NCBI GenBank assembly: GCA_000004985.1 | Contig: GG738879.1 | Direction: 5' to 3' (one strand) | Source: Naegleria gruberi | Lineage: Eukaryota | Length of the DNA stretch: 64,000 nt | Notes under the pieces: model-generated | Databases searched by the model: none | What the model was told of the DNA's origin: nothing | The model's input: the letters and a program-made list of their open reading frames with translations, nothing else | Made by a program: the position numbers and the translations under genes | Shown: piece by piece, positions 1-64,000 of the stretch | Numbering within the stretch: position 1 is the first letter of the stretch | Layout of the letters: every line of letters begins with the position of its first letter

Positions 1-1326
1 ATATTCAAAGTCAGATTGATATTTCTTAATATTTCCACAATATAATACTTGGATAAATTTAACAAAGGCAAGAGTGTTTCTTGGATGGTGATCTCCTCTC
101 AGAATATAATATCCAGGTCCATTATCGTTATCTTCTTCGACGAGTCCTGTTTGTGGATTCCATTTCAAAACGTTGGCTGTGTGAAGGAATTTAGAGCCAG
201 TTCTTGCTCTAATGACAGGATAGTGAGCATGAATATCGAAATCTTCAACAGATAAACGTAGTTTCGACCCAGTTATATACAGATTAAATTCATTAGGATT
301 CCAATCTAGTAAATCTGGAAGGTCCAGAATTGCAAAATGAATATCACTTGTAAATCTGCCAAATTTTTCATTCATTCCAATAGTTGGAAACCATTTTGGA
401 TTTGCAGTAATAAGTAATTTTTCAAAATCGTCTTCAAGAGCATACTCTTCAGTGAGAGCGTTCAGAATTTCTCCAATATGATACAATATACTAGTGACAG
501 TTTCACTCACAACAGAGTCTACTTTATACCACTCTGTTTTCTGACCTTCATTCTTGAGGAACTTGTCAATATATTGTGAATAAAATTGAGAAATATTCCA
601 CAATGTTCCAAACATGCCAGATTGTTTCAAAATTTCTCTTCCTCTCGAATGATCTGTTATTTTGAAAAGTATAAAAGTTAGAGCCAAGAGTGAATTTTCA
701 ATAAATTTGCTACACTGAGCATTCAATGACTTGTCAATAATATGAGGAATAATAAACACTAAAGTACAACAAATGTCACAAGCATGAGTCAACCCTCCCA
801 ACTTGTATAACATTGCTCTAATATCATAAGTTGTAATTTGATTACTGATAGCAGAGAGAACATTCTGAATATCCTCAAATAACTGAGCATTTTGATGAAC
901 AATATTCACATCAACCTCCAACTCTGTTACAAAACTCTCCAATTCAAACAATTTACAAAGATTTCCATAATATTCTTGCAATAATTTACACTTCTTCTTC
1001 ATTCCCTCATCTGGATCAATATAGACCAATCTCAAATAGTAGGCCTCACCTAATTCCATCATTGAGCTATTAGAACAACCAACTGTCTCTAACAATTTTT
1101 GAGGAGACATTCTAGATAACACCTCAATCGGTTGATGACTCAAGGTAGAGGCACTCATATTATTGACATCAGCATTTGTACTATTATAGTTGGTAGAAGA
1201 ATTGTTACTATTACTAATAGTAGTGGTAGTGGATGATCCACCACCTGATCCTTTGCCACCTCCACCACTATTTCGGAGATGTTTTGGTAGGTGATATTGT
1301 CCTCCTCCTCCCTTCTTCTTTGTCAT
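1..1326 (-). CDS. Hypothetical protein, partial: the N-terminus is in the window (ATG at 1326) and the 3' end runs off the window edge. Gly/Ser/Thr/Asn-rich N-terminus, then a structured domain I do not recognise.
   Basis: Open frame on the minus strand from ATG at 1326 (acaaagATGaca) down to position 1 with no stop. I translated about 300 nt by hand and it reads as plausible protein (MTKKKGGGGQYHLPKHLRNSGGGGKGSGGGSSTTTT...SHQPIEVLSRMSPQKLLETV...). It is absent from the ORF track, probably because it has no stop inside the window. Confidence 0.5.
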   Translation of the reverse strand, partial: MTKKKGGGGQYHLPKHLRNSGGGGKGSGGGSSTTTTISNSNNSSTNYNSTNADVNNMSASTLSHQPIEVLSRMSPQKLLETVGCSNSSMMELGEAYYLRLVYIDPDEGMKKKCKLLQEYYGNLCKLFELESFVTELEVDVNIVHQNAQLFEDIQNVLSAISNQITTYDIRAMLYKLGGLTHACDICCTLVFIIPHIIDKSLNAQCSKFIENSLLALTFILFKITDHSRGREILKQSGMFGTLWNISQFYSQYIDKFLKNEGQKTEWYKVDSVVSETVTSILYHIGEILNALTEEYALEDDFEKLLITANPKWFPTIGMNEKFGRFTSDIHFAILDLPDLLDWNPNEFNLYITGSKLRLSVEDFDIHAHYPVIRARTGSKFLHTANVLKWNPQTGLVEEDNDNGPGYYILRGDHHPRNTLAFVKFIQVLYCGNIKKYQSDFEY

Positions 1327-1596
1327 GTTATTTAAAGTTTTGTTTGAATATTTAAATATAATTATTATAAATTAATATGAAATATTATCAATGTTCTCTT
1401 CTGATAGGGTGGGATGCAAATTGGTATGCTGCGTTTCTTTTTTATGATGTCAAGAGTTGGTTCATGTTCACAGGTTTCTTTTCAGCATTGAAGAAAGGTA
1501 AAGAGTGGAATTGAGCCATGATTTTTTCCCGCCAAAATTAAACTATTAAACATTTAAAAAAAATATTTGACAATTTATTGTGAATAATTAAAAATA

Positions 1597-2028
1597 ATGG
1601 GTTGTTGGGGAATTGGCATTGCTGCAAATGATGAATTTTGGGATGTTTTTTCCAATATACATAAAGAATTACACTGGAATCAATATGATGGAAGAGAAGA
1701 AACAATAATCACTCCGGAACACTTTAATTCCAAATATGAATTGATTGCGAATCGAATTCAGAGTGGATTTACCAAGAATTATGAAACTTGTTGGTTTCAA
1801 GTGGTGGCTTATTTGGTGATGGAAATTGGAGGAAAGATGAGTAGAGAAATGAGAGATAATTGCAAGTTGGCTTGTAGAATTGAGAATGATTATTTGGATC
1901 CAGGTGCTTGGTTGAGTGAAAAAGATTTGTCTGAGAGGAGACAAGCTCTGGAACAGTTTGCACTCAAAATTGATGATTATTATTGTTCGAAATCTCAGGG
2001 AAATAATTATTTGGAAAAGGATTATTAG
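1597..2028 (+). CDS. Small hypothetical protein of 143 aa with no recognisable domain.
   Basis: ATG in a good A-rich context (aaaaataATGggt). Clean 143-codon ORF with coding-like composition. It sits between two minus-strand genes, and its stop overlaps the stop of the convergent RGS gene by 4 bp. Confidence 0.45.
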   Translation: MGCWGIGIAANDEFWDVFSNIHKELHWNQYDGREETIITPEHFNSKYELIANRIQSGFTKNYETCWFQVVAYLVMEIGGKMSREMRDNCKLACRIENDYLDPGAWLSEKDLSERRQALEQFALKIDDYYCSKSQGNNYLEKDY

Positions 2029-3497
2029 CAAGTCGATCCTGATTGTTTATTGAAATGTTCATTGACAACTCTTACAATACGTTTCAAATGTCCAATTTTC
2101 TTCATTCCAATCTTATCACGATAATCATCTGCTGTAAAATGTCTGATTTGATCTAATGTTACAAGTTTCTTTTTGGTAAATGTTTTGGAATATTCTTCCA
2201 TTTCATTATCGACCAAAATATTCGAAATTAAATGTTCACCAGGAGTTCTTGGAGATGTCTTTTCCATATCTTCCATTATCGAAGATGTTTCACTCGCACT
2301 AAGTTCTATAAGTTTGGTAATTACAAATGTCTTGAATTCTGAACTCTTCTTAAAATGTGTCATTATTTCATTATTGAATTGTAATTGAATATTAAACAAT
2401 AAAGTATCCAAACACTTTTCCATCCTCTCACACAGTGTCTGATTAGGTATTTCATCTTGAGAAAGTACTTGAACTTCCTTCAAAGTTTGTGTGAAAGATT
2501 CTCTGATAGAGCTTGCAATATTCATACATGTTAAACTTTCAAAATTTACAAAATTTTCATAAATGGTTTTAAATTCTCGCACTAAAGTTATACGGCTCAT
2601 ATTTACATCATTTGCATAATTCTTTCTCATCAGTCTGAATTCTCTGTTACTTTCCAGATAGATTAACATTTCGTCGTTTCTTCTTTCGGATAGATAGGCT
2701 CGCAGTAATTGCAATCCTTCATCATTCTTCTCCAGCAGTCCTTCAATTTTATAGTATTCCTTGATGGTCTTTCTGACAGAATTCTTTTGCACTGAAGTAA
2801 CTTGTGGTGAAGGTGGAGAATCCATGGTGACCAATATTTCCACTTGTTGACCAAAATTACTTGATGAGGATGAGGATGAATTTAATGAAGATGTTGACGA
2901 AGATGGTGAATCTGACATGAGAACATTCTTCTTTCTGTTTGTTGCATTAGTCACAACAGTGGTGAATGGCATTGTATTATTATTCGAAACTGGTTGAGAA
3001 TCTTGTGTGAAATTATTTATCGTGGTGGCAGACAATGTTCGAGTTGGAGAGACCAGAGTTATGCTTGAAGTTGTTTTGGTGGCTTTTTGTTTGTTGATGT
3101 TTGGAGTGACGCTTGCCAGAATGGTCTTCGTACTTTTCGCCACAACTCTTCTGTTTTTGGTAAGATCCATGGAGTGGATTGTTGGTGCCGCTTCTTGTTG
3201 GTTATTAGTAGATATTATTTGATGGGATGTTTCTGGGTGTGAGTAGGAAATACTTTCCTCCTTCAACACCATGCTGCTGCTGCATTGCGTGGAGTTGAGA
3301 GTTTGCATTTTGGATTTCTGCTGTGCAGTTTTCTTTTGAGTTTTTTCTTGACCTTTTTCAAGGGTTGATTTAGGAAGTTTGGAGAAATTGGTGTAAGGTT
3401 GGTGCGGAAGGATTTGAAGCATTGTGTTAGTACTACTGGTAGTACTGCTAGTAATTAATAGTGGTTTCATTTCGAGTGATTTTCTTTGAGAATGCAA
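2025..3497 (-). CDS. RGS-domain protein: S/T/N-rich N-terminal half, central regulator-of-G-protein-signalling domain, possible SAM-like C-terminus.
   Basis: 490-aa ORF. The segment YKIEGLLEKNDEGLQLLRAYLSERRNDEMLIYLESNREFR...LLFNIQLQFNNEIMTHFKKSSEF fits the RGS consensus at both ends. The sequence before it is low-complexity. Confidence 0.6.
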   Translation of the reverse strand: MHSQRKSLEMKPLLITSSTTSSTNTMLQILPHQPYTNFSKLPKSTLEKGQEKTQKKTAQQKSKMQTLNSTQCSSSMVLKEESISYSHPETSHQIISTNNQQEAAPTIHSMDLTKNRRVVAKSTKTILASVTPNINKQKATKTTSSITLVSPTRTLSATTINNFTQDSQPVSNNNTMPFTTVVTNATNRKKNVLMSDSPSSSTSSLNSSSSSSSNFGQQVEILVTMDSPPSPQVTSVQKNSVRKTIKEYYKIEGLLEKNDEGLQLLRAYLSERRNDEMLIYLESNREFRLMRKNYANDVNMSRITLVREFKTIYENFVNFESLTCMNIASSIRESFTQTLKEVQVLSQDEIPNQTLCERMEKCLDTLLFNIQLQFNNEIMTHFKKSSEFKTFVITKLIELSASETSSIMEDMEKTSPRTPGEHLISNILVDNEMEEYSKTFTKKKLVTLDQIRHFTADDYRDKIGMKKIGHLKRIVRVVNEHFNKQSGSTC

Positions 3498-4010
3498 CTA
3501 TTAAATGTGTGGGATTTAAATAGTGATGAGGATAATATCTTAAATATTCCGCTGATTATCAGGATGCACATCAAGTATGATACCTGACTTTAGCTATTCT
3601 GTGAGCTATTCTTGGACAAGGATATTGTGTAAATGGAGAAGGAGAAACTCTTTGTCGCCAATTTGTTGGATACAGATGTAATTTTTTTGCTTTTGATTTT
3701 TTCATGGCTGTTTATGTTTGAGTGTCTTTACGAAATGGAAACCACAAGCCATACGACCTTACGTCGTAAGGATCAAAAATTCTCAATCGCCACTAATGGT
3801 TCGCTACTAATCTCAATGTATCTCGTAATTTTCACAATGATGTAAAAGGTGTCCTCACAATGGATTCCGCAATAAAGCAACTGGGACAACTCATATTTGT
3901 GATTGATGCACGAAATGAAAGATCTAAACAAAGGCTATTTCCATCATTGATTCAAATTAGGTATTGATCTACAGTATTATTGAAATTTTGTAAAATAAAT
4001 AGTTTAGAGT

Positions 4011-5257
4011 TTATTCATCATCATCGTCAATGATCTTATTCTTCTTTTTGGAGACAGATTGCTTGGCTGGAGCTTTCTTTGGTTCTTGTTTGGTTTTCTT
4101 TGGAGGTGGCTTTTTCTTAACTTCTTCTTCAGAGCTGCTTTCTTCTTCAGAACTGCTTTCCTTCTTTTTTCTCTTCTTTGATTTATTGTCCACTTCTTCT
4201 TCACTGGAGGATTCTTCGCTTGAAGATTCATCACTACTGGAGGATTCCTCATCATCATCCAAAAGTTTCTTCTTCTTGGCAGGAGCCTTTTTTTTAGTGG
4301 TTTTCTTTGTGGTCTTTTTCTTTCCATCATCTTCTGACTTGACCTTTTTTCTTGATTTCTTTTGTTTGAGTTCTTCTTCCTCTTTCTTTAATAAATCTTC
4401 TGGAATGTTTGATTTGATAAGGTTAGCAATCTCTGTATTACCTTGACGTTCGGCCAAAATGTAGGATGATAAGCCCCATGCATCTTTGGACATTAAGAAT
4501 TCTGGAGATTTATCTGCGTCAATTAAGGCCTGTACAACTTCCTTGTATCCCCACAAGGCAGCCATATGCAAAGTTGTTCTCTTACACTAGTATAATATTG
4601 TTAATGAAAAATTATACATATCAAATTACTTACTGATGCATGAACATTAAGTTTAGCTCCAATCTTGACAAGATAATTAACAATATCGACATTTCCAAAT
4701 CTGCAAGCTTGTAAAATTGCAGACCATCCATCAGTATCTCTAAGAGAAATTACTTCACTATCTCCTTTGGATTTTACAATATTTTTGACTTTATCCAAAT
4801 CCCCTAATTCACCTGCAGCTTTGAAAAGAATCCTCATATCCTTGTCATTAATTTTTGATGTTGTCTTGTCGACTGGGTATGGGCAAATACTAGCATTTTC
4901 CGAATCGGCTGCTTTCTTCTTTCCACTTTTTGGCTTCTTTGCTGTTGTTTTCCTAGTGGTTTTTTTCTTTTTCTTTTTATCATCATCAGAAAAATCGTAT
5001 TCCTCGGATGATTCTACTACATCATCTGAAGATGAATCTGCTTCATCATCATCAGAATCATCGGATTCATCCTTCTTTTTAGCTGGTGACTTTTTTGTTT
5101 TTTTTTCTTCCTTCTTGACTGGTTGTCTTTTTGCTGTTCTTGATCTCACAGGTGTTTTTATGACTCCATCTTCTTCTGCCTCTTCTTTTAGTTTTGGTTT
5201 AAAAAGAGTAGAAGGTTTTGATGGTGAAGCTTGAACAAGATCTCCTAACGTTGCCAT
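4011..5257 (-). CDS. Ankyrin-repeat protein with K/E/S/D-rich flanks. Two exons: join(5257..4634, 4586..4011) with a 47-nt intron at 4587..4633.
   Basis: Track ORFs 4601..5257 and 4011..4571 are joined by an intron with GTAAGT donor (minus strand, 4633 downward) and TACTAG acceptor, phase 0. Splicing completes ankyrin repeats across the junction (...GAKLNVHAS|CKRTTLHMAALWGYKEVVQALIDA...). The start ATG is at 5257. Confidence 0.7.
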
Positions 5258-5407
5258 TTTTTTTGAATTTTCTTTTTTTTTGGCGCGAACTTTTATTGTT
5301 ACCTAGGTGCTGTTTTAGTTTCAATTATTGCATAATACCACGCAGCTTTCCATTTGTACTATTCAGTTATTCTTCAGAAGTGTTTCTCCTAAATCATTGA
5401 TTTGACC

Positions 5408-6865
5408 CTAAACTGTTTCAACCTTTTCTTTCACTTGAGCCTCAGCAGTGGCTTCCTTAAGAACTTGATCCTGAGTTGTTAGTGAGGAACTATTCCAAGG
5501 TTTGTGTTCAATGAGAATCCAACTGGTACAGCATATGGATACGACAATGCACACACTTGCAATCAAACCAATAACTCCAAATAATAACAATTGAAATCCA
5601 ACATTGGTGTAATAGTTAGAGTTTTGAGATGAAGGTTCCGAGAGAGAAACCTTTGATTCATCTCTATTCGTATAACAAATATATTCCTTCTCTTCTACAT
5701 ATTGACTCGAGTAGGTGTAGCACGTGCTTGTGAGAAGACTTCTTGTTTTTGCTGTTCTGGCTTGGGTGGATTGGTTGGTTGAGTTTTGATCTGAACTGTC
5801 CCTTAGAAATGAGGGAAATGTAACTTTGAATAAGGTTCCTGTCAAATCCCCATCTGAATTGCATTTACTCCTCCCAACTACAAAACAAGGAAATCTTGTG
5901 AAAATAAGTGAATTTGCATCTGAATCTGTTGAGCTTTCGAATTTTGACGATTGTAAATAATACGTTCCGACTGAAATTAATGGTATTGGGAATGAAAGAA
6001 GGAAACAGCTAATTATCAATGTGGAAACAATAATGCATATCAAAATCTTGTCCACCTTTTTAGAGCATTTCTTGATGAAATAAAAACAGTTCGATATTGA
6101 TGATGGTGGTTTAACGTCATTGACAGTTGTTTGAATTTCCACAACTGTAAATTGAAAATCCTCAACTCTATTTGTTGTTGAAATGGTTGGTGAGGCAGTT
6201 TCCTCTTTGATTTTAAAAGTTAAAGAAGGAGATGATGGTGATATCAGGCCACCACTCTCAGTAATTATTGGTTCTATTTTTCGTTGCATGATGTGGTGAT
6301 GGTGTTGAGTAGTTTTTTCTTGATTTGTTTCATATTGTGATAGAGATAGTGAGGTATTAGTTTGGAAGGTAGTATTATTATTAATAAGTTTTACCTGAGT
6401 GCGAGAAGAAGGGTTTCGGAAACTTTGATTGTCCTCAGTGAGCAAAAATTGTTGAGGTGCTGTTGGCGCATTTTCTTCTTGGTCCACTAACAACGATGAA
6501 ACTATTATTGGACAATTATTTGAATTGATTTCATCAGCTGATTGGAGGTTTTGTAATATTTCCGATGAGGATGATTTAGAAGGATTTTCAAAGTCTTGAG
6601 TATGGTATGATTCACTGGTGTTTGAATGATTGTTTGATACAACTTGGTGTTGCTCTTCTTCATTTTGTTGTGGTTGTTGCTCATGATTAAGAGAGATTAA
6701 AGATTGAGATGTGGTAATGCTGCTACTAGTATTATTGTTGTTATTGGTCAATCCTTCCTCCTCCATTATTTGCGAGAGAATGAGTTTCTCCAATTTATTT
6801 TCGTCTATAGTGTTCGACATTTTCAAATAATAGGAAAGTGATCCAACTATATCTCTAGAGTCCAT
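5408..6865 (-). CDS. Hypothetical membrane protein: N/Q/S-rich N-terminal region and two C-terminal TM helices.
   Basis: Long ORF. The track starts it at a TTG (6910); the first ATG is at 6865 (MDSRDIVG...). Hydrophobic segments lie near the C-terminus. No family recognised. Confidence 0.5.
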   Translation of the reverse strand: MDSRDIVGSLSYYLKMSNTIDENKLEKLILSQIMEEEGLTNNNNNTSSSITTSQSLISLNHEQQPQQNEEEQHQVVSNNHSNTSESYHTQDFENPSKSSSSEILQNLQSADEINSNNCPIIVSSLLVDQEENAPTAPQQFLLTEDNQSFRNPSSRTQVKLINNNTTFQTNTSLSLSQYETNQEKTTQHHHHIMQRKIEPIITESGGLISPSSPSLTFKIKEETASPTISTTNRVEDFQFTVVEIQTTVNDVKPPSSISNCFYFIKKCSKKVDKILICIIVSTLIISCFLLSFPIPLISVGTYYLQSSKFESSTDSDANSLIFTRFPCFVVGRSKCNSDGDLTGTLFKVTFPSFLRDSSDQNSTNQSTQARTAKTRSLLTSTCYTYSSQYVEEKEYICYTNRDESKVSLSEPSSQNSNYYTNVGFQLLLFGVIGLIASVCIVVSICCTSWILIEHKPWNSSSLTTQDQVLKEATAEAQVKEKVETV

Positions 6866-7125
6866 CTTTGCAGCAAAGAGATGGAAAGGTTTGAGTTGGT
6901 TTTTTTTCAAAGATGGATTTTTCTCTTTTACGAAATTGTTTCATAAATGTAGTAGTAATTGGCGCCACTTTCAACAAGGCGAAAGAAGAATGACTACAAT
7001 CAGCCTTAAAATTACACTTCACGAATCCAATAGTCATGGTTATTAGAATAAATACTTTGCAACTCTTGATTATCATTAATGTTTCGATATCAGACTAGTT
7101 GCCTATTTTTAAGACATTAATGTGA

Positions 7126-7197
7126 GTGCGCTTAGCTCAGAGGAAGAGCATCGGACTTCGAATCCGAGGGTCGTGGGTTCGAACCCCATAGTGCATA
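7126..7197 (+). tRNA. tRNA-Arg, anticodon UCG.
   Basis: 72-nt cloverleaf: acceptor GTGCGCT/AGTGCAT with G1-U72 and G5-U68 wobbles, D arm GCTC-AGAGGAA-GAGC, anticodon stem TCGGA/TCCGA with loop CTTCGAA (U33, UCG, A37), variable GGGTC, T arm GTGGG-TTCGAAC-CCCAT, discriminator A. A T5 run follows immediately downstream as a Pol III terminator. Confidence 0.8.
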
Positions 7198-7789
7198 AAT
7201 CCTTTTTATTCTTTTACTATTTTCATTTCAATTTCACTTTTTAGATCTTTAAACTTTCTATATCTTCAAATTCGAATATTACTCTACCTAAATATGAAAT
7301 TTCACCCTCCATATCTAAGAATGTATAGAGAACGAGCTGTTCTAAATTATTTAGCTTGAATTTTTCTTTGAGGATTATAATTTACTTTTTTTTACATTGT
7401 TAACATTCAATTACGCAGATTGGTTGTTAAACGATAATACTTTATTAAAATTGGAATCCCAATTAATTCTAAAAAATGTCCTTGTTTTTCCATTAACAAC
7501 ACTCTTTGAAAACTCAACAAGTTCAGCACTCTCCTTCAATCCATGTTCAATAATTTCCGATCTGACATACTTGAAAACGATTAACCTGAGTTCAGAACAT
7601 TTCTTCACGGCAGCAGTCCCTTATTAATAGGTGAATTTGTTTTGGAGATTGATCAATTCTTGTTTCTTCCTTCTCTTCAAAGGCTTGCTTCTAATAGCAT
7701 TGTTTGAAACAATAGACAACTTACAACAATTGAAAAATTGTTTCCTGTCTGAAGGTGTAGTAAAATGAAAACATTTCAAATCAAAAAAA

Positions 7790-8563
7790 ATGTCGGAACG
7801 TAAAGTCCTCAACAAGTACTACAATCCAGAAATGTGGGACAGTAAAATCCCAAAACGAAAAATTCCAAAGAATAACCAGACCAAGATTAGGAATATGGTT
7901 GCAATGACCATTCAGTGTACAGTTTGTGGTGAGTATATCTTTTCAGCCAAAAAGTTAAATTCAAGAAAGGAGGTTATTGAAGGTGATGAATATTTGGGAA
8001 TGAAGAATTGTCGTTTCTATTTTCGTTGTACACGATGTGCCAGTGAATTGACTTTAAAAACTGATTATGAACACGATAGATATGTTTGCGAACATAATTG
8101 CAAGTCTATTCATGATCGTTCGGAAGGCATTGCAAAACAAGAGGATAAAAAACAAGAGGATAATGTTGAGGACGAAATGAATGCATTGGAGAAAAAGGCA
8201 ATTTCTTCTAGAGAATATCAAGAGGATATTGATCAATTGGAGGAAATTAAGGAAATAAATTCTCAGAGAGAGGCCATCTCAAATCAATCTTTGGCAAGAA
8301 AGGAAAGCAAAAGAGAAGAATCTTTCAAGTTTACCTCAAAAGAAGAGGATGAATTGTTAGAGTTCGTGGAGTACCAATCCAAATTGGGAAGACGTAAATT
8401 TCAAGGTGATGAAGACATTGAGATACTTTCAAAAATTGATGACAATATTTCCTCTGAAAAATCATTCATTTCAGAAATTCAAGAAATTTCAATGCAACCA
8501 AAAAAGAAAAGAAAGCAAAAAAGGTCAACTAAGGATAAAATTAGCCTTAATATTGATTATTAA
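7790..8563 (+). CDS. YJU2: Splicing factor of the YJU2/CWC16 (CCDC94) family.
   Basis: The N-terminus [24 protein letters not shown]...CTVCGEYIF...[18 protein letters not shown] matches the conserved YJU2/CCDC94 N-terminal zinc-binding region (human [22 protein letters not shown]...CKTCGEYIY...RFYIKCTRCLAEITFKTD). An acidic coiled-coil tail follows. ATG context is caaaaaaaATGtcg. Confidence 0.8.
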   Translation: [257 protein letters not shown]

Positions 8564-8664
8564 AATTAAAAATACATATTAAACAAATCATTCAAGGTTT
8601 AAATCTTTGGAATTACTTATAAAGCATCCTGCTTAATTAATTTCAAACAAATAAAAAAAGAATT

Positions 8665-8736
8665 TACAGACAATGGGGCTCGAACCCACGACCCTCGGAT
8701 TCGAAGTCCGATGCTCTTCCTCTGAGCTATGCCTGC
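8665..8736 (-). tRNA. tRNA-Arg, anticodon UCG; second copy, in inverted orientation.
   Basis: The reverse complement gives GCAGGCA-TA-GCTCAGAGGAAGAGC-A-TCGGACTTCGAATCCGA-GGGTC-GTGGGTTCGAGCCCCAT-TGTCTGT-A. The D, anticodon, variable and T arms match the 7126 copy except for one T-loop base. The acceptor stem is entirely different. A T7 terminator lies downstream on the minus strand. Confidence 0.8.
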
Positions 8737-8884
8737 TACGATTAATAGTTTAAATATTCTAAAATCTTTCATGATACATATTAAGGTATGGATTTAAAAT
8801 TTTAAATGCAGCATATAACTTCCATATTAGAGAACATCCTTAAATTACCCTTTATCTCTCCTTAATAAATGCCATTGCTTCCAT

Positions 8885-11800
8885 ATGGTGGAACTGCGTG
8901 CATGTTATCCAATACTTGAAAAAAACAATAAGGTGATCAATCCTTTAAATCTACAGCAACCATTACGATTCTTCAAAAGGTTCATTATTGCTCTAAAATT
9001 TTGTTGTCAACAAATTGTTGAAAACATTTTCCACCCATACAACAATCATTTGGAAATGAGTAAGCATTACACTGTATTAAGGAAGGAGAGAACCAAGAGA
9101 GGCTCCTTCTTTGAGGGTACTCCTCCACATCTTTCTTCACTCTCTCCACAACAACAACAACAAAAGCAACAACCTCTTTCTCCTATATCAAAGACATCAA
9201 CCTTCAGTGGCTCCTTCTTAGATAAATCCCCAACATCACCCTCCTCTCTTAATAATTCCCTTGTTCAACAATCACCTAGATTCAATTCATCCTTCATAAA
9301 AGCATCTCCCACCACTCCTAAGTCTAATGCACTGCCAAGTTCGATTAACAAATTTCCACCTCCACCCTCATCACCAAATGCCAGGCAACCTCTAACAAAA
9401 CAAGAACTATTCATGAGGGAAACCAGTTTTAATTTGCAAACCTTGAAAAAACCTGGCTCTCCACAGTTTTTATCGTACTCTCCCGAGCAAGATGGTCTCA
9501 TCACAGCCGATGGAGAAGTTATGAAGCATCTTCCAGTTGATAAAGTGATTGATAAGAAACAAAGAAAGAAGATTATCAAGCAAATCTATCTTGGCTATGA
9601 ATTACCTGATAAGAAACCAAGTCTTCCTCGTTCTGATAGTAAAGTGATGAGCAAGACTGTGGCTAGTTCATTGAAAACGCTTCCAAAGGTTGTTAAAGAA
9701 TCTTACTATCAGAGACCACCAACAGATTCTCACAAACAATCAGCTAAAGATATTTTCAAAAGAAGATACTCTACCAAGTTAGGTATTCCAACACCATCTA
9801 CTCCTGGAAATCCAACAAAACCACAAGCAAGAATGAGAACTTTTTCTCTGAATACCCAAGCAACTCCTCTTAATACAACAGCCCTCAGGCCAATGCAAAG
9901 AGAAGCAATTTATGAACCAAGAAAAGCATTTGGTTCACCAGTTTGTTCTGGCACAGAAGATAATTCAGATCCAGATTCAGATCCTGACTCAGATCCAGAT
10001 TCTGATGATTCTGAATCTGAGCCTATAGAAAACATTCAAGATGATAATATTAGTTGTAATAATTATATCGAGTCTGTGCAAACTTCAGAGACAAGCTCTC
10101 TTATATCGTCTCCATTTCATGAACAGTTGGATGATTATTCGCCTATGGTGGCCCAGAGTACTGTATTTGTAAAATTAGAAAAGGATTCTTCAACTTCTTC
10201 CCTTACTAATAGCATGAGTTTGAAAGATTTTGGAAGTTTTTCATTATCTGTATCTGAAATGGTGAAAGAAGAGCAACAAACTAGTGGTTTACTTATGTAC
10301 CCAGAAACTCTTGTTGAACAAAATACACCTACAAAAGAGCTAATCATTGAAGAAAAAGCTATTGAAGAAGATGAATTTCTTAATCGTACTGATCTTGTCG
10401 TGTCTAGAATGGAAACACAAACACCATTAGATGAATCTCATCAAGTAGATGATTTGGAGCCTGAAGAAGAGGAGGAACCAATTCAAGAAGCACCAATGAA
10501 AGTAGAAAAGGAAGAATCATCAATATCTGAATCTTCCCAAGAAGATTTTTCTGCATCAGATGGTTTGGAAGTGGAAAGAATTGATACACCTGTTTTTGAG
10601 CGGAAAGAAGAAATTGTTCAAGAAACAGTACCATTGAATAAGGAGGAACCAGTCGTTCAAGAACCCATCGTTAAGGAAGAACCCTTTCTGGAGGAATTTG
10701 ACGAACACATAGCAGAGGAACAAAAACCAATTGAAGAAACCGAAACAAAGGGGCCAGTTATTCTGACCGAAACAGAAGAGTACAAAGCTCGAGAGGAGAA
10801 AACAAAGCCAATGGAAGAGGACAAGAAAGAAGAAAAGAAGGGAAATGCTTTAGTAAGATTATTGAAAAGTGGAGGTAAAAAACTTGAAAGAACTCTTTCC
10901 TCCAAGTTCAGATCAAAGAGCGTCATGCTCAATGAAAGACCATCTTCATCTCCTTCAAGAAGAGATTCTTTTTCTAGTGTGTACATTGCTCCAGATTTGA
11001 CTCAAGAACAGCAAGTATTGCCAGGATGCACCTGAAAGTTTAGCAATTGAAGTTGCAGTAGAAAATCCTCCTGAATTAGTTGCAATTACAGAACCCGAAG
11101 TTCAACAAGCTCCTCCAATATATGAAGAAAGTCCAAAGAATCCAGAACAAGAAGTTACCTTGGAAGATCTTTTATCACACTATGAAGAATCATATGTTGA
11201 TGATCAAAATGATTTCTTACAAATGGTAGAAGGTGAATCGCCAACATTTAATGGTTTGGATGAAAGCCCAAAGAGACAATTTGAAAATGTAAAACGATTT
11301 GAAGCAATACCTTCAAATATTCTAAATAGACCAACTACAGCCTCTCAAAGAAGAGGATCTCGAAATACGTTTTTCAGAGCTAAAACAGTTACAAAAATTC
11401 ACTCTAAGGATAAAAAAGCAAATATTGACGAATTCTTGAAGGATGAAATGTCTGAATCACCTCCTTTGGAGGATTATATGTCTAGCTCTCGTTCAAGTCA
11501 AAGTGGAGAGTCAGATGAGGGTAAGTCAGAAGAAACGGGTTTGAAAGAAGAAGCAGTGCAAGTGCATAGAGAGGTTTCATTTACTGATAACAAGTTGACC
11601 AGACCAACAAGTGCCCATACCAAACAAAAATCTGCAGATAAATTGACAAGACCAGCAACTGCTCATCATTTGAAATCAAAGGAATCGAAGAAGAAACCTC
11701 AATTCCCTCAAAAAGATTTCGAAGACGAGGAAGTTCAAATTAGAGAAGATAAAGAAAGTAGTGATGATGAACCACAGAAATCAGTGAAGAGAGTTGCTTT

Positions 11801-14116
11801 TGCATCTAAAACCAATGTTGAACGATTTAATGAAACTCAACCTGAAGAATTGGAAAGACCATCAAGTGCAAGAATGAAAAAGGATAACTCACAAACCACA
11901 AGACCAACAACGGCCTCACGTATTAACTTTAAAGAAAACAGATGCGATGTGGGGCCTTCTGACATGGAAATCTATGAATACGACCCAAATGACGGAGTAG
12001 ATAGACATTTGGAATTATTGAGAACAATTGAAGAACAAGAGAAAGAAGACAGATTCACTGAAGATTTTGAATGGACAAGACCAATCACTCCAAAGGTTGA
12101 GTACTATGATGACTATGATTTCATTTCAAGACCTGGAAGTGCCAGAACTATCTTCTCAGAACCACTTGAAAACGATGCAAATTCTGATACAAGTAGTTCT
12201 CACTCTTCTGAAAAAAATTCAATTCTGTTTGAAAAGTTACATACACTTTCTAGACCTTCCTCCTCTCCTTCTTTTAGAAAGCCAAGATCTGATTCATTAA
12301 CAAGCTCATCTCAATCACTATTAATTAGAAAGGCCTATCTTCCGTATCAACCAGAATCTCCTCACTCAGAAGAAGAGATTGAAGAAGTAGAGGAAGAAGA
12401 AATGGAAGTGGGAAATTTATCAAGACGTTCCTCAATATCGTCCACAATTCTTCTAGTCCACATACAGTTGTAAATTCACCAACAGGAACTTCACCAACAT
12501 TTATTTCTTTAATGAAGAAGAGAGCTGATTCTTCTACTTCATTTGGTCAGAACCCCTCATCTCCATCATCTAAAAACAGCTCTCGAAGAAATAGTAAGAT
12601 TAACCCTTTCATTGTAGAAACAGAATCAGATACCACAAGTGAAGCATCTAACCTTAATAATACTTCCTCAGCTGTTGATCTTCAAAATATCTCAACAAAA
12701 TTCATTGATTTGAATAATGGCGGTGGATCTCTAAACTCGAGAAGAAATTCTGAGAAGCTTGACTTCACGAGCACATCAAGTTCTCCTAGAAGATTGATAG
12801 ACACTCCAACTTATCCGGGTTATATTCCAAAATTCCTTCCTCGTCCATATTCTCTTCCTTTATTATCCAAAGTTAGACATGGTGTTGTCAGATTGAGTGT
12901 GTTTATGGAAATGCACTTGGCTAATGATTTCCAAGTTTTGAAGAAAAACTCAAGCGTAAATAATGTACCATACATGGAAGAAGGATTTGATAAGAATGAA
13001 TTGAATTCCATTATTAATGATGAAAATCCATACATGTTTATTAGAAGAACTAGGTTTAGTACTGGATTTTTGATTTGTCCACTTTCAACCAGACCAGGAA
13101 CTAAGAATTACTTGCTGACCTCAGCCAGAAATGTTCAATCTTATTTGACAACCAAAGTAGCTCCTGACAATACTTCTATTTATATTGAAAAGAAGGTTGT
13201 GAAGATTTCAGCCAACTTCCTTGATAATATCGAAGTTGGAGAAAAGGAACGACATCCAAATACTTTTGCTTCGGTTGCTGAGGTTGAATGTCAAATAGAA
13301 TATTGTGGATCGTTTTACAGTACGCTTAATGTCAACCAAGATTGGGCAATTCTTTCATTTACATTCAATGAAGATATCAAGTACATTGATAGGGAGAATT
13401 ATAAATTCTTAAAATCCGGAGTTATCACAATCCCTTCTCCATCTCAATTGTTCTTATTGGTAAAGCACTTGGTAACAAAGACAGCTGAAAATAAGAGAGC
13501 AAACTCTGATAATGTTGTTGGAGATTACATGATGTGTGTTAATGGATTGTATAGTGACAGAGAAGAATTATCCAATATTACTAAGGTAACCAATATTGAT
13601 GACTATTCTATCAAAATTGTAAGAGATTCGATGGATCCTATGGCTTGCTCATTGGCTTTCCTTGTTAAGGGTTCAAGCTTTTCTCGTTTCGAGTATGCCA
13701 ACTATTCAACTCCTTCATTTACTGGTGCTCCAATAACGGCTTGTGCCATTTCTATGGAGGGTTTGGAAGAAGTTCTCAAGGAATCTGATAGAAGGCATGG
13801 TAAGAAAAAAAATACCTTAAGAGGAAAGATTGAAAATCAAAATATTGCAAATTTTGCCAAGACCAACTCGTGTGTTTTTACAAGATACGTTATTGGTATT
13901 CACAGTACAGTTAGTGCAAATTCAAAATTCCATGGAGTTGGTTGTTCTGTCATGAACTGGTTTGAAACGTTCTTCAATTTAGTTTACAAACCTAACAGAA
14001 GAAGATTCTCACAAACTGAAAAGGAATTAATTGAGTTAGAATACGAGTCTTACATTTCTTTGAGCAATAGTAGAGTTCCAAATATTCCTGGGGCAGGATC
14101 TTGCAAAGTTATGTAA
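8885..14116 (+). CDS. One large low-complexity protein gene (S/P/T/E/Q-rich, about 1,700 aa) spanning track ORFs 8885..11035, 11160..12473 and 12512..14116. It is interrupted by two apparent frameshifts (overlap zones 11001..11035 and 12383..12473). The C-terminal roughly 500 aa form a structured domain of unknown type.
   Basis: The frame of the second ORF is open back to 11001 and the frame of the third back to 12383. Both overlap the end of the preceding ORF. The overlapping stretches read as continuous low-complexity protein (...QQVLP|QDAPESLAIEVAVENPPEL... and ...SRRSSISS|NSSSPHTVVNSPTGTSPTF...). No frame-compatible GT..AG intron exists at either junction. The ATG context at 8885 is poor, so the true start is uncertain. 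Confidence 0.45.
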
Positions 14117-14192
14117 ATAAATTTTGCTTTGGTGACTTGATTTTTAGAATTAAATATTATCGTAGTACATATAGTTATTCTGATAGAGCAAT

Positions 14193-17100
14193 TTATTCCA
14201 AAGTACATCCAACCAAAAATTGTCTATAGTGGCTGTCTGATAAGATTCTGTGAATTTCATTGATTTCCTGGTTTTCAAAGAACGGTCTCAATTTTTCAAT
14301 ATCAAAATAACCAAGCGTATTAATTGCCAAAACTAATTTAGCAATAATAATGAAAACTGTAGGTTGGAAAGAAAAGTTACCAACCCAGAAAAGTCCTATT
14401 TGTTGCTTTCTTCTTTCTGACAAAATTTTGAGGACAAACAGTAATTGACCCTCTAATTTTTGTAATACTTGTTGCCTAAATTCTGAAGAAATGTCCAGTT
14501 TGTTCAAGTAATATGATCCAAGTTGTGAAATGGCTAATTCTTCTGTGAATACATTGTCCTCTTCCTTTTCGAACAACATAACTTCTTCATCTGTTGTTTT
14601 GAATGGCAAAACAACCTCAACAGAGTTGTTTTCTTCATTAATAGCCTCCTCTAGTTGAATACAAGATACCAAGTAATTGTGACATTCTGTTAATTTTCCA
14701 TAATGGTGACTAATAAAGGCAAAACTTCGCTCCAAAACATATTCTCTTTGGAGTTCTGCACACTTGGCTTGCTTTGAAGTTGTGCCCTTATGTTCAAATC
14801 CAAATATCAAAGGAGAAACAATTAAAGCAGCTCTACTTCTAATAATATCATCTTCATCCTGCAATAAGGTAATCAAGGCAGTCCAAACAGAAAATTGGTT
14901 TCCAGCACTCTTTAAATCATTGGCAGATATGGTTAAAATTCCTGAAGAAACAATAGAGTCCAAACAAGCAGCTCTAACATGACTTTGTCTAGCTGGATCA
15001 GAAGCATGGCAAACAATCTTGAGCCATTTCTTTACAAGTGGATTTTCTGGTTGAGATTCTATAGTGCCTGAAATGAATATTCCCAACAGTGCAATAACAA
15101 GTTGATGGAGAACAGTATTGGTCTCATTTACATACAGATAAACCAATCTAGTAGGAACAGCATCAAATACATTATCCAGATAAGAGGACATAACAGAAAG
15201 ATCCTTGGTTAATTGACCAGCTGGTGCCTTATTGTACAAATTAACAAGGGATGCGAGTCCAAATCTGGCACACTCAACATCAGTTTCTCTGAACAAGGCA
15301 TGTTCCAAAATAAGAGGTCTCAAGTTTTCAATCTTGGCATGGGCGTTCACACCAGAAAGAGCTTGAACAACATGTTCCTCCTTGTACAAGTATTTGAAGG
15401 TTGCTCGTCTTACATCCATAGCAGAAAAGTTCAACAAGTTTACAACTAAATCTTCATCTACATCTTTTCTGAATAAGAGATACAATTCTACAATGAAAGT
15501 TGAATTGTTGAAAAACATTTCTTGTTTGGCTGGTTGCCCATTAGTAGACGTAGATTCCAAAAATACAGAATTTACAGAATTATTCCATAATGTTTCCAAA
15601 GTTTCTTGTGGTATATTCTTGCACATTTGAAGTAAATTGTTGATAATTTCATAGAATAATGATCTAGTGGCAAAGCATCTATTTTGTATAGTTCCAATGA
15701 AAGAGTTTGCTAACTTGTTCAAACAATCAAGGGCGAATTGTTCTGAATTTTCCATTGCCTTGAAGCTTGTCGTTACAAATCTGTTGAGTTGGAAAAGAAC
15801 ACCATGAAGCTCATTTTGATGGATAGTCTCTTCAACAGTCTTTGGAAGGGCATTAATAGTATCAAGAATATATTCCTTTACCATTGAAGACGGAATAAGA
15901 GGTTCCAAAGCTCTAGCACCTATGGATCTAGCCATGTGATGGATCATAGCAGAGCACTTTTTCACAAATGGAATAAACTGAGATACAGAATTAGCCTCTG
16001 TCTCTGTACTTTCATCCAGTGAAGGTCTCAAACGAGAAAGGAGTAATAGCATTGGGTAGAGACTTGGGTGAAGAATTCTCTTGTGTTCTCTATTTTCATC
16101 AGTTACAGTATTTAATTGTTCCAAAAGGAAGGTTCTCAATCTAGGATATCTACTGAAATATTCAGTACCTGTCTTGATAGAGTCGTTATCACCCAATGAT
16201 CTGTGCAATAATGCTGTATACATCATGAGAGAAGAGTTCTTGATGGCCCAAATAGTTGATCCAAATCCTTTAAGTGAAATAATGAGACCATCCTCAACGA
16301 ATTGTTGAACATACGGACCCAACTGTGCATCATGGAACAGGAAACGAAGTACATTCAAGGCATTCACAACTTGACTTGTCTTGTAATTGGATTGATTGAG
16401 AGCTACATTGAGTAAATATTGCATAGTTTCAGGGAGTAATTTTCTTGGAAGGAAAGTTGGCTCAGATTTCATAATAGAAGCAAATGTCCAGGGCAATCCA
16501 GCCGAACGTCTCATCATACTGAATGTATCATCCTTTCCAATACCATCAAGTAGGTATCTTGTCCATTTTTCAGGAATGTTAACAAGTTCAGGAATACCAC
16601 AAGACATTAATCTTTTACACAAAATATTAAATCCTACAGCACTCTTTTCAATAGCTCCGTTATGTTTTGTTGTGAGAAGAATGTTAAGCAACATTTTACC
16701 CAATTTTTCGATTTGATCAAAAGTAATAATACTATCTTTTGAAAGTTTGTCATTTGAATGAGAATCAGGATACAATTCTACATGGTGAACAATAACAGAA
16801 ATGAGCATTGAAGAACTCTTGACTGCCAGCCAGCTGTTAACAGTGAGAGAGTGAGTATCTCCAGAGACTTCTTCATCCTCTCCAAAGAAAATGTGACCAC
16901 GACAGTCAACATTGTTCATTGCAACAGAATTATCTTCATTTTCATCCAAAAGAGGTGCACCTGCAATAATCTTTACAGAGAGCAGGCATGCCTTTTCTAA
17001 AATACCCAAAAATTCGGTCATCCATTCTCTCCATTCACTAATAGTGGTTCTCTCCTTGGTAAAATCTACATCAGAAATAACATAGATTAAAGTTTGTAAA

Positions 17101-20100
17101 ATACCAACAAGAGCACTGTCCTTGGTTATGTTGAAAATGTTTTGAGCACAATTTTCTGTTTTTTCCTTGAGTAAAGCAACCAATTTCTTGCAAAAACTCA
17201 ATTGTGGAGATACACTGCAACTAGTAACTGGTTCCTTATCAAGAAAAACTTCCCATCCTAATTCACAGACATACTTTTTGAAAATAATTCTATAAAGCAA
17301 AGCACCAGCATCTGATTCTCTGAGTCTTGGACTTTTGATAAGATCAAAAGCATTGTTTGCAATAACCTTTACCTTCTCAGGAGTTTCGAATCCAGTTAGA
17401 GGAGCCATGAAAGATGCCAACAAATCATAAATAACAACTCTAACCTTGTCCCAACAACTTCCCAAAGTATTAAGTAGGGTCAACACAGAATTAGAAGAAG
17501 TTAAATGAATTCTCTTCCAAGAAACAACTCTATTTGTGTCTGATGGATTAAACACATCGATAGAATTATTTAAAGAGAACGTGTCGAGTAAGCTCTTGTA
17601 GCAGTCTAAAGCAACAAGTAGTCTTTCGTGTGGACAACCAGGATATAAAGAATTGATTACCTCTGTTGCATAATCATATAAAAATTCCATTAAAATTCTA
17701 TATGAGTGTCTGTCCTTGTTGAGCTCTTCTCTCTTCTTTTGAGGCATATTTCCTTCTGGGGTGGATACGTCCAAAAGGTGGTTCAAAGTTTGGTTCTTTT
17801 GGTGGGAGGCAAAGATACGAACACAGATTTCATTCACTCTCTTAATAAAACGTTCGATGGCATCACCAAAGCCAAATCTGAAAGAGCTCTTACAACCACG
17901 CAAGTTGAGTCTTGCAAACTTGATTATAATTGCTAATTCTTGCTCTGTTGGCAAGGCAAGTTTCTTAGTAGAAACAGTAATTAATTCAAAGGCATCCAAT
18001 CTAATATCATGATCATTATGAATAAGCCCCTCTTCTATCAATTCCAAATCATTCTTGAAATCCAACTCATATAACGACAGAGATTTAGCTGTCTTTAAAG
18101 TAAACATTAGAGAGTGAAGAAGTGCAGAACGTTCTGTAGATGATTCAGTTCTTTCAATACCTGCCTTGAAGCATTTTACGAGGAAAGCTGTTCCCTCATT
18201 ATTAACCTTTAAAATCTTTGACATGAGATGGATAAAGATAGCAGATCTTTGCTTCTTATCACACATAGCCAAAAAGTCGGAAACCGGCTTGAGGCACATA
18301 ATCTCCCATTCAGCAATCTTTTCCTTATTCTTCTTGCAGTCTTTGAGCAAATCTGAGAGCATCTTTTCAAAGAACAAGCTTGCATTTCCGTTAACACTAC
18401 CATTCAAGTGACCCAGAGATGATAAAATGTTGGTGAAAATTTCTGGACACAACGAATAAATTTTAGATGCTGTAATTCTTGGAAGTAATGCAATTAATGA
18501 AATGTACTTTCCTTTTCTTGTCCAATCAGAATCCAGAATAGAATTAGTCATGGAAACCAAATCAATTTGAGATTTAACTTTATCCAAAGTGAGGAAATCT
18601 CTTAAATCCAAAAGATCCATAAAAAGTTGTCTCATCTTGGCAAAAATGTCATAAACTTGATTTTCAATATTACTGAAAACTATCTGAATACCTCCTTTGA
18701 TAAGTTTGGAAACTCTATTTTCAAAATTAAATCTCTCTATATCTTCCATCTCTGATGACTTCCTAGCTTTTACATGGTCATGTAAAAATAATAAACTATC
18801 ACTATAACTCAAAATTGAAAATAATTTTAGGTCAGAATCCTTAGATTGCATGCAATAGTAGTGTAATAATGGGAATAAACCATCAAATAAAATGTTAATA
18901 TTGTGCCCATCATGAGAAATAGGTGCATCTAATCTTTGAACTGTGATTGCATTAATAACTCCTGAAAATACTGCCATCTTGCTTACGTTATCACTCAAAT
19001 CTATCACTGATTTTAACTGAGAAGCAATATTAGATCCAGTTACAATATCCTTTGAAACTTGTTGTACATTTACACTGGATTCTAATTTTTTGAAATCATC
19101 AGACAAATAAGTGAATTCTATCAACCCATTCTTGATGAAATCTTTCACAAAAACATCAAAAACAAGTCCTAAGAGAACATTCTTTTCCGAGAATGAATGA
19201 TCCACAATTCGCATTACTATCAATGCTCCAATTCTCTTACAATCCCTTGGTGATGTTGTTGTGGCAAGTGTATTCAAACTAGAACAAACGAGAGAAAGTA
19301 AAGCCTCTGCAAGTACATGATTTCTATGGTTTGATGACTCCTCCCCAAGTAATTTAATCATCTCGGAGCATGTTCTTCTTTCCGAGAGTGAATTCAATGA
19401 TAAAGAGCTTGCACTTGTCTTGATGTAGGAAAGAGCTTGCACAACTGTAGAGGAATATCTGGTAATATATGAAAGTGCAAGTTTCATAGCTCCAAAAACT
19501 ACAGAAAACAACCAATCAACTGTTAAAATGTTATGTGATGTACTCTCTATAATTTTAGCAATCTTATAGAGAATAATAAAAGCAAAATCTACATTGATAC
19601 TATCAAAGTAAATGGATTCAATTTCTAGAATGTGTTCTAATTGACGACACTGATAGGCAATACTAACAAAATATTCATCTTCTGTAACGGAAACTTGTTC
19701 ATGTTCAAATTCTAAAATACCTCCACAAAATGCTATCATCTCTGTTCTATATACATGTTGAACAATTCTATTAATTTCCACATTCAATTCAATAAAGAGT
19801 TGTAAATTGTGTTCACCACCAACAAGAGTTGATAATTTATCATCTACTGATGATGATGAAACAATACGGAGATGATTCTTTAATTGTTGCAAACCCCATT
19901 GGATATGTCTATGTAAATGTTTAGCTTCATTGATGAAGAGAAGAGAAAGAATACATTTGATGAATAATTTAAATGTTTCTGATTGGTCGTAAATTAATTG
20001 TTTGTAGGTTTGCAATAATTCTGTGGAGAGTTGTGTTGGGAGAACACTTGCATTATTGGCTTGTTCTTGTTTAAATGATGAAGGTTGATCCACAATGATG

Positions 20101-20327
20101 AAACACCACCTCAAAATTTCACGAAATATATTCACTAGAAGGTCTTTGTTATTGGTTGTTGTAGTTGTTGATTCATTACTAACTTGAACCAATTTTTCAA
20201 GGAAGGCTACTATTGGTGTCTTGATGATGTGATTTTCCACAGAGACACTTTTCAATAGGCTCTTCACTTGTTCCACATATTTTGATGTTAGTAATTGTTG
20301 TTGTTGATTCGTTGATGATGGTTTCAT
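14193..20327 (-). CDS. THADA: THADA/Trm732 family protein (armadillo-like; partner of the tRNA 2'-O-methyltransferase Trm7/FTSJ1). 2,044 aa, intronless.
   Basis: Very long uninterrupted ORF. It contains the RRSAGLP motif (..FSMMRRSAGLPWTFASIM..) that is diagnostic of the DUF2428 region of THADA/Trm732. Predicted helical-repeat composition throughout. Confidence 0.75.
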   Translation of the reverse strand: MKPSSTNQQQQLLTSKYVEQVKSLLKSVSVENHIIKTPIVAFLEKLVQVSNESTTTTTNNKDLLVNIFREILRWCFIIVDQPSSFKQEQANNASVLPTQLSTELLQTYKQLIYDQSETFKLFIKCILSLLFINEAKHLHRHIQWGLQQLKNHLRIVSSSSVDDKLSTLVGGEHNLQLFIELNVEINRIVQHVYRTEMIAFCGGILEFEHEQVSVTEDEYFVSIAYQCRQLEHILEIESIYFDSINVDFAFIILYKIAKIIESTSHNILTVDWLFSVVFGAMKLALSYITRYSSTVVQALSYIKTSASSLSLNSLSERRTCSEMIKLLGEESSNHRNHVLAEALLSLVCSSLNTLATTTSPRDCKRIGALIVMRIVDHSFSEKNVLLGLVFDVFVKDFIKNGLIEFTYLSDDFKKLESSVNVQQVSKDIVTGSNIASQLKSVIDLSDNVSKMAVFSGVINAITVQRLDAPISHDGHNINILFDGLFPLLHYYCMQSKDSDLKLFSILSYSDSLLFLHDHVKARKSSEMEDIERFNFENRVSKLIKGGIQIVFSNIENQVYDIFAKMRQLFMDLLDLRDFLTLDKVKSQIDLVSMTNSILDSDWTRKGKYISLIALLPRITASKIYSLCPEIFTNILSSLGHLNGSVNGNASLFFEKMLSDLLKDCKKNKEKIAEWEIMCLKPVSDFLAMCDKKQRSAIFIHLMSKILKVNNEGTAFLVKCFKAGIERTESSTERSALLHSLMFTLKTAKSLSLYELDFKNDLELIEEGLIHNDHDIRLDAFELITVSTKKLALPTEQELAIIIKFARLNLRGCKSSFRFGFGDAIERFIKRVNEICVRIFASHQKNQTLNHLLDVSTPEGNMPQKKREELNKDRHSYRILMEFLYDYATEVINSLYPGCPHERLLVALDCYKSLLDTFSLNNSIDVFNPSDTNRVVSWKRIHLTSSNSVLTLLNTLGSCWDKVRVVIYDLLASFMAPLTGFETPEKVKVIANNAFDLIKSPRLRESDAGALLYRIIFKKYVCELGWEVFLDKEPVTSCSVSPQLSFCKKLVALLKEKTENCAQNIFNITKDSALVGILQTLIYVISDVDFTKERTTISEWREWMTEFLGILEKACLLSVKIIAGAPLLDENEDNSVAMNNVDCRGHIFFGEDEEVSGDTHSLTVNSWLAVKSSSMLISVIVHHVELYPDSHSNDKLSKDSIITFDQIEKLGKMLLNILLTTKHNGAIEKSAVGFNILCKRLMSCGIPELVNIPEKWTRYLLDGIGKDDTFSMMRRSAGLPWTFASIMKSEPTFLPRKLLPETMQYLLNVALNQSNYKTSQVVNALNVLRFLFHDAQLGPYVQQFVEDGLIISLKGFGSTIWAIKNSSLMMYTALLHRSLGDNDSIKTGTEYFSRYPRLRTFLLEQLNTVTDENREHKRILHPSLYPMLLLLSRLRPSLDESTETEANSVSQFIPFVKKCSAMIHHMARSIGARALEPLIPSSMVKEYILDTINALPKTVEETIHQNELHGVLFQLNRFVTTSFKAMENSEQFALDCLNKLANSFIGTIQNRCFATRSLFYEIINNLLQMCKNIPQETLETLWNNSVNSVFLESTSTNGQPAKQEMFFNNSTFIVELYLLFRKDVDEDLVVNLLNFSAMDVRRATFKYLYKEEHVVQALSGVNAHAKIENLRPLILEHALFRETDVECARFGLASLVNLYNKAPAGQLTKDLSVMSSYLDNVFDAVPTRLVYLYVNETNTVLHQLVIALLGIFISGTIESQPENPLVKKWLKIVCHASDPARQSHVRAACLDSIVSSGILTISANDLKSAGNQFSVWTALITLLQDEDDIIRSRAALIVSPLIFGFEHKGTTSKQAKCAELQREYVLERSFAFISHHYGKLTECHNYLVSCIQLEEAINEENNSVEVVLPFKTTDEEVMLFEKEEDNVFTEELAISQLGSYYLNKLDISSEFRQQVLQKLEGQLLFVLKILSERRKQQIGLFWVGNFSFQPTVFIIIAKLVLAINTLGYFDIEKLRPFFENQEINEIHRILSDSHYRQFLVGCTLE

Positions 20328-20426
20328 ATTGTTTGTGTTTTAATAATGAAAACAAACTCCGTAAGATGGTGGAGAAAATTTTTTCACTTCAACTTTATTC
20401 ATAAACAATCGGGATGTTTTCCAAGG

Positions 20427-23400
20427 CTACAACTTCTTACATTGTGTCTTATGAACCTTCCAATGTGAAGCTTGGCATTCCTTTGAGCAATAAACAACAG
20501 CTTGACAGGCACCACACTTCTTTTTAGAGTTTGGTTTACCACAACATGCACAGTTGTAAGATTTTGAGGCAGATTCATCAATAGTTGTCTTTTCTTCAGT
20601 TGGTGGTGATGAAACTGAAGTGGTAACAGGACTAGCAACTACCACTTCTTTCCTCTTTTCTTGTTCGATAATTGGTGGAGAGGATACATTTTCTAAAATG
20701 ATTGGTGAGTTAGAGGAAGAGGTTTGAGATGTTGGTAAAGATGTTGGAGGGTGAGTTGATGAAACATTGCATGATGGTTTTGCTTCAGACATTTCAGATT
20801 TCTTTTTAGATTTCTCAGTCCTTACTTCATTGACACCAACAGAAGCAATGGCACTTGGAAGAGATGATTCTTCATAGGTTTCAACTCTTGGTCTAGTTGG
20901 TTTCTTTTCTAAACGTGCTCTTTCTTCCTTTACAAAACTCATACGTAAGCTATCTATCTCGAATATGTCTTGTGGAATAGAAATATCCATCTTTTCCGCA
21001 CTGATATCAGACCAAACAGAAGAGAGTAAGGATGTAAGTTTTTGGTGAGACATTGAAATCAACAATGTAGCAGAAAGTTCTCCCATTTCAGGATGCTTGG
21101 CAATGAGAGGTACAAGCTTTTCAAATAATGTCTTTAGGTTTGGAGCCTTCTTTCCTTTTTCTTTTCTTGCCATGCACCATTTGGCCACACCTTTCGATAT
21201 TTCAGTAAAGACAGAATTTCTAGGTACGAAACGAGCTGGAACTCTAGATCTACTATTCTCTAATGCTGTATTAATTGCATGTTCAAAACCATATGTTTGG
21301 TAAATCTTTACAAGCATGGCATCAGGAAGCATTTCTTGACCATCATAATATAAGCTTCTTTCAATAAAGGCTCTTATGAATGGTACATTAATTGCCTTGA
21401 TTGAACCATCTTTCCATTTCTTCAAACTTTGATACATATCAGAAGCAATATCAGTATTTCCATACACTTTGAAATAATGTGCAGCAAATGTAAAGATATT
21501 TACAAGGAATTTCTTTGCTTCTGGTGCATGATCCACTACATCACACATACAAATAATCCAATCCATAACTGATTCAGTTGGTAATGGAACCATATCATGA
21601 ATACTTTGAATATTCAAACCGCTAATAGTCTCAAAAGCCATCATAAATCCAAAATCAACCTTCTCAGCAATAGCAAAGTAAAAGTTGTGGAAAAATGGAG
21701 TGCAAAACATTTCACGATAGAATCTAAATGTGTAAGGTGTACGAGGAGGTTGTTTCAAATCTGAAAGATTAGTCCATAATACTTCGTAGAGTGTTCTGGT
21801 ATTTTTTTGCTTTCCCACCTTTGGTCTTCCAAACATCATTCTCCAAGCTTGGACTACCTCTTCCTCTTCACTGTTTAATGGTCTGATCTTAATGGTCTCG
21901 TTAATAGCTGATTCTGCAATGTCAAGAGCAACGTTATCAGAGATAACAGTGAAGCAAGCAAATGGTTCATCAGCAAATTTTGTTTTGTATGGCCTGAATT
22001 GTCTGGTTGAGCCCAAATAGGATTTCAAAAAGTTATCACATTGTTTAGTGGAGGGAAAGGAGGTTGCCAGTTGGTCTCTGAGTACTTGTGTATATGCATT
22101 GAATAAAAGACAAGTCACAACATATTCTCCTCCCATATTGTCAACTCTCATTATTCTGAAAATGCCATAACCATCTGAAGCAGTAATAATAAACTTTCCA
22201 GCTATTCCTTTAGTTAACCCTTGCTGTTTGATTTTTTCCTTTAAGGAAGGTTGAATTGGAGCTAATTCGTTTGTTGCAAATTTAGGAGTGGCAGCAAAAA
22301 ATTGTCTACGTTCTTCATTGGTAAACTTTTTAGAAGCGTCAAATTTGGAGACGAATGGTATTCTTTGTTTCTCACCACTTGTCATCCAGTCCTTTGATGT
22401 GGCTGCCATACCAGCCTTAATAGGATCCAGCTTTGAGGTCTTTGGATGCACTTGAATTTGATAAATTAATTGACCAAAACCAAGACAATGAAGCCCTCTC
22501 TTTAAATTTGGAATGGTAGAAAGTGATGCTACTGCCCTAAGAGTATTTAAATCAGGTAAAATATCTCTATCAATCTCAAATGTAGAGTCTAAAGTATGGT
22601 AAAGAGCAGGAAGTAGTGCCTCAAGTAAACACCCCAACTTGTCACTAACAAATGCACCATTAGCAATGAACCTACATAATGAAGGAGATAGAACTGACTT
22701 GGCAGTACTTCCAAAAGAAAGTATGATTTTGAAGAATTCACTGTCTTTCTCGAGAATATCTACACACTTTAAAGATTTTTCGATATGTTCTGGCTTTAAG
22801 TGAGCAACTGCAAAAATGTTGGCTAATACTTCAAATCCATTATCTGGGGAAGCCTGTAAAAACTTTTTCAAACATTCTAATTGATTCTTTTCAGTAATAA
22901 GCTCAAACACATGTTCTTCACACTTTGAAATGTAGTTAAATGCCTCTTGTCTATCCTTAATGGAGTTTTGGATATTACTAATAGTATTCAAATGTTGTTG
23001 GTAATTGAAATCAAAGCTAAGAGCTAACAGGCTGAATTTTTCGTCGTCAATTCTTGGGCACATTGGACAATGCTTCTTTTTCTTTGCAGCATAAACGGTA
23101 GCTGCTTCTTTAACTTCTTCTACTTTTGATTTACTCATGCTGCTAAGTGTTGCCTTTTCCCATTTCTTTGAAACATCACCACTATATGTTAATAGGAAAG
23201 TGATTATGTGCATTAGAGTTTCCCAACCACCAAATTCTGGATCATCAAAACCAAACATTAGTGGTGAAACTTTTTCAATGTGGTGAGCCTGTGTCAAAAA
23301 ACTAGTTGGATTGATCAGTTGGGATAGTTTGACATTCTCAACACCCAAATAAATAACAGCATCCATCATTTGACTATATGTATCGACATCAATGATGACA

Positions 23401-26171
23401 TTCCTTAACATATCAGAAAGCTTCTCATTATTATGATCAAATTTTGTAGAACCTTCAAAGTACTTCAATCTTTGGTCTTTTGACATATTTCTGAGGTACG
23501 AATAGATTTCTCTTCTGTGAGGAGTAAATTTCTTATCAATAACTATTAGGCACTTTTTAATCATCTCGTCTAACATTTCTCCTATTTTCTCAGAGTGTTC
23601 ATATTGCTCTTTTGGTATTGTTGCTTTCATCTTTTCCAAAATACTTGTAAATCCTTCTTTCTCTACCATATCCTTAAAGTATGAGAAATCATTTAAACCC
23701 TTTTCCAATTTATCAAAATCTGTCTCAACAGGTTTTTCAACTTCTTGTTGCTTGAGCTTTTTGAAAAGTGTTACCATAGATTCATTGTCAGGATCCTTTG
23801 CTAAAGCAATTTTGACAACTTTGATTGCCTCATCAATTCGTTTCAAAGCTTCGAGTGACATTGCTTTTCTAAAATAACCTTTCACAAAATTAGTATCAGC
23901 TTTGATAGAGTCTTCAGCACATGAAAGAGCTCTTTCAAAATGCTTCAAATTAAAGAAGCAAGCAGACATATTCGAATATAATATTGGTTTTAAACTAGAA
24001 GAGCATTCAGGGTGCTTGATTGCCTTGTTATAGAAATCTAAAGCCTTCATACAGGCACCTTTTTTGAACTCTTCATTACCCTTATTCTTCAAATCCTCAG
24101 GAGACTCTGTTGATGATTCAGATTTTTTGGTTTCAGATTTAGCATCAGTTTTAGGCTCAGTTGTGGATGTCTTTTCGCTTGTTGATGTATTTCTAATCTT
24201 GGAAAGGAGGTTTAAAACTTCAGAATCTGTAACTTCCAAAGATCTAGGTAATATTAAAACAGAACCATCAGCTCTATCTAAAATGTATTTGACAAGTTTG
24301 TCTTTTGAACTAGTTCTGTACAATAAGTTCTGAATTTCCTTCTTAGATATCTTTAAACCAAATAGAAATAAAGCATCAATACATTTTTCGAAAGAAAGAT
24401 CTTTCGAATGTGGCTGGTCATGATTGTCACATCGTTGACAGGTTTCACCACCTTTTACACAATCATAAACACTGGTTGAAAATATTGTTTCAATACCAGT
24501 TAGCAAAATGTCATTTGTAATTTTCTTTCTTTTCAATAGATAGGAAAGAATCTCGACTGTTGGCCTCCAATTTCCTTGATTAACAGCCATTTCAAATGGG
24601 CTCGGCATACCACCACTTGAAAAAAGAGGATTACCTGATTTTTCACAGAAAAATTGCACAATTTCTCTTGAGCGATCATAATAGCATGAAAAATGGAATG
24701 GATTAGGTTCATATGGAGTTCTAATGGGTGCTCCATGCTCCACCAACAGCTTGACAGCCTCCAAGTTGTTCAAATCAACAGCCTTATGGAGAAGTGAAAG
24801 ATGTACCTGAGTTCTGGCATTAGGGAAATATAGTTTAGAATAAACCTGGAAGAAGTTTTGGACTGGTTTGCTATGGTCGAAGTGTTTTCTTTTTAGTTTG
24901 TGCTCTTCACCACTAAGACAAAGATGAGAGTTCACAATATTTACATTTTTGATGGCATACTCTAAAGCATCAGGATTTGCAAGCCATAAATCAAGATTAT
25001 CTGAAACGTATTGGGAATCAGCACTAAATGATGGAGCCTCTCCAACTGTACTAGAAAAGCTTCTAGGAAATCCAACATTGGCCAACTTTCTTATTCCCAA
25101 AAGATATTCAAAAACGTAAGAAGACCATTCTCCAGCTGCAGAAAGTGGGCTTTTTACAATGGCTACATCTTGGTCAACATTTTTACGTTCTGCATACTTG
25201 ATTTGGTCTTCTACTGAATTATATTGTGGAGTCTTCTTGTTTACAATATAGTCACACAATCCAAAACTCCAAAGTAAATATTTGGAAGAACTCAATTTTA
25301 ACATTTCCACATCTTTCTTCATGAAATCATAAGCTTCCTTCCATCGTCCAAGTTTCATTAAGCATTCTGGAATATTAGCTTGAAAATTGCAATATGAAAC
25401 CATCATTCCATGAATTTCTGAATCTAACTTTTGAGCTCTATAATAGGCATCAAGAGCTTCTTCATACCTTCCCATTCTTCGTAAAACATTGGCTTCTCCA
25501 ATTATTGCTCTAAAATATTGTCTAAATTGATGATGAAGCCAATTTCCAGTCTTGTCAAGTTTAGAATTGGTTGGATGGTAATAATTATCTTTTTTAGATT
25601 GTCCTTGTCTATAATATTGAAGTGCTTCCTCAAAATTCTTTGCCTTGTACATTGCTAAGAGGTTGTAGGCTTCAATACAATTTGGAGAGAGTTTTAATGC
25701 TTCGGAAATTTGTTTCTCAAGCTTCTCTGGGGTGTTAACATAGTCATGAGCACCGTGTGCAATTTTTGAAGCTTGATAATCGTTTCTAGTCTTGTACATA
25801 TCTGGTGATTGATGCATCATGTCATGAGCAGGAGAACCAGCTGCATTTCTGTGTTCTGAAAAGTCTCTTGAAAGAGCCTTCACATCATGATCATCTGGAT
25901 TCTTGTAGTATTGTTCGATCATGTAAATCTTCTTTTGTTTTTCGTTTAGTTCCGAAGGTGCAGAATCATGCTTTTCATAAATATTACACAACCTGAGAAC
26001 TCTCAAGAGTGTATCTAATTGCTTTTCAGTTAGGTTGTTCAGCACACCTGATGGTCCAAAAACTCTCGGAAGTGATTGGGTCAAACTTTCAAATTCACAT
26101 GGTTGTGTTGGATTATTGCAAGAGCTTTGAATTGGATAACCCAATTGTTGTGCAAACCAATTAGCATCCAT
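20427..26171 (-). CDS. Large (1,914 aa) TPR- and ankyrin-containing protein with a C-terminal MYND-type zinc finger.
   Basis: Uninterrupted ORF. The C-terminus CACCGKPNSKKKCGACQAVVYCSKECQASHWKVHKTQC is a MYND zinc finger. TPR-like repeats lie in the middle region (...ALDFYNKAIKHPE.., ..YFRKAMSLEALKRIDEAIKVVKIAL..). ANK-like segments lie near the N-terminus. Confidence 0.6.
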   Translation of the reverse strand: MDANWFAQQLGYPIQSSCNNPTQPCEFESLTQSLPRVFGPSGVLNNLTEKQLDTLLRVLRLCNIYEKHDSAPSELNEKQKKIYMIEQYYKNPDDHDVKALSRDFSEHRNAAGSPAHDMMHQSPDMYKTRNDYQASKIAHGAHDYVNTPEKLEKQISEALKLSPNCIEAYNLLAMYKAKNFEEALQYYRQGQSKKDNYYHPTNSKLDKTGNWLHHQFRQYFRAIIGEANVLRRMGRYEEALDAYYRAQKLDSEIHGMMVSYCNFQANIPECLMKLGRWKEAYDFMKKDVEMLKLSSSKYLLWSFGLCDYIVNKKTPQYNSVEDQIKYAERKNVDQDVAIVKSPLSAAGEWSSYVFEYLLGIRKLANVGFPRSFSSTVGEAPSFSADSQYVSDNLDLWLANPDALEYAIKNVNIVNSHLCLSGEEHKLKRKHFDHSKPVQNFFQVYSKLYFPNARTQVHLSLLHKAVDLNNLEAVKLLVEHGAPIRTPYEPNPFHFSCYYDRSREIVQFFCEKSGNPLFSSGGMPSPFEMAVNQGNWRPTVEILSYLLKRKKITNDILLTGIETIFSTSVYDCVKGGETCQRCDNHDQPHSKDLSFEKCIDALFLFGLKISKKEIQNLLYRTSSKDKLVKYILDRADGSVLILPRSLEVTDSEVLNLLSKIRNTSTSEKTSTTEPKTDAKSETKKSESSTESPEDLKNKGNEEFKKGACMKALDFYNKAIKHPECSSSLKPILYSNMSACFFNLKHFERALSCAEDSIKADTNFVKGYFRKAMSLEALKRIDEAIKVVKIALAKDPDNESMVTLFKKLKQQEVEKPVETDFDKLEKGLNDFSYFKDMVEKEGFTSILEKMKATIPKEQYEHSEKIGEMLDEMIKKCLIVIDKKFTPHRREIYSYLRNMSKDQRLKYFEGSTKFDHNNEKLSDMLRNVIIDVDTYSQMMDAVIYLGVENVKLSQLINPTSFLTQAHHIEKVSPLMFGFDDPEFGGWETLMHIITFLLTYSGDVSKKWEKATLSSMSKSKVEEVKEAATVYAAKKKKHCPMCPRIDDEKFSLLALSFDFNYQQHLNTISNIQNSIKDRQEAFNYISKCEEHVFELITEKNQLECLKKFLQASPDNGFEVLANIFAVAHLKPEHIEKSLKCVDILEKDSEFFKIILSFGSTAKSVLSPSLCRFIANGAFVSDKLGCLLEALLPALYHTLDSTFEIDRDILPDLNTLRAVASLSTIPNLKRGLHCLGFGQLIYQIQVHPKTSKLDPIKAGMAATSKDWMTSGEKQRIPFVSKFDASKKFTNEERRQFFAATPKFATNELAPIQPSLKEKIKQQGLTKGIAGKFIITASDGYGIFRIMRVDNMGGEYVVTCLLFNAYTQVLRDQLATSFPSTKQCDNFLKSYLGSTRQFRPYKTKFADEPFACFTVISDNVALDIAESAINETIKIRPLNSEEEEVVQAWRMMFGRPKVGKQKNTRTLYEVLWTNLSDLKQPPRTPYTFRFYREMFCTPFFHNFYFAIAEKVDFGFMMAFETISGLNIQSIHDMVPLPTESVMDWIICMCDVVDHAPEAKKFLVNIFTFAAHYFKVYGNTDIASDMYQSLKKWKDGSIKAINVPFIRAFIERSLYYDGQEMLPDAMLVKIYQTYGFEHAINTALENSRSRVPARFVPRNSVFTEISKGVAKWCMARKEKGKKAPNLKTLFEKLVPLIAKHPEMGELSATLLISMSHQKLTSLLSSVWSDISAEKMDISIPQDIFEIDSLRMSFVKEERARLEKKPTRPRVETYEESSLPSAIASVGVNEVRTEKSKKKSEMSEAKPSCNVSSTHPPTSLPTSQTSSSNSPIILENVSSPPIIEQEKRKEVVVASPVTTSVSSPPTEEKTTIDESASKSYNCACCGKPNSKKKCGACQAVVYCSKECQASHWKVHKTQCKKL

Positions 26172-26349
26172 TTTCTTGTTAATATTCTGATGTGACTGTT
26201 GTATGATGTTGTTTTAATTTTTTTGTTGTTGTTAGGCTTCGTTTATTTGTTCGACCTTGTAATGGCTTTGTTGGTTACCAATGTTTCGAAGGCTTGTTTA
26301 CAAAAACTTCAAAGGCTTGTTTAATCAATGTCATTCTAAAGCGATGTGT

Positions 26350-27270
26350 TTATTTATCATCATATGTGGCGTGTCCTAAAACATCATCTGCCACAGAAAT
26401 TTCATATTCTTCGTCACTGTCTTCATCTTGATTGACTCCTCTGTAATAATAATTAGAGGCACTCAAATCCAAACAGTCACCACTACACAGCAATCCACAT
26501 AAAAAACAGAAAACTCCAATTATTGTAATAACAATTAAAATTCCAAATGAAATCCACTTGTAGTGACACCAAAAAGAAGCTCTTGTCAAGTAATCTCTTG
26601 TTATTTTCATTGGGCTAAAGAAATCATAATGAAAAGTTGCTGATATAGTATTCAAATGTTCTAATACTCCAAATATTACATGAACTATTGGTGACAAACA
26701 CATGACATTGGCAAGTGTTTTGTTCGTGGACGAAAATATCGAATATAATACACATGAAATAAATACAGAAACTGAAGGAATAAAGTATAATAAATCAATC
26801 AACTCGTAAAGTAAATGTAAATATCTTCCTCTTGTACCAATATGCTGCAAAAATTCAACTCCCAAACTTCCATCAAATCCTCGCAGTGAATTATTCAACA
26901 TGGTAAACTCGGACGAAATAAATAATCGAGACCAAACATATTGAAAAATCCACGTGCCAATAATATTTAAAAACAATAGTAATATACTTCGTAGATTGGC
27001 ATTTGATTTTATAAATCCTAAAAGGGAGACTATTCCTTCTTTGCAAAACTCAGCAATATTTAATATGATATATTTAAAATAATTATTTGATGGTAGAGAG
27101 GATCTGTGTGATGATGAGGATCTTCGTGATTGTGTTGTAGTTGTTGATGTTGTTATTATTGTGTTGGGTGATGATGTTGTGGAAGATCCTCTAATAGTGG
27201 CTGAAGAACCACCACTCTGCAAAGACGACACATTCACAATTGTGTGATGTGCAGTTGATGTTTTGTGCAT
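26350..27270 (-). CDS. Hypothetical multi-pass membrane protein with an S/T-rich N-terminus.
   Basis: 306-aa ORF with at least 5 hydrophobic helices and an acidic C-terminal tail. No family recognised. Confidence 0.45.
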   Translation of the reverse strand: MHKTSTAHHTIVNVSSLQSGGSSATIRGSSTTSSPNTIITTSTTTTQSRRSSSSHRSSLPSNNYFKYIILNIAEFCKEGIVSLLGFIKSNANLRSILLLFLNIIGTWIFQYVWSRLFISSEFTMLNNSLRGFDGSLGVEFLQHIGTRGRYLHLLYELIDLLYFIPSVSVFISCVLYSIFSSTNKTLANVMCLSPIVHVIFGVLEHLNTISATFHYDFFSPMKITRDYLTRASFWCHYKWISFGILIVITIIGVFCFLCGLLCSGDCLDLSASNYYYRGVNQDEDSDEEYEISVADDVLGHATYDDK

Positions 27271-27381
27271 TTTTTGTAATGTTGTTTGTGGATTAAAATC
27301 AATTAGACAATGACACTTATTTGGAGACAGTTGCGGGTTACTAATTAAAACTGTTATCTTGAAACTAAGTGCATTAGTTTA

Positions 27382-28644
27382 TTATGGCTTATTAATTGGT
27401 GGACGAACTGTTGTAAATTGAGTTTGTGAAGGGTTCGTGTTAGGAGTTGGTCTTGTGGTTTGGATTGGAGCATTGTGTGTTACTGTAGGCATTCTAGTAG
27501 TGGCAACAGATGCAATGTTAGAGTAGTCAATATTTGGTAAACTAGTGGTTGGAGGACTTGTGTTGGCATATTTCTCTTCTGCAACTTCGAATGGAAGTAA
27601 TTTTCCAAATAAAAAGTGTTGAATGACAACAAATTTGAATAATACTTCATCGTAATACATCTTAATTAATCCTGAATTAATCTTGGTCCATCTTGGAACT
27701 CCACTAATATCATTAAGAAGAGGAGAATGCTCACCGAATGGTCCCTTTTTAACTCTATTAATGAAATCAATACCAGCCAAATACAAGTATCTATCAGAGT
27801 ATCTTTCCACAAGGCCTCTGTCATGAATTGAGGTTGGTTTGATTTCTTCTGGATTATTAATTAATTGAGAACTTCCCCAAATATAAGTTAAGAATTGGTG
27901 ATCATCCAGACCCCAAACACCATGAGAACCAGCAGGCTCTAATTTGTAGAATAATAAAACCTTTCTCATAAAATCGATATATCTAGGGAAAATAACAGAG
28001 ACAAGAGCAAATGAATCTCTGAGAGTTACAATATTCAATCTAGCTAAACAGCACATCCAAGCACAAAAAGTTGCTTCGTGACCAGTACCATAATCAATTC
28101 TAGTCTTGTTTCCAAAACTATCCTTCCAATATGCACTTAATTCTTTTCTATGCCATTCCTCTTTCTTATTATACATTGTATATACACCTGATTCGTCACT
28201 TGCTGGTGAAGAATGTTCCAAAGCTTTATCTAACAATGAATCCATCATTCTATCAGCTTCCGAAGACATTTTATCAGACCAATCACGATATGATAAATTA
28301 CCAAATCTTGAAGTTTGTCCATCTCTAAATTCTACTGGTGGAAATTGTTCCATATAAGCTTCCAAATCGTCGAAAAATGTTAATACCATCTCCAATACTG
28401 GTGAGAGTTTTATATTTGCATCACTAGGAAGAGGTTTGGATTTTATCGATTCATTCAATTCACGCACAAAGTTATCAAAGATAAGAAAGGCTTTCGATTT
28501 TTTAAATTTGATCATATCATGTTGTGTTTTAATCTTTTTATGTGGAACTTCCTCATCATGCACCTCCAATTTTGCTTCAAACTCCTGTTCTAATTTTTGT
28601 TGCATTGGAGAGTGAGCAGTGGTTAGAACGCTATCGTTAATCAT
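27382..28644 (-). CDS. PTPA: Serine/threonine-protein phosphatase 2A activator (PTPA/RRD family) with a P/T-rich C-terminal extension.
   Basis: Contains the hallmark GVWGLDDHQFLTYIWGSSQL motif and surrounding PTPA-like sequence (..FDNFVRELNESIK.., ..EATFCAWMCCLARLN..). ATG context aaaaaaaATGatt. Its promoter is divergent and shared with the 28753 gene; the spacer is 108 bp. Confidence 0.8.
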   Translation of the reverse strand: MINDSVLTTAHSPMQQKLEQEFEAKLEVHDEEVPHKKIKTQHDMIKFKKSKAFLIFDNFVRELNESIKSKPLPSDANIKLSPVLEMVLTFFDDLEAYMEQFPPVEFRDGQTSRFGNLSYRDWSDKMSSEADRMMDSLLDKALEHSSPASDESGVYTMYNKKEEWHRKELSAYWKDSFGNKTRIDYGTGHEATFCAWMCCLARLNIVTLRDSFALVSVIFPRYIDFMRKVLLFYKLEPAGSHGVWGLDDHQFLTYIWGSSQLINNPEEIKPTSIHDRGLVERYSDRYLYLAGIDFINRVKKGPFGEHSPLLNDISGVPRWTKINSGLIKMYYDEVLFKFVVIQHFLFGKLLPFEVAEEKYANTSPPTTSLPNIDYSNIASVATTRMPTVTHNAPIQTTRPTPNTNPSQTQFTTVRPPINKP

Positions 28645-28752
28645 TTTTTTTAATTTTATTAATAACTCGATTAATTAATATTTAAAATTATGTACTATTA
28701 TGCTTTTGTTTACAAAATTAAATAGTATCAGCTGCAATAACATAGAATAAAA

Positions 28753-30570
28753 ATGCCAACAGAGGAAACAACAGGCAACAACCAACAACAGAGGAAAAAA
28801 AGACTTACCGATAGTAAGAGATTTTATGTAATAGCAGCCTTCTTTATTTATGTGTTGGCCGGTTTTGCTGTTTGGTGGTTCTCAACAGGAGCCTATCAAT
28901 CACTTTTTCCTCATGAAGATATTAAACAACTCTTGGAAAAGGATGCTTCACATTCCCTTCTTCCTTCAATTATTATAGTGGCCCATTATATTAATTTCAA
29001 GTCATCACCATCGGTGGGTCATAGTTTATCATCTAAAAAGTTTATTGGATCCATCAATAATTGGACAATAGAACAATTAAATAATGTAAATGGTGATGAT
29101 CAGAAAATTGATGAATTATTGAACGAGTGGATACAAGCAAAGAAACTTGATAAACCTAATCACTATCATTTATTTATTATTTCCGGCCAAGACAAGGAAA
29201 CTACTTTATATTTAGGAAAACATAGACATGCTTGGACAATTTTAGGTGCTGATAATGGAGTTTCCTCTATTTTCGAGTTGTATTTTAACATTTTAACTAA
29301 TAGCAATACATCACCTTCAAAATCTAATCAAATCAAGAATATGTATGATGAATTTGGAGATTTAGCATCGGATATTATTGATGATAGTGATATTACTGTC
29401 AGTAAGACTGCTATGAAATATAGAATTACATTCAATGTTGTAAATATGGCTCCATTCAGAAATTACATGTTTGATTGGGGTTCAGAAACTATTAATTTTG
29501 AGAATTATATTAGATCATTCACTGATTCTATTTCTAATTTAGCAGATTTTCTTATTGAATGGAAGACAGTAATGTATGGTAATTTACCAGTTAGTGGTCT
29601 TCATTCAAAATCAGCTGATGTGTCCAAGTTAAGGAAATATAAAACCTTCCAAAACTTTGAAAGGAGAAATTCAAATGATGTCGATGCTGCCAATGCTACA
29701 GCTTTAGTTCCAGAAGGGCAAGAACCTTACTATGAAATTGATGCCAGATCTATGCAATTCTTATTGAATGAAAATAATGATTGGAAGTTTGTTTCACAGG
29801 ATGCCAATGAAACATCCATTCAATTTTTAGTTTTAATTCCTCCAAAAGAAAGCACTCCACTCTTAGTTAGAAAGTATGACGGATCAGTGAGTCAACACAA
29901 TTCTTACATTGTACCAAGATGGGGAGGTGTTCTAGTTTTTAACCCTTCTAAACATGTTTACAAAAATACTGGATTGAAGACCTTGGATTCGGAAGATGTC
30001 CAATACATTATGGAAGTATTCACTAATCAATTGAGAAGACTTCTTTCCATTCCCCCACCAACACCATCCACAGTTAAGATTGATTCGAAAGGATTATCAA
30101 AGGTAAAAATTACATACATTTCCTCCTTGAAATTTGGTGTATCACAATGGGAAATTGATCAATTATATAGACACAGAATTCAAAATAACTTACTCAGAGC
30201 TGTTGAAACTCTCAAATCCATGTCTAGAGTAGTTTACAATATGCCTAATGTATATGTGTGGGATATTGTAGCTGAACTCACAAGAGAATCCATTGAGAAT
30301 GTCCACCAGGCACTTTCAATGATTAATAATAATGAGATTGAGAAATTAGATGAGCTTTTGGCCAAATCCAAAACAGCTATTTATAGTGCTGAGAGAGCTT
30401 TCGGTCATGAATCAATGCTCTCAATGCTTCACTTCCCAGATTCTCAAAAATTAGCAATTTATTTACCTCTTGTTCTTCCAATAGTTATTACAATTCTTGT
30501 TGGTTTTAAGAGAGAGAAGAATGTTCTTGCTGATAAACTGAAACCAACCCCAGCAGCTCAACAAGAATAA
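28753..30570 (+). CDS. Membrane glycoprotein with N- and C-terminal TM anchors. Its topology resembles GPI-transamidase subunit PIG-S/Gpi17, but the assignment is tentative.
   Basis: 605-aa ORF with an N-terminal TM (RFYVIAAFFIYVLAGFAVWWF), a large domain carrying many N-glycosylation sequons, and a C-terminal TM (LAIYLPLVLPIVITILVGF). The size and topology fit PIG-S. I could not confirm it by motif. Confidence 0.45.
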   Translation: MPTEETTGNNQQQRKKRLTDSKRFYVIAAFFIYVLAGFAVWWFSTGAYQSLFPHEDIKQLLEKDASHSLLPSIIIVAHYINFKSSPSVGHSLSSKKFIGSINNWTIEQLNNVNGDDQKIDELLNEWIQAKKLDKPNHYHLFIISGQDKETTLYLGKHRHAWTILGADNGVSSIFELYFNILTNSNTSPSKSNQIKNMYDEFGDLASDIIDDSDITVSKTAMKYRITFNVVNMAPFRNYMFDWGSETINFENYIRSFTDSISNLADFLIEWKTVMYGNLPVSGLHSKSADVSKLRKYKTFQNFERRNSNDVDAANATALVPEGQEPYYEIDARSMQFLLNENNDWKFVSQDANETSIQFLVLIPPKESTPLLVRKYDGSVSQHNSYIVPRWGGVLVFNPSKHVYKNTGLKTLDSEDVQYIMEVFTNQLRRLLSIPPPTPSTVKIDSKGLSKVKITYISSLKFGVSQWEIDQLYRHRIQNNLLRAVETLKSMSRVVYNMPNVYVWDIVAELTRESIENVHQALSMINNNEIEKLDELLAKSKTAIYSAERAFGHESMLSMLHFPDSQKLAIYLPLVLPIVITILVGFKREKNVLADKLKPTPAAQQE

Positions 30571-30571
30571 A

Positions 30572-31270
30572 CTAAAGAGTTTCGTAAGAAAAATCCTCCT
30601 TTCCACTCTTAATATTAGAAAAGGTTGAAGATTCTTGATAATTTAAGAAAAGTTTGTGAACTAGTGCATAGGAAATAATTGCCAAACTAATAACATAGTG
30701 AATGAGTGCAATACCAATCTGAATTGATACAGTTATCACAACCGATAATTGTTCATGTGCTCTCCAAAAAAGGATGATTCCAATCAATAGCCCAACCATT
30801 TGAGTAGCCATAGACATTACTGAGGACATTAAAAAAGAAGATGTGAACAATTTGTGAATTACAACATGAGAATGATTTTCAAATTCACTATAATACTCAA
30901 TTTCAACTCCATTTTCATGCCTTATTTCACCTACATTGTCTTGAGGAGAGGCCTGTTGGATAGCTAATCTTTCAGCCTCCTTCTTTACAGTTTTGAAAAA
31001 GATGTAATTCAGTCCAATCTTTAAAACTGCCAACACACCAATTACTATATACAAAAATAGGAAAAGTGGCCACAAGGCAAAAATGTCCTCTTTTCTCTCT
31101 TCTCTGAGAGGGTAAGGTTCACTAGAATCGAAAGTTTCACTCACAAACTCTACAGTTGATATGATTAGTAATGCTAGGTTGACCACTATCAAAACTTCTC
31201 CTAAACTATACGAAACCACAACAATTTTTTGAGATTTTTGCAAACTCCTCATAACTGATTGGAAGATCAT
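30572..31270 (-). CDS. Hypothetical four-helix membrane protein.
   Basis: 232-aa ORF with ATG context aaaaaaaATGatc. Four hydrophobic helices. It lies tail-to-tail with the 28753 gene, with 1 bp between their stops. Confidence 0.45.
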   Translation of the reverse strand: MIFQSVMRSLQKSQKIVVVSYSLGEVLIVVNLALLIISTVEFVSETFDSSEPYPLREERKEDIFALWPLFLFLYIVIGVLAVLKIGLNYIFFKTVKKEAERLAIQQASPQDNVGEIRHENGVEIEYYSEFENHSHVVIHKLFTSSFLMSSVMSMATQMVGLLIGIILFWRAHEQLSVVITVSIQIGIALIHYVISLAIISYALVHKLFLNYQESSTFSNIKSGKEDFSYETL

Positions 31271-31525
31271 TTTTTTTAATGATTTGTTTTTGACTTCTGC
31301 CTATTGAAATTGTTTATTATTTTGGAGGTTATTCTTAATTGGTACTTTTGGAGTGAAAGAGACAAATTGAATTAATTTGTAAATAATAAATCTAAGGAAA
31401 ATTCTATAATTGGAAAATCGTTTAAAGTCAAGCGAATGGACAATATGATTTTCATCTCAATACCTTAATTCTTGTAAATAAAATTAAATACAAAGAAAAT
31501 ATAAATATTAAATAATTAAAAAAAA

Positions 31526-32325
31526 ATGAAAAATACATCACTGTTGGTTTTATTAGTTTGTTTGGTGCTTGCTGTCTTTTTAATTTCGGAGAGTACACCA
31601 CAAAAAACCACACCACATCACCATCACCATCAACAACAACAACAAATAATGATGACGTAACTAGTGTGCGAACGAATGTATTAGGACAAGTCGTTGATAT
31701 TCCAAAACATTTGAGAAAGGATGAACAACACGATCCGATTAAAGTGCTTGTTTTGAGACAAGATAGGCCTGGACAAGAAGAAATTTATTATGTACGAGCT
31801 GATGGAACATTTTCTATTGAAGGTTTGACTGTCGGATCACATATTGTACAATTAGCTTGTAATAGATTTGAATTTGCTAAAGTTCGTATTGATGTATCAA
31901 AGAGTGGAAAGATGAGAGCTATTGCTATGGTTCCATCTAGTCATCCTTCACTTTATTCATCTGAGGAAGAAAGAAAAGCTGCTGTTGCTTCTGTGGACGG
32001 ATTCGGATTTGTTAAACAAAATATTCCTGTCGAACCAATTCTCAAAATTAGACCATTGAATGCTTTGAATTACTTTGAAGTTGTTCCTCCAATGGATTAT
32101 CTTGGACTCTTGAAGAATCCTATGGTTATCATGTTAGTTGTTGGTGTTCTTGTTTCTGTTGTTTTCCCTAAACTTGTTGACCCAGAAGCTATGAAGGAAG
32201 CACAAAAATCAATGTCACAAGGTGAAGGAAGCTTCCGTGATTTAATGAATAATTTGAATGGTGCTGCAGAAACTACAGCTGCAAATGCTATAACTGGTCA
32301 AAAGAAGAAACCAAAGAAGGATTAA
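31526..32325 (+). CDS. EMC7: ER membrane protein complex subunit 7 (EMC7)-like. The signal-peptide exon is in a different frame from the body: either join(31526..31592, 31685..32325) with a 92-nt intron, or a 1-nt indel in the A-run at 31601..31609.
   Basis: The body matches EMC7 (..VRIDVSKSGKMRAIAMV.. against human VRVDITSKGKMRARYV; LKNPMVIMLVVGVLVSVVFPKLVDPEAMKEAQKSM against [38 protein letters not shown]). The only upstream ATG (31526, aaaaaaaATGaaa) encodes a textbook signal peptide, MKNTSLLVLLVCLVLAVFLISES, in the +1 frame. The track ORF starts at a TTG and has no ATG. Confidence 0.6.
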
Positions 32326-32406
32326 ATTTTATTTATTTTGAATTTACCTTATTTAATGCTTTTTCATATTTGACATCATTATTATTTTCAATTTATTTGT
32401 TATTTA

Positions 32407-34218
32407 TTAAACTTCAATATCTGAAATGACTGAATGTAAACTTTCACTGCTGTGTGATCTTTCCATGGAACAAGTTTCAGCACTTTCAAGACTTGAAATG
32501 CTATCCACAGATTTTGATCCAATAGAACTACCAAACGACAACTTGTTTGAAGGGAAATCAGTTGCTGAGAGTTCCATATCATCGTGAGTATACTCTGTAT
32601 AGTTTTGTACTGGAGAGGACATGCTATCTTGCAATTTGAGAGCTTGTAACTTGGTTTCAGAGTTACCTTCTTCAATCAAGAATTGAGCCTTATTCATACT
32701 CTTTTCACCAACAATCTTTCTCCATCTCAAATAGAAGAAAGCAGGAATGTTGATACCAACAACTGCACAACCATAGGCAACAAAAGCACCTGCCAAAAGA
32801 TTCCATGAGAACATAGTTGGACAAGCAATCATTGAATACAAGCTTACAGAGCATGAGCCCAACATCATTGGACCAACAGATTCAACAGCCAATGTTTCGT
32901 CTTCATTACCAATCCACAATGTAAATAATGTGGTCATGTAAATAGTTGGGAAAGAGGCAAATAAACCAGCAAGGAGAGTAAGTTGCATAGCATTGAGGAG
33001 AACACTGATGGAAACCAAACAGAATGGCAAGCCAATTCTCAAAGCAAAGATAATGAGACGAGACTTTTTGAATTTCTTCTTTTCTGGACTTGTTGGAGTG
33101 TTGCTATTAGTATTACTCGATTGATTGAGAGGTTTGTACACCTTATAGGTCCAAGAAACCTTGACAGCCAATACAAGTGTAGCAACAAAACACAAAACAC
33201 TAATGGCAATGTGGATTTCATCTCTCCATTGAATGAGACTAATGGCTGTCATATAGGTGCTTGCCATCACTGTCCAAATGCTCACACCCAACAAACATAC
33301 CAATAAACCACTCATAACTTTGATGAGGGTGTCGCTACCCAAAGCTTGTAATGCCTTGATTTGGAAAGTTGGTTCATCATCTGCTGAATTACTATTTTCA
33401 ATTTGAATAACAGTAGTTGGGGATGATTCATTTGGTGATTCGTCCTTTTCAGAGAGGATAATTACATTGGTCAGGTCTTCTTGTTGCAAAGATTCCTCTT
33501 CATTAGTGGAAGAAGCAGTTGGAGTTGGTGGCACCTCAGTGGATTCTTTCAATTTCTCACCTTCTTGGTCATTGTTCTTGTTGACGACTTCAATGGTAGT
33601 AGAAGGTTGAGATGAATTAACATCCAAGTCTTCAATCTTTGAATTGGATGTCTTTGCTTTGGACTTTAATTGCTCAATCTTTGAGGAAATGAATCTTCTC
33701 CAACGTTTCACAACAAGTTGATCAATGTGTGGAGGAAGCACCTTCCAACACAATAAAAAGATGGCAGTCATAAAGGTACCAATTGGAATAGTAAAGAACC
33801 CTCTGGTCATGACATGTTGTCTAGTGGTACTGTCTTGTCCAAACTTGAAGAGAGCATCCAATGCAAAACCCAAAGTTGATGGAACTATCAATTCAATGAA
33901 TATACAATATATATTTCATTACTTACCAACAGCAGTTGGAATAGAGGAGATGACACCACCAACTCTTGAACCTGCACGTTCAATAATGAGAGTAATGGTG
34001 AATGAAATTAAAGAGGCACACAAGCCCATAAAGATTACATTAAAATACAAGGAAGAAATGACTGGATAAACCATTGCCAAAAGACCTTCCTGATCCAAGT
34101 TTGAATCAATAACAGTAGAGTTTGAAGTACCATTTGTTGGATTGAGAGTGGTTGTTTCATTCAATAGCACTTGAAGCATTTGCACATTAAGGTATTGGAA
34201 GAAAACTTGACTGGTCAT
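32407..34218 (-). CDS. Multi-pass membrane protein (about 590 aa) with a serine-rich cytosolic loop. Two exons: join(34218..33927, 33884..32407) with a 42-nt intron at 33885..33926.
   Basis: Track ORFs 33919..34218 and 32407..33891 join through a GTAAGT donor and GATAG acceptor, phase 1, giving ...SSIPTAVG-V-PSTLGFALDALFKFGQD.... About 10 hydrophobic helices. The family was not recognised. Confidence 0.6.
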
Positions 34219-35103
34219 TTTATGAGTGATGATTATTAGTCTTATTGAAATGAATGTTGTTGGATGATATTATTGTCTTGAAATGTTCTATCATGCGTTT
34301 TCAAATATATTTAGCCTTTGTTATTCTCGTGTGTTGTGAGTGACAAAGAAGCTTTGTTGAAGATCTTTTTTTTCAATGGTAACCACAACAGTGAGAGGAA
34401 TGAAGGAAAATTAATGTGCACCAATAATTGATGTTTTCAAAATCGAGAGAAGGAGACAAGGTTGGAAATGTGGATATTCTCAATATTCTCTCATCACCTG
34501 GGATTTGTAAAAACTTCGCGTGTTTCCTTGTTAAGAAATGTGGATAATTTTGGAACGGAAGCCTACACCACCTCAATTAGAATTATTATTGAAAAATTCA
34601 ATAATAGACTTGCACGGGCGCGAAACGATATGTTGAAAATTTAACAATAGCAAGTACATTCGCTAGGGGAAAGTCGGGAGCAAACTTTACTGGATTTTTT
34701 ATCACCTCCTTAATGAGTTGGAAAACGTTTCAATAAGTCTGCGAGTCTATAAATGACTATGGAGGTTCCGCTATCTTCGTAATTTGCCCATTAAATTGAT
34801 ATTGATATTTCAAAGCAAATATTCCATGTTTTTTGAAGTTTTACATTCTAAAGCTTGAACGGGTACCTTTTAAGAATGCACCTCGTATTGAGGTGTAGGG
34901 TTGTTGCATGTGTGTACTGCAGTTTGGAGAAAATAGAAAACAGGATTATAATAATATATTCTTCATGATTTCAAGTTAATGGTTTCAACACATATTATCC
35001 AATGAACAATTATCCATGTTGTGAAAATTCTAGATATGTAGAAAACCAATTTTATTGTAATAGTGTATACAATTTCATGGTTCAATTTGATATTGAATCA
35101 TCT

Positions 35104-35677
35104 CTAATTCAAATTCAACCAATTAAGCCAAATGATAAATTCCTGAAAACTAATAACACTATCAGAATTAGTATCCAAACTCTTCATTGCCTCCTCAACT
35201 TCCTTCATGGATGCATTCTTATTTTGTTCATATAATTCTCTATAGAATTTTTCAAATTCACTCAGAGAAATGACACGATTAGAGTCAACATCATATTTTC
35301 TGAAAATATCAGCTGCTTGAGTCAATAACTCAATTCTCTTTTCTAAAATTGATAATTCTGAAGTGGATGCAATTTTAATCCAATATTGTTCGAATTCTTC
35401 AAAGGAAACGTGGCCATCAGAATTTTTATCAAGATACATTTCAAGAGCTTGAATTTCTTCCTTGCAGAAATTGAAACCCAAATCATCCATAATCTTCTTC
35501 AAATCAGAAACTCCAAATACACCTCTTCCGCTCTGTTTCGAATAATATTTTGATCATTTGAAAATAAAAATTATATTGGAATGTTTAAAGAAATAAGAAT
35601 ATTTTACATACAGTATCATACTTTAGACACAAGCTTTTAATAACCTTTGGATCTGTGCAGTACACAACTGATGTCAT
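35104..35677 (-). CDS. EF-hand calcium-binding protein with 3 EF hands. Two exons: join(35677..35612, 35532..35104) with a 79-nt intron.
   Basis: EF-hand loops are DKNSDGHVSFEEF, DVDSNRVISLSEF and DTNSDSVISFQEF. The body frame is open upstream to an AACAG acceptor at 35533. An upstream ATG (aaaaaaATGaca, 35677) encodes MTSVVYCTDPKVIKSLCLKYDT. It ends at a canonical GTATGT donor (35611) in phase 0, in frame with the body. Confidence 0.6.
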
Positions 35678-35760
35678 TTTTTTAATTATGGTGACGTCTG
35701 GCAATAAAGTTCACAAGTAATCAATCCATTTACACGAACAACTCAATTAGTTCCTAATCA

Positions 35761-36288
35761 TTAATCTTTCTTCTCAGCATCTACAGTTTTTCCCCTAATA
35801 ATCTCACCAAACACCTCGTACAGCAATTTTGTAATCTCTTTCAATACTTGAAGCCATTCCAGTACCAAATCCGATCCTCCAATGATCCACACTACAAATA
35901 AGAAGAGTAACACCATGAATGCATACTTGAAAGGAGCAAAAAGTATTCCAAACACAACTTCCACCATAAAATCTTGAATTGTTTCCAAAATCCATGATTC
36001 CTTCTTTTCCGAATTGTTTTTTAAATTTTCCTCAGTTTGTTCTTGACTATTATTTAATTCTTCCTTCTTATTGTTGGGTTTTTCTTCCTGATGAAGATTT
36101 TGTTGTGGAAAATTCATAGAAAAGTTTCTTGATGCGTGCAATGATGATGAAGATCGGAAGAGGAGTTCAATACTGGAATTGCAAGGTAGTTTCGTGTTTC
36201 GTGGAATTGTGTTGTGAAGGATTCCTCTTCTAAATATTGAGTTGCTAATGATTGATTTTGTTGAGGAAACAAGTCGTCCGCTCTTCAT
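35761..36288 (-). CDS. Hypothetical tail-anchored-type membrane protein.
   Basis: The ORF's track start is a TTG; the first ATG is at 36288 (MKSGRLVSS...). A single C-terminal hydrophobic helix (FMVEVVFGILFAPFKYAFMVLLFLFVVWIIGG). Confidence 0.35.
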   Translation of the reverse strand: MKSGRLVSSTKSIISNSIFRRGILHNTIPRNTKLPCNSSIELLFRSSSSLHASRNFSMNFPQQNLHQEEKPNNKKEELNNSQEQTEENLKNNSEKKESWILETIQDFMVEVVFGILFAPFKYAFMVLLFLFVVWIIGGSDLVLEWLQVLKEITKLLYEVFGEIIRGKTVDAEKKD

Positions 36289-36374
36289 TTCTGATTTGTG
36301 GTATTGATTGTTTTTTGTAATAAAAATTATCAAATAAATTATTAAATTAATTATTTATTCTTCTTAATTTCTTT

Positions 36375-39300
36375 TTACTTTCTCTTTTTACCAAAGGAAA
36401 TTTGTAAATCATTTTCTGCAGCTAACATTCGAGGTGTTTGATGTTTGTTATCCTTCACATCAGGATTAGCTCCATTTTGAAGTAAATATCTACAAATCTT
36501 TTCAGCTGCTGGTTTGTCTTTGACCTTACAGGCTAAATGAAGTGGTGTTTCACCCTTTTCATTTACAACATTCACAACTTCCTTAGTTAATAATGTTAAG
36601 AATAAATTGACAGTTTTGATGTTACCCTTACTGACAGCCAAGTGAAGAGGAGAATTACCTGAAGCATCTTGTTCTTGCATCATTGTTGCACATGATGTAG
36701 GATTCAAGAATGCAATTCTATTCACAAGAGCATCCAATCCTTGTAAAGCAGCTTGATGTAGAACATTTTGCTTTCTTTCATCTCTTGACATTGGTCCAAA
36801 GACAACGTTTGGTTTAGAGTTAGTGATGATGTATTCCACAATGGCAATGTGTCCCTTAGTGGCAGCTCTCATTAATGGAGTTTTTCCAAATTTGTCCTTC
36901 GAGTTCAGTAAAACTTTGTTTCCACTTTGAGTTGATGAAGCAAATGCTGTACCAACACTTTCAGAAATGTTAATATCATTTGATTCACTCACTAAAAACT
37001 TGACAGCTTCCATTCTACCTTGATCACAAGCCATATGTAAAACAGTCGATCCTTCTGAGGTTTTGAAATTGTAATCTCCTTCAAACATGTTGCACATCAT
37101 TTGGGCAGCTTTGAAGCATTTTGTGGCACTTTCCATTTCGAAATGTTCTTCATCATAGAATGCCTTTGCAAAGAGAAGATGAATTGGTGCCTTGCCATAC
37201 TTGTCTCTAATGTTAATTTTACCTCCCAATTGACACAATACAAGAATCGAATCAATGGCTCTGTGAGAAGTTGCCCAGTGAAGTGGAGTTGATTCCAATT
37301 CATCTTCAGCATCAATAGAACATTGATACTTGGTCACCAATAGGAAAATAAGAGATGACCGATTTTTCTTGGCACTTTGATGCAAAAGGTAACATTTTGG
37401 TTTTTCAAAATCTCTCATTTTAGGAATATCATGTTCTGAAAAGTTGGCAAATTCTTTCAATTCTTCATTCTTTGACTCATCGGCTTCCTTACAGAATGCC
37501 AAGTATCCAATTATGAAATTCTCAAAATATTCAGCACATTTTTGATCATCCAAATTGTGATTATTGATAAATTGTTCTAAAACAAATGAATAGAGTTGCT
37601 TTGGTTTCACTTCTCCAAAATTTGTGAGAGGAATGTATTCAACAACAGTCACAATACTTTCCTCATCGTCTCCAACCTCATATTCTGGAGCAATGGTTGT
37701 GTTATATTCTTGTGAGCCTGGAGAGAGAGCTCCTGTTGGGCTTGTTACTGTTGCTCTCAAATTATCAATACTTCCTAGAATATTAACAGTCGATACTTGT
37801 AAACTAGAGGATGTATCTTCAGAAGATTCAAAACTATAGGCAGAATCATTGGAAAGTAGTGAAGATATATTTCCATTAATAATATCCTCAGTAGTTCTTT
37901 TGAACTCTTCATTATTAAAGTTCAAGGTTGGCACAAGATTTCTTGGTGTCGATGAGAGTGTTGGTGGTGGAATTGGTTCTTCCTCTTCAGGAGATTTTTC
38001 TTTTTCGTCAAGGAGAGTAGAAAGTGGATTCGTATAAGGAGTGTTAGCTGAGTGGTGTTTGTTGATTAATCTTTTCAATTTTTCATTAGTAGAATTACTC
38101 AATGTTGGAGTATCGGATGGTGATGTTGTCGCAATGACTGGAGTCAAATCATATTCTCTTTTACCAAAATCGAATACAGACTTTCTCTTATCCTTCTTTT
38201 CGTCTGTAAAGGATCGAGAGAGTCTATTCTCTGAATTTCCATTTTTGAGCCAGTTAGCAATCTTACCAGAGACGCTATACTTTCTCTGAGATAGACTTAT
38301 ACTTTCCTCATTCTGAATAAATTGTTGAATTTTTGATGAGACAATTTTTTCATTGACCAATCTTTGAATTTGTTCGTCATCTGCTGCTCGAGGTGTCTTT
38401 GGAGTTTGATCTTTGAGCATACTTGCTTCAGTGGAAGATCGTTTTTCAAAGAGTTTTCTCTTGTGAGCTACATCCAACAAAGCAGGATCACCTTCATTAC
38501 TTGGAGAAGTTATTGACTGAGTTGCCTTTGAAGGTTCTGATTTTGAAGAAGTACTCTTCTTTCTTCTTGGTGTTAACATTGAAATCAATTTTTTGATATT
38601 TCCTTTAGTTTTCCTTGTTGTTTGCAGAGCTGGTTCATCTGAATTTTCGTTTGGTGTTGGAGGTGTATATGGTGATGTATTATTGTTTACATTGTAATTT
38701 TCAGTCAAACCTTGTTTTTGAATAATCATTTCATTTCCTGATGATTGAATTGAGAGAGGAGATGTCACCCTCTTATGAGTTTGTATTGTTAAATTCTCGG
38801 AGAATGGAGATGGTGGACTCGTTGTTGTTCCTCTTCCACTATCTACGATGAGATGTGAGAGTGGAGGAGAAAATCTTGAAGAATCTCCATTCATTATTGT
38901 GGTAATCATTGGATTTTCCAAAACTCCAACACTACTCAGAGTACTACTACTCATTGGCGAAACAATTGAATTTCCACTACTTGATGATTGTAGAAACTGA
39001 TTGAAGCTAATGACACTATTTACAGAACTGGTCATACTTGAATTGCTACTGCTTGGAGCATGGTGTGGCGAGAGATGATTAACTAAATGGTTATTATTAT
39101 TCGAATCAGAAATGCTTTCTCTGAAATAATTCTCTGGAGTTGTTGTTGTATTATACAGTGAAGGAGAAGATTTCGAAGAATGAATCAATGAAGAATGATT
39201 ACTAGCTGATGAAGGTAAAGCTGCAAAACTATGACTGGCTACATCAATATTGTTATTCGAAACTTGTGTAGAATAGTTTTGCACAGCCGAATCTCCATAC

Positions 39301-39951
39301 TGTTGTTGGAAAGATTTTAAACGGTCGGCTGAAGGTTGCTGTTTAGATTCCCTCTTAAAGGCGCTCTTCAATTTTGACCAACGACTTTTAGATGAATTAT
39401 TCAATTCTCCAGGTGAATTCATTGATAGTCCATTATTATTCATTGCAGATAACTCTTGTTCATTAAATATCATGGTGGGTGAAAGGGAAGATGCCAATGA
39501 AAGTCTCTGTGATGCTCTTCTAGGTGAAAGTAAATTATTATTTACACTCTGATTGAGTAGGAGAAGAGATGGTGAGGGAAATTGTGTTGTAGGAGAGGAT
39601 GGTGAAAATGGTTTCTCTTGTTCTCGTTCTCGTTGCTGATGATGGATGAGGATGTGGATGATGAATATTATTATTATGATGTTGAATATTAGGCTGATTT
39701 TGATGATTTATAAAGATTGGAGAATCATCATCTAATTGACTTGTTGTTGCTCTCCTATCGTCCTCTGCAAATTTAAAGAATAATGATGATGAGGCAGGTT
39801 GTTGTTGATTATTGTTTTTGGATAATGCAAATTCAGGTGATGAATTTTGCACGAGAGATGATGTACTTGTTGAACAGGTGAAATTTCCAACTGTGTTGGC
39901 AGTAGCAACTGTTGTATGGTTGTTATTTGTTGTTTTTGCCTGTTGTTTCAT
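36375..39951 (-). CDS. Ankyrin-repeat protein (about 1,190 aa) with a long S/N/T/Q/H-rich N-terminal region. There is an apparent -1 frameshift near 39560..39625 between track ORFs 39538..39951 and 36375..39497.
   Basis: The C-terminal third has at least 8 ankyrin repeats (..TPLHWATSHRAIDSILVLCQLGGKINIRDKYGKAPIHLL.., ..SPLHLAVSKGNIKTVNLFL.., ..TPLHLACKVKDKPAAEKICRYLLQNGANPDVKD..). The frame of the 1040-aa ORF stays open upstream through ...QEKPFSPSSPTTQFPSPSLLLLNQSVNNN.... That overlaps the end of the 137-aa ORF. The 137-aa ORF carries the only well-contexted ATG (aaagATGaaa at 39951). Confidence 0.55.
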
Positions 39952-40551
39952 CTTTCAATTGTTAGTGTTTCTTCAATATGATGTCGCGGTCACAATTATT
40001 CGAAGAGGAAAGTAACTGCAGAGATAAAAAATCGAGCTGAACCAAGTTTGGCAACAACTGCCGAGACACAATTTTAAAATTGATTGTTGTGTTGGGGGTT
40101 GGATTACCTCTCTCTCTTGATAATTTCCTTGGTAACAGTTTATTAACAAATGTTTTTTGATTCACCACCGCTCAAAGGAGTATCAATTGATTTTTTATCT
40201 ACTTTGCTCATCATATTGAAAAGTGATACTGTGTGCACCTTGTTTTCATGACTCGTAATTACGGCAACCATAGAACAACTTTGGAACCTTGATCTATCTA
40301 TACTCTAACCAGTCAATGTCATCAATCCTTACTTTTTAAGAGGTTTCAATACAAGCCACGAATTCGCTATCTAGAGAATAAATGATGACAAGTACATTAT
40401 TAACATCTTATTGACAACACATTAAGGTTATTCTTGTGAATGTTTCAAATGTTTCAGTTGGTGGAATGGCTCAAATTATTTTCGGACGAATACGATTCCA
40501 ATACCACCTTACAAAAGAAACACGTGTAATTGGTTTTAGAAACAAAAAAAA

Positions 40552-41211
40552 ATGAGCAACCAACAACGTGCACCAGTCTACTCCTTGAATGCTAGAGGAA
40601 AAATGTTTACTGATGATGCCTATTATGAAAAACCTGTTTCCTACAGTAATAGTGAGGAGGTTAGAAGAAATTTGAGTTATACTCGTAGAGTGAATACAAG
40701 TGTTGGTAGTAGCAGTAGAGATTCTTCGGAAGATGATCGGAAACAAAGAAGGAACAAGCAACAGAAGAAAAAACCTTCTTCTATTTTCTGCTGTTTGTTA
40801 TGCCTTCCATTTAAATGTATTTATCAGGGCTTGAGAGCAACTGCTAAATTGGCTTGTTATTCCTTTATTGCTGGTATTGCACTTGTATTAATTTTCCAAA
40901 TATTGGTTTACTTTTCACTCTTTTCTACTGCTTCAAACAAATATTTTGGAGGAGAAACAAACAGTGAGAACACTCCTCACACTCTTTTTGATAGAACTGC
41001 TCATGTAATTGGAACTGCTTTAGGAGCAACGTACTTCTCTGCAGAATCTGGTTATGCTGCTGCTAAATGGACAATGAATACTGCATCATATTGGCTTGGA
41101 ATCATGTTGGATTTTATTGAATATTGGAGAGGGAATAGACCTTCTTTATTTACAAAATATAATGAACAATCTAAGGGAACTCAGGAAAACTATCATGACC
41201 ACAGATATTAG
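40552..41211 (+). CDS. Hypothetical membrane protein of 219 aa.
   Basis: ATG context caaaaaaaaaATGagc. A basic N-terminal region, a Cys-rich juxtamembrane segment (FCCLLCLPFKC) and two hydrophobic helices. Confidence 0.45.
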   Translation: MSNQQRAPVYSLNARGKMFTDDAYYEKPVSYSNSEEVRRNLSYTRRVNTSVGSSSRDSSEDDRKQRRNKQQKKKPSSIFCCLLCLPFKCIYQGLRATAKLACYSFIAGIALVLIFQILVYFSLFSTASNKYFGGETNSENTPHTLFDRTAHVIGTALGATYFSAESGYAAAKWTMNTASYWLGIMLDFIEYWRGNRPSLFTKYNEQSKGTQENYHDHRY

Positions 41212-41364
41212 AATGTTATATTTAGAATATATTTTTTATGATTATTTACCAAATTTGATGAATTGATTTAATTACGAAAAATACTATTAGTAATTTGTGT
41301 TATCTAACTCATGGAAATTTTACAAATATATTCTATTGTTGAATCATTGTTATGTACTATTTAA

Positions 41365-43455
41365 ATGACTTTTTTATGGATAACCAATTTTCACAACAAA
41401 ATGACTAGACAACAAATGCTAAACTCGAGTAAGCTTTCAAAGCTTGCTATATTATTATATTTGATTGTGACTATTGTGTTTGCCAACCTTGTACACAGTG
41501 ATGATAAATCTGAATTGAACATGGCTTACACTGTAGATCAGACGAATTACATTCCAACCTCAGTCTCGTATTCTAATTCTGCTAATAACAATGGTGCTTT
41601 AACCAAATCAAGCACAACCACTTACTATTCCTCTTCAACGTCTGGCTATCCATATGGAGGCGGGGCAGTTCCTATTGGTGCAGCACCAGTTGCACAACCT
41701 ATTTTACAACCTCAACAAGTGATTGTTAATCCACAACCAATTCCACAACCTATTCCTCAAACATATGCTCAACCAATTCCTCAACCATACCCACAACCTA
41801 TTCCACAAGGTGTTCCTATAGCAGGAGGGGCAGTTCCACAACCAATTCCTCAACCTATTCCACAAGCTGCTCCGTATGCTCAACCTCTTATTACTCAACA
41901 ACCTATTCCTCAACCTCTTCCATATGCAGGAGGAGGTGTTCCAATTGCAACAGGAGCCCCATATGCTCAACCTCTTCCATATGCAGGAGGTGGTGGTGTA
42001 ATTTATGGAGGTGGAGGTGGTGTTGTAGGTGGAGGTGTTGTTGCTCAACCAATTCCACAACAAGCTCCAATTATTTACTCTGGAGGTTGTAGTGTTTATG
42101 GAGGTGTTGGATGTGGAGGTACTATTCCACAACCTATTCCACAAGCTGTCCCTATTGCTCAACCTTTACCCCAACCTGTTCCTCAACCAATCTTGCAACC
42201 TATTCCACAAACTTATGCCCAACCTATTCCACAACCTCTTCCATATGCAGGAGGAGGCATTGTTTATGGTGGAGGTGGCGTAGTTTACGGAGGTGGAGGT
42301 GGTGTCATTGCTCAACCAATTCCACAACCAGCTCCAATTATTTACTCTGGTGGCTGTGACGTTTATGGAGGCGTTGGATGTGGAGGTGGTGGTGTAGTTT
42401 ATGGAGGTGGAGGTGGCGTAATTTATGGAGGTGGAGGTGGAGGTGGTGTAATTTATGGAGGTGGAGCTGTACCTATTCAACCATTTACAGTTGACACTGT
42501 TGCACCTGTATCCTTAGTGACATATCCTCAAACAGTGGTAGTGAGTCCACCTGTAACAGCAACACCTTGTACCACTGGTAAATGCTCTTCTGTGGATACC
42601 TACGTACCTAATGTTATAGTCCCAGCTTCAGCAGGTGTAGCAACACCTTGTACCACTGGCAAATGTTCTTCTGTGGACACCTACGTACCTAATGTTATTG
42701 TCCCAGCTTCAGCAGGTGTAGTAAGCGTTCCCCTCAAGAGTAATAATGTTGTTGTTGGATCTGGATCTACAACTGCTTCTACTTGTTTATTGACAGTAAG
42801 AGGATTGACCACATTAGCTCTTAGCCCATCCTCATCCATCTGTTCTTCAGTTGTCAATTGTATAATTACTTACATTTCAGATTATGTGCAATATGCTATC
42901 AATGCCCTCAATTACGACAGTAGCACTTCTCTCACTGTGAACTCTCAAGATGAGAATGTAGATTTGTGGAAGGCTTTAGAGAATATTGCTGGAAGTATTA
43001 GCGAAGATGGATATGGACCTGCAACAACTACAGCTTCAGCAACATCAGCTGCTTGCACCAATGATTTGGCTCCTGTTTTTGCCAGAACCTCTAAAGGTGG
43101 AGCAGTATTTGTTAATTCATGCTGGGCAAGAATGGCAAAGGCCTATCCACCATTTGTTCCAGTTACACTCAAACCTGGTTCTGTTTCTAGTGGAGGTCAA
43201 TTTGATTGGCCAGATGATGTTCAAAATCCAAACTATGTTGTTGCCAATTACTATGTATTGAGCGCTTTCAGATTGACAAACTTTGCCTTGTACTACTTTA
43301 GACCTTGTATGAGTGCAAGCACTTACACTGTTCTCTCTAATGCCCTACAATCTTTGAACGACATTTCAGCCTTAATAACTGCTGGCAATGTTACAAGAGC
43401 AAACGCCTTATTGAGTGATTTACAAAAAAGTTTGAGCACATTATCTAGTGCATAA
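41365..43455 (+). CDS. Secreted or cell-surface repeat protein with a signal peptide, PIPQ/Pro-Gln modules, Gly-rich YGGGGGV modules, duplicated Cys-containing units and a Ser/Thr/Ala-rich C-terminal domain.
   Basis: The second Met (41401) starts a canonical signal peptide, MTRQQMLNSSKLSKLAILLYLIVTIVFANLVHS. Internal repeats at the DNA level: a PIPQ...YGGGG...CxVYGGVGCGG module duplicated (about 41700..42130 and 42180..42400), and a tandem duplication of about 75 nt (TPCTTGKCSSVDTYVPNVIVPASAGV, twice) at 42541..42720. Confidence 0.6.
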   Translation: MTFLWITNFHNKMTRQQMLNSSKLSKLAILLYLIVTIVFANLVHSDDKSELNMAYTVDQTNYIPTSVSYSNSANNNGALTKSSTTTYYSSSTSGYPYGGGAVPIGAAPVAQPILQPQQVIVNPQPIPQPIPQTYAQPIPQPYPQPIPQGVPIAGGAVPQPIPQPIPQAAPYAQPLITQQPIPQPLPYAGGGVPIATGAPYAQPLPYAGGGGVIYGGGGGVVGGGVVAQPIPQQAPIIYSGGCSVYGGVGCGGTIPQPIPQAVPIAQPLPQPVPQPILQPIPQTYAQPIPQPLPYAGGGIVYGGGGVVYGGGGGVIAQPIPQPAPIIYSGGCDVYGGVGCGGGGVVYGGGGGVIYGGGGGGGVIYGGGAVPIQPFTVDTVAPVSLVTYPQTVVVSPPVTATPCTTGKCSSVDTYVPNVIVPASAGVATPCTTGKCSSVDTYVPNVIVPASAGVVSVPLKSNNVVVGSGSTTASTCLLTVRGLTTLALSPSSSICSSVVNCIITYISDYVQYAINALNYDSSTSLTVNSQDENVDLWKALENIAGSISEDGYGPATTTASATSAACTNDLAPVFARTSKGGAVFVNSCWARMAKAYPPFVPVTLKPGSVSSGGQFDWPDDVQNPNYVVANYYVLSAFRLTNFALYYFRPCMSASTYTVLSNALQSLNDISALITAGNVTRANALLSDLQKSLSTLSSA
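42541..42720 (+). repeat. Near-perfect tandem duplication (2 x about 75 nt) inside the coding sequence of the secreted repeat protein.
   Basis: ..gcaacaccttgtaccactggtaaatgctcttctgtggatacctacgtacctaatgttatagtcccagcttcagcaggtgta.. is repeated immediately, with a few synonymous or near-synonymous changes. Confidence 0.8.
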
Positions 43456-43768
43456 GAGTGTCATTATATCTATAGAGTAGTTTCTTTATCTTCACCTAAG
43501 AGTAGTGTGATTGAGTATCTTTAAATTTTTGTGAATTGTAAATTCAAATAAAATTCAAACCAAATTTATTTCTTTTAAAAAATTATCATCACACAATGAA
43601 GCCATTTTCTCTCGCAAGAGGATTTAAACTTGGATGAAGTGATATGCTGAAGATAGGAGGTTCGGAACTTCAATCTTCTTATTCACACACTTCTTTATCA
43701 ACAATGAATCACAATGTTGAATCGTCCAGTTTGCTATGGACAGTCCAATAGAAAAATTCAGTAACACT

Positions 43769-46700
43769 TTACTTTTGTTTATGTTTGGACATGAAATGGT
43801 CAAAGCTTTGTCTCGACAATAGATCATGAACAGTGGTGGAGAGTCTAGATGAACGTGGAGAGGCTTCTCCTATTGTATGCTGTGGAGGAATATCAATGTT
43901 GATATGACCTTCTTGTTCTTTTGTTGTGTGTACGGAGGTTGTGGACTTTCTTCGGAAGGCACGATTCACAAAATCTGAAAATTTACTTCTTCTTCCACAG
44001 AGGAATAACTTATCTCCTTCCAAGAGGATGATGGATTGTCTTGGATGAGTATAAACATAATAGAAATCATTGTCAACTGACTCTAGAATGCCATTTACAA
44101 ATATTCTCTTGGGTCTGTAAAGTCCAATCAGAATCTTTTAGAGTGGTTTAGTGTACTTGATATAATTGAAACTTACTGTATTGGATATTTCACAAAGTTC
44201 TAGAAATACATCAATGGCTGCTCTACCAAAACAGTTTGGAGGACAATCTTCTTGAAATATAGAACTCTTGCTCATATTGCAGAGACCATCTAAGCTCATA
44301 TGCTCAATAATTTCATTCAACTTATCAGTGTAGAACGATTGAGCCAAAAGCTTAGGAATGAAACTAATTGGAAATATTCTACCACTTGAGTAAAGCTCAG
44401 ACAATAGACAGAACTGATCATACTCATCACTCTTGTCAGAAAGTGAATGTAATGGATCATCAAAGGCAACAGAGGCACTGCTAACATTACGGAATATTTT
44501 GAAAAGAGAGTGGTTCTCTCCATATTTCTTTGAAAAACATCCTCCTTGTTTTAGAAATTTGATATTCTTTTGGTTATTGAGCTCCATGATGAAGAATTTC
44601 TTGCTGTCTATATAGCTAATTGATTCTATGAGTTTGATAACTTCTGCATCCCTAAGGTATTCAGATGTGTCAATAAGATCGTCTGTGGCTTCATGAGAGT
44701 CACAATCATTTTCTGGTTTAGAATTGTGACCATGAGAGCCATATTGCCTGGATAGATAGACCACTGCTTCTGCATTTAACAAGCCACATCTGTGTAGGTC
44801 AAAAACGTCTGTTGCATTCCCTTTCAGAAAGAATACCTGATCAAAAAACTTGAGCCTGTCATATAGATAATCTACGTATGGATTGCCGTGAAGATTTGTA
44901 TGAGAGACCATAATAAGTATTGGAGTGAAATGTCTCTTTCTAATAGATCTTATTGTAGCTAAGATGACAAGAGGATATTTCAATTCTCCCACAAGTATGA
45001 TATGATTCTTTAACGAGCATGTACTAGAGAGAAGGAAAAAATCATTCTTTGGTCTAGCCTTGATGAGTAGATTGTAGTTTTCTAGAACACTTTGGTAAAA
45101 GTCATTAAGAAAGCGCTTGAAAGATACTCCAGAATCATCTAAATTCTTGTAAAAGAAAGTTGGAGGAGCTACTGACCTAAACAATCTCAATAGATATCCT
45201 TTGTTCATTTCAGTCTCTGAAACATGTGGAACATTTTTGATATCTATGATTTGCTTGTCTATACCTGACATGGTACTGACAAAAGATATGGGATTATCAA
45301 AGTCTGAACTATTGGTCAATATGGAAGGACTTTCAGCTTCTGGTGGAGTTTCAATATTTGAAGAAAAGGAAATATTGGATTGACTTGGACCTAGACTCTC
45401 AATGCATTTTTTGGAACCTCTTTTGGGTGGAAGTCCATGTCTTACTTTCAACACTTTTCTCCGAGTAGGAAGATATTTTGGTCTAGTTTCTACTTTTGGT
45501 TCATCCATTTCTTCGTTGATTGTCTTCTCATACGCGTTCTCCTCACTTACAAAGAATGTTTCAAAGGATTCCATGTCATTATTGTCATTTCGTGCTGGAG
45601 CTTCTTTCAAGTCTATTGGTTGTTGTGGAATATCTTGAGTATCTGCAGAGCTTGTTGAGTGTTTATCTGATTGGCTGTCGTCTTCTGCTTTAGCATTCTC
45701 AAAAAGGTAAACTAGGTTGGCATGAAACGTGCTCTGAGCAATCACGAATGCTTTGCATTTATCCACATGAATTATTTCATCAAAAGGATTCAATGATACA
45801 CTTTTTAGACTTTCATCATGATTATCCAAGTATTCCATGGCCAGTAAGGTGAGATCAAGATTCTCTCTGATGAAAACGACTGCCTTAATGAAGGTCATTC
45901 CTTCAAAAAATGGCGAGAATCTCACACAATATATTTCATTTCCTAGTCCGTCCAGATATTCAAATATCCACAGACTTTCAGCAGAAGTTACAGGATCTAA
46001 CTTCTTTTTAAGGAATGGAATCCAGGGCTTTTTCTTCTCTTGTTCCATAATCATCTTGTGGGTTTCAATGGCATTTCTAACATAGGTTGTCGTGACGAGA
46101 TTGATTAAGAGTGTACTAAATCCATGATATACAACACTCATACCCATAATCTTACTTGAAATAGTTTCTGTGCAAATAACTTGTTTGGCACCTGCTTTAT
46201 ACAAGTATGCTCTTGATTCAGGTAATGTCACTTGTGCATAAATATCCAGATCTGGATTAATATTTTTCAGACCAATAGTTGCCACCATTATTGACGTATC
46301 ATTATGTCTAGGATTAGAATGTTTAATACAATTGAGAAGGAACACAGAGTGAGCTTCATGAACTTTGATAATTCTACTCGTCTCATAATCCATCAAATCT
46401 CCATGGAAAACTAAAACCTTTTCTTGAAGGTATTGTCTCACTTTGATAACTTCCAAAATTGAATCACACAACTTCTTATTTCTGGAAACAACTTTGCAAT
46501 TGAAATTTTGGATGAGTATTGAACATGAAATAAGGTTGTAACTTACTCAAGGATTTTTTCGTATTCTTTCCATGCATTGAATGATAGAATTCTTTTAGAA
46601 AGTCCAATACATCTTGCTTGTGAAAGTATCCACAAACAATGACATGATTTTTCAAATTGGCATGTCGAGCTCTGAAAATTGCCTTTTCGCTTGTCGATAA

Positions 46701-47699
46701 TAACAAAGACAATTGATAGGGAATGAATGTAATTCCAACCAGAAAGCAGCCAATCGTCCAATATTTACTCGCAAAAGTAGTTGGAGAAATATCACCATAT
46801 CCAATGGTAGCCATGGTAATTACCATGAAATAGATTGAATCATCTTTACATAATATATTAAGGATGAAATACGTTTCAAAATACCTACGTAATGAAAGAA
46901 CATGTCCACCAAATAAGAATTCAATCATTTGAAAAGTTCCAGCAAACAAAACCATCAATGTAACAATTAATGCAATAAGACAAGCAATTTGTACTTGTAG
47001 AGTTGGTCCAAATCCAAAACTATTCTCCAAAACATAGTGTAGTATATTCCTCTTCCAAGTCAAGACAAAAACAATCCTCACCAATCGAATTAATCTGAAA
47101 ATTGAAATCATTACTGAAATGTTAAACATGTTCACATAGAGCATAATCTTCTGATCTCTATTCACCACCAACATTCTATCATTTTCCACACCATACGCAT
47201 GAATACAATAGATGATGTAAATACATAATGGAATCATTGGAACTACAGTTATAAAATCCAATATAGAGTTGGGATGAATCAAATAACGGAGTTTATGTTT
47301 GGTGAGGAGAAAGGAAACGAACCACAATGAAACAGTTATGGTACACAGTATCAAATCACAAATGAATATACTCTGCAACATGAATTGAATATGTTGATCC
47401 GAGAGTGAGAAGGAATTTTCAGGAGTTGGTCTTGATTGAGGATAAATTTGCGAATAGAAAACAAAATTTGTGTAAACGTCCGCAATGAAAATAACAAAAA
47501 AGAGAAAGGAAATTATCACCTGAAGAATTTCCATATCCAAAAAGTAACCATTATGTTTCATATAGTTTTTGATTTTGGATCGAAGACTGAGTTTTAGAGG
47601 TTTCGGCACGTTTGATGCATTGAAGAAGAATTCATTGTGATGATTGCCTTCTGTTGTTGGTGTTTTGCTTTGCTGTTGTTGAGTTGTTGGTGTAGTCAT
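43769..47699 (-). CDS. Slo/BK-type voltage- and Ca2+-activated K+ channel (about 1,277 aa). Three exons: join(47699..46547, 46491..44177, 44134..43769); introns of 55 nt (46492..46546) and 42 nt (44135..44176).
   Basis: Exon 1 carries S4-like arginines (RLIRLVRIVFVL), the K+ pore TMATIGYGDISPTT, and the RCK1 start NHVIVCGYF. Exon 2 carries Slo-like RCK gating-ring sequence. Exon 3 encodes the conserved Slo tail (ILIGLYRPKRIFVNGILESVDNDFYYVYTHPRQSIILLEGDKLFLCG; human Slo1 has CFGIYRLRD...[24 protein letters not shown]). Both introns have GTAAGT donors and AAG acceptors and keep the frame. The first ATG of exon 1 is at 47699 (ttaaaATGact). Confidence 0.8.
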
Positions 47700-48016
47700 T
47701 TTAATTCTTTTTATTAACAAATTCCTCAATAAGAAGGTAATCATTTCGATTGAAGAAGAAATAATTTTGCAATTTCGAAATTAGATTTGATTCTGAACTA
47801 AAAGGCTGATGATCTTTTTAACAAGATTCCCAAATGAATCATTCAAAAACTCTCCTAAAAACAATAAAATAGGTTGTATCAGTTTGAGAACTTTCGGATT
47901 ACATTTATTTCCAAATCACAAACAATCACAACATGATTCTCATTGAATGTCACACCATCGTAATCATTGGTAGCATGTTTCTCTCTAATTCACAAAGTAA
48001 CAACCTAAATTAAAAA

Positions 48017-49097
48017 ATGTCGATACATCGTTCTGGATCAAAGCCACTCATTGTTTCAGAGGCGTATGGCAGAAAGTTGACACCAACAACATCAAAAACC
48101 AACAATGAAGATAGTTTATCAGATTCTACTCCATATTTTGATGCTTCGGCAATTAAAGATTTTAATACTAAACCTAATAATAATGGAGGTGGATCAAATA
48201 ATAATAATGGGTCGTGGACTGATACAGTAGCAAGGAGATGGAAGAAATTTTCTAGTTGGACGATCGGAAATAGAAGATTAAAGATGTATATTTATTCAGT
48301 TCTAAAGGTAGGTTGTTGGAAAGGATAAACTAAACTAAATCACACGAAAGTTTGCTACTATTACATACGTTCAAGCAAATGACGTATTGGGCAAAGCTTC
48401 AAACACAAATAATCAAACAGAGAAGGATATGCAAATGGCATTCAAAGTTCTTTCATATCTATACATGGCTATTTTAATTTTACTTTTCACTTTCAGATAT
48501 GTTAGAGAATTGATTGCAATTTCCAGGAAGAAACCTCTTTCAATTTGGGTAAACTGGATTGAATCATCTGTTTTTTTAACCTATATTTGCTATTCGATTG
48601 TTACTTCTGTCATTCACGTTGTTTACATTACAAAACACTACAATGCTGAATATGAAGAAAGATTATTGCATCCAGAGAATTTTGCTTACAAAACAGTTAC
48701 ACTTGAGGAAGAGTTGGCAGTGGAAATTTTGGAAGTTTTTGTTCACTTGTACATCATCTTTGATAAGTCAACGCATTACCTACATGCAGGACACAGTGTT
48801 TCTCTATATTTGGCTAAAGCTCAGCATATTCCAAAGAATGCTCATCCAGGGCATGATCAAAATCAAAACCATTATCATGATGCCTTCGATCATCATGCTC
48901 ATCTTTACACAAATCAATCTGAAACTGATGACGAAGAAAAGAGTGATGAAGTATATGATGATTTTATTGGAAAACCAAAAGAAGCCACAAAACCAACAAC
49001 AAGAAGACACACCGTTATGGCAATGACACCACCAAGACAAAATATTGATTCTGAAATTTTATTGGAAGAGCCAAGATTGGCATTTAATAAGTTTTAA
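48017..49097 (+). CDS. Hypothetical membrane protein with a His-rich acidic tail. Probably two exons: join(48017..48307, 48351..49097) with a 43-nt intron.
   Basis: Track ORFs 48017..48328 and 48387..49097 are in different frames. A GTAGGT donor at 48308 (phase 0) and the first AG after an ACTAAAC branch-like motif (48350) join them in frame. An alternative acceptor at 48374 is also in frame. Two TM helices follow. Confidence 0.5.
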
Positions 49098-49136
49098 TTG
49101 GAAAATAGAGTTGTGTGAAGGGAATGCACATCAATA

Positions 49137-49288
49137 AAGATCAACTTTCCAATTTTGATGATTAGTTATATTTGAAAAAACAATTAAGGACATGTAGAGC
49201 TAAGATTCTGCACCATCAAAAGAAAAGTCTCCCACAAGCATAAAGGAGAATAGTAGCCTTCAGGAATGTCGAAGTTGATTATTTTACC
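49137..49288 (+). repeat. Degenerate duplicate of the promoter and 5' end of the FHA gene (original at about 50182..50400).
   Basis: About 80% identity over about 150 nt, including the ATG region (acaattaaggacATGtag against acaattaaggacATGaag) and ..aaagaaaagtctcccacaa..cataa.ggag... The copy has an in-frame stop straight after the ATG and internal deletions. Confidence 0.6.
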
Positions 49289-50264
49289 TTTTTTTAATGC
49301 TTTTCTTGGTATATCAACTCAATGTCACAAAAGTCAGTACTCATCATCTTATGTCTTGGATTTGCAAATCCAATGAAAAATGCTTCTTTTTGAATCAGAA
49401 TCTTAGCTCTTCTTTGAAACCATACTTTCAACACTAAAAGCCATAGCTCCAGAACAATCGCATAAGGTCAATATAGTTTTCTCTACTTTTGATGGTCGTG
49501 GAATCACCAACAAGGAAGGGATTGCTGGAAGCTGATTACTATTGAAAAATAAATCAAACACGAAGTATCTGATTTGGTTAAAAGTAATCTAGAACATGAT
49601 GATGGAAAATATAGCCTTCTATTAACAGGATCGTTGCTAACTCCAATACGTGAAGGAAGCAATTCAAAGATAGCCCCACACAACAATCTGCAATTTAGAC
49701 ACTCTGTTGTTGGATTAGAGGTACATTTTTGTAAGCACTCTTCATTGCCCATTTGTATTTTAAATGGTAAAGTTGTTTGTCATGGAAAACCCTTATTTCC
49801 TCTGAAACTTTTTCCTAATGAAGATTGGGCAATAGTAGAACTCGATAAAACAAGTGGTGAATACATTTTCGAGAATTCTTTTGGAAGTTCAAACCATGGC
49901 AATAGTTTCGGTGTGATCTAAAAGGTGTTTTGGATTTTGATAAATCGGAGTGTTTATCTGTTAGTAAGACCTCATGCTGAGTAGATAGAGTCTCAAAAAT
50001 TACCGGCTCATCACTGAAAACATTTTTTTAAGGGTTGTTGTAATTTTAAACTCGAATTAAGTATGTTCAAGAGTTTAGACCCTTAAGGCATTGAGAGAAC
50101 AATAATTCAAAAATTGTTCTTCTTATTCAACACTCAGGTTCAAAAGATAATGTCGCAACCACAACCATTTGCTACAAATCAGTAAAGATCAACTTTCCCG
50201 CCAATTTTGATGATCAGCAAAAATTTGAAAATAATAAAATTAATTAAAAAAAACAATTAAGGAC

Positions 50265-51686
50265 ATGAAGAAGCTTTCTCAACAAGCCTCTGCATCATCA
50301 CAGAAAGAAAAGTCTCCCACAATCATAAGGGAGGACATTAGCCTAGCTACTAAAAGGAATGTTGAAGCTGATAATGAATTAGACTTTACCTCATCATCTT
50401 CAACTAGTAAGGGGGTTGTGTTTGCACTCTTGAAAGGAACAAAACGAACAATTGATATTAATCAATCTAAGGTTTTTATCGGAAGAGATCCTGTTACTTG
50501 TGAGGTGTGTTTGGCAAATTCACCAACAGTCTCAACAATGCATGCACAATTGGAATTTATTGATGATAATTCAAAAGAAAAGCCTAAAGTTGTTTGTGTC
50601 TTGAGAGATTTAAAATCAAAGAATGGAACACTAGTTAATAACGTTAAAGTGAGTCAAAATTTATCATCGATTATTAGGAATGGAGATTTGATTCAATTCG
50701 GACAAGATGAAGTATTTAGATTCGAGATTGGACCTTTTGTTTCAGAAGTTGTAAACAAAGCACCAATCATTGATGCAGATGAATTTACTTCAATAGACTC
50801 ACCTCTCTCATCAGATTTTGAAATTCAAGAGAAAGTGAAGGAAATAACATCTAAGGAAGAAAATGAAACAGATTTTATTGAAACAGAAGGAGATAAATTG
50901 GAAGACACATTCTTTGAAACAATGGAACCAACAAATAGACTCATTGATAGAGAGGTTTATAAGGATGAAAGTCTGAGAATGCACTTGTACGATGAAATTA
51001 ACGATCTAACCTCTGAACTCTCAACTAAATTAAACCTTCTCAATTCCGTCCTTAGTGAAGACACTCCTTACCATAGAAATCAAGTCCCTTTCGAGTTTTT
51101 AAAGTCCATGCACAACCTTTCTGAAAGTATTTCATTCCTCACCAGAGACACGATATTCGAAAGACAATCAGAAATCAAATTTAGAGAACTAGAACAGTAT
51201 GCAAACTCCTTAGAAAGAAAGCTCGTAAATTACAAAAAACTTGGGAAGGATTCTGAAGTTTCACTTGCTCAATGTAAAAAATTATACACCAAATCTAAGG
51301 ATGAAAGCAATAAGAAGATTCATGACCTTACCACCTCCTTACACGGAAGATTGGATGAAATACAACTTCTTAAAAAAGGACTTTCCAATGAAAAAGATAT
51401 AACCAATTCTTTAAAAACAGAAATTGATAGACTCAAATATAGACTATCAATTGAGGTTACACAAACAGAGAGTCTAAGAAAATCCAACGACATTCTCAGA
51501 CAGCAACTGCTCAAAACACAAGATTACTCCAACTTTTTACACAAGGAAATTTTGAAAATAGAGGACTTTCCACTGAATCTCAAAATTTCCAATCTAGTTT
51601 CTAATGAAACAAAACAATCACCAAACCTTAATCAAACGATCAATGCAACTTCAATAATTGAGCAATATAAAAACATGGATCTATAA
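50265..51686 (+). CDS. FHA-domain protein with a long C-terminal coiled coil.
   Basis: FHA signature ..VFIGRDPVTCEVCLANSPTVSTMHAQLEF...LRDLKSKNGTLVNNVKV...IIRNGDLIQFG. An acidic linker follows, then a heptad-rich C-terminal half. ATG context aggacATGaag. Confidence 0.7.
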   Translation: MKKLSQQASASSQKEKSPTIIREDISLATKRNVEADNELDFTSSSSTSKGVVFALLKGTKRTIDINQSKVFIGRDPVTCEVCLANSPTVSTMHAQLEFIDDNSKEKPKVVCVLRDLKSKNGTLVNNVKVSQNLSSIIRNGDLIQFGQDEVFRFEIGPFVSEVVNKAPIIDADEFTSIDSPLSSDFEIQEKVKEITSKEENETDFIETEGDKLEDTFFETMEPTNRLIDREVYKDESLRMHLYDEINDLTSELSTKLNLLNSVLSEDTPYHRNQVPFEFLKSMHNLSESISFLTRDTIFERQSEIKFRELEQYANSLERKLVNYKKLGKDSEVSLAQCKKLYTKSKDESNKKIHDLTTSLHGRLDEIQLLKKGLSNEKDITNSLKTEIDRLKYRLSIEVTQTESLRKSNDILRQQLLKTQDYSNFLHKEILKIEDFPLNLKISNLVSNETKQSPNLNQTINATSIIEQYKNMDL

Positions 51687-52066
51687 AATTAGCACTTTAA
51701 GAATTGTGTCACATCTATTTTCTATGTTAATATTGCGGAAGTGCTACTGAAGATGCACCATTTTCAAAGAAATTGGAAATTGGCTCTTTGGAGAATTCTA
51801 CTAATATGATGGCTTTATTACCTTCTTAATTTCCGAATCCTCAAGAATGGAATTCCTCATTGGATGATGTTGTTGAGAGGCAGTAAGGAGAGGAGAACTG
51901 GGTGATGATTTATTCCTTTATTATTATTAATCTTCTTCTTGTTTGCACAACATATCGAAATGATTGATCAGTTCTTTGTCAATATTCACACCATCCACTA
52001 AAAAAAGTTTGTCAGAAATGAATCGTGAGTATGTAGCGTTGACACAATATTGGTCTTTAACTTTCT

Positions 52067-52726
52067 CTAATAATTCAAAGCACTCATCTCATTATGGAGA
52101 AGTTTTTGCATTACAGGTGTGTTTGCATTATTCAGTAAAATAGAATCAGAGGGATTTAACTTTTCGAAAAGTTGACCAATTTCTTCTTTTGTTCCATCTA
52201 TTACCATTAATTTCCCAAATAAATAAAATTTGTGATGGCCTAGATTAAGATTACCAATATGAAGAGATATTTTGGGGTTTTGTTTATGTTGGAAGACTTG
52301 GCGTAAGATAATGGTTGTAGCAAAGTATTCTTGGTGTGTTGGTTTGGCTTGTTGATCGCAAACATTATTGAATATATGTTTGGTGAGTTCAAATAGTGAA
52401 TTTTTTGAAGCAATTTCGTAAGAGATGATACCATTATCCTGATGCTGTTTTGTTTTACCTTGGTATATGAATGAATTTTTTGTTTCCAAATTACTACCAT
52501 GAGCAGTAATAGTTTGTCTTGTTTTTGGCCAATCACCTTTTTCAATAGAGCATACATTAGGTTCTATTCGAAAGTAATTGTCCACTATTATTTCATTTCT
52601 AACGTGTTTAAAATCGTTTAACGGGGGCTCACTTTTATTGCAAACCAATTTAAAGTACTTTGCCACGACGGTGTGTTCTGCTGTTTTAATTTTTTCCACG
52701 TTATTTGCATCTAAGGGTGGAGTCAT
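52067..52726 (-). CDS. Hypothetical protein of 219 aa.
   Basis: Clean ORF with ATG context aataaaaaaATGact. No domain recognised. Confidence 0.4.
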   Translation of the reverse strand: MTPPLDANNVEKIKTAEHTVVAKYFKLVCNKSEPPLNDFKHVRNEIIVDNYFRIEPNVCSIEKGDWPKTRQTITAHGSNLETKNSFIYQGKTKQHQDNGIISYEIASKNSLFELTKHIFNNVCDQQAKPTHQEYFATTIILRQVFQHKQNPKISLHIGNLNLGHHKFYLFGKLMVIDGTKEEIGQLFEKLNPSDSILLNNANTPVMQKLLHNEMSALNY

Positions 52727-52870
52727 TTTTTTATTAAGGATTCATAGTTTGGAAAAAATGGAAGATCAATACATATTTCTCGTAAAAAATTCTTTAGTGA
52801 AATTTTTTTTCCTAACAACTACTTTATCAATTCAGGTGGCACACATTTAGCCAATTAATCCTGGTAAACA

Positions 52871-54727
52871 TTAGTAGAAAGCACTTTGAGGTCGTGGATT
52901 AGGAATAATTTCTTTTGATTCAAAATACGTAACCATTTGTTTGGGTATTTCAGCTAGCACTTCAGAAGCTAATTGTGTTAAATCAGAACATTCAGAAAAG
53001 CTCACAAATTGAACAATGTCTCTTGTCATTTTAGTTCCATTACTGTGAATGAGTGGTTCATCATCAGCATCGAATTTTCTACAACTTGGGAAACTTCTAC
53101 CACCAATACCAACAATTACAATTGAGATAGGTTTGTCATTGGCCTCTATAATTGAATCGATTGTGCCTTGCATGTCAAATGCATCCCCATCAATAATTAA
53201 CAATAGAATATTGTAGAATTGTTGTTGTTGAGTAACAGGAGGAGTTCTCTCAACGACATGTTCAATAACTCTATAAAAGTCATCTCCTCGATAAGGCTTT
53301 CCAGTTTTTGGATTAGTGGCACTTCCCATATCTCCAAATGATAGTCTTGGAACTGCCTTCTCATATGCTTCAAGTATTTCTCCTACACAAAGTTCCTCCT
53401 TATCTGAGAGTGACAGATTAAACATTGGATTCATTTTTAATTCCTTATCTATCCTTGCACCATATCCATATGCTTTCGAATAATTAGTGAAAGTGTTAAA
53501 AGTCAAATACTTACCACCATATATCTTGTCAGAATCATAAGGTTCCAAAATTTGCAAAACTTGTGCAAGGGCTTGTTGATAGTGATTCTTCTTGGAACTT
53601 AAATAATGGAGGGAGCTACTACTGGTGAAACCACCGTTTGATGCAGTAAAATCAATGCCAACTGATACTGAAATGTTACATCCTCCCATAATGTGGTCTA
53701 AAAATTGATCTTGGCGGTTTTCCTTCCTGGCAACAAAGGATTGGTAGATTTGATATTCTGGATTTGGTACTGGAACATGTTCTATCTGAATAGTACATAT
53801 TTCAAACTCAAACACTCCAGAGTTTTTGTAATTCTTCTTTTTTTTTTGAAGGGATGGCTCAATTAAATGGAATTGTTTTACATTATTATTCAGAACTTGG
53901 TCCAAATTATATTTAAATTCTCCAATTAAATCATCCTTCGAGTACTTGTCCTTGTCATAGCATGTCACAAATATATCCTTGTTGTAATCATTGTTGAATT
54001 CATCTAAATTGAGTTTAAAGGATGTCCAAGAAGGGTTCAGATTCTTATAGATAACTTCACTTGTGTAGAGTTTGACTCTTCTTCCAGCAACTTCCTTTTC
54101 AAAGAAAAAGTAACAATCTGACTTTCCAAAGAAATCCTTCTTATCTAATCCAATACCTTTACATTTGAATAGAACTACTTTCATATCTGAATTAACAGTA
54201 GTTGGTATCTCAGAACGTAGAGCATTCAATTCAGCCGAGCTCATACCAGAAAATTTCAAAGTGGCATTCCTTTCAGAATCAGCATTATTAGTGTTATTCG
54301 AATCCGATTGCCTAACAACCTTCTCAACATGAACAAAGACCTCACCTTGTACTTTCCCACTCTTCAAAACAAGATCTAACTTTAATTTACCATCCCTCGA
54401 GCAAACAGCTTGTGATAATGAAAACTCTCTAGTTTTGCCAATAAGCTCACTCTTATTTCCACCATCGTCATCATAGATTTCAATATAAAATTTCTGTACG
54501 CACTCAAAATAATAATGAACACTAAACTTGGTCTTGAACACTGGATTATGATTATTCTGAATTGTTTCGGTATTGCCCAGAAACGTGAATTTATCAACAC
54601 CACCCGATGATGAACTTGTGTTACTTTCGTACAGTTTAGCAAACGGATCAGACTTGGACATCAAGTCCATTCTAGCCAAATTGCAACATGATAAATAAAT
54701 ATCAACAGATTCTCTGGCGGAATTCAT
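52871..54727 (-). CDS. Copine: two N-terminal C2 domains plus a C-terminal vWA (copine A) domain. Intronless.
   Basis: C2A begins VDIYLSCCNLARMDLMSKSDPFAKLY. C2B has ..VLFKCKGIGLDKKDFFGKSDCYFFF... The vWA region carries the copine-specific VGIDFTASNG motif and ..PTNFE.. surrounding sequence. Confidence 0.85.
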   Translation of the reverse strand: MNSARESVDIYLSCCNLARMDLMSKSDPFAKLYESNTSSSSGGVDKFTFLGNTETIQNNHNPVFKTKFSVHYYFECVQKFYIEIYDDDGGNKSELIGKTREFSLSQAVCSRDGKLKLDLVLKSGKVQGEVFVHVEKVVRQSDSNNTNNADSERNATLKFSGMSSAELNALRSEIPTTVNSDMKVVLFKCKGIGLDKKDFFGKSDCYFFFEKEVAGRRVKLYTSEVIYKNLNPSWTSFKLNLDEFNNDYNKDIFVTCYDKDKYSKDDLIGEFKYNLDQVLNNNVKQFHLIEPSLQKKKKNYKNSGVFEFEICTIQIEHVPVPNPEYQIYQSFVARKENRQDQFLDHIMGGCNISVSVGIDFTASNGGFTSSSSLHYLSSKKNHYQQALAQVLQILEPYDSDKIYGGKYLTFNTFTNYSKAYGYGARIDKELKMNPMFNLSLSDKEELCVGEILEAYEKAVPRLSFGDMGSATNPKTGKPYRGDDFYRVIEHVVERTPPVTQQQQFYNILLLIIDGDAFDMQGTIDSIIEANDKPISIVIVGIGGRSFPSCRKFDADDEPLIHSNGTKMTRDIVQFVSFSECSDLTQLASEVLAEIPKQMVTYFESKEIIPNPRPQSAFY

Positions 54728-54809
54728 CTTTGAGCGGTGGTATTTACCACTATTCGAAACTATTTTTTTGTTGAATTTGAAATTAAAAAATCTAACAAAA
54801 TACTATTTT

Positions 54810-54920
54810 CACACTATTTGAATCAATGCCACTTCAATATTTGAGAAATCTAAAAACACAGATCTATAAAATTAGCACTTCAATAATTGTCACACATCTC
54901 TTTTCTATTTTAGCATTGTA
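54810..54920 (+). repeat. Degenerate duplicate of the last coding codons and 3' UTR of the FHA gene (original at about 51627..51745).
   Basis: ..gaatcaatgccacttcaatatttgagaaatctaaaaacacagatctataaaattagcacttcaataattgtcacacatct.. against ..cgatcaatgcaacttcaataattgagcaatataaaaacatggatctataaaattagcactttaagaattgtgtcacatct... About 80% identity. It lies in the spacer shared by the copine and alpha-tubulin genes. Confidence 0.6.
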
Positions 54921-54945
54921 GTGGGAGTTTACAGCAGTTCGTTGT

Positions 54946-54974
54946 ATTTTTCCCTCCAAAATTTTCCCTCCAAA
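54946..54974 (+). promoter_or_regulatory. Direct tandem repeat TTTTCCCTCCAAAA (x2) about 150 bp upstream of the alpha-tubulin ATG. Candidate promoter element.
   Basis: tttttccctccaaaattttccctccaaaactt lies in the 396-bp spacer between the divergently transcribed copine and alpha-tubulin genes. A function is inferred only from position and repetition. Confidence 0.3.
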
Positions 54975-55117
54975 ACTTTACAATTTGTTGTACGGTTGAA
55001 GATATCGCTACCCTTTAAATACAATTCACTTCTTCCCTAACCAAATTTTTCAACAAAAAAAAAATCGCTCGTCCTCCATTATAGAGAAACTTGCAAAACG
55101 CTCGTAAATAATAATAA

Positions 55118-56485
<1,368 letters not shown>

Positions 56486-56631
56486 ATTAATTACTCCATT
56501 GAGACTTTTTCAAAAAATTAAGACGTATTCTGTTTAAATCATTTTAGATTCTTTCTGTCACGAATAAGCCAACCTGGTTAAATTAAAAAAAATATTGAGC
56601 TTATCTAATATTATTGAGATGGAAATAAAAT

Positions 56632-57252
56632 TTATAGCTCGAATAAAGATTGCCATAATGATTTTGGTTGTGTCTTGTAAATCTCATTAGATTGTTTCTT
56701 CCTTTTTCGAGATTCTTCTTGTGATTGAGATGAAAATTTAGAATTTGTTTGGGTATGAGATAAACTAATCATTGGGGTATTATCATTCCACTTGGAGTTG
56801 ACAATTTCAAATTTTCTCTTTTGATTTCGTTTATCTAAAAGTGTTGATCCTGGAAATACACTAGATGAAATTCCCTCCGATACAGTGAGAGCAGCAACTT
56901 GTGGAGGTACATCATGTATTGCTTTTCTCTGTATTGGTTTATCTTTTTTTACATTAAAATTTGTATCGGCCCATTCCAAACCTCCACCACTTCTCTCTAT
57001 ACTTGAAGCCACTGATGTTGTTGGGCTTGAAGCCAATATAATTTCTTGTTCCTCATCCTCATCATCATTTAAATAATTATTTACAGGTCGTTCCAAAAAC
57101 ATGAAGGATTTACTCTTTGTGAGTACACCTTTACGATCCGAATTGGCTGTTTTACTTCTTTTTACATTTTGGTTTTGTTTTTTGACTTGTCCAATACTTG
57201 GTGGTTCACTGTAGCGAGAAACACCACATAACGTAGAGTAGAGATTAGGCAT
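56632..57252 (-). CDS. Hypothetical basic/acidic protein of 206 aa.
   Basis: ORF with ATG context caaaaaaaATGcct. Charged, S/T-rich, no recognisable domain. Confidence 0.4.
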   Translation of the reverse strand: MPNLYSTLCGVSRYSEPPSIGQVKKQNQNVKRSKTANSDRKGVLTKSKSFMFLERPVNNYLNDDEDEEQEIILASSPTTSVASSIERSGGGLEWADTNFNVKKDKPIQRKAIHDVPPQVAALTVSEGISSSVFPGSTLLDKRNQKRKFEIVNSKWNDNTPMISLSHTQTNSKFSSQSQEESRKRKKQSNEIYKTQPKSLWQSLFEL

Positions 57253-57573
57253 TTTTTTTGATAATTATTTGAAATTCAAAATTATTAATTATTTCTTCCA
57301 ATTTAAACAATCAGTAAGCAAATATCGTCCTCTGTAATTGGTCTCCAACCATGTTCAATGAGATTAAAACTGACTGAGAAATTAATTGAAAATACTTGAG
57401 GGAAATAAAAGTTGTATTGCCAACTAACTGATTTGTTGTCAGTGTGTTTGCCAATCAATCATGAAAACTTTCTTGAATTCCATTTTGTGATATTTTATTA
57501 CAATATATAGCTTACAAATACGATAAACAGATTGGAATTATTGCTAAATTGCAATTAAATGTTTCTGAAATAT

Positions 57574-59386
57574 TTACAATTCCCAATCATCATCACTTTC
57601 CTCATCTTCACTGGAATATTCAATATTACCACGACGAAGTTCCATAATACCTGCAATCTTGGCTGCCAAATTGTTTTGATCACTTTCAGCCATATTCTTG
57701 AATTCTGGTAAATCTTCTTGCTTTACATTTCTCAATTTCTTATTTTTAATTTCAGAAAGCATGTCAACACCACCTGAGGCACCACTATCAGAATCAGTTG
57801 TTGGACTTGCAACAGATACTCTAGGCTTAACAGAGTGATCGACAACTGGTGGAGGAGGAACATTGGTTGGTGGAGGAGGTACAAAACCACCAACTCCAAT
57901 GGCACTTGAGCCAGAAGGAGCATTTGAGCTAGCTCCCTTGAAAGGAGGTGGTGGAGGGGTTGATCTAGTTCCTGGGGTTGGTGGAGGTTGTGGTCTTCCA
58001 CTTGGAACATCCAAAGAAGGAGGTGGGGGAGCATCTGATGTGACAGTGACAAGTGTCTTCATTAAAAATTTGGCAGTTTTCTTATCTTTCAATTCAGCTT
58101 CTGAAATGCCTGCCTTCTCAAATATGGTTTTTAGCTCTTGGGGTATTTCTGTAAATCCACTTTTTGGATCAAAACCAATGTGTGAAACGTGTTTAAACTT
58201 GTCAACCTTTGGTCCAGAAATTTTGATTTGTGACCGGTCAGGAATTTGGTCCTTATTCTTTGTTCCGAAAATCTTGGAGAATAAACCACCTCCACTACTG
58301 CTACTACCTCCACTACTGCTATTGCTAGGAGTGTGTTTCTTTTCAGGTTCCTTATGGGAAGAAGTAGTATGTACAGAGCTACTGGCAGCAATTGAAGTAT
58401 TGACAGCTGTTGGCTTGTTAGCAACTGGTGGAGGAGTGGATGGAGGAGGATTAGTCTTCTTCACTGGAGTAGGTGGGGCAGTACTGGAACCAGTACCAGT
58501 TGGTGAAGAAGAAGAAGAATCAGAACTGTCACTTCTCATATTAACAGAAGGTTTAGTTGAAGGCAAACTTGGAGTTGAACCACCATTGATAGAACCAGTT
58601 GCTTTCAAACGAATGAGTTGACAAACTTGCTTGGCAAATTGATCAGCATCAAATCTTTCAGCAAATAACAATCCAACAAAACCTTCATCAGATTCGAATG
58701 CATGAAAATTGGAAGAAAGTGTTTGATAGTCGAAACCTTCATAACATTCTTGTTCCATAGTAACTGATTTACTCTTCAAATCTACCAACCGAATCATTAC
58801 TACTGATTGCTTTTCAACCAATGTAACTGTCAAAATTCCATAAGAATTGGCATATGACCATTGATTACCATTGTTGGCTTTGTAGAGACGAACTGGTGCA
58901 GAATACTTGATTTCGAAAATGTTTGGTAAAGACAAGACACCTGCAGCGAGTTGTACAGCACGTTTACTTCAAGTTTGACAAGATTTGGGGAAATTAAAAT
59001 TGTTTTTTTTAAAATTTAAAGTATTTCATCTTTCAATTTTGATTTGGCAAGTAAACTCAACTCCATTTGAAAAGAATCTGTAACGATAATATTTTATTCA
59101 ACAAAATGCTAATTTCTCGATGGAATTAAGGTAGTTTTGAAATCTGACTTCAAATTATGAATCCTCGCATTGACATACCCCTTGGGGTGGCAGCATTCTC
59201 AAAAATATGTAGAAATGAGTAAGAACGAGTTGTTAGGTGTTGTTCTATTGAAATGCTTATTTTGGATTTGACAGCAGAAGAACAACAAAATTTTTTCTAA
59301 ATAATTTATTTTCTTTCAAAAAACGCGTCAAATTTGAAGTAAACGTGCTGTAATTCGTCAGGGAGAATGTTGATTCTTGTTGTCAT
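57574..59386 (-). CDS. WASP-family actin nucleation-promoting factor with WH1/EVH1, CRIB, poly-Pro, WH2 and acidic-Trp modules. The N-terminal coding region is interrupted by a TA-flanked inverted-repeat element. Restored CDS = join(59386..59351, 58953..57574), 471 aa.
   Basis: WH1: ..IKYSAPVRLYKANNGNQWSY...VVMIRLVDLK... CRIB: ISGPKVDKFKHVSHIGFD. Pro-rich region with many PPPP runs. WH2-like GGVDMLSEIKNKKLRNVK. Acidic C-terminus DEESDDDWEL. Upstream of the element an ATG (aaaaaaaaATGaca, 59386) encodes MTTRINILPDEL. That matches the region preceding WH1 in N-WASP (LLTPQEN) and is in frame only if 58954..59350 is removed. Confidence 0.7.
58954..59352. mobile_element. MITE-like non-autonomous DNA element, 395 bp plus flanking TA/TA. 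26-bp terminal inverted repeats (TACAGCACGTTTACTTCAAGTTTGAC, one mismatch). AT-rich non-coding interior. Possibly a Tc1/mariner-type insertion in the WASP coding region.
   Basis: Plus-strand 58954..58979 is the reverse complement of 59327..59352 (25 of 26 positions). Both ends are bounded by TA. The interior has no ORF. Precise removal of the element plus one TA restores the WASP reading frame. Confidence 0.6.
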
Positions 59387-59585
59387 TTTTTTTTAACTTT
59401 ATTATATTTTTATTGATGAGTGACGTTTGTTGTTCCTTTGCTATTGTAACCTTTTTGTATCAATCTTTTCAATTTTTATCTTAGAAAAGTAATATTATTC
59501 TTGTTGTCATTTGTTTATTGGGTACGCAACGTTCCTAATTTGCGTTTTTGCGACGAGCTACGTATTTTTAAGGAACAAACAACGA

Positions 59586-59657
59586 TCCCGTGTGGTCCAA
59601 TGGCTAAGATACCTGGCTCTCACCCAGGAGATCCGGGTTCAATTCCCGGCACGGGAG
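59586..59657 (+). tRNA. tRNA-Glu, anticodon CUC.
   Basis: TCCCGTG-TG-GTCC-AATGGCTA-AGAT-A-CCTGG-CTCTCAC-CCAGG-AGAT-CCGGG-TTCAATT-CCCGG-CACGGGA-G. The loop has U33, CUC, A37. The T arm is CCGGG/CCCGG. A T5 terminator follows directly. The D stem has 3 bp plus one mismatch. Confidence 0.8.
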
Positions 59658-59701
59658 GATTCAATTTTTAGGCAAGATAATGAATAATTTTTTTTAGTTT
59701 A

Positions 59702-61022
59702 TTAGATTTCAGTTCTTGTCTTATTAACACTACTCTCCTCACTTGAACTAAATTCTGTCATTTCAATCATTGAAACACTAATGCTAATCTCACACACATC
59801 ATTTGCTTGATGAAGCACCTCTCCAATGGTTGATGATTTTTGTGAAATTTCACTTCCACTTGCGCTGTCAGGTTGTTGAACAGTTTCTGATTTTGCAATT
59901 TCTTCTTTCGAATTCTCCTTATGAAGCAAGTATTTGAGGAGAAGTCTATTTCTCAAAGAAGACACCAAACTTGCACACATGAAACTCAAACCAAGAACTA
60001 AATAAATACCAAAGAGTACCAAAATTACTGCAAACCAAGGTTTCACATAAAAATTGAGAACTGTATAAGGAAATTCGGAAACTAGACGATTTCTCATACA
60101 TGTGAGCATCCATACAAAGTAAGCACTTGGGAAACACATGATTGTGAACACGTGCCACTTTCTATATTGAAAATTAGACAATAAAAAGTCAATCAAGCTC
60201 AATATTCCAGTCACTCCATGATAAGCCACAGAACTATCACAAATTCATTAACATTTTTCAATGATCATCAAGAAACAACTTACATGTAATCTACTCCATC
60301 TTCCTCCTCTCCCAACCTTGCAAACCAGTAACCAATCGAAACAACCAAAGAAGCCACCAAATTCAACTCTCCAACAATCCATATAATACCAGAGAGTGCT
60401 CTCAATACAATCACCAACCATTTGTTTCTTCTCTTCAACACACTAATAGATTCTGAAGTGAAATTCACAGAGAAATCCCTAAACACAATCAAGTAAAACA
60501 TTCCAAACACGGTTTGAGAGCTGAAATATGTTGTAAATACCATTACCATATGATGGGTAAAATAAGTTGAGGATTTGAGAAGTACATTGTCCGTCTCATA
60601 CTTTCTCATGAACGGATACGAAATGATTGTTCCAATAATCCAACAACAGACTGTAAATCTGAAAATGTACAGAGCAATTGTGATGTACTTGTTGTAGCCA
60701 AATGATTCAAAGACGAATTGTGAAGAGTTTCTCAAGCTGTGTGAATGTTGTGTGTTAAATATTTTAAAATTCAATTCTAATCAACTTACCCATCAAGAAG
60801 TAAATCTTGCTTTCTGATTTCATTAGAGTTAGTGGATTGGTTGTCTGGTTCCTTCTGATCACGGTTCTTTCTCCTAGTGTAAAAGAAACCTTTCACTAGA
60901 AAGAAACCCACCGAAACCATAAAGATGAAAGCAAATGTCATACTGCTCTGTACTAAGAGTAGAGAACTAATTAAATTAGCACCTCTTGTTTCAGAAGATG
61001 AAGGAATTTTATAAGGGTCCAT
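59702..61022 (-). CDS. Multi-pass membrane protein (about 405 aa, at least 7 helices). Three exons: join(61022..60790, 60736..60284, 60233..59702); introns of 53 nt (60737..60789) and 50 nt (60234..60283).
   Basis: Three consecutive track ORFs (60786..61022, 60280..60774, 59702..60229) are linked by two GTAAGT introns, both phase 2, with CACAG and GATAG acceptors. The spliced frame is continuous (...DLLLDG-LRNSSQF... and ...GVDY-I-SVAYHGVTG...). ATG at 61022. Confidence 0.6.
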
Positions 61023-61669
61023 TATAGAATTGTTTGAATTGTTGTTTTGTTTTTTATGAAATTATCAATTCTTTGGTGTAAACTGTTGGGTTTTATACGA
61101 AACCCAACAACATGTGTTTGTCCATTAGATTCCACAGAAAAAGCAAGGTTTCTGTTCGTACCTGTTTAAAACCATTCAAAAGGAAACCGAATTTGTGTGA
61201 ATTTTGTAAAGTGACTGGTAGTTTTGTTAACAAAACATTACAAAACAGTTCGGTTTCCATAAATAGGTTCATTCTATATTCGCACTGAACCTTTGTTTGC
61301 ATAATCTTCGTAAGTACTTATTCTGTAAATAGCTAGCGAACATTCTGGAATCACTTATTTTGTAAAAAAATTCATTTCAAGGGCGGCAATTTACAAAAAT
61401 CCCTTTCGGCTGTTTAGTCTACCAATTACAGAACTTTCTCTATTAAAAATTATTTATTTCATTGTTATGGTAAGCAGAGCTCAATCACTTGAATATTTTC
61501 GACACATTGTGCATGTGACACTTCATGACGTTTCTATTCGAAAAACGTCCAACTTGCAAACTTACTCAAACAAGCAGCAAGAAAATATTCGTGCCGAAAC
61601 TGAGATTAGGAAACAAAAGAATTGCATATTTTGACTTTACTCAATTGGATGAGTAAGAATTAAGAAACA

Positions 61670-61951
61670 TTATCGTTCCTTCTTTCTAGGAGTTGGTGGA
61701 GTTACCACAATTGGACACGTGCTTATTGAAGTTGCTGTCTCACTATCATCATCATCATCTTCATTACAATTTGGATTTGTCTTCTTGGGTGGCTTTACAA
61801 CATGCATATCTTCAGTTCTCACCATTAGAAATCCATCTTCATCCTCTGGAGTGGAAGCCAATGAATTTGTCTCTTCATTGATTGAATATCTCGAATAGGC
61901 CATAATTGTGTTTGCTTTCTTTTCTGTTAGGAATTGAGAACCCATCATCAT
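61670..61951 (-). CDS. Small acidic hypothetical protein of 93 aa. Possibly an exon of a larger gene.
   Basis: Begins ATGATGATG (MMMGSQF...). Acidic and Pro-rich. No support beyond ORF length. Confidence 0.3.
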   Translation of the reverse strand: MMMGSQFLTEKKANTIMAYSRYSINEETNSLASTPEDEDGFLMVRTEDMHVVKPPKKTNPNCNEDDDDDSETATSISTCPIVVTPPTPRKKER

Positions 61952-62429
61952 GATGAATCATTTAAGTGGTTGGAGAGAGAAGTACCTGGTGAGAATCAGA
62001 GTCAGCAGATGTTGATGCTTGTATTATTCTGTGCTTTTTTATAAGTGATAGATGTTGATGTTACAAGTATGTGGGAGGCCTTTGCATTGTTGGCGTTTTC
62101 TACTTGTAGCATATTCATATAAAAATGTGTGTTCTGTATTTGGAGAGAGACATCTACTCAGAATCTCAATACAGTTTCTATCGCTTCTATTTAGTGAGGA
62201 GTCAGTATCTCTCTAAAATTCTCGCTTCATGCAATCATGCATGTCTCTAAGGTTTGGCAAGAATGCTTTTATTTACAAGTGTATTGTACCACTAAGGTAG
62301 TCCATTGCATTTATTTCTTAACAAATCAAGCATCCAGAAGAAGATCCCTCAGAAATGTCCTTTAATGTTTGGTCACTAGAATGGAATGTATTCAGTCAAT
62401 ATATATATGTGTGTTACTACTTTAAAAAC

Positions 62430-63636
62430 TTACATAACAGTTGGGTCTAGTGCTTCTCCATACTCTAGAATGATTCCATCTCTACTCTTGAGAAGGGATG
62501 GAGGTAGTTCAGAGAGTTTCTTGTCTGTCGGCAATTTAACTCCATCAAAATTGAATAAATTCAATCGCTTACTGAGATCCAATTCTGTCGAGTTGTTATT
62601 CTTAACTTTTCCTTGTTCAGCAATTTTATCCAAAACTTTTCCAACTGACCAAGTCTTACTGAAGAACATGTGAATTGGCTGTATTTGATTATTGATTGGG
62701 AAATAAACATCCAAAAAGTATCTATCCTGAGTTGCAATTGAGGATTGACCAACTGGGAATAGAGGTTTGTTCTGGAATTGATTAGATAATAATTTTCCAG
62801 CATCCTTTCTCTGACCTTTCCATTTGTTTGCAGTTATAGGAACAGAGGATCCACTCTTGATATTAAAAGGTCCAATACTTGATGAGCCGCCTGATCTTGA
62901 TTTTTGTTTTTTCAACGAGTCACAATTATGATCGAAATCCAATCTATGTCTATATTAAGAAAGCAAATTAATTCTCCACAAAATCTAATTCAATCACACA
63001 CTTACTCTACACAAAATGATTTGTTACATCCTTTACATTTGATAATTGACTTTTGACCACATCCTCCCAAAGCACACATTTCAGCACTACTAAGAGAAGA
63101 AGTTGGCTGTTTTGATGCATTTTGATTCATTGCTGGACACTTTCCACTGCTAATGTGTCTTTCAACAACATCATTAGGATTCTCTCTTTCACTGGCACGA
63201 AATGGAAGAACCTGATTGCATAGAGGACAAAATGGTGCAACAACTCCTTGTTCTTGCAGATAGGAACATTTGTGAGCATCAAAACTTCTATGCTAAATAT
63301 CAAGATAGTGTTATTATACATTGAATTCCGTAATTATATTTAAAAATTCCGAATTATTAATATACAATTATTTGTTGTATAATATTTCCGATTAATATAC
63401 ATATAATACACAATTACAAATCATCAATTAATAATATTAATATACAACAAAATCCATCATAATACAAAACAACATTCATCATCCAATAAAATCATCATCC
63501 ACCAATACCTTCTACTACTACTACATACATTCAAACAAAATGTCTTTCCACAATGAGTACATTTGAACGGAAGAAAATCCTTCTCATGGCATCCATCAAA
63601 ACAACAATGTGCTCCAAGATCGTAGAATTCAGTCAT
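62430..63636 (-). CDS. AN1-type zinc-finger protein (ZFAND1/Cuz1-like) with two AN1 fingers and a C-terminal ubiquitin-like domain. Three exons: join(63636..63529, 63292..63006, 62949..62430); introns of 236 nt (63293..63528) and 56 nt (62950..63005).
   Basis: Both AN1 fingers are split by introns at the same position and are restored exactly by splicing. Finger 1: C(TH)CGKTFCLN | HRSFDAHKC, with a GTATGT donor and TTTAG acceptor. Finger 2: CKGCNKSFCVE | HRLDFDHNC, with a GTAAGT donor and TATAG acceptor. Each gives C-x2-C-x4-C-x2-H-x5-H-x-C. The C-terminal roughly 80 aa are ubiquitin-like (..KVLDKIAEQGKV...LNLFNFDGVKL..). Confidence 0.75.
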
Positions 63637-63761
63637 TTTTTTTTCTTAAATGTATTTTAATTTGTATTGACATTTAAAATTTTGTAATCTTTTTTTCATT
63701 ACCTATTTTCAAACAAAAATTACAAGAAATCAATATTGATGATATGATGATTCTCTTTTAA

Positions 63762-64000
63762 TTAAATCATATTTACAGTAAAAACAAAGAAAATTACCAA
63801 AATTACAAGTAAAGGAATGGAAAGAGAACTAGTTCCATTATTGTGTGGAGTTGTGCTGTGGATAGAGTTTGGATTTGGATTTGGAGGATTTGATTTTAAA
63901 GTACCAACAATGGTAATGTATTTGGGATAAAAGTCGTTTTCTCCAATTTCAGGAGTGCAAGCAAGTTTTTGCCAACCAGGGAAGACGGCTGAGCCATATT
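63762..64000 (-). CDS. C-terminal fragment of a probable GPI-anchored or surface protein; partial, the 5' end is beyond the window.
   Basis: The minus-strand frame is open from the window edge to a stop at 63762..63764. It ends ...NPPNPNPNSIHSTTPHNNGTSSLSIPLLVILVIFFVFTVNMI, a Ser/Thr-rich stretch followed by a terminal hydrophobic tail typical of a GPI-attachment signal. Confidence 0.35.
   Translation of the reverse strand, partial: YGSAVFPGWQKLACTPEIGENDFYPKYITIVGTLKSNPPNPNPNSIHSTTPHNNGTSSLSIPLLVILVIFFVFTVNMI

What the first reader, a model, noticed from the sequence alone, without database searches (positions are those of the whole stretch)
1..64000. Conflicting lineage signals: budding-yeast-like codon bias and compactness, but intron architecture and gene content that budding yeasts lack
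Highly expressed alpha-tubulin uses almost exclusively TTG, AGA, GGT, CCA, AAG, TTC and TAC. Gene density is about one per 1.8 kb. That is the Saccharomycotina pattern. Against it, about a third of the genes carry one or two introns at any position, with GTAAGT donors and no TACTAAC branch site. The window also encodes a CRIB-containing WASP (fungal Las17/Wsp1 lack the CRIB), a copine, and a Slo/BK channel. These are families typical of amoebozoans, heteroloboseans and animals, and are at best rare in Dikarya. Dictyostelid, Entamoeba and anaerobic-fungus codon preferences (TTA, AAA, CGT) do not fit. Ciliate nuclear codes are excluded, because multi-kb ORFs have no in-frame TAA or TAG. Either the source is a lineage not well represented in my memory, or this window is unusually informative for placing it.
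Basis: inference. Interest (0 to 1): 0.5.

Follow-up and report, generated by a model that had tools for sequence, protein, structure and literature searches.

The report
Naegleria gruberi nuclear genome segment
The window is an ordinary piece of the published nuclear genome of the amoeboflagellate Naegleria gruberi, so the mixed "yeast-like" and "amoeba-like" signals are that organism's known features, not a puzzle.

Summary
The source is settled. Nine proteins encoded in the window, two of them only after I removed a short intron, are residue-for-residue identical to GenBank proteins of Naegleria gruberi. Eight of these sit on one 384,281-bp scaffold. N. gruberi belongs to Heterolobosea, within Discoba.

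- Alpha-tubulin has an extreme codon bias that resembles budding yeast, although the TAC claim is wrong (8 TAC against 10 TAT).
- About 8-9 of roughly 30 genes carry one or two very short introns (42-79 nt) at any position.
- Donors are GTAAGT in 8 of 10 introns, and none contains TACTAAC.
- A WH1+CRIB WASP, a copine and a Slo/BK channel are all present.

The "conflict" is only apparent. The yeast-like bias is confined to one strongly expressed gene. The other 20 ORFs have weak, AT-driven codon usage. GC content, exons per gene and WASP gene content match published N. gruberi figures. So the finding is correct as description but already known.

One thing seen in passing is more interesting. 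The CRIB-WASP coding sequence is interrupted after codon 12 by a 395-nt element. It has 24-nt terminal inverted repeats and a TA target-site duplication, like a Tc1/mariner-type MITE. It is absent from two other N. gruberi WASP models and from related amoebae.

The parts
1..64000 (.). Segment of a 384,281-bp nuclear scaffold of Naegleria gruberi NEG-M; GC 34.8%
   Evidence: Nine exact protein matches; base counts
55124..56485 (+). Intronless flagellar alpha-tubulin. Identical to EFC42452.1 / TBA1_NAEGR, ends in Gln, extreme codon bias
   Evidence: PMC2115128 abstract
57574..59386 (-). WASP gene (WH1, CRIB/PBD, poly-Pro, WH2-like motif, acidic DDDWEL tail). Start codon at 59386; coding sequence interrupted by the element below
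58956..59350 (-). 395-nt MITE-like element. Its 24-nt terminal inverted repeats are CAGCACGTTTACTTCAA[A/G]TTTGAC, flanked by TA at 59351-59352 and at 58954-58955
   Evidence: Removing it with one TA restores MTTRINILPDELQLAAGV, as in P0025 and P0026
52871..54727 (-). Copine (two C2 domains plus Copine domain) with an in-frame 42-nt GTAAGT...AAG intron at 53473-53514
   Evidence: The copine part of model P0026 reads DKIYGAYGYGARID, i.e. with this intron removed
43772..47744 (-). Slo/BK-type K+ channel of three exons, with introns at 46492-46546 (55 nt) and 44135-44176 (42 nt), both GTAAGT
   Evidence: This model is not identical to any deposited protein
32407..34218 (-). Membrane protein gene with a 42-nt GTAAGT...TAG intron at 33885-33926. 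The spliced product is identical to EFC42526.1
48017..49097 (+). Gene with a 43-nt GTAGGT...AAG intron at 48308-48350. The spliced product is identical to EFC42450.1
4011..5257 (-). Ankyrin-repeat gene with a 47-nt GTAAGT...TAG intron at 4587-4633
   Evidence: The model restores an ankyrin repeat but is not identical to a deposited protein
35104..35677 (-). EF-hand protein gene with a 79-nt GTATGT...CAG intron at 35533-35611
59702..61061 (-). Multi-pass membrane protein gene with introns at 60737-60789 (53 nt) and 60234-60283 (50 nt), both GTAAGT
   Evidence: The exact model is not in the collection
62430..63292 (-). ZFAND1-like gene (AN1 zinc finger plus ubiquitin-like domain) with a 56-nt GTAAGT intron at 62950-63005. 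Its 5' end is unresolved
14193..20327 (-). THADA/Trm732 homologue, a 2044-codon ORF
20427..26171 (-). TPR/ankyrin/MYND protein, identical to EFC42523.1
27382..28644 (-). PTPA (phosphotyrosyl phosphatase activator)
28753..30570 (+). PIG-S, identical to EFC42447.1
7790..8563 (+). Yju2 splicing factor, identical to EFC42445.1. It is bracketed by an inverted pair of tRNA-Arg(TCG) genes at 7126-7197(+) and 8665-8736(-)
59586..59657 (+). tRNA-Glu(CTC)

Best explanation
The window is part of a nuclear scaffold of Naegleria gruberi strain NEG-M (Discoba, Heterolobosea).

Its features are the normal ones of that genome:
- About 35% GC and compact gene spacing.
- Roughly a third of genes carry one or two very short U2-type introns, with a strong GTAAGT donor and only a loose yTnAy-like branch region.
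- A broad gene repertoire that Dikarya have trimmed: WASP with a CRIB motif, copine, and a Slo-type channel.

The budding-yeast look of alpha-tubulin is best read as convergent translational selection. This gene is transcribed massively during the amoeba-to-flagellate switch and uses a near-minimal codon set. That set happens to coincide with the yeast optimal set at 14 of 18 amino acids. The other 20 ORFs examined simply follow AT mutational bias.

Shown: identity of the source, the gene families, the intron anatomy, and the restriction of the bias to tubulin. Inferred: that the bias is translational selection matched to the tRNA pool, and that its resemblance to yeast is convergence.
For: - Exact identity to nine N. 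gruberi proteins, eight of them on one 384,281-bp contig: EFC42452.1, 42447.1, 42523.1, 42451.1; 42526.1, 42445.1, 42449.1; 42450.1, 42531.1. Two match only after I removed introns that I had predicted from the sequence.
- Lineage.
- GC is 34.8%, against 33-35% published (PMC8296547 Table 2; PMC6125883 Table 1).
- Published 1.7 exons per gene fits 10 introns in about 30 genes.
- The tubulin is intronless and ends in Gln, as described for the Naegleria flagellar alpha-tubulin family.
- N. gruberi is listed with four WASP and two WAVE genes.
- Codon data: tubulin Nc 26.9 and 'yeast CAI' 0.73, against Nc 37-46 (ten ORFs) and CAI 0.11-0.23 (20 ORFs). The preferred codons mix G-, A- and T-endings (TTG and AAG, but GAA, CAA, AGA, CCA and GGT), which a simple GC shift cannot produce (tubulin GC3 is 0.36).
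- Translational selection on highly expressed genes is reported for six amoebae, among them Naegleria clarki (PMC11702301).
Against: - I could not align the window's DNA to the N. gruberi assembly, because no tool here holds eukaryotic genomes. The gene-position index does not hold this record either.
- Several of my gene models are not identical to any deposited protein: ANK, BK, copine, the membrane-protein gene at 59702-61061, and the unspliced ORFs of THADA and PTPA. So the deposited annotation differs from mine at those loci.
- The yeast comparison uses Sharp and Li relative-adaptiveness values that I recalled from memory.
- The codon argument rests on one highly expressed gene, and the tRNA gene pool was not examined.
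Confidence: 0.97

Rival explanations
1. The window comes from a different member of the Naegleria gruberi species complex or another vahlkampfiid (N. clarki, Willaertia, an environmental relative), not from the sequenced NEG-M strain.
For: Alpha-tubulin protein is identical across several loci and in environmental contigs. The closest deposited WASP proteins are only 94% and 97% identical to the window's copy.
Against: Fast-evolving, low-complexity proteins are identical over their full length to NEG-M entries. Examples are the 1914-aa TPR/MYND protein, the 696-aa Pro/Gly-rich protein and the FHA protein. The N. lovaniensis and Willaertia WASP orthologues are only 43-50% identical. The 94-97% WASP hits sit on other NEG-M scaffolds, so they are a paralogue and a probable alternative haplotype.
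Confidence: 0.02
2. The source is a budding yeast or other fungus, and the CRIB, copine and BK calls are mistaken.
For: The tubulin codon set coincides with yeast optimal codons at 14 of 18 amino acids, and gene spacing is compact.
Against: - All three domain calls pass Pfam gathering thresholds, and the channel's best PDB relatives are Slo1 and Slo2.
- Every exact match is to Naegleria.
- Introns are 42-79 nt, sit at any position and lack TACTAAC.
Confidence: 0.001
3. The yeast-like codon set of alpha-tubulin reflects something other than convergent translational selection, such as recent transfer or gene conversion from a foreign source, or a local compositional domain.
For: The bias is confined to one gene. 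That gene belongs to a family homogenised over just the coding region plus about 60 nt of flank: L001 matches at 98.6% over 1466 nt.
Against: - The protein is the Naegleria-specific alpha-tubulin with the unusual C-terminal Gln, and the close copies differ only at synonymous third positions.
- GC over 4-kb windows is flat at 33-38%.
- The preferred codons are not uniformly GC- or AT-ending.
Confidence: 0.03

Closest known systems
Naegleria gruberi NEG-M reference genome (Fritz-Laylin et al. 2010; RefSeq GCF_000004985.1)
   Same: Nine encoded proteins are identical. GC content, exon number per gene, the intronless flagellar alpha-tubulin and the multiple WASP genes all match published descriptions.
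   Different: Nothing found that sets the window apart. My gene models differ from the deposited ones at several loci, which is an annotation matter.
Saccharomycotina genomes
   Same: AT-rich and compact. The highly expressed gene prefers TTG, AGA, GGT, CCA, AAG, TTC, GAA, CAA, GCT and TGT.
   Different: - About 30% of genes have introns at any position, rather than a few 5'-biased ones, and no intron has a TACTAAC box.
- TAT >= TAC, and GAT > GAC.
- WASP with a CRIB motif, a copine and a Slo channel are present.
- There are no sequence matches.
Animal and Dictyostelium WASP / N-WASP
   Same: WH1, CRIB(PBD), poly-proline, a WH2-like motif and an acidic tail ending DDDWEL. Fish WASP-like and N-WASP proteins are distant hits.
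   Different: Pfam's WH2 model did not score. This copy's coding sequence is broken by a 395-nt insertion.
Stowaway-type MITEs of the Tc1/mariner superfamily
   Same: Short (395 nt), non-coding and AT-rich. Terminal inverted repeats of 24 nt begin with CAG. TA target-site duplication. An inferred empty site exists in related gene copies.
   Different: No second copy could be found. The window holds none, and two metagenome scans were empty. The N. gruberi genome itself could not be searched, so family status is unproven.

Membership tests
Naegleria gruberi nuclear genome | Encoded proteins identical to deposited N. gruberi proteins that are neighbours on one scaffold | tested here: met
   Nine exact matches, eight of them on the 384,281-bp contig. 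Accession numbers run in the same order as window coordinates.
Naegleria gruberi nuclear genome | GC about 33-35%, about 1.7 exons per gene, short introns | tested here: met
   GC 34.8%. Ten introns of 42-79 nt in about 30 genes. The published mean intron length of 203 bp is longer than the introns seen here.
Naegleria gruberi nuclear genome | Intronless flagellar alpha-tubulin, two residues longer than usual and ending in Gln | tested here: met
   453 aa, ending ...GEDGGDQ, in a single ORF.
Naegleria gruberi nuclear genome | Nucleotide-level identity of the whole window to the assembly | not testable with these tools
   No eukaryotic genome collection is available, and searches found no record.
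Saccharomycotina | Introns rare, 5'-biased, with a TACTAAC branch box | tested here: not met
Saccharomycotina | Best protein matches fall within budding yeasts | tested here: not met
WASP family nucleation-promoting factor | N-terminal WH1 domain and CRIB/GTPase-binding motif | tested here: met
   PF00568 at 56.5 bits and PF00786 at 47.7 bits, both above their cut-offs.
WASP family nucleation-promoting factor | C-terminal WH2, central and acidic (VCA) region | tested here: inconclusive
   The motif DMLSEIKNKKLRNVK and the tail EDEESDDDWEL are conserved in all orthologues, but no Pfam WH2 hit was reported.
WASP family nucleation-promoting factor | Uninterrupted coding sequence | tested here: not met
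   The 395-nt insertion follows codon 12. Read-through stops after 26 codons.
Copine | Two N-terminal C2 domains followed by the copine (vWA-like) domain | tested here: met
   PF00168 in two stretches and PF07002 at 153.9 bits.
Slo/BK potassium channel | K+ pore with GYGD filter, followed by tandem RCK domains including the BK_channel_a region | tested here: met
   TIGYGD in the sequence. PF07885, PF03493 and PF22614 hits. Best PDB relatives are Slo1 and Slo2.
Slo/BK potassium channel | Calcium bowl and large-conductance, Ca2+-activated gating | not tested
   No residue-level or functional analysis was done.
Tc1/mariner-type (Stowaway-like) MITE | Terminal inverted repeats and a TA target-site duplication | tested here: met
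   23 of 24 TIR positions match. TA lies on both sides. Chance expectation for the TIR in the window is 0.
Tc1/mariner-type (Stowaway-like) MITE | An empty site exists in related sequences | tested here: met
   P0025 and P0026 encode ...PDELQLAAGV.... The orthologues in L003 and L004 are single uninterrupted ORFs, and all orthologues align without a gap at that point. This was inferred from proteins, not from DNA of the other N. gruberi copies.
Tc1/mariner-type (Stowaway-like) MITE | Multiple dispersed copies in the genome | tested here: inconclusive
   No other copy in the window and none in metagenome contigs. The N. gruberi genome was not searchable.

The most novel reading that the evidence does not exclude
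The 395-nt TA-flanked inverted-repeat element in the WASP gene may be a recently mobile, so far undescribed Tc1/mariner-type MITE of N. gruberi. It would be present in one haplotype or copy only, and would knock out or N-terminally truncate that CRIB-WASP gene. A more radical version is not excluded: the element could be removed from the transcript despite lacking GT-AG ends, making it a nascent transposon-derived intron.
Probability: 0.3. Interest if true: 0.3.

Novelty: already known. Interest (0 to 1): 0.1.

Why it matters
For the scan, it shows that this window needs no new lineage. A tool-less reader can be misled by the codon bias of a single highly expressed gene, and exact protein look-ups resolve provenance at once.

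Biologically it adds little to the 2010 genome paper and later Naegleria work. Heteroloboseans keep a wide ancestral eukaryotic toolkit for amoeboid motility, Ca2+ signalling and membrane binding that Dikarya lost. Optimal-codon sets can converge between very distant AT-rich eukaryotes.

The one item possibly worth a specialist's time is the transposon-like insertion in a WASP gene. It bears on transposon activity and heterozygosity in a strain widely used for actin-motility work.

Tried and rejected
- The look-up of encoding contigs for two window proteins that are in the collection found no gene record. I therefore could not obtain the official gene coordinates or the scaffold DNA.
- Exact look-ups failed for my models of ANK (two acceptor variants), BK (two start variants), copine (intron removed), the membrane protein at 59702-61061, EMC7 (98-nt intron variant), and WASP with the element removed. 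They also failed for the unspliced ORFs of PTPA, THADA, 8885-11035, 12512-14116, 26350-27270, 30572-31270, 40552-41211 and 52067-52726. The deposited models must differ, or those ORFs are unannotated.
- I could not decide whether the three ORFs at 8885-14116(+) are one gene. Accession numbering leaves room for only one plus-strand gene there. The candidate junctions have weak donors (GTGTGT, GTAAAT).
- The EMC7 5' end needs either an intron with a GTACAC donor or a frameshift. This is unresolved.
- I looked for a canonical GT-AG pair that would join WASP exon 1 (MTTRINILPDELQ) to LAAGV, and none exists (reasoned from the sequence). That led to the transposon reading.
- Two metagenome scans for the element's termini found nothing.
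- The gene upstream of tubulin in environmental contig L001 is unrelated to the window's FHA gene. The 97-nt repeat at 51639/54822 is therefore not explained by a shared tubulin-locus layout.
- Literature searches for Naegleria optimal codons and Naegleria MITEs returned nothing specific. The 2010 genome paper is not held.
Full report
**What the window is**

The window has 34.8% GC, flat along its length, and is packed with ORFs on both strands. I looked up full-length translations by exact sequence. Four intronless ORFs are identical to Naegleria gruberi proteins:
- alpha-tubulin (EFC42452.1 / TBA1_NAEGR)
- PIG-S (EFC42447.1)
- a 1914-aa TPR/ankyrin/MYND protein (EFC42523.1)
- an FHA protein (EFC42451.1)

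Five more followed:
- Yju2 (EFC42445.1)
- a 696-aa Pro/Gly-rich protein (EFC42449.1)
- the 206-aa product of 56632-57252 (EFC42531.1)
- EFC42526.1, which matches only after I removed the 42-nt intron at 33885-33926
- EFC42450.1, which matches only after I removed the 43-nt intron at 48308-48350

Eight of the nine are recorded on one contig of 384,281 bp, and their accession numbers rise with window coordinate. Several are fast-evolving, low-complexity proteins. Identity over their full length therefore points to the sequenced strain NEG-M itself. NCBI taxonomy places N. gruberi in Discoba, Heterolobosea. I could not align DNA to the assembly, because no tool holds eukaryotic genomes and the gene-position index lacks this record.

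*Codon bias.* Alpha-tubulin uses TTG 83%, AGA 95%, GGT 100%, CCA 84%, AAG 95% and TTC 94%, plus GAA, CAA and TGT at 100%. TAC is not preferred (8 TAC, 10 TAT), so that item is wrong. I compared against the Sharp and Li yeast adaptiveness values, which I recalled from memory. The commonest tubulin codon is a yeast-optimal codon at 14 of 18 amino acids, and the 'yeast CAI' is 0.73. Twenty other ORFs score 0.11-0.23. Pooled, those ORFs show TTA 28% / TTG 27%, AAA 55%, GGA 46%, TTT 62% and AAT 75%. The effective number of codons is 26.9 for tubulin and 37-46 for ten other ORFs.

So the 'Saccharomycotina pattern' belongs to one gene, not to the genome. The preferred set mixes G-, A- and T-ending codons while tubulin GC3 is only 0.36. 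That argues for selection on particular codons, not a compositional shift. This tubulin family is switched on massively during flagellate differentiation and is undetectable in amoebae (PMC2115128). Translational selection on highly expressed genes has been reported for six amoebae, among them Naegleria clarki (PMC11702301). I read the resemblance to yeast as convergence. This is an inference.

*Gene content.* Pfam confirms each call above its curated threshold:
- WH1 + PBD(CRIB) in 57574-58935(-)
- two C2 domains + Copine in 52871-54727(-)
- Ion_trans_2, BK_channel_a and Slo-like RCK in 44138-47744(-)
- PTPA, Yju2, THADA/Trm732 and PIG-S

My three-exon channel model has Slo1/BK and Slo2 channels as its best PDB relatives. 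Further genes include an RGS+SAM protein, EMC7, ankyrin proteins, an EF-hand protein, an FHA protein and a ZFAND1-like protein. N. gruberi is already listed with four WASP and two WAVE genes. Dikarya keep WASP but lack SCAR (PMC5461030).

*Introns.* I located ten introns in eight genes:

| Gene | Intron coordinates | Length (nt) |
|---|---|---|
| Ankyrin | 4587-4633 | 47 |
| EFC42526.1 (membrane protein) | 33885-33926 | 42 |
| EF-hand | 35533-35611 | 79 |
| BK channel | 46492-46546 | 55 |
| BK channel | 44135-44176 | 42 |
| EFC42450.1 | 48308-48350 | 43 |
| Copine (in frame) | 53473-53514 | 42 |
| Membrane protein | 60737-60789 | 53 |
| Membrane protein | 60234-60283 | 50 |
| ZFAND1-like | 62950-63005 | 56 |

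- Two introns are validated by exact identity of the spliced product to deposited proteins.
- The copine intron is supported by a deposited N. gruberi model that reads ...DKIYGAYGYGARID... (P0026).
- Donors are GTAAGT x8, GTAGGT x1 and GTATGT x1. Acceptors are TAG, CAG or AAG.
- The only branch-like signal is a loose TTAAC/CTAAT/CTAAA motif 10-25 nt from the acceptor.
- None of the window's five TACTAAC sites, which is the chance number, lies in an intron.
- Introns lie at 13% to 91% of the coding sequence.
- GTAAGT overall is not enriched: 21 sites against 24.6 expected.
- With EMC7 as a probable ninth intron-containing gene, 8-9 of about 30 genes are interrupted. This agrees with 'about a third' and with the published 1.7 exons per gene (PMC8296547 Table 2).

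*Gene density.* My ORF-based count is 28-33 genes, or one per 1.9-2.3 kb. UniProt accessions D2VKY0 to D2VKZ7 plus tubulin imply about 19 annotated genes between 7790 and 57252. That is roughly one per 2.6 kb, the genome average computed from 41.0 Mb and 15,708 genes. This rests on accession order and is an inference.

*Genetic code.* ORFs of 2044 and 1914 codons contain no in-frame TAA, TAG or TGA, and genes end mostly in TAA. The standard code applies.

**Interpretation**

There is no conflict of lineage signals. The window shows what has been published for N. gruberi: 41 Mb, 33-35% GC and short introns in a minority of genes. That species is described as having extensive cytoskeletal, membrane-trafficking, signalling and metabolic machinery (PMC8296547). 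The finding is a correct description of a known genome.

**Seen in passing: a transposon-like insertion in the WASP gene**

The deposited N. gruberi WASP proteins P0025 (94% identical, on a 396,166-bp scaffold) and P0026 (97%, on an 11,476-bp scaffold) begin MTTRINILPDELQLAAGVLSL.... In the window, MTTRINILPDEL is encoded at 59386-59351, and QLAAGV... resumes at 58953. No GT-AG pair can join the two.

The intervening 395 nt (59350-58956, minus strand) start and end with 24-nt inverted repeats, CAGCACGTTTACTTCAA[A/G]TTTGAC, matching at 23 of 24 positions. They are flanked by TA on each side. The repeat occurs nowhere else in the window, and the chance expectation is zero. Deleting the element plus one TA restores GAA TTA CAA CTC, which encodes ELQL. 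This reproduces the N-terminus of the other copies.

Orthologues in N. lovaniensis, Willaertia and two environmental relatives align without a gap at this point. The two environmental genes are single uninterrupted ORFs. This is the anatomy of a Tc1/mariner-type (Stowaway-like) MITE inserted at a TA in coding sequence.

As assembled, translation from the start codon stops after 26 codons. This WASP copy is therefore probably null or N-terminally truncated, unless the element is removed from the RNA. The 11,476-bp scaffold also carries close copies of the FHA and copine genes. It is probably the alternative haplotype of window 50-59 kb, and heterozygosity of N. gruberi is documented (PMC9928731). 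I could not show other copies of the element. Two metagenome scans were empty, and the Naegleria genomes are not searchable here.

**Verdict**

The provenance is Naegleria gruberi, so novelty is 'already known' and interest is low. The MITE-like insertion is the only lead that might merit a follow-up.

Noticed in passing
window 58954-59386 (minus strand): The CRIB-WASP coding sequence is interrupted after codon 12 by a 395-nt element with 24-nt terminal inverted repeats and a TA duplication (MITE-like). Removing it restores the N-terminus seen in two other N. gruberi WASP models and in orthologues. No GT-AG pair can splice it out in frame.
   Followed up: yes
P0026 and P0020 (N. gruberi scaffold of 11,476 bp) versus window 50265-59386: A small NEG-M scaffold carries 90-97% identical copies of the FHA, copine and WASP genes, so it is probably the alternative haplotype. 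Its deposited model P0026 is a chimera of the WASP N-terminal two thirds fused to the copine C-terminal half.
   Followed up: partly
window 55057-56520; L001:2603-4062; L002:112-1546: Environmental contigs encode the identical alpha-tubulin protein. In L001 all 10 coding differences, and in L002 48 of 50, are at third codon positions. DNA similarity ends about 60 nt outside the coding region, and L001's neighbouring genes differ. This fits the dispersed, homogenised tubulin family described in 1988.
   Followed up: partly
window 7105-7207 and 8655-8757: Two tRNA-Arg(TCG) genes with about 15 nt of flank on each side form a 103-nt inverted repeat (83%) that brackets the Yju2 gene.
   Followed up: no
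window 51639-51735 and 54822-54918: A 97-nt direct repeat (86%) copies the 3' end of the FHA gene to a site just upstream of alpha-tubulin. It brackets the 52067-52726 gene and the copine gene, which may be a trace of a segmental insertion. A second 41-nt repeat (49219 and 50304) copies part of the FHA gene's 5' end.
   Followed up: no
window 53473-53514 (minus strand): The copine intron is exactly 42 nt, in frame and free of stop codons, so the unspliced ORF looks intact with a 14-residue insert. Such introns are invisible to ORF scanning.
   Followed up: yes
window 31526-31700 (plus strand): The EMC7 gene's signal-peptide exon (ATG at 31526) is in a different frame from the main ORF. The join needs an intron with an unusual GTACAC donor, or there is a frameshift in an A-rich, CAC-repeat stretch.
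   Followed up: partly
window 8885-14116 (plus strand): Three consecutive long ORFs of low-complexity protein lie 36-125 nt apart. GenBank numbering leaves room for only one plus-strand gene here (EFC42446). They may therefore be one roughly 1700-aa gene with two introns that have weak donors.
   Followed up: partly
window 41365-43455 (plus strand): A 696-aa protein (EFC42449.1) with a likely signal peptide and long arrays of QPIPQP and GGGVVYGG repeats, plus an exact 27-residue tandem duplication. It has no Pfam match and may be a wall or surface protein.
   Followed up: no
window 62428-62433 (minus strand): The stop codon of the ZFAND1-like ORF overlaps a GTAAGT (ATG TAA GT). Splicing there to the acceptor about 60 nt downstream would add a 19-residue tail ending CLIC, a CaaX-like motif.
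   Followed up: no

Follow-up and report, generated by a model that had tools for sequence, protein, structure and literature searches.

Slo channels and related RCK-gated channels

Slo1/BK channels possess an extra N-terminal helix, S0, which brings the number of transmembrane segments to seven and places the N-terminus outside the cell. Slo2 channels are not known to have regularly spaced arginines in S4, and in the archaeal channel MthK the gating ring is completed by soluble copies of the RCK domain. The length of the turret loop varies among K+ channels. KCa1-like channels of protozoa were surveyed by Prole and Marrion in 2012; the survey did not cover Naegleria, and noted that the ligand specificity of RCK domains cannot be predicted from sequence (PMC3283738). 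Our literature searches for a BK, Slo or Ca-activated K+ channel of Naegleria found nothing relevant. TcCAKC of Trypanosoma cruzi was considered as a close comparator and rejected, since its authors liken it to calmodulin-type channels of intermediate or small conductance, which have no calcium bowls.

The window analyzed here is a stretch of 64,000 nucleotides from Naegleria gruberi NEG-M. Within it, the region 43769..47699 on the minus strand (the strand of all features described below) is most probably one gene of four exons and three spliceosomal introns, NAEGRDRAFT_69603, encoding a 1262-residue K+ channel subunit of the Slo family; we estimate the probability of this reading at about 85%. 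The predicted protein has in common with animal Slo1/BK channels (KCNMA1; structures 5tj6, 7pxe and 6v22) the GYGD pore, a charged S4, the HV(I/V)VCG start of RCK1, the BK_channel_a domain, the tandem RCK1-RCK2 arrangement and the C-terminal (G)LYR...F(L/V) strands. However, it differs from them in having no S0 helix, no calcium bowl and no equivalents of D367 and E374, and its RCK1-RCK2 linker is much longer; identity is only about 24-30% and is limited to the pore and RCK1. With animal Slo2.2/KCNT1, a Na+-activated channel (5u70, 8hir), it shares six transmembrane segments without S0, a tandem RCK ring and the lack of a calcium bowl, but its S4 is regularly charged, unlike that of Slo2. MthK (1lnq) embodies the same principle of a pore joined to an RCK gating ring; the direct match is weak (about 1e-8), and each MthK subunit has two transmembrane segments and a single RCK domain and lacks a voltage sensor. 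As described, the protozoan KCa1-like channels are similar in their charged TMD4, their RCK-type C-terminal tails and the unpredictability of their ligand (PMC3283738).

Gene model

The region was originally presented as three open reading frames, 46476..47744, 44138..46471 and 43769..44023, all of which were located on the minus strand. The original prediction joined them into one gene, and when the 55- and 42-nt segments between them are taken out, a single open frame does run from the methionine codon at 47699 to a TAA at 43771..43769. The complete coding region (43769..47699; 1262 codons plus TAA) corresponds to XP_002675273.1, and its spliced translation is identical over the full length to XP_002675273.1, EFC42529.1 and UniProt D2VKZ2 of N. 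gruberi NEG-M. Recomputing the exon map from the EFC42529.1 protein gave the same four exons as XP_002675273.1. The start codon at 47699 is likewise that of the reference model; a second ATG in the same frame is located 15 codons further upstream, at 47744, so the choice of start is ambiguous.

Exon 1 (46889..47699) encodes the N-terminus and S1-S5 and ends in phase 1 after ...FGGHVLSL. The pore helix, the TIGYGD filter, S6 and the start of RCK1 (HVIVCG) are in exon 2 (46547..46843). Exon 3 (44177..46491) contains the remainder of RCK1, BK_channel_a, the low-complexity linker and most of RCK2, and exon 4 (43769..44134) supplies the end of RCK2 (ILIGLYRPKR...FLCGRR), the C-terminal tail and the TAA stop.

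The gene is already catalogued, with an identical model in GenBank, RefSeq and UniProt. The possibility that it was unannotated had been suggested by a word-indexed homologue search that listed no N. gruberi protein; it was discarded, as the reference protein sat in a 90% cluster whose representative is P0001, a metagenome fragment of 742 residues. In the XP_002675273.1 / D2VKZ2 entries, the only name given is "predicted protein". What the present analysis adds to the XP_002675273.1 record is solely a functional label, and the discovery value is small: both RefSeq and UniProt carry the model, automatic searches detect its Pfam domains, and a Naegleria paralogue has already been labelled "BK channel". 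Five exact matches to N. gruberi proteins were also found among the ORFs neighboring the channel gene in the window. The suggestion that a BK/Slo gene could serve as a lineage marker adds little, as exact protein matches identify Naegleria gruberi directly.

Introns

Three introns are predicted, one more than in the original prediction, which had overlooked a 45-nt intron (intron 1; 46844..46888, GTAGGT...GTAAAG, phase 1) that is present in the reference model and in the orthologues. Because this intron preserves the frame and contains no stop codon, it breaks no ORF and cannot be seen in an ORF track. As a consequence of the oversight, the 1277-residue product proposed earlier carried 15 spurious residues directly before the pore helix. 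Removal of the intron is required to obtain the exact annotated protein and produces a gapless match (FGGHVLSLHDSIYF vs FGTAVLGMLDSIYF). Intron 2 (46492..46546; 55 nt, GTAAGT...GCAAAG, phase 1) and intron 3 (44135..44176; 42 nt, GTAAGT...CTAAAAG, phase 0) are the two described before, and both of their junctions proved exact, with GTAAGT donors starting at 46546 and 44176 and AAG acceptors ending at 46492 and 44135. The in-frame TAA that terminates the middle ORF lies, as had been proposed, inside the 42-nt intron, at 44140..44138. When solved BK structures and the Naegleria orthologues were aligned, the protein was gapless across the intron 2 junction (KKSL/IVSRNK vs KKAL/IVSRNK; a slash marks the junction) and across that of intron 3 (ISNT/ILIGLYRPK vs KASL/ILLALYRPK). 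GT...AG boundaries are found at all three introns, and the reading frame is restored once they are removed, as expected of spliceosomal (U2-type) introns. All three sites recur, with their phases, in the orthologue models of N. fowleri and N. lovaniensis (GM/LDSIYF, phase 1; KKAL/IVSRNK, phase 1; L/ILLALYRPK, phase 0). Splicing at these sites is predicted from comparative evidence and from gene models, which in turn are predicted.

At 52-105 nt, the introns of the two orthologues are longer than those of the N. gruberi channel gene, and their acceptors are CAG or TAG. The AAAG acceptor in all four introns of the channel gene and a neighboring gene had prompted the idea of a general N. gruberi signature. 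This was dropped, because a heuristic scan of the window picked out five other likely short introns (42-56 nt) in which the nearest candidate acceptor is TAG or CAG. The N. lovaniensis orthologue has a fourth intron (at FFDK/VFIM) that is absent in N. gruberi; the corresponding site was inspected and rejected as an intron, the local GTATTC...AAAG segment being only 16 nt long and the ORF uninterrupted.

A 98%-identical metagenome strain (L001) provided a further comparison; its contig covers introns 2 and 3 and stops short of intron 1. The introns differ at 8 of 97 nt (8.2%), while the exons show 63 events in 2881 nt (2.2%; Fisher p = 0.0019). Intron 2 contributes 4 substitutions in its 55 nt; intron 3 has 3 substitutions and a 1-nt deletion, with the flanking exons on either side conserved. 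In exon 3, the only indels measure 6 and 3 nt, and third codon positions take a disproportionate share of the substitutions. The exon dN/dS is 0.19 (955 codons), and the exons are under purifying selection.

These observations bear on two other accounts of the locus. The first ORF could be read through, with 46888..46844 retained in a two-intron mRNA, always or as a regulated isoform, and 15 extra residues in the turret between S5 and the pore. Since the length of the segment is divisible by three and no stop codon occurs in it, retention would keep the frame, and K+-channel turret loops do differ in length. An AT-rich segment of 45 nt with these properties would nevertheless be expected by chance about once in ten (our estimate) and so is weak evidence for coding. 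Its GTAGGT donor and AAAG acceptor resemble those of the other introns of the gene and its neighbor, both orthologues have an intron at the exact site and in the same phase, the reference model splices it out, and its removal yields a gapless alignment within the most conserved part of the protein. We therefore regard routine or regulated retention as quite improbable, though the 45-nt intron, if retained, could give rise to a turret-insert isoform. Far less probable still, to the point of being negligible, is that the three ORFs are separate genes or a pseudogene whose frame was lost through a stop codon and a frameshift. A prokaryote-style ORF track does show three entries, and a metagenome gene caller likewise split the gene of a relative at its introns (P0001). 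But the ORFs are collinear, over both breaks, with single orthologues of 1338-1339 residues; canonical GT...AG sequences at conserved intron sites bound both breaks; and the dN/dS of 0.19, together with the conservation of exon 4 despite the 1-nt length change in intron 3 of the metagenome strain, argues against decay. A single gene with three introns is the reading used below. The locus illustrates that ORF tracks are blind to in-frame introns without stop codons, here in the pore region.

Domain organization of the predicted protein

The putative channel has the order S1-S4 with a charged S4, S5-pore(TIGYGD)-S6, RCK1, BK_channel_a, a long disordered linker and RCK2. Hydropathy analysis gave six hydrophobic segments, corresponding to S1-S6, ahead of the gating ring. 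The voltage-sensor-like domain S1-S4 (47049..47549, residues 51-217) was delimited by these segments and by alignment, and a profile of the channel matches the Shaker Kv channel across S1-S6 (E about 5e-10). The S4 arginines R202, R205 and R208 are invariant in all 6 aligned homologues and are followed by K216/R217; also invariant in the 6-sequence alignment are the acidic residues D115 (S2) and D148 (S3) and the GYGD filter. The K+ selectivity filter, TMATIGYGD, occupies residues 280-288. The pore domain (Pfam Ion_trans_2; 46698..46964, residues 246-319, 2.4e-11) spans intron 1.

The original prediction had listed the motifs FRLIRLVR (S4), TMATIGYGD, HVIVCG and LYRPKR...FLCG, every one of which was found, and a domain search of the spliced protein with HMMs, as it had proposed, matched Ion_trans_2, BK_channel_a and, twice, Slo-like_RCK. 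The first Slo-like_RCK match is the RCK1 N-lobe (46238..46655, residues 334-454; 65.8 bits, 3.6e-18), which spans intron 2. BK_channel_a (PF03493; 45836..46186, residues 472-588) scores 66.5 bits against a cut-off of 26.8 (2.8e-18), and the RCK2 N-lobe (44705..45013, residues about 863-965) scores 29.2 bits against a cut-off of 24. By Pfam, then, two tandem RCK domains follow S6 on one polypeptide. The linker between them (45200..45694, residues about 636-800) is of low complexity, poorly conserved and gapped in alignments, with pLDDT below 30; it is coding nonetheless, the indels in the metagenome strain being of 6 and 3 nt. An AlphaFold2 model of the gating ring (876 residues, 6-row alignment) was poor (mean pLDDT 43), and in a Foldseek search with it Slo1, Slo2.2 and Slo3 ranked at the top with TM-scores of only about 0.19. 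Given such a model, the putative tandem-RCK fold is based on the Pfam matches and on the local similarity from Foldseek, the latter lending weak support. With six transmembrane segments, a charged S4, TIGYGD, two RCK domains and BK_channel_a, the predicted protein is placed in the Slo family by the Pfam thresholds for BK_channel_a and Slo-like_RCK.

Calcium-binding sites and the BK designation

The original prediction called the channel a Slo/BK-type, calcium-activated one. Assignment to the Slo family agrees with the Pfam results; the remainder of the description is unsupported, because S0, the poly-Asp calcium bowl and the D367 site are all missing. By hydropathy, residues 1-50 contain no hydrophobic segment that could be S0, the first such segment starting at residue 51. 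Where BK channels have the calcium bowl (DQDDDDDPD), there is no run of Asp between the anchors NIKFLKQ and ELYSSGRIF, and the three Naegleria sequences concur. The loop found there (44381..44566, residues 1012-1073) consists of about 45 mostly non-acidic residues, and conservation within it among the Naegleria sequences is limited to D1058 and E1059. In RCK1, a gapless local alignment of the sequences places M360 and S368 at the positions of human D367 (Ca2+) and E374 (Mg2+). The stretch aligned with D367 is HSMHGKNTKK, basic rather than acidic (HSMHGKNTKKSL), and the E374 position is Ser/Ala.

A true BK/Slo1-type channel, whose pore is opened by depolarization and by intracellular Ca2+ binding to the gating ring, would account for several features. 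Slo1 channels are the top matches in the PDB, the charged S4 resembles that of Slo1, BK_channel_a is present, UniRef labels a Naegleria paralogue "BK channel", and a partly acidic SDKSDEYD immediately precedes the ELYSSGRIF anchor. Against this, S0 is absent, the mostly non-acidic loop has replaced the bowl, both RCK1 positions are altered as described, and among the closest solved relatives Slo2.2 (2.1e-24) scores nearly as well as the Slo1 channels of Drosophila and Aplysia (4.7e-30), with MthK and Shaker weaker; moreover, RCK sequences do not disclose their ligand (PMC3283738). We consider the BK identity unlikely, although Ca2+ could act through non-canonical sites. As neither of the high-affinity Ca2+ sites of BK is conserved and S0 is missing, the most fitting description of the protein is a Slo-like K+ channel of heteroloboseans, gated by RCK domains and probably modulated by voltage, rather than an orthologue of animal BK/Slo1. 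Domain names should not be taken to justify the label "calcium-activated BK" for a protein that lacks S0 and the Ca2+-binding residues.

By analogy with the Slo and MthK families, four subunits of this Slo-like channel would form the K+-selective pore and their eight RCK domains a cytoplasmic gating ring; binding of a ligand would make the ring pull on S6, and the Kv-like S4 would add voltage dependence.

Heterolobosean relatives

The nearest relatives are all heteroloboseans: Willaertia, Naegleria paralogues and Percolomonas. One N. fowleri paralogue bears the UniProt name "BK channel", and a search with the 6-sequence profile revealed no useful further homologues. The orthologues of N. fowleri (FDP41_009970) and N. 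lovaniensis (C9374_010176), as well as Willaertia magna KAL9641723.1, are 43-46% identical to the N. gruberi protein over 98-99% of its length. In the two Naegleria orthologues the order of domains is the same; conservation between the N. gruberi channel and the orthologues does not extend to the linker or to either terminus. The heterolobosean proteins appear to combine a Kv-like charged S4 and a tandem-RCK ring without S0 or either of the BK Ca2+ sites. We suggest tentatively, with the odds somewhat against it, that the Slo-like channels of Naegleria, Willaertia and Percolomonas form a distinct branch gated by voltage and a ligand. The latter may be H+, Na+, Mg2+ or a metabolite instead of Ca2+, or it may be Ca2+ bound to the enlarged bowl loop at a new site. 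As a general prospect only, a characterization of the N. fowleri orthologue would be the first study of a Slo-like channel from Heterolobosea and might provide a lead for a drug target.

The genes for PIG-S and EMC7 adjoin the orthologues in N. fowleri and N. lovaniensis; in N. gruberi they map to 29.4-34.1 kb of the window. Relative to its neighbors, the N. gruberi channel gene is inverted compared with the orthologue loci.

A single channel gene with three introns

Three minus-strand entries of the ORF list, at 46476..47744 (422 aa), 44138..46471 (the middle ORF, 777 aa) and 43769..44023 (84 aa), had been predicted to form one channel gene interrupted by introns of 55 and 42 nt. The coordinates of these joins proved exact. 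On the minus strand, GTAAGT donors start at 46546 and 44176 and AAG acceptors end at 46492 and 44135, and excision of both segments leaves a single open frame that begins at the ATG at 47699, or alternatively at an in-frame ATG at 47744, and closes with the TAA at 43771..43769. The TAA that terminates the middle ORF was located within the 42-nt segment, as predicted, and the motifs FRLIRLVR, TMATIGYGD, HVIVCG and LYRPKR...FLCG were each found in the spliced translation.

The ORF track was thus read correctly as far as it allows, but an in-frame intron was missed. The two-intron product carries 15 surplus residues (RRYFETYFILNILCK) directly ahead of the pore helix. The DNA of this additional intron (intron 1, 46888..46844, minus strand, GTAGGT...GTAAAG) is 45 nt long, in frame and without a stop codon; its excision yields FGGHVLSLHDSIYF, which aligns gaplessly to FGTAVLGMLDSIYF, and is needed for an exact match to the reference protein. 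The three-intron product from M47699 is 1262 aa and identical over its full length to EFC42529.1 / XP_002675273.1 / D2VKZ2. Exons mapped from this protein lie at 47699..46889, 46843..46547, 46491..44177 and 44134..43769, all on the minus strand. The gene is therefore an existing reference annotation (locus NAEGRDRAFT_69603, named "predicted protein"), and the kind of channel was already known. The reference protein was absent from the first homolog table because a 742-aa metagenome fragment, P0001, represents its 90% cluster. The in-frame ATG at 47744, 15 codons 5' to the annotated start at 47699 (minus strand), would add MITFLLRNLLIKRIK; ortholog N-termini are not conserved and therefore give no choice between the two.

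Conservation of the introns

The closest full-length homologs are those of N. lovaniensis (1339 aa, 44% identity) and N. fowleri (1338 aa, 43%), which cover 98-99% of the query and cross both predicted junctions gaplessly (KKAL-IVSRNK and KASL/KAGL-ILLALYRPK). When their exon maps were rebuilt from the genomic loci, N. fowleri had three introns and N. lovaniensis four; three in each coincide exactly with the window sites and are of equal phase (1, 1, 0). The fourth N. lovaniensis intron (76 nt, phase 0, between FFDK and VFIM in RCK2; 9102..9177 of locus L003) had no counterpart in N. fowleri or N. gruberi in the exon-map comparison, and is a lineage-specific gain or loss. The orthologous introns in these two species are 52-105 nt long and end in CAG or TAG, whereas the N. 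gruberi channel introns end in AAAG.

A 7-kb ENA metagenome contig (ERZ929261 k127_536208, here L001), the source of P0001, is 98% identical to window 46746..39800 (minus strand) and belongs to a closely related Naegleria strain. Its eukaryotic genes had been called as prokaryote-style ORFs, severed at introns. In the shared part of the gene, the exons differ by two indels, of 6 and 3 nt, and by 61 substitutions, of which 43 fall on the third base of a codon; dN/dS is 0.19 (955 codons). The 55-nt intron has 4 substitutions and the 42-nt intron 3 plus a 1-nt deletion, so that divergence per site is 8.2% in introns (2 and 3 only) versus 2.2% in exons (Fisher p = 0.0019), with no change in splice-site bases. 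The 1-nt deletion alters the relative frame of the flanking ORFs, yet the last exon is conserved; the 42-nt segment therefore fits an intron, and this combination is at odds with both a coding role for the segment and a decaying pseudogene at the locus. At the sequence level, the strain comparison independently supports splicing of introns 2 and 3. L001 stops short of intron 1, for which support comes from the conserved ortholog intron, the alignment and the reference model.

Domain content and calcium sites

HMM searches of the spliced protein, suggested with the original prediction, gave Pfam matches to Ion_trans_2 (residues 246-319), Slo-like_RCK twice (334-454 and ~863-965, the second scoring 29.2 bits where the cut-off is 24) and BK_channel_a (472-588, 2.8e-18). 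Among solved structures, Drosophila and Aplysia Slo1 ranked highest (1.5e-24 when the sequence was searched alone, 4.7e-30 when a Naegleria profile was used), followed by Slo2.2 (2.1e-24) and, further down, human Slo1, MthK and Shaker. AlphaFold2 modeled the cytoplasmic part poorly (mean pLDDT 43); Foldseek placed Slo1, Slo2.2 and Slo3 on top, but with such a model and a TM-score of ~0.19 this ranking lends weak support to the tandem-RCK fold. Residues R202, R205 and R208 of S4, D115 of S2, D148 of S3 and the GYGD filter are invariant in Naegleria and remoter homologs. Hydropathy indicates six membrane segments; none lies within residues 1-50, and the protein thus lacks S0.

In BK the calcium bowl lies between NVQFLDQ and ELY..QPFACGTAF, whereas the corresponding N. 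gruberi anchors are NIKFLKQ and ELYSSGRIF. Alignment to BK revealed no aspartate run in the ~45-residue loop between them, where D1058 and E1059 are the only residues conserved among Naegleria sequences. At the well-aligned RCK1 start, BK D367 and E374 are replaced by M360 and S368, inside the basic stretch HSMHGKNTKKSL. Because of these differences, calcium activation, although possible, lacks sequence support, and with S0 also absent the label "BK-type calcium-activated" over-named the function. A survey of protozoan KCa1-like channels concluded that sequence does not reveal RCK ligand specificity (PMC3283738). From the solved Slo and MthK channels we infer, by analogy, that four subunits would form a K+-selective pore, controlled by a Kv-like voltage sensor and a ligand-responsive cytoplasmic ring of eight RCK domains.

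An exhaustive HMMER scan of 1.84 billion representatives with the 777-aa middle ORF found just 8 at E <= 1e-30, rising to 40 when the threshold was E <= 1e-10. The named best matches are all heterolobosean: Willaertia magna, an N. fowleri paralog (UniRef name "BK channel"), the N. gruberi paralog NAEGRDRAFT_62424 and several Percolomonas transcripts. A literature search found no publication on a Naegleria Slo channel.

Gene neighborhood

Five further ORFs in the window (G+C 34.8%) are exact N. gruberi NEG-M proteins (EFC42447, EFC42449, EFC42451, EFC42452 and EFC42523) of one 384,281-nt scaffold. PIG-S and EMC7, which lie beside the orthologs in N. fowleri and N. lovaniensis, sit at 29.4-34.1 kb, and window 28753..34084, with these and flanking genes, is collinear with positions 1..5230 of both loci. 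The shared PIG-S/EMC7 block supports orthology with local rearrangement, since the N. gruberi channel gene is inverted and ~10 kb away. Three extra genes intervene, at 36375..39497 (ankyrin-repeat protein), 40552..41211 and 41365..43455. The last (plus strand; EFC42449.1, 696 aa) is mostly QPIPQP and GGGGV(V/I)YGGG repeats, contains TPCTTGKCSSVDTYVPNVIVPASAG units in duplicate, and has no Pfam domain match.

Beyond the channel lie genes for an FHA-domain protein (50265..51686), a copine (C2 and Copine domains; 52871..54727), alpha-tubulin (EFC42452; 55124..56485, plus strand) and a WASP-like WH1 and PBD protein (57574..58935). The identical tubulin protein has two further N. gruberi accessions, EFC44259 and EFC47345, and was found on 3 contigs; in N. 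fowleri and N. lovaniensis, tubulin copies share contigs with the Slo orthologs. Adjacent uninterrupted minus-strand ORFs at 14193..20327 and 20427..26171 encode 2044 and 1914 aa, the 1914-aa product being exactly EFC42523.1.

The divergently oriented neighbor of the channel, EFC42450.1 (48017..49097, plus strand, 345 aa, no Pfam domain match), has a 43-nt intron at 48308..48350 (GTAGGT...CGAAAG), so that all four introns, three in the channel and this one, use AAAG acceptors. A heuristic scan picked out five further probable short introns of 42-56 nt, with GTAAGT donors at 63005, 60789, 60283, 33926 and 4633 (minus strand), whose nearest candidate acceptors are TAG or CAG. Tiny introns are thus the norm in the window, and AAAG is no universal acceptor.

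What the first reader, a model, noticed from the sequence alone, without database searches (positions are those of the whole stretch)
49137..49288. Degenerate copy of the FHA-gene promoter and 5' end about 1 kb upstream of the intact gene
About 150 nt at 49137..49288 match 50182..50400 at about 80% identity. The match covers the ATG and the first roughly 25 codons of the FHA-domain gene, but with ATG-TAG and internal deletions. A matching 3' fragment lies downstream (see the next finding). The intact gene, and two other genes, therefore sit between a 5' and a 3' remnant of a paralog. This suggests a segmental duplication followed by decay, or an insertion of several kb into an ancestral copy.
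Basis: seen in the sequence. Interest (0 to 1): 0.55.

Follow-up and report, generated by a model that had tools for sequence, protein, structure and literature searches.

The report
Dead duplicate of FHA gene start
This is a decaying, non-functional copy of the promoter and first codons of a Naegleria gruberi gene, left where the gene used to begin when about 0.9 kb of foreign DNA was wedged in; it is an ordinary rearrangement scar, but an unusually readable one.

Summary
Window 49127-49289 (A') matches 50175-50391 (A), which is the 90 nt upstream plus the first 42 codons of the intact FHA-domain gene (N. gruberi NAEGRDRAFT_69605). Identity is 89.5% over aligned bases. A' has nine deletions, reads ATG-TAG, and has no other copy in the 64 kb. 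A second pair, B 51639-51735 and B' 54822-54918, is 86% identical and ungapped.

Synteny shows that both relics sit where the gene's ends used to be. A related metagenome contig has gene U followed by FHA after only 57 nt. N. lovaniensis has FHA followed directly by alpha-tubulin.

The DNA between the relics and the intact gene is not decayed FHA sequence:
- X (49290-50174) is a broken, partly inverted pseudogene of the unrelated N. gruberi NAEGRDRAFT_80674 family.
- Y (51736-54821) holds two intact opposite-strand genes: a 219-aa gene and a copine.

The most economical reading is that two blocks were inserted at the two ends of one gene. Each is flanked by a direct duplication of its target, 217 nt and 97 nt in the intact copies. 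This could have been one complex event or two events of similar age. Insertion of a paralog-bearing block into the old copy is not excluded.

A keeps a TTTCCCGCC box conserved upstream of FHA in four species; A' has lost it. Interest is low to moderate.

The parts
48387..49097 (+). Gene U, last exon. It encodes a small membrane-like protein with no Pfam family and is the ancestral upstream neighbour of FHA.
   Evidence: ORF. Homologues P0122-P0129 in N. gruberi, N. lovaniensis, Willaertia and metagenomes. In L010 the U stop codon is 57 nt before the FHA ATG.
49127..49289 (+). A': decayed duplicate of the FHA upstream 90 nt plus the first 42 codons. This is the finding.
   Evidence: 145/162 aligned bases identical, 9 deletions, E 3e-18, unique in the window.
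49194..49199 (+). Relic start codon followed at once by a stop (ATG TAG).
   Evidence: Sequence; alignment.
49290..50174 (.). X: inserted block between A' and A. It is unrelated to FHA.
   Evidence: No similarity to the FHA body, to N. lovaniensis L001 or to the rest of the window. No terminal inverted or direct repeats. No tRNA or Rfam hit.
49300..49561 (-). Pseudogene pieces of the NAEGRDRAFT_80674 (P0130) family: aa 125-154, 225-243 and 278-341. Residues 155-224 and 244-277 are lost. The stop codon is at 49294-49296, 5 nt from the end of A'.
   Evidence: tblastn of P0130 and P0131, E 1.5e-4 and 5e-5.
49568..49873 (+). Same pseudogene, aa 18-127, on the opposite strand. This is an in-place inversion of about 300 nt and lies inside the open 115-codon ORF 49574-49921.
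   Evidence: phmmer E 5e-18; tblastn E 1.4e-22.
49864..49905 (-). Same pseudogene, aa 1-14. The match is weak, but it lies exactly where an in-place inversion predicts.
   Evidence: tblastn, 8/14 identical, E 0.58.
50175..50391 (+). A: the intact counterpart of A'. It is the working promoter and leader plus codons 1-42 of FHA.
50194..50202 (+). TTTCCCGCC box (E2F-like, TTTSSCGC), 71 nt before the ATG. In A' a 4-nt deletion removes it.
   Evidence: The motif lies 34-71 nt upstream of the FHA ATG in the window, L010, N. lovaniensis and Willaertia. There are only 4 such motifs in the 64 kb.
50265..51686 (+). Intact FHA-domain plus coiled-coil gene (NAEGRDRAFT_69605, 473 aa).
   Evidence: Pfam FHA, E 1.4e-14. 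Exact match to XP_002675195.1. 38% identical to N. lovaniensis C9374_010158.
51639..51735 (+). B: last 16 codons, including the stop, plus 49 nt of 3' flank of the intact gene.
51736..54821 (.). Y: inserted block between B and B'.
   Evidence: Absent between FHA and tubulin in N. lovaniensis. No terminal repeats.
52067..52726 (-). 219-aa gene of unknown family, inside Y.
   Evidence: ORF. No Pfam, PDB or viral match. The single-sequence structure model was unusable, pLDDT 31.
52871..54727 (-). Copine gene (two C2 domains plus a copine/vWA domain), inside Y.
   Evidence: Pfam. Identical to the N. gruberi predicted protein P0003 apart from three mis-predicted introns.
54822..54918 (+). B': relic of the FHA 3' end at its ancestral place, 254 nt before the tubulin ATG.
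   Evidence: 83/97 identical to B, with frame and stop position kept. Present in L004. In N. lovaniensis the FHA stop is 286 nt before the tubulin ATG.
55124..56485 (+). Alpha-tubulin gene, the ancestral downstream neighbour of FHA.
   Evidence: Pfam. Synteny with L001. Identified as XP_002675196.1.

Best explanation
A' is an inert scar. In an ancestor of N. gruberi the order was K-channel(-), U(+), FHA(+), alpha-tubulin(+), with very short spacers. In the N. gruberi lineage two blocks of foreign DNA, both carrying genes on the opposite strand, were placed at the two ends of the FHA gene. X (0.9 kb, a fragment of a NAEGRDRAFT_80674-family gene) went in at the 5' end. Y (3.1 kb, a 219-aa gene plus a copine) went in at the 3' end. 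Each insertion duplicated the stretch of target it entered: 217 nt (A'/A) and 97 nt (B/B'). This is what is expected if breaks with long staggered ends are filled in, or if a replication fork switches template and re-enters a little upstream. The copies still joined to the gene body (A and B) stayed functional. The outer copies (A' and B') were left at the old gene boundaries and decay. Because A carries only 90 nt of upstream sequence, that stretch, with its conserved TTTCCCGCC box, must be enough to drive the gene. Shown: the repeats, their positions, the empty sites in relatives, the unrelated content of X and Y, and the decay of A'. Inferred: the breakage and repair mechanism, whether it was one event or two, and the promoter role of the box.
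For: The repeats are real, unique in the window and sharp-edged. There is an empty site for X: L010 has U then FHA with a 57-nt spacer. There is an empty site for Y: N. lovaniensis has FHA then tubulin with a 286-nt spacer, inside a block of conserved downstream synteny. X is a rearranged pseudogene of another family, and Y is two unrelated intact genes. No FHA-body homology lies between the relics and the inserts. The two pairs have statistically equal divergence, 10.5% against 14.4%, Fisher p 0.43. They are the only dispersed direct repeats in 64 kb, and both involve the same gene, which points to linked events. A' shows a deletion bias (9 deletions to 1 insertion), an immediate stop codon and loss of a motif conserved in four species. 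B keeps the conserved C-terminal IEQ where N. lovaniensis has VEQ, while B' has drifted to FEK. A copine relative in another genomic context (L005) fits the idea that Y moved here.
Against: No genome was found that carries only one of the two insertions or the exact pre-insertion state in a close relative. The closest relatives' contigs stop just short of the relics: L003 starts at 54949, and L011 turns chimeric at 49122. L010 is an unidentified metagenome organism. Target duplications of 100-200 nt are far longer than those of any transposon class, and no donor locus was seen. N. lovaniensis has U elsewhere, on the far side of an inversion, so its U-FHA junction cannot serve as an outgroup. 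The same layout would also arise from a block carrying a second FHA copy landing inside the old one.
Confidence: 0.62

Rival explanations
1. Self-into-self insertion. An earlier duplication placed a second FHA copy (promoter to 3' flank, about 1.56 kb) between X and Y at another locus. That 5.5-kb block then landed inside the original FHA gene and replaced its middle. On this reading A' and B' are the true ends of the old gene, and the working gene is the paralog.
For: It yields exactly the observed order A'-X-FHA-Y-B'. The relics sit at the ancestral positions. All genes in X and Y lie on the same (minus) strand, as expected if they came from a single donor block.
Against: It needs two events plus the coincidence of a gene landing inside its own paralog, with clean loss of about 1.1 kb of gene body and no residue. 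The one word-limited homologue search with FHA returned a single N. lovaniensis protein and missed the Willaertia orthologue, so copy number in relatives is not established. In N. gruberi the only other FHA copy on record is 244/245 identical and lies on the 11.5-kb alternative haplotype scaffold.
Confidence: 0.2
2. Inversion followed by an offset re-inversion, or another multi-step rearrangement with staggered breaks. FHA and its downstream genes were inverted away from U, leaving A' behind. They were then brought back with breakpoints shifted by the length of X. A similar process acted on the 3' side.
For: The U|FHA junction is a re-used breakpoint: N. lovaniensis differs from N. gruberi and L010 by an inversion that ends exactly there. 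X itself contains a 300-nt in-place inversion. The pseudogene is cut off within 5 nt of A'. Staggered-break duplications at inversion breakpoints are documented in Drosophila (PMC1885836, listed and recalled from knowledge, not read here).
Against: It needs four or more breaks at nearly the same places. No inverted copies of A or B exist in the window. N. lovaniensis shows no breakpoint duplications.
Confidence: 0.1
3. Tandem or segmental duplication of the whole FHA gene into two or three copies, followed by decay of the outer copies.
For: Duplicated gene ends lie in direct orientation on both sides of an intact copy.
Against: X and Y should then be decayed FHA sequence of the same age as A' (about 88% identical). 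They show none. Instead they encode an unrelated pseudogene and two intact unrelated genes on the other strand.
Confidence: 0.04
4. The similarity is a shared regulatory or UTR motif, chance similarity, or an assembly artefact.
For: The upstream part is A/T-rich and contains a short conserved box.
Against: E values are 3e-18 and 2e-23, with only two copies each in 64 kb. The match runs through 42 codons of coding sequence. A paralogous tubulin locus (L002) lacks B'. B' is present in an independent assembly. The copies have diverged by substitutions and indels, unlike assembly duplicates.
Confidence: 0.02

Closest known systems
Breakpoint duplications from staggered double-strand breaks (model of Ranz et al. 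2007 for Drosophila inversions, PMC1885836; the paper was listed but not read, so the description is from recalled knowledge)
   Same: Stretches of tens to thousands of nt at a rearrangement breakpoint, often including gene ends, are duplicated. One copy stays with the working gene and the other decays as a gene fragment.
   Different: There the two copies are inverted and flank an inverted segment. Here they are direct and flank inserted blocks. No inversion of the FHA gene relative to U and tubulin is seen in N. gruberi.
Templated insertions by replication template switching (FoSTeS/MMBIR), from general knowledge
   Same: Foreign segments, often inverted, are inserted with re-copying of a short stretch of the original template on return. 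Several switches can occur in one event. X is itself a patchwork with an inverted piece.
   Different: No junction microhomology could be read at this age of decay. No donor loci were identified. The mechanism has not been demonstrated in Naegleria.
Transposon target-site duplications
   Same: Direct repeats of the target flank an inserted block, and relatives have an empty site.
   Different: The repeats are 97 and 217 nt in the intact copies B and A, against 2-20 nt for transposons. X and Y have no terminal inverted or long terminal repeats and no transposase, integrase or reverse transcriptase.
Truncated (fragment) pseudogenes or gene relics
   Same: A' is a non-coding remnant of a gene's 5' end with a premature stop, frameshifting deletions and a lost promoter motif.
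   Different: There is no evidence that a complete second gene ever existed. The relic marks the original gene's own old boundary, not a dead paralog elsewhere.

Membership tests
Target duplication flanking an insertion | Two copies in direct orientation immediately flank the inserted DNA, with sharp homology edges. | tested here: met
   A'/A flank X and B/B' flank Y. All four copies are on the + strand, and nothing aligns beyond the edges.
Target duplication flanking an insertion | Relatives show an empty, uninterrupted site. | tested here: met
   L010 has U-FHA with a 57-nt spacer. N. lovaniensis has FHA-tubulin with a 286-nt spacer. Both are distant relatives; no close relative was available.
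Target duplication flanking an insertion | The inserted DNA is unrelated to the target. | tested here: met
   X is an 80674-family pseudogene. Y is a 219-aa gene plus a copine. Neither has FHA similarity.
Transposable element insertion | Terminal inverted or long terminal repeats, and a transposase, integrase or reverse transcriptase. | tested here: not met
   Terminal alignments of X and Y score no better than shuffles. Pfam finds only C2 and Copine domains.
Decayed full-length paralog (tandem duplicate) | Residual homology to the gene body between the 5' and 3' remnants. | tested here: not met
   None by blastn, tblastx or Smith-Waterman. X against the gene body scores 47.1, against a shuffle mean of 37.1, sd 5.3 and maximum 50.9.
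Genome-wide promoter or UTR repeat | Many copies next to unrelated genes. | tested here: inconclusive
   There are exactly two copies of each in the 64-kb window, and none at the paralogous tubulin locus L002. The rest of the N. gruberi genome could not be retrieved.
E2F-type promoter box | TTTSSCGC consensus close upstream of the start, conserved in orthologues. | tested here: met
   It lies 71, 43, 42 and 34 nt before the ATG in N. gruberi, L010, N. lovaniensis and Willaertia. There are 4 hits in the whole window.
E2F-type promoter box | Bound by an E2F/DP factor and required for expression. | not testable with these tools
   No binding or expression data were available. The literature search found nothing on E2F sites in Naegleria.

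The most novel reading that the evidence does not exclude
Both insertions arose in one replication-based event that alternated between two templates. The fork left the FHA locus after copying A and copied X from a donor locus. It then returned 217 nt upstream and copied the whole gene. It went back to the same donor where it had left off and copied Y, then returned 97 nt upstream. This would interleave two loci while keeping every gene but one intact. The outer relics may persist because, in this very compact genome, they still carry signals for the neighbours: AATAAA at 49133 for gene U, and upstream sequence for copine and tubulin in B'.
Probability: 0.15. Interest if true: 0.5.

Novelty: new member of a known kind. 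Interest (0 to 1): 0.3.

Why it matters
The value is mainly local. It is a clean, datable example of how gene order changes in a compact protist genome without killing the gene at the breakpoint, because the gene's ends are duplicated and the outer copies are discarded. It also acts as a natural promoter deletion: 90 nt with a TTTCCCGCC box conserved across two genera appears to suffice for the FHA gene, which gives a concrete element to test in Naegleria, where promoter elements are, as far as I know, little characterised. The U|FHA junction appears to be a re-used breakpoint. For annotators, the ATG at 49194 and the 115-codon ORF at 49574-49921 are relics, not genes.

Tried and rejected
- The exact-protein contig look-up for the window's FHA and copine, and for the N. 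gruberi models P0003 and P0005, found nothing on record, so no further N. gruberi sequence could be read.
- A JGI metagenome scan with the FHA alignment gave only unrelated 48-50% GC loci with FHA-domain repeats.
- L003, a relative 92% identical across the tubulin region, starts at window 54949, 31 nt past B'.
- L011, from the same sample, is chimeric with a bacterial Lon protease from window 49122 onward, 5 nt before A'.
- In Willaertia magna (L012) FHA and U are near each other but in a different order and without tubulin, so it is not usable as an outgroup for the junctions.
- The N. lovaniensis 139-aa gene upstream of FHA is not related to the X pseudogene.
- There are no breakpoint duplications in the N. 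lovaniensis region.
- There are no pseudogene pieces of the 80674 family in Y.
- There are no tRNA or Rfam families in 48900-55200.
- The bacterial promoter/terminator scan is irrelevant for a eukaryote.
- There are no viral relatives of the 219-aa or copine proteins.
- The 219-aa protein has no Pfam or PDB match, and its single-sequence AlphaFold model was unusable (pLDDT 31), so no fold search was run.
- I first thought the FHA gene was unannotated in N. gruberi. The exact look-up showed that it is XP_002675195.1.
- B' shows zero differences between strains, but this is not evidence of constraint, because the baseline divergence is only 0.75%.

Full report
**Source of the window.** The window is eukaryotic, with 34.8% GC and long intron-poor ORFs. 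The copine at 52871-54727(-) is identical, residue for residue, to a Naegleria gruberi predicted protein apart from three stretches removed by mis-predicted introns. The FHA protein, the 206-aa protein and the alpha-tubulin are exact matches to N. gruberi entries on a 384,281-bp scaffold: XP_002675195.1 (NAEGRDRAFT_69605), NAEGRDRAFT_69608 and XP_002675196.1. Further N. gruberi DNA could not be fetched.

**The observation.** Relaxed self-comparison confirms the reported match, 49127-49282 against 50175-50375, with E 3e-18. A global alignment extends it to 49289/50391:
- 145 identical and 17 mismatched positions, so 89.5% identity over aligned bases.
- Nine deletion runs (55 nt) and one insertion in the upstream copy.

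I call the upstream copy A' and the intact one A. A consists of 90 nt before the ATG of the FHA-domain gene (50265-51686; Pfam FHA, E 1.4e-14) plus its first 42 codons. In A' the ATG is followed at once by TAG (49194-49199).

The companion repeat is also real. B (51639-51735) is the last 16 codons, including the stop, plus 49 nt of 3' flank. B' (54822-54918) matches it at 83/97 positions with no gaps, E 2e-23.

In the whole 64 kb these are the only dispersed direct repeats, and each has just two copies. The homology edges are sharp on all four sides. An independent metagenome contig 98.2% identical to 52727-55036 also contains B' (L004), so B' is not an assembly artefact.

**Where the relics sit.** The only homologue returned for the FHA protein was N. 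lovaniensis C9374_010158, at 38% identity. In that genome the FHA gene is followed directly by alpha-tubulin, with 286 nt between stop and ATG. The genes further downstream (a 206/234-aa gene and a zf-AN1 gene) are syntenic with the window, and no copine or 219-aa gene intervenes. In the window the relic stop codon of B' lies 254 nt before the tubulin ATG. B' therefore marks the old 3' end of FHA.

On the other side, a search with the upstream gene U (48387-49097) found a JGI metagenome contig, L010, with 38% GC. It has the same order as the window: K-channel(-), then U(+), then an FHA orthologue that starts 57 nt after the U stop codon. In the window A' starts 30 nt after the U stop and its relic ATG lies 96 nt after it. 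A' therefore marks the old 5' end of FHA.

N. lovaniensis cannot be used for this junction. Its U orthologue lies beyond the Arf and 484-aa genes in the opposite orientation, so an inversion ends exactly between U and FHA. In Willaertia magna FHA and a U-like gene are 3.3 kb apart in another order.

**What lies between the relics and the gene.**
- X (49290-50174) shows no similarity to the FHA body, to the N. lovaniensis locus or to the rest of the window. Its 115-codon ORF matches N. gruberi NAEGRDRAFT_80674 (P0130, 354 aa, on another scaffold) at E 5e-18.
- Mapping P0130 onto X gives a minus-strand pseudogene:
  - aa 1-14 at 49905-49864 (weak match)
  - aa 125-154 at 49561-49469
  - aa 225-243 at 49468-49412
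  - aa 278-341 at 49440-49300
  - stop codon at 49294-49296
  - aa 18-127 on the plus strand at 49568-49873
- This geometry is what an in-place inversion of about 300 nt inside a minus-strand gene predicts, together with two internal deletions.
- Y (51736-54821) carries two intact minus-strand genes: a 219-aa protein with no detectable family, and a copine.
- Neither block has terminal inverted or direct repeats, a transposase-like gene, a tRNA or an Rfam family. Neither has viral relatives.
- A copine relative with 77% DNA identity sits in a different context on another metagenome contig (L005). This fits the idea that Y was relocated here.

**Interpretation.** The layout is U | A' | X | A-FHA-B | Y | B' | tubulin. 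Decay of extra whole FHA copies is excluded, because X and Y are unrelated to FHA.

The most economical account is that X and Y were inserted at the two ends of one gene, each with a direct duplication of the entered target: 217 nt, now 163 nt in A', and 97 nt. The inner copies stayed with the gene and the outer copies were left to decay. Three points support linked timing:
- The two pairs have indistinguishable substitution divergence, 10.5% against 14.4%, Fisher p 0.43.
- They are the only such repeats in 64 kb.
- Both inserts carry opposite-strand genes.

This suggests one complex event or two closely linked events. Filling-in of long staggered breaks, or replication template switching, would produce this pattern. 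That step is inference.

It gives the same final order and is not excluded. It needs an extra duplication, a coincidental self-hit and clean loss of the old gene body.

The event is older than the split from the 98%-identical metagenome strain, which already has B'. The relics are still 86-90% identical, whereas the FHA orthologues of N. gruberi and N. lovaniensis are only 38% identical as proteins. The event is therefore much younger than the split from N. lovaniensis.

**Function.** A' is best read as dead:
- It has an immediate stop codon.
- It has frameshifting deletions, with a 9:1 bias towards deletion.
- It has lost a conserved box.

That box, TTTCCCGCC (TTTGCCGC in N. lovaniensis), lies 34-71 nt before the FHA ATG in N. 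gruberi, L010, N. lovaniensis and Willaertia. Only four matches to TTTSSCGC occur in the whole window. In A' a 4-nt deletion removes it. The box matches the E2F consensus, but no binding or expression evidence exists, and the literature search found none for Naegleria.

Because A carries only 90 nt of ancestral upstream sequence, that stretch is presumably a sufficient promoter. The left end of A' keeps an AATAAA 36 nt after the U stop codon (AGTAAA in A; TGTAAA at the matching place in L010). It may still serve as the poly(A) signal of U. This is untested.

B keeps the C-terminal residues conserved with N. lovaniensis (IEQ against VEQ), while B' has drifted to FEK.

**Comparison with known kinds.**
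- Closest is duplication of breakpoint sequence by staggered breaks, described for Drosophila inversions (PMC1885836, listed and recalled, not read). There the copies are inverted.
- Templated insertions by replication template switching are also close.
- It is not a transposon insertion; that feature was tested and not met.
- It is not the remnant of a tandem paralog; that was also tested and not met.

It is a new instance of a known kind of rearrangement scar. Interest is low to moderate.

Noticed in passing
window 49568-49873 (+) within 49294-49905 (-): The X block is a pseudogene of the N. gruberi-specific NAEGRDRAFT_80674 family. It has an in-place 300-nt inversion and two internal deletions. 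The inverted piece still forms an open 115-codon ORF (49574-49921) that could be mis-annotated as a gene.
   Followed up: yes
window 50194-50202; L010 4307; L001 9959; L012 about 5396: A TTTCCCGCC / TTTGCCGC (E2F-consensus) box lies 34-71 nt upstream of the FHA orthologue in four species of two genera. Only 4 such motifs occur in the 64-kb window.
   Followed up: partly
window 49133-49138: AATAAA lies 36 nt after the stop codon of gene U, inside A'. The matching positions read AGTAAA in A and TGTAAA in L010. It may be the U poly(A) signal and a reason why the left end of A' is well kept.
   Followed up: no
L001 and L009 (N. lovaniensis PYSW02000040.1) against window 48387-63660: N. lovaniensis differs from N. 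gruberi and L010 by an inversion of the block FHA...484-aa gene. One breakpoint lies exactly between U and FHA, the same junction that received X in N. gruberi.
   Followed up: partly
N. gruberi 11,476-bp scaffold (proteins P0122, P0134, P0005): A second scaffold carries near-identical copies of U, of FHA residues 220-464 (244/245 identical), and of the copine C-terminus fused in one gene model to the WASP-like gene. The WASP-like gene corresponds to window 57574-58935(-). This is probably a gap-ridden alternative haplotype of the same region.
   Followed up: partly
window 7126-7197 (+) and 8665-8736 (-): Two tRNA-Arg(TCG) genes in inverted orientation flank the ORF at 7790-8563. They account for the 110-nt inverted repeat seen in the self-comparison.
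   Followed up: yes
window 13064-14041 (+): A distant member (21% identity, E 3e-4) of the same NAEGRDRAFT_80674 family that gave rise to the X pseudogene.
   Followed up: no
window 41590-42390: Internal tandem-like repeats, with blocks offset by about 270-450 nt and 63-75% identical. They are probably repeats within a coding sequence.
   Followed up: no
L011 (ENA ERZ27254845 k141_3317201): A chimeric metagenome contig. It matches the Naegleria U 3' end up to window 49122 and then switches to a GC-rich bacterial Lon protease sequence.
   Followed up: yes
window 52067-52726 (-): The 219-aa protein has HGS and YFA motifs reminiscent of the PARP/ADP-ribosyltransferase H-Y-E signature. It has no Pfam or PDB match, and its structure model was unusable.
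   Followed up: partly
window 54822-54918 against L004: B' shows no differences from the 98%-identical strain. The adjacent A/T-rich spacers show 7 differences in 94 nt and 4 events in 118 nt. With a baseline divergence of 0.75% this is not significant.
   Followed up: partly

What the first reader, a model, noticed from the sequence alone, without database searches (positions are those of the whole stretch)
54810..54920. Degenerate copy of the FHA-gene 3' end (last codons plus 3' UTR) inside the copine/alpha-tubulin divergent promoter
54810..54920 matches 51627..51745 at about 80% identity. That is the final roughly 20 codons of the FHA gene, the stop (atggatctaTAA against acagatctaTAA) and about 60 nt of 3' UTR. 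It lies 3.1 kb downstream of the real 3' end, inside the 396-bp spacer that must hold the promoters of copine and alpha-tubulin. Either a gene-fragment remnant has been co-opted into a promoter region, or the shared sequence is itself a regulatory or terminator module.
Basis: seen in the sequence. Interest (0 to 1): 0.5.

Follow-up and report, generated by a model that had tools for sequence, protein, structure and literature searches.

The report
Leftover duplicate marking a gene-block insertion
The 97-base copy of the FHA gene's tail in front of alpha-tubulin is a scar left when a 3.1-kb block carrying two genes (copine and a small unknown gene) was inserted between two genes that are still direct neighbours in other Naegleria species; it is a tidy piece of genome history, not a new kind of element.

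Summary
The repeat is real. Window 51639-51735 (R: last 15 FHA codons, stop, 49 nt of 3' flank) matches 54822-54918 (R') at 86% over 97 nt without gaps. The ends are sharp and there are only two copies in 64 kb.

The window is Naegleria gruberi. In N. lovaniensis and N. fowleri the FHA gene is followed directly by this alpha-tubulin gene, with no copine between them. R' lies where the FHA stop sits in N. lovaniensis relative to two conserved tubulin upstream boxes: relic stop to first box is 83 nt against 87 nt, and stop to ATG is 254 nt against 286 nt.

R keeps the C-terminal motif shared by the orthologues. R' has lost it (I>F, Q>K).

So the 3,086 nt between the repeats (51736-54821: a 219-aa gene plus copine) is an N. 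gruberi-lineage insertion flanked by a 97-nt duplication of its target, and R' is the decaying downstream copy. A second strain shares both junctions.

The insert has no terminal repeats, transposase or poly(A) tail, so the mechanism is inferred: fill-in of a staggered break, or replication template switching.

The FHA 5' end has a similar degenerate copy about 1 kb upstream.

There is no good evidence that R' regulates anything. Interest is low to moderate.

The parts
51639..51735 (+). R: functional copy. Last 15 codons of the FHA gene (INATSIIEQYKNMDL), TAA stop at 51684-51686, and 49 nt of 3' flank. Left-hand member of the 97-nt direct duplication.
   Evidence: The C-terminal motif is conserved in the N. 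lovaniensis and N. fowleri orthologues. Identical in a second strain, L017.
51736..54821 (-). Inserted block, 3,086 nt, carrying two co-oriented minus-strand genes. Absent from the FHA-tubulin junction of N. lovaniensis and N. fowleri.
   Evidence: synteny; no terminal inverted or direct repeats, no poly(A/T), no microhomology; host-like composition.
52067..52726 (-). 219-aa ORF inside the insert. It belongs to a small family of uncharacterised proteins of about 250-260 aa; every named member is from Naegleria or Willaertia. An in-frame stop truncates it, and it carries a 250-nt deletion in a second strain.
52871..54727 (-). Copine gene (two C2 domains plus a copine domain), 618 aa, inside the insert. 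Only 94 nt of its own upstream sequence came with the insert.
54822..54918 (+). R': relic copy of the FHA 3' end (INATSIFEKSKNTDL, relic TAA at 54867-54869, 49 nt of relic 3' flank). Right-hand member of the duplication, at the ancestral position relative to alpha-tubulin.
   Evidence: Identical in a second strain, L004.
54952..54974 (+). Two tandem CCCTCCAAA boxes. They correspond to the CCCGCCAAA box found upstream of alpha-tubulin in the paralogue L001, N. lovaniensis and N. fowleri. The first box starts 83 nt after the relic stop (87 nt in N. lovaniensis).
55077..55088 (+). CATTATAGAGAA box, invariant upstream of alpha-tubulin in all five Naegleria sequences compared. Unique in the window.
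55124..56485 (+). Flagellar-type alpha-tubulin gene, intronless, ending in Q. It is the ancestral downstream neighbour of FHA.
   Evidence: Abstract of PMC2115128.
50265..51686 (+). FHA-domain gene, 473 aa. Its two ends are each duplicated nearby.
49133..49289 (+). F5': degenerate direct copy of the FHA 5' end (about 85 nt upstream plus about 42 codons; ATG followed directly by TAG; about 10 indels). It pairs with 50178-50391 and is separated from it by an 888-nt segment with no coherent ORF.
   Evidence: (family D7).

Best explanation
R and R' are the two copies of a 97-nt stretch of target sequence, the FHA 3' end. The stretch was duplicated when a 3,086-nt block (a 219-aa family gene plus copine, both on the minus strand) was inserted into the FHA/alpha-tubulin junction in the Naegleria gruberi lineage.

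The copy attached to the FHA body (R) still supplies the gene's conserved C-terminus, its stop and its 3' flank. The copy left beside the tubulin upstream region (R') is a relic that drifts freely.

Shown:
- the repeat and its sharp ends;
- FHA-tubulin adjacency in two other species;
- R' at the ancestral stop position relative to conserved tubulin upstream boxes;
- loss of conserved residues in R';
- both junctions present in a second strain.

Inferred:
- The duplication arose in the same event as the insertion. The likely routes are fill-in of a staggered double-strand break, or a replication template switch that re-entered 97 nt behind its point of departure.
- The duplication is what let FHA survive an insertion 15 codons before its stop.
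For: 1. The repeat is 97 nt, 85.6% identical, ungapped, E 2e-27, with only two copies and unrelated flanks.

2. The window is N. gruberi. The copine model P0003 is identical apart from spliced-out pieces.

3. In N. lovaniensis (L003) FHA 10001-11467 is followed by alpha-tubulin 11754-13115. In N. fowleri (L006) FHA 8001-9491 is followed by alpha-tubulin 11219-12580. Neither has a copine or a 219-aa homologue there. Downstream synteny (the 206/234-aa gene and the zf-AN1 gene) shows it is the same locus.

4. Layout in the window: relic stop 54869, +83 nt to CCCTCCAAA, then CATTATAGAGAA at 55077, then ATG at 55124, a 254-nt spacer. Layout in N. lovaniensis: stop 11467, +87 nt to CCCGCCAAA, then CATTATAGAGAA at 11697, then ATG at 11754, a 286-nt spacer.

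5. The FHA C-terminus L-N-Q-T-I-N-A-T-S-I-I-E-Q aligns with LSETINGTGIVEQ and LNQTINGTGIVEQ in the orthologues. R' has I>F and Q>K there, and 5 of the 6 coding differences change the amino acid.

6. R and R' differ by 14%, while FHA nucleotide sequence is barely alignable between species (one 69-nt hit; the proteins are 38-40% identical). The duplication is therefore younger than the species split, which makes insertion in N. gruberi more likely than loss elsewhere.

7. A second strain (ENA sample ERZ929261, contigs L004 and L017) has both junctions and the same 14 R/R' differences.

8. No other FHA remnant lies in the insert, which argues against a decayed whole-gene duplicate.
Against: - No 'empty site' was seen in a close relative of N. 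gruberi, and no donor locus was found. The single-event link between insertion and duplication, and its mechanism, are therefore inferred.
- 97 nt is far longer than the target duplications made by known transposases.
- R' shows no difference between the two strains, while the other 212 nt of the spacer carry 11 differences. Post hoc p is about 0.02-0.04, which leaves room for some constraint on R'.
- The rest of the N. gruberi genome could not be searched for further copies.
Confidence: 0.8

Rival explanations
1. R' has the same origin but is not inert. It keeps or has gained a cis-regulatory role, either as a distal element of the differentiation-specific alpha-tubulin promoter that always overlapped the FHA 3' end, or as part of the promoter or 5' UTR of the newly arrived copine gene, which brought only 94 nt of its own upstream sequence.
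For: R' is identical in two strains, while the rest of the 309-nt compared spacer has 11 substitutions or indels. R' lies 95-191 nt upstream of the copine ATG and 206-302 nt upstream of the tubulin ATG. In the ancestral layout the FHA 3' end lies within about 290 nt of the tubulin ATG.
Against: - The between-strain contrast is post hoc and weak (p about 0.02-0.04). It is about 0.1 against the substitution rate of the other non-coding flank.
- The tubulin paralogue L001 is 98.6% identical in the gene but shares only 66 nt upstream and has no R'.
- The boxes conserved across three species all lie downstream of R'.
- Nothing resembling R' was seen in the N. lovaniensis upstream region where it was aligned or in the N. 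fowleri spacer.
- The copine homologue in a related organism (L005) has another called ORF starting 152 nt upstream, so copine promoters there can be short.
Confidence: 0.15
2. R' (and F5') are what remains of additional whole FHA gene copies made by tandem duplication. The bodies of those copies were later deleted or overwritten by unrelated DNA.
For: Both ends of FHA have degenerate direct copies nearby, at overlapping divergence: 9.6% (95% CI 5-15%) and 14.4% (CI 8-23%).
Against: - It needs at least two duplications, two large deletions and two insertions.
- Homology stops abruptly at both ends of R' and of F5'.
- No other FHA-derived sequence was found anywhere in the window by blastn or tblastx.
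- R' sits at exactly the ancestral distance from the tubulin boxes, as expected if it never moved.
Confidence: 0.08
3. The 97-nt sequence is a dispersed repeat (MITE, SINE or solo LTR) or a shared terminator module that happens to lie at both places.
For: None positive. The full genome could not be searched.
Against: - The first half of R is coding sequence that is orthologous, in frame, to the conserved C-terminus of FHA in two other species.
- There are only two copies in 64 kb and none in the roughly 62 kb of other Naegleria loci fetched.
- The seven metagenome hits to the shared 20-mer are chance matches of 20-34 nt in unrelated contigs.
- Viral contigs gave no hit.
- There is no significant secondary structure (z -1.4, -0.2 and -1.6) and no Rfam family.
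Confidence: 0.03

Closest known systems
Target-site duplications flanking transposable-element insertions
   Same: Direct repeats of host target sequence immediately flank inserted DNA. The repeat belongs to the target (here the FHA 3' end), not to the insert.
   Different: Transposase or integrase duplications are short and of fixed length, about 2-20 bp (own knowledge). Here the repeat is 97 nt. The insert has no terminal inverted or direct repeats, no poly(A), no transposase or reverse transcriptase, and consists of two ordinary cellular genes.
Breakpoint duplications under the staggered-break model of chromosomal rearrangement (described for Drosophila inversions, Ranz et al. 2007; recalled from memory, not read here)
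   Same: Duplications of tens to hundreds of bases at rearrangement junctions, often containing gene fragments. They leave one intact gene and one decaying fragment.
   Different: In inversions the duplicates are inverted and flank the inverted segment. Here they are direct and flank an insertion. The mechanism was not tested.
Templated insertions by replication template switching (FoSTeS/MMBIR; recalled from memory)
   Same: A foreign segment is copied in and the fork re-enters behind its departure point, which duplicates the sequence in between. Two such switches in one event would explain copies at both FHA ends.
   Different: The diagnostic microhomology at donor/acceptor joins cannot be checked because the donor locus is unknown. 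No microhomology is visible between the junction flanks.
Gene relics and pseudogene fragments in intergenic DNA
   Same: A short, frame-preserving but mutated piece of a neighbouring gene lying in a spacer, with relaxed constraint.
   Different: Most relics are what remains of a full duplicate. This one was probably never more than 97 nt.

Membership tests
Transposon target-site duplication | Direct repeat of target sequence abutting both ends of the insert | tested here: met
   R ends at 51735 and R' starts at 54822. The flanks are unrelated.
Transposon target-site duplication | Short duplication of family-specific length (about 2-20 bp) | tested here: not met
   The duplication is 97 nt.
Transposon target-site duplication | Insert has element termini (TIR or LTR) and/or encodes a transposase, integrase or RT, or ends in poly(A) | tested here: not met
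   The end-to-end alignments score no better than shuffles (p 0.48 and 0.59) and there are no A/T tails. The ORFs are copine and a family whose named members are all Naegleria or Willaertia, with no Pfam domain.
Dispersed repeat (MITE, SINE or solo LTR) | Many copies next to unrelated genes | tested here: inconclusive
   There are two copies in the window, none in the other Naegleria loci, and only chance 20-mers in metagenomes.
Dispersed repeat (MITE, SINE or solo LTR) | Sequence is foreign to the genes it lies beside | tested here: not met
   The coding half of R is orthologous to the conserved FHA C-terminus in N. lovaniensis and N. fowleri.
Remnant of a whole-gene (tandem) duplicate | Further decayed homology to the parent gene beyond the fragment | tested here: not met
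   blastn (word size 7) and tblastx of the whole FHA gene against the window find only the two end fragments. The boundaries are sharp.
Shared cis-regulatory or terminator module | Present at paralogous or orthologous promoters, or at other 3' ends | tested here: not met
   It is absent upstream of the tubulin paralogue L001. Nothing like it was seen upstream of N. lovaniensis tubulin or in the N. fowleri FHA-tubulin spacer.
Shared cis-regulatory or terminator module | Sequence constraint or structure beyond neutral expectation | tested here: inconclusive
   There are 0 of 97 differences between two strains against 11 events in the 212 nt of flanking spacer (post hoc p about 0.02-0.04). The folding z-scores are not significant.
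Insertion-junction (breakpoint) duplication | Uninterrupted ancestral adjacency of the two flanking genes in related genomes | tested here: met
   FHA is followed directly by alpha-tubulin in N. lovaniensis (286 nt apart) and N. fowleri (1,727 nt apart).
Insertion-junction (breakpoint) duplication | The distal copy lies at the ancestral position relative to the downstream gene | tested here: met
   Stop to box is 83 nt against 87 nt, and stop to ATG is 254 nt against 286 nt.
Insertion-junction (breakpoint) duplication | An empty site in a close relative, and an identifiable donor locus | not testable with these tools
   Exact-protein look-ups for N. gruberi models failed. The metagenome scan for FHA relatives found none.

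The most novel reading that the evidence does not exclude
The FHA gene is bracketed by decayed direct copies of both its own ends, 157/214 nt at the 5' end and 97 nt at the 3' end, of statistically indistinguishable age. Each pair flanks foreign DNA (888 nt and 3,086 nt). This could be the footprint of one complex replication template-switching event. It could instead reflect a Naegleria-typical way of inserting DNA that makes 100-200-nt target duplications and so spares the interrupted gene. As a by-product it created a new head-to-head copine/flagellar alpha-tubulin pair, in which copine, with only 94 nt of its own upstream DNA, may now depend on R' and the tubulin upstream region.
Probability: 0.3. 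Interest if true: 0.45.

Novelty: new member of a known kind. Interest (0 to 1): 0.3.

Why it matters
- It gives a base-pair-resolved example of how gene order changes in a heterolobosean genome. A two-gene block was dropped into the last 15 codons of a gene, and the gene was rescued by a 97-nt duplication.
- It turns R' into a landmark. Everything the flagellar alpha-tubulin gene inherited as upstream sequence lies in the 254 nt downstream of the relic stop.
- That interval holds two boxes conserved across three Naegleria species, CCC(G/T)CCAAA and CATTATAGAGAA. They are concrete candidates for the cis-elements of flagellar-gene induction. A 2025 review says the transcription factors that regulate cilia genes in Naegleria have still to be found (PMC12183034).
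- As an element in its own right, R' is ordinary.

Tried and rejected
- **Exact-protein look-ups.** The FHA protein, the 219-aa ORF and the N. gruberi models P0003 and P0005 returned nothing. The rest of the N. gruberi assembly, including a possible haplotig, could not be read.
- **Metagenome scan for FHA relatives.** The three-species alignment matched 373 pattern hits, none confirmed.
- **20-mer scans.** The shared 20-mer gave 7 chance hits of 20-34 nt in JGI metagenome contigs of 33-46% GC and none in viral contigs.
- **Viral origin of the insert.** No relative of the 219-aa ORF was found in viral contigs, and the insert's composition matches its surroundings.
- **RNA element.** No relevant Rfam match; the only hit is a sub-threshold Listeria sRNA model at 56930. 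Folding z-scores of R, R' and the reverse of R' are -1.4, -0.2 and -1.6.
- **Mobile-element termini.** The insert ends show no TIR, LTR, poly(A) or microhomology.
- **Extending the repeat.** The flanks are not significantly similar.
- **The copine homologue L005 (77% nt).** Its 345-nt upstream region shows no similarity to the window spacer and does not reach far enough to show whether tubulin is next door. Inconclusive.
- **The 888-nt segment at the FHA 5' end.** There is no coherent ORF and no Pfam hit, so its nature is unresolved.
- **The 103-nt inverted repeat at 7.1/8.7 kb.** I looked at it as a possible third junction duplication. It is simply two tRNA-Arg genes.
- **Other junction repeats.** I searched for them around the other lineage-specific stretch, 56.4-63 kb. 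None was found.
- **Published alpha-tubulin transcript start.** I looked in the 1988 alpha-tubulin paper, but only the abstract is held.

Full report
**Observation**

Window 51639-51735 (called R here) and 54822-54918 (R') align over 97 nt without a gap. They share 83 identical positions (85.6%), with blastn E about 2e-27 inside the window.

The 60 nt on either side are no more alike than shuffled sequence (p = 0.13 and 0.79), so the repeat has sharp ends. The 20-mer shared by both copies occurs exactly twice in the 64 kb even when three mismatches are allowed, against 0.03 expected.

R consists of:
- the last 15 codons of a 473-aa FHA-domain gene (50265-51686, plus strand; Pfam FHA, E 1.4e-14);
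- its TAA stop;
- 49 nt of 3' flank.

R' lies in the 396-nt spacer (54728-55123) between a minus-strand copine gene (52871-54727) and a plus-strand alpha-tubulin gene (55124-56485).

**Organism**

The copine's best database hit, P0003 ('predicted protein [Naegleria gruberi]'), is identical to the window ORF apart from pieces the gene model spliced out. The window is therefore N. gruberi, either the reference strain or something nearly identical to it.

The alpha-tubulin is intronless and ends in glutamine. That matches the flagellar alpha-tubulin family described by Lai et al. 1988 (abstract of PMC2115128).

**Comparative evidence**

The FHA protein has orthologues in N. lovaniensis (P0001, 38% identity) and N. 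fowleri (P0122).

| Species (locus) | FHA gene | Alpha-tubulin gene | Spacer |
|---|---|---|---|
| N. lovaniensis (L003) | 10001-11467 | 11754-13115, same strand | 286 nt |
| N. fowleri (L006) | 8001-9491 | 11219-12580, same strand | 1,727 nt |

- Neither spacer holds a copine or a relative of the window's 219-aa ORF.
- Genes further downstream match between the window and L003: the 206/234-aa minus-strand gene and the zf-AN1 gene. This shows it is the same locus and not a tubulin paralogue.
- FHA next to alpha-tubulin is therefore the arrangement in two other Naegleria species. The 3,086 nt between R and R' (51736-54821) is extra sequence in N. gruberi.

**Position of R'**

Aligning the tubulin upstream regions of five sequences shows two conserved boxes: CCC(G/T)CCAAA and an invariant CATTATAGAGAA. 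The five sequences are the window, a 93%-identical metagenome contig (L002), a paralogous N. gruberi-like locus (L001), N. lovaniensis and N. fowleri.

| Feature | Window | N. lovaniensis |
|---|---|---|
| Stop (relic stop in the window) | 54867-54869 | ends at 11467 |
| First CCC(G/T)CCAAA box | 54952 (+83 nt) | 11554 (+87 nt) |
| CATTATAGAGAA | 55077 | 11697 |
| Tubulin ATG | 55124 | 11754 |

R' sits exactly where the FHA stop would be if the insert were removed.

**Which copy is the working one**

The FHA C-terminus ...LNQTINATSIIEQ... aligns with LSETINGTGIVEQ in N. lovaniensis and LNQTINGTGIVEQ in N. fowleri. R keeps this motif.

R' reads INATSIFEKSKNTDL*, with I>F and Q>K at conserved positions. 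Five of the six differences in the coding part change the amino acid. The 3' flank part differs at 8 of 49 positions. R is under selection as part of FHA, and R' is drifting.

**Polarity and age**

One could argue instead that the copine block is ancestral and was lost in the other species by recombination between R and R'. That would require the repeat to predate the species split.

R and R' differ by only 14%. Between species, FHA DNA is almost unalignable (a single 69-nt blastn hit at 75%) and the proteins are 38-40% identical. The duplication is much younger than the split, so insertion in the N. gruberi lineage is the economical reading.

The insertion is not private to one isolate. Contigs L004 and L017 come from ENA metagenome sample ERZ929261 and are 98-99% identical to the window. 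They carry the right and left junctions respectively, with the same 14 differences between R and R'.

**What was inserted**

Two co-oriented genes were inserted.

- **Copine.** It has two C2 domains and a copine domain. Apart from N. gruberi-like sequences, its nearest listed relatives are at 30-35% identity.
- **The 219-aa ORF.** It belongs to a small family found by an exhaustive HMMER search. The members are two N. gruberi paralogues, a Willaertia magna protein and two metagenome sequences, so every named member is heterolobosean.
  - In the window an in-frame stop cuts it short, and family-like sequence continues after the stop.
  - In the second strain it carries a 250-nt deletion and diverges faster than its surroundings (93% against 99%). 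It may be decaying.
  - The W. magna homologue is not next to a copine.

The insert has no terminal inverted or direct repeats, no A/T tail and no junction microhomology. Its composition is host-like and it has no relatives in viral contigs.

Nothing identifies it as a mobile element. The way it was inserted is inferred, not shown. Two routes would both give an insert flanked by a long direct duplication of the target: fill-in of a break with staggered ends about 97 nt apart, or a replication template switch that re-entered 97 nt behind its departure point. Both are concepts recalled from the literature, not tested here.

**A second, similar scar**

The FHA 5' end (about 50178-50391: roughly 85 nt of upstream sequence and 42 codons) has a degenerate direct copy at about 49133-49289. 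That copy is 90% identical over 156 aligned columns but has about ten indels, and its ATG is followed directly by TAG.

An 888-nt segment with no coherent ORF and no Pfam match lies between the two copies. The gene that lies upstream of FHA in N. lovaniensis and N. fowleri is absent from the window, so synteny also breaks at this end.

The divergence of this pair overlaps that of R/R': 9.6% (95% CI 5-15%) against 14.4% (CI 8-23%). No other FHA-derived sequence exists in the window.

These are either two events of the same kind or one complex event. A history of whole-gene tandem duplicates is less economical.

**Is R' functional?**

Evidence against:
- The tubulin paralogue L001 is 98.6% identical through the gene but shares only 66 nt of upstream sequence and lacks R'.
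- All boxes conserved across species lie downstream of R'.
- There is no significant RNA structure and no Rfam family.
- A plus-strand terminator at that place would have no obvious transcript to terminate (inference).

Evidence for:
- R' is identical in the two strains, while the other 212 nt of the compared spacer carry 11 substitutions or indels.
- The chance of that is about 0.02-0.04, computed after the fact. It is about 0.1 if the substitution rate of the other non-coding flank is used.

I treat this as a hint, not a finding. Copine brought only 94 nt of its own upstream sequence, so some dependence on R' or on the tubulin upstream region cannot be excluded.

**Comparison with known kinds**

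The feature works like a target-site duplication but fails that family's defining features of short fixed length and element termini. It is closest to the breakpoint duplications seen at rearrangement junctions and to 'gene relics'. It is a new instance of a known kind of genomic scar.

**Verdict**

- 'Regulatory module' and 'dispersed repeat' are not supported.
- Confidence in the insertion-scar explanation is 0.8.
- Interest is 0.3. The main side value is the delimitation of the ancestral flagellar alpha-tubulin upstream region and its conserved boxes.

Noticed in passing
window 49133-49289 vs 50178-50391: The FHA 5' end (about 85 nt upstream plus about 42 codons) has a degenerate direct copy about 1.05 kb upstream. 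It is 90% identical in aligned columns, has about 10 indels, and its ATG is followed directly by TAG. The 888 nt between the copies (49290-50177) has no coherent ORF. FHA is therefore bracketed by relics of both its ends.
   Followed up: partly
window 54952-54974 and 55077-55088; L001 2501 and 2623; L002 4, 17 and 142; L003 11554 and 11697; L006 10979, 11073 and 11155: Two boxes are conserved upstream of flagellar-type alpha-tubulin in N. gruberi (two loci), a related strain, N. lovaniensis and N. fowleri: CCC(G/T)CCAAA and an invariant CATTATAGAGAA about 45-65 nt before the ATG. From memory, the first box resembles an E2F-type site (TTTCCCGCCAAA); this was not tested. A CCCGCCAA also lies 68 nt upstream of the FHA ATG (50197) and is destroyed in the relic copy. 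They are candidate cis-elements for differentiation-specific induction.
   Followed up: partly
window 51992-52726 (minus strand); L017: The 219-aa ORF belongs to a small family of uncharacterised proteins of about 250-260 aa, whose named members are from Naegleria and Willaertia. In the window an in-frame stop removes about 25 residues of a tail that is still recognisable. In a 99%-similar strain the gene has 6-, 18- and 250-nt deletions and is 93% identical. It looks like a gene in decay.
   Followed up: partly
protein P0005 (N. gruberi, 11,476-nt scaffold), relative to window 53660-58935: A database gene model fuses the WH1/PBD N-terminus of the window's WASP-like gene (57574-58935, with a few residue differences) to the C-terminal copine domain. 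In the window these are 4.3 kb apart, with alpha-tubulin between them. This could be an allelic structural variant, a mis-assembly or a gene-model artefact. The scaffold could not be fetched.
   Followed up: no
L006 9492-11218 vs L003 11468-11753: The FHA-tubulin spacer is 1,727 nt in N. fowleri but 286 nt in N. lovaniensis. The extra DNA has no detectable coding homology and no flanking repeat. The same junction seems to have taken up DNA independently in another lineage.
   Followed up: partly
window 56486-62427 vs L003 13116-15940: Downstream synteny is also remodelled. A GST gene lies between tubulin and the 234-aa gene in N. lovaniensis and just after tubulin in N. fowleri, and it is missing from the window. 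The window has a WASP-like gene, a tRNA-Glu and other sequence between the 206-aa gene and the zf-AN1 gene. No junction repeats were found there.
   Followed up: partly
window 55123-56493 vs L003 11753-13123: The alpha-tubulin coding DNA is 92% identical without gaps between N. gruberi and N. lovaniensis, while the adjacent FHA proteins are only 38% identical. The paralogue L001 is 98.6% identical at the DNA level. This points to very strong constraint on tubulin, including synonymous sites, and/or gene conversion among tubulin copies.
   Followed up: no
window 7126-7197 (+) and 8665-8736 (-); 59586-59657 (+): Two tRNA-Arg(TCG) genes in inverted orientation flank a 257-aa gene; this is the 103-nt inverted repeat reported by the repeat finder. 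A tRNA-Glu(CTC) lies at 59.6 kb.
   Followed up: yes
window 41725-42720: Dense in-frame tandem repeats lie here: 12-nt units giving P/Q-rich repeats, G-rich YGGGG-like repeats, and an 81-nt unit repeated at 95% identity. They probably lie within one repetitive, low-complexity gene.
   Followed up: no

What the first reader, a model, noticed from the sequence alone, without database searches (positions are those of the whole stretch)
58954..59386. TA-flanked inverted-repeat (MITE-like) element inserted into the N-terminal coding sequence of the WASP homolog; precise excision restores the ORF
The plus-strand segments 58954..58979 and 59327..59352 are reverse complements of each other (TACAGCACGTTTACTTCAAGTTTGAC; 25 of 26 match, TA at both outer ends). 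They enclose about 350 bp of AT-rich non-coding sequence. On the minus strand the WASP ORF (WH1/CRIB/WH2/acidic) is open upstream to exactly the left repeat and has no ATG. Immediately beyond the right repeat there is a well-contexted ATG (aaaaaaaaATGaca at 59386) encoding MTTRINILPDEL. If 58954..59350 (TA plus 395 bp) is deleted, the two parts fuse in frame as MTTRINILPDEL-QLAAGVLSLPNIFEIKYSAPVRLY.... The fused N-terminus aligns with the residues preceding the WH1 domain in N-WASP (LLTPQENESLFTFLGKKCVTMSSAVVQLY). No canonical GT..AG pair reproduces this join, so ordinary splicing does not remove it. This looks like a recent Tc1/mariner-type MITE insertion, or an IES-like germline element, disrupting an essential-looking actin regulator. 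The host-gene sequence is otherwise intact.
Basis: partly seen in the sequence, partly recalled or inferred. Interest (0 to 1): 0.8.

Follow-up and report, generated by a model that had tools for sequence, protein, structure and literature searches.

The report
Small transposon splitting a Naegleria WASP gene
A 395-bp non-coding, cut-and-paste-type mobile element has landed at a TA dinucleotide in the 12th codon of one copy of the actin regulator WASP in the amoeba Naegleria gruberi. It explains a truncated gene model in the reference annotation but is otherwise an ordinary transposon-insertion allele.

Summary
The window is Naegleria gruberi NEG-M. At 58954..59352 a 395-bp AT-rich, non-coding segment is bounded by 26-nt terminal inverted repeats (25/26) and TA on each side. 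It interrupts the WASP gene (minus strand) between codons 12 and 13. Removing the element plus one TA gives a clean 471-codon ORF. Its N-terminus (MTTRINILPDEL|QLAAG...) equals that of two other NEG-M WASP models and aligns without gaps with seven other heterolobosean WASPs, three of them verified at DNA level as single uninterrupted ORFs. A real empty site exists: ENA contig L006 reads GACGAATTACAACTCGC across the position. The reference annotation models this locus only as a 407-aa "predicted protein" (NAEGRDRAFT_69609) starting at internal Met65, which loses about half of the WH1 domain. An 11.5-kb NEG-M scaffold with the same WASP-copine arrangement encodes the intact N-terminus, so the insertion is probably heterozygous. 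Splicing is unlikely: the 8 likely introns in the window are 42-122 nt with GTAAGT donors, whereas the only in-frame GT/GC..AG options here are 358-382 nt with poor donors. Best reading: a Tc1/mariner-type MITE insertion allele, probably a null or WH1-defective copy of a multi-copy gene. Family copy number could not be tested. Ordinary in kind, modest interest.

The parts
58954..58955 (.). TA target-site duplication, copy next to the downstream (3') part of the WASP CDS
   Evidence: The sequence. The empty site in L006 has a single TA here.
58956..59350 (.). Body of the inserted element: 395 bp, 30% GC, non-coding. Its ends read CAGCACGTTTAC... and ...GTAAACGTGCTG.
   Evidence: Absent from L006, whose two alignment blocks abut here. 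No ORF longer than 33 aa. No Rfam family. Folds as a long hairpin closed by the TIRs, z = -3.8.
58954..58979 (+). Terminal inverted repeat, arm 1 (including TA): TACAGCACGTTTACTTCAAGTTTGAC
   Evidence: No chance matches in 100 shuffles.
59327..59352 (-). Terminal inverted repeat, arm 2 (including TA), one mismatch to arm 1
59351..59352 (.). TA target-site duplication, copy next to the start-codon segment. It forms bases 2-3 of codon 12 (TTA).
59351..59386 (-). Detached first 12 codons of WASP (ATG at 59386; MTTRINILPDEL)
   Evidence: Identical to the first 36 nt of the L006 ORF and to the N-termini of P0001, P0002 and P0058.
59306..59386 (-). Read-through ORF of the interrupted allele: a 26-aa peptide, MTTRINILPDELQHVYFKFDAFFERK*
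57574..58953 (-). Remainder of the WASP CDS (codons 13-471 plus TAA): WH1, CRIB/PBD, proline-rich, WH2 and acidic ...DDDWEL
   Evidence: Pfam finds WH1 at residues 30-124 and PBD at 257-308 in the restored protein. It is 95% identical to XP_002675872. dN/dS is 0.27 against L006 with no frameshift.
57574..58797 (-). Extent of the existing reference gene model NAEGRDRAFT_69609 / XP_002675276 (407 aa, starts at Met65, inside WH1)
   Evidence: P0057 is an exact substring of the window ORF. It keeps only WH1 profile positions 51-109 of 111.
58967..59324 (-). Only in-frame GT..AG candidate across the element: 358 nt, donor GC|GTTTTTTG, acceptor CTTGAAG|T. It would add 13 aa. Judged unlikely to be used.
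   Evidence: Compare the likely introns in this window: 42-122 nt, all with GTAAGT donors.
59586..59657 (+). tRNA-Glu(CTC), about 200 bp upstream of the WASP ATG. It is context, and it is conserved in the empty-site contig L006.

Best explanation
The element is a non-autonomous class II (cut-and-paste) DNA transposon of the IS630/Tc1/mariner type, i.e. a MITE-like element.

- Structure: 395 bp, non-coding, with 24-nt TIRs that begin 5'-CAG, or 26 nt counting the flanking TA.
- Insertion (inferred): a transposase supplied in trans inserted it at a TA dinucleotide within codon 12 (TTA) of one WASP gene copy of N. gruberi NEG-M, duplicating the TA.
- Effect on the gene (inferred): the insertion separates the start codon and first 12 codons from the rest of the ORF. 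Translation from the native ATG ends after 26 aa. The next in-frame ATG is Met65, inside WH1. The allele is therefore most likely null, or at best yields a WH1-defective protein. This is tolerated because other WASP copies are intact.
- Age (inferred): the insertion is recent and probably heterozygous in the sequenced clone.

Shown here: the structure, the TA duplication, the empty site, the intact relatives and the truncated annotation.
For: - Structure: TIRs match 25 of 26 with none expected by chance. The TA..TA flanks are symmetric only if the duplication is 2 bp.
- Empty site: L006 reads ...GACGAATTACAACTCGC... with one TA. Its alignment blocks 1-432 and 429-1915 abut at the element ends.
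- Restored ORF: in silico excision gives a 471-aa ORF. Its first 75 nt are identical to L006. dS is 0.048 and dN/dS 0.27, with no other lesion.
- Relatives: P0001, P0002 and P0058 all start MTTRINILPDELQLAAG. N. lovaniensis (L003), a Logan Naegleria contig (L004) and an ENA contig (L005) encode WASP as single uninterrupted ORFs. An alignment of 8 heterolobosean N-termini is gap-free at the L12|Q13 junction, and E11 is invariant.
- Annotation: the reference pipeline truncated only this locus (P0057, 407 aa).
- Heterozygosity: the copine part of P0002 is 100% identical to the window's copine at 52871..54727, so that 11.5-kb scaffold is collinear with this locus yet encodes the intact N-terminus.
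- Element content: non-coding, with no RNA family match.
- Splicing: the 8 likely introns in the window are 42-122 nt, all with GTAAGT donors. The in-frame candidates here are 358-382 nt with GTTTTT or GCACGT donors.
Against: - No second copy of the TIR or of the interior was found in the 64-kb window or in about 27 kb of other Naegleria-type loci.
- Exact 19-mer scans of the metagenome, prokaryote-genome and viral collections returned only unrelated single hits or nothing. Those collections hardly sample Naegleria, so a multi-copy family is unproven.
- No cognate transposase was identified. No ORF of 220 aa or more in the window has a transposase domain.
- N. gruberi is reported as TE-poor, at 0.28% (bioRxiv 10.64898/2026.06.24.734286).
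- No transcript data were available, so loss of function is inferred, not shown.
- Heterozygosity in NEG-M rests on a protein model (P0002), not on DNA I could read.
Confidence: 0.85

Rival explanations
1. The element now behaves as a spliceosomal intron (introner-like). Cryptic GT..AG or GC..AG sites inside the TIRs remove most of it from the pre-mRNA, giving a functional WASP with a small in-frame N-terminal insertion: +13 aa (QHVYFKFDAKRAV), or Q13H plus KRAV.
For: Two in-frame, stop-free canonical-dinucleotide options exist. Acceptors in this genome are loosely defined, for example TCGAAAG| in the model-supported copine intron, so CTTGAAG| is not implausible. The host ORF shows no decay. 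Transposon-derived introns with TIRs and TSDs are known in other protists (PMC11282704).
Against: All 8 likely introns in the window use GTAAGT donors and are 42-122 nt long. The candidate donors are GTTTTTTG and GCACGTTT, and the candidate introns are 358-382 nt. No relative has an intron here. The JGI pipeline did not find a spliced model at this locus (P0057). The 13-aa insert would sit immediately before the WH1 domain, in a conserved gap-free segment.
Confidence: 0.07
2. The element is removed precisely by a non-spliceosomal route. One possibility is RNA-level removal like the nonconventional introns of euglenids, which are fellow Discoba and have CAG...CTG base-pairing ends and ambiguous borders with short repeats. 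The other is DNA-level removal like TA-bounded ciliate IESs. Either way the allele would remain functional.
For: The ends read TA|CAG...CTG|TA with a 26-bp terminal stem. The border is 'slidable' within TACA. Euglena nonconventional introns need a CAG-CTG pair and are suspected to derive from MITEs (PMC12501133; PMC11282704). TACAGCAC matches 7 of 8 positions of the Paramecium IES end consensus TAYAGYNR (consensus recalled from memory). The host ORF is intact.
Against: The Euglena code N3-CDG...CH'G-N5-6|R is not satisfied. The exon would begin with C or T rather than a purine, and the implied join deletes the conserved L12-Q13 or shifts the frame (sequence, rule). Nonconventional introns are reported only in euglenids and diplonemids (PMC6221363 abstract). 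Naegleria has no known germline/soma dualism. CAG ends are generic to Tc1/pogo-type transposons. No precisely excised product of this allele is in the 15-billion-protein collection: the clusters hold only P0001, P0057, P0058 and P0002. The annotators obtained only a truncated model.
Confidence: 0.04
3. It is an assembly or sequencing artefact, such as a chimeric join or a foreign insert, and not a real feature of the genome.
For: The NEG-M assembly does contain problem regions. The WASP::copine chimeric model P0002 sits on an 11.5-kb scaffold.
Against: An artefact would not create a perfect 2-bp TA duplication, 25/26 TIRs and an exactly in-frame restorable junction. The composition of the insert matches Naegleria intergenic DNA.
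Confidence: 0.02

Closest known systems
Stowaway-like / Tc1-mariner-derived MITEs (IS630-Tc1-mariner superfamily non-autonomous elements)
   Same: TA target-site duplication, terminal inverted repeats, small size (395 bp), AT-rich non-coding interior, hairpin-forming potential, an insertion polymorphism with a clean empty site, and termini beginning 5'-CAG as in Tc1 and pogo elements (the last point is recalled from memory, not tested).
   Different: No other family members and no autonomous partner were found with the data reachable here. The TIR sequence has no match in any collection searched. Most MITEs sit in non-coding DNA near genes, whereas this one lies inside a coding exon.
Introner elements (MITE-like transposons that become spliceosomal introns, e.g. 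Micromonas, Polarella, Aureococcus)
   Same: A TIR plus TSD element sitting inside a coding sequence, with possible cryptic splice sites inside the element.
   Different: Introners occur as many near-identical copies and carry or co-opt good splice sites. Here only a single copy has been seen, the donors are poor compared with the local GTAAGT consensus, and the length is 3-9 times that of local introns.
Euglenid nonconventional introns
   Same: CAG...CTG ends that base-pair, short direct repeats that make the borders ambiguous, non-GT-AG borders, and a host in Discoba.
   Different: The spacing and purine rule defined experimentally in Euglena is not met. That kind of intron is unknown in Heterolobosea, and there is no evidence of RNA-level removal.
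Ciliate TA-bounded internal eliminated sequences (Paramecium IES)
   Same: TA at both ends with one TA retained after removal, a Tc1/mariner-like end consensus, and interruption of a coding sequence.
   Different: IES removal needs a germline micronucleus, a somatic macronucleus and a domesticated PiggyMac excisase. None of these is known in Naegleria. The reference assembly here comes from vegetative cells and still contains the element.

Membership tests
Tc1/mariner-type MITE | 2-bp TA target-site duplication | tested here: met
   TA at 58954-55 and at 59351-52, with a single TA at the empty site in L006. A 3- or 4-bp duplication would make the TIRs asymmetric.
Tc1/mariner-type MITE | Terminal inverted repeats | tested here: met
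   25 of 26 nt match, with none expected by chance.
Tc1/mariner-type MITE | Short (under about 800 bp) with no coding capacity | tested here: met
   395 bp, longest ORF 33 aa, no Rfam match.
Tc1/mariner-type MITE | Evidence of mobility (filled versus empty site) | tested here: met
   L006 is an empty site. P0001 and P0002 have intact N-termini.
Tc1/mariner-type MITE | Multiple related copies in the genome | tested here: inconclusive
   None in the 64-kb window or in about 27 kb of other Naegleria-type loci. Collection scans gave only unrelated 19-mers. The N. gruberi genome itself was not searchable.
Tc1/mariner-type MITE | Cognate autonomous element with a DD(E/D) transposase and matching TIRs | not testable with these tools
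   No transposase domain in window ORFs of 220 aa or more. N. gruberi genomic DNA outside the window is not on record.
Spliceosomal (U2) intron | GT/GC-AG borders that give the conserved exon join | tested here: not met
   None of the five possible placements within the TACA microhomology has GT-AG. The only in-frame GT/GC..AG pairs give different joins.
Spliceosomal (U2) intron | Match to the local donor consensus and intron length | tested here: not met
   Local introns have GTAAGT donors and are 42-122 nt. The candidates have GTTTTT or GCACGT donors and are 358-382 nt.
Spliceosomal (U2) intron | Removal from mature mRNA | not testable with these tools
   No transcript data were accessible.
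Euglenid nonconventional intron | 5'-N3-CDG ... CH'G-N5-6 | purine-initiated exon (PMC12501133) | tested here: not met
   CAG and CTG are present. With N3 and N5-6 spacers the exon starts with C or T, and the join deletes L12-Q13 or shifts the frame.
Ciliate IES | Germline-restricted and absent from somatic DNA; host with nuclear dualism | not testable with these tools
   By established knowledge Naegleria has a single nuclear type. The element is present in the reference assembly made from vegetative cells.
WASP family (host gene) | WH1 + CRIB/PBD + proline-rich + WH2 + acidic ...W-containing C-terminus | tested here: met
   Pfam finds WH1 (E = 4e-15) and PBD (E = 2e-12). The poly-proline tracts and ...DDDWEL tail are visible in the sequence. 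The protein is 95% identical to the N. gruberi 'wiscott-aldrich syndrome protein'.

The most novel reading that the evidence does not exclude
The element is removed precisely from the transcript by a non-spliceosomal, structure-guided mechanism related to euglenid nonconventional-intron excision. That would make this the first nonconventional intron seen in Heterolobosea, caught as a presence/absence polymorphism just after a MITE insertion. The intact host ORF, the CAG...CTG base-pairing ends and the slidable TACA border do not exclude this.
Probability: 0.04. Interest if true: 0.85.

Novelty: new member of a known kind. Interest (0 to 1): 0.3.

Why it matters
- **Annotation.** The insertion explains why NAEGRDRAFT_69609 is annotated as a 407-aa 'predicted protein' lacking half its WH1 domain. 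It is a WASP copy interrupted by a transposon, not a divergent short paralog. This matters to anyone counting or knocking down Naegleria Arp2/3 activators.
- **Transposon activity.** A clean TA duplication, near-identical TIRs, an undamaged host ORF and an empty site in a close relative (probably also in the second NEG-M haplotype) indicate recent cut-and-paste transposon activity. This is in a genome reported to be very TE-poor (0.28%).
- **A marker and a test case.** It provides a ready-made presence/absence marker for N. gruberi strains and haplotypes. It is also a natural test of whether Naegleria can process a MITE out of a transcript.
- **Limits.** Beyond this it is an ordinary transposon insertion.

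Tried and rejected
- **Search for other copies.**
  - TIR with up to 3 mismatches in the window: only the two arms.
  - blastn-short of the whole element against the masked window: only 11-17-nt AT-rich chance matches.
  - Element against all fetched loci: nothing in the Naegleria-type loci L001-L006.
- **Exact 19-nt TIR scans of public collections.**
  - JGI metagenomes: 3 hits. Prokaryote genomes: 3 hits. Viral contigs: 0 hits.
  - All the metagenome hits (and those in the prokaryote-genome loci, as far as one search shows) are isolated 19-20-mers. The three metagenome hits sit in higher-GC contigs with no partner TIR and share a GA prefix, which suggests a coding motif, DTARLLQ. I rejected them as unrelated.
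- **Reference DNA.** Look-ups for P0001, P0002 and P0057 found nothing on record. The empty state of those NEG-M loci is therefore inferred from their protein models.
- **Element-internal ORFs.** Exact look-ups of the 33-aa and 32-aa ORFs found nothing.
- **Literature.** No paper describes Naegleria MITEs or Tc1/mariner elements, or this WASP locus. The genome paper (PMID 20211133) is not held.
- **Rfam.** The scan of 58700-59800 found only the tRNA.
- **AT-AC (U12-type) borders.** Two in-frame AT..AC pairs exist, but they delete conserved residues and do not resemble the U12 donor ATATCC. Rejected.
- **Other TSD lengths.** A PIF/Harbinger 3-bp or other TSD length does not fit: the flanks GTA and TAA differ, and only a 2-bp TA keeps the TIRs symmetric.
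Full report
**1. What is in the sequence**

The minus strand of 57574..59386 carries a WASP-family gene. On the plus strand, 58954-58979 (TACAGCACGTTTACTTCAAGTTTGAC) and 59327-59352 are reverse complements at 25 of 26 positions. None of 100 dinucleotide-preserving shuffles of the window gave two such matches.

The repeat finder extends the arms to 64 nt at 70% complementarity. Across the whole window, the only other long inverted repeat within 3 kb that is not low-complexity AT-rich sequence is a pair of tRNA-Arg genes.

The 395 bp between the two TA dinucleotides (58956..59350) has these properties:
- 30% GC, against 35% for the window.
- No ORF longer than 33 aa.
- No tandem repeat.
- No Rfam match.
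- As single-stranded DNA it folds into a long hairpin closed by the terminal repeats (z = -3.8).

**2. Organism and locus**

The WASP ORF is 95% identical to N. gruberi XP_002675872, 'wiscott-aldrich syndrome protein' (P0001). A second NEG-M model, P0057 (NAEGRDRAFT_69609 / XP_002675276, 407 aa, 'predicted protein', on a 384-kb scaffold), is an exact substring of the window's ORF. The window is therefore the N. gruberi NEG-M reference itself.

The annotators modelled this locus only from an internal methionine. That methionine is Met65 of the restored protein, with its ATG at 58797.

**3. The gene is split, and excision restores it**

- From the ATG at 59386 the frame reads MTTRINILPDEL, continues into the element and stops after 26 residues.
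- The main ORF is open upstream only to a TGA inside the downstream terminal repeat. It has no in-frame ATG before Met65.
- Deleting 395 bp plus one TA yields a 1416-nt ORF of 471 aa.
- In the restored protein, Pfam places WH1 at residues 30-124 (profile positions 13-109 of 111) and the CRIB/PBD at 257-308. P0057 keeps only WH1 profile positions 51-109.

**4. The restored junction is the ancestral state**

- P0001 and P0002 (two other NEG-M models) and P0058 (ENA) all begin MTTRINILPDELQLAAGVLS.
- N. lovaniensis (L003), a Logan Naegleria contig (L004) and an ENA contig (L005) encode their WASPs as single uninterrupted ORFs.
- An alignment of eight heterolobosean N-termini (Naegleria, Willaertia and unnamed relatives) has no gap at the L12|Q13 junction, and E11 is invariant.

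**5. A real empty site**

ENA contig L006 (2,095 nt) aligns to the window in two blocks:
- L006 1-432 to window 59784..59349, at 91.9% identity. This block includes the tRNA-Glu.
- L006 429-1915 to window 58955..57474, at 96.5% identity.

The blocks abut at the ends of the element and overlap by the 4-nt TACA. L006 reads ...CCTGACGAATTACAACTCGCTGCAGG..., where the window reads ...GACGAAT-TA-[CAGCACG...CGTGCTG]-TA-CAACTCGC.... Only a 2-bp TA duplication keeps the two ends symmetric.

The first 75 nt of the restored CDS are identical to L006. Over the whole gene dS = 0.048 and dN/dS = 0.27, with two in-frame codon gaps and no frameshift or stop. The insertion is thus the only lesion.

**6. Probably heterozygous in the sequenced clone**

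P0002 (NAEGRDRAFT_82342, on an 11.5-kb scaffold) is a chimeric model. It joins WASP residues 1 to about 330 to a copine domain.

That copine part is 100% identical to the window's copine at 52871..54727(-), apart from a 42-nt intron that my raw ORF reads through. The small scaffold therefore has the same WASP-to-copine arrangement and is most simply the alternative haplotype of this locus. Its WASP has the intact N-terminus.

The same annotation pipeline produced a truncated model at the filled locus and full N-termini at the other two. This argues that those two loci are empty rather than spliced. This is an inference, because I could not read their DNA.

The four N. gruberi-type proteins differ in a mosaic pattern. 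That is consistent with recombining alleles or with gene-converting paralogs. Kollmar et al. report WASP 'multiplications' in N. gruberi (PMC3298513).

**7. Can it be spliced?**

The exact ancestral join cannot be made with GT-AG. The border is ambiguous only within TACA, and none of the five possible placements is canonical.

I enumerated every GT/GC..AG and AT..AC pair that links the ATG to the WH1 ORF in frame without stops. The results were:
- GT 59324..AG 58967: 358 nt, adds 13 aa.
- GC 59348..AG 58967: 382 nt, changes Q13 to H and adds KRAV.
- Two AT..AC pairs, which delete conserved residues.

For comparison, I collected short ORF-bridging introns in the window, at (-)63005, 60789, 60283, 46546, 44176, 33926 and 4633. 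With the model-supported copine intron they total eight. All have GTAAGT donors and are 42-122 nt long. The candidate donors GTTTTTTG and GCACGTTT fit this profile poorly. I put canonical splicing at about 7%.

**8. Non-canonical removal?**

Naegleria belongs to Discoba, and euglenids have nonconventional introns with CAG...CTG pairing ends and slidable borders. These introns are thought to derive from MITEs (PMC12501133; PMC11282704).

The element does have TA|CAG...CTG|TA ends. However, the experimentally defined Euglena code (N3-CDG...CH'G-N5-6|R) is not met. The downstream exon would begin with C or T, and the implied join would delete the conserved L12-Q13 or shift the frame.

Such introns are reported only from euglenids and diplonemids (PMC6221363 abstract). 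IES-like DNA elimination needs a nuclear dualism that Naegleria lacks (established knowledge). No protein corresponding to a precisely excised product of this allele exists in the large protein collection, but that is weak evidence. I give these readings about 4% together.

**9. What could not be tested**

I could not determine whether the element belongs to a multi-copy family, or which transposase moves it.
- There is no second copy in the window or in the other Naegleria-type loci.
- No ORF of 220 aa or more in the window has a transposase domain.
- The 19-mer scans of the metagenome, prokaryote-genome and viral collections returned only unrelated hits or none.
- One preprint reports only 0.28% TE content for N. 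gruberi.

**10. Verdict**

The MITE-type insertion reading is well supported, and the IES alternative is not.

This is a non-autonomous element with a TA target-site duplication and terminal inverted repeats. Those features fit IS630/Tc1/mariner. The superfamily call rests on the 2-bp TA duplication and the CAG termini, since no transposase was found.

The element interrupts one copy of a multi-copy gene in the reference strain. It most likely creates a null or WH1-defective allele.

In kind it is ordinary: a new member of a known kind. Its practical value lies in correcting the annotation of NAEGRDRAFT_69609, in showing recent DNA-transposon activity in a TE-poor genome, and in serving as a strain and haplotype marker.

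Noticed in passing
window 7105-7207 and 8655-8757: Two tRNA-Arg(TCG) genes (7126..7197 on + and 8665..8736 on -) lie in inverted orientation with 103-nt arms at 83% identity. They bracket a Saf4/Yju2-like ORF at 7790..8563. This looks like an inverted duplication of a tRNA gene with its flanks.
   Followed up: no
window 52871..54727 (-) and protein P0002: The NEG-M reference model NAEGRDRAFT_82342 (P0002, 582 aa) is a chimera of WASP residues 1 to about 330 and a copine domain. The copine part is 100% identical to this window's copine. It is probably an annotation artefact on an 11.5-kb alternative-haplotype scaffold, skipping the WASP 3' half, a 206-aa ORF and alpha-tubulin.
   Followed up: partly
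window 59586..59657 (+): A tRNA-Glu(CTC) gene sits only about 200 bp upstream of the WASP start codon and about 235 bp from the element. It is conserved at the same place in the empty-site contig L006. There is no evidence that it influenced the choice of target.
   Followed up: partly
window ~53466..53507 (-): The copine gene has a 42-nt in-frame intron (GTAAGT...TCGAAAG) that leaves the raw ORF open when read through. The P0002 model splices it out. Very short, in-frame, stop-free introns like this could be missed by ORF-based reading of this genome.
   Followed up: yes
window 55124..56485 (+); loci L001, L002: An intronless alpha-tubulin gene. An ENA contig (L001) encodes the identical protein at 98.6% nucleotide identity, but its flanks are unrelated, with a Med25_VWA gene upstream. 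This indicates a multi-copy tubulin family with highly conserved coding sequence.
   Followed up: partly
window 14193..26171 (-): Two very long ORFs (2044 aa and 1914 aa) are separated by about 100 nt, with a GTAAGA donor candidate at 20440. They are probably one giant gene of about 4000 aa. Its identity was not examined.
   Followed up: no
window 44138..47744 (-): A BK/Slo-like potassium channel (Ion_trans_2, TrkA_N, BK_channel_a and RCK domains) is split into two ORFs by a 55-nt GTAAGT intron at 46546..46492.
   Followed up: no
loci L007-L012: The 19-mer TACAGCACGTTTACTTCAA recurs in unrelated bacterial and archaeal contigs. In the three metagenome contigs examined (L007-L009) it is preceded by GA (GAT ACA GCA CGT TTA CTT CAA = DTARLLQ). 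It is probably a conserved coding motif of some prokaryotic protein and is unrelated to the Naegleria element.
   Followed up: partly
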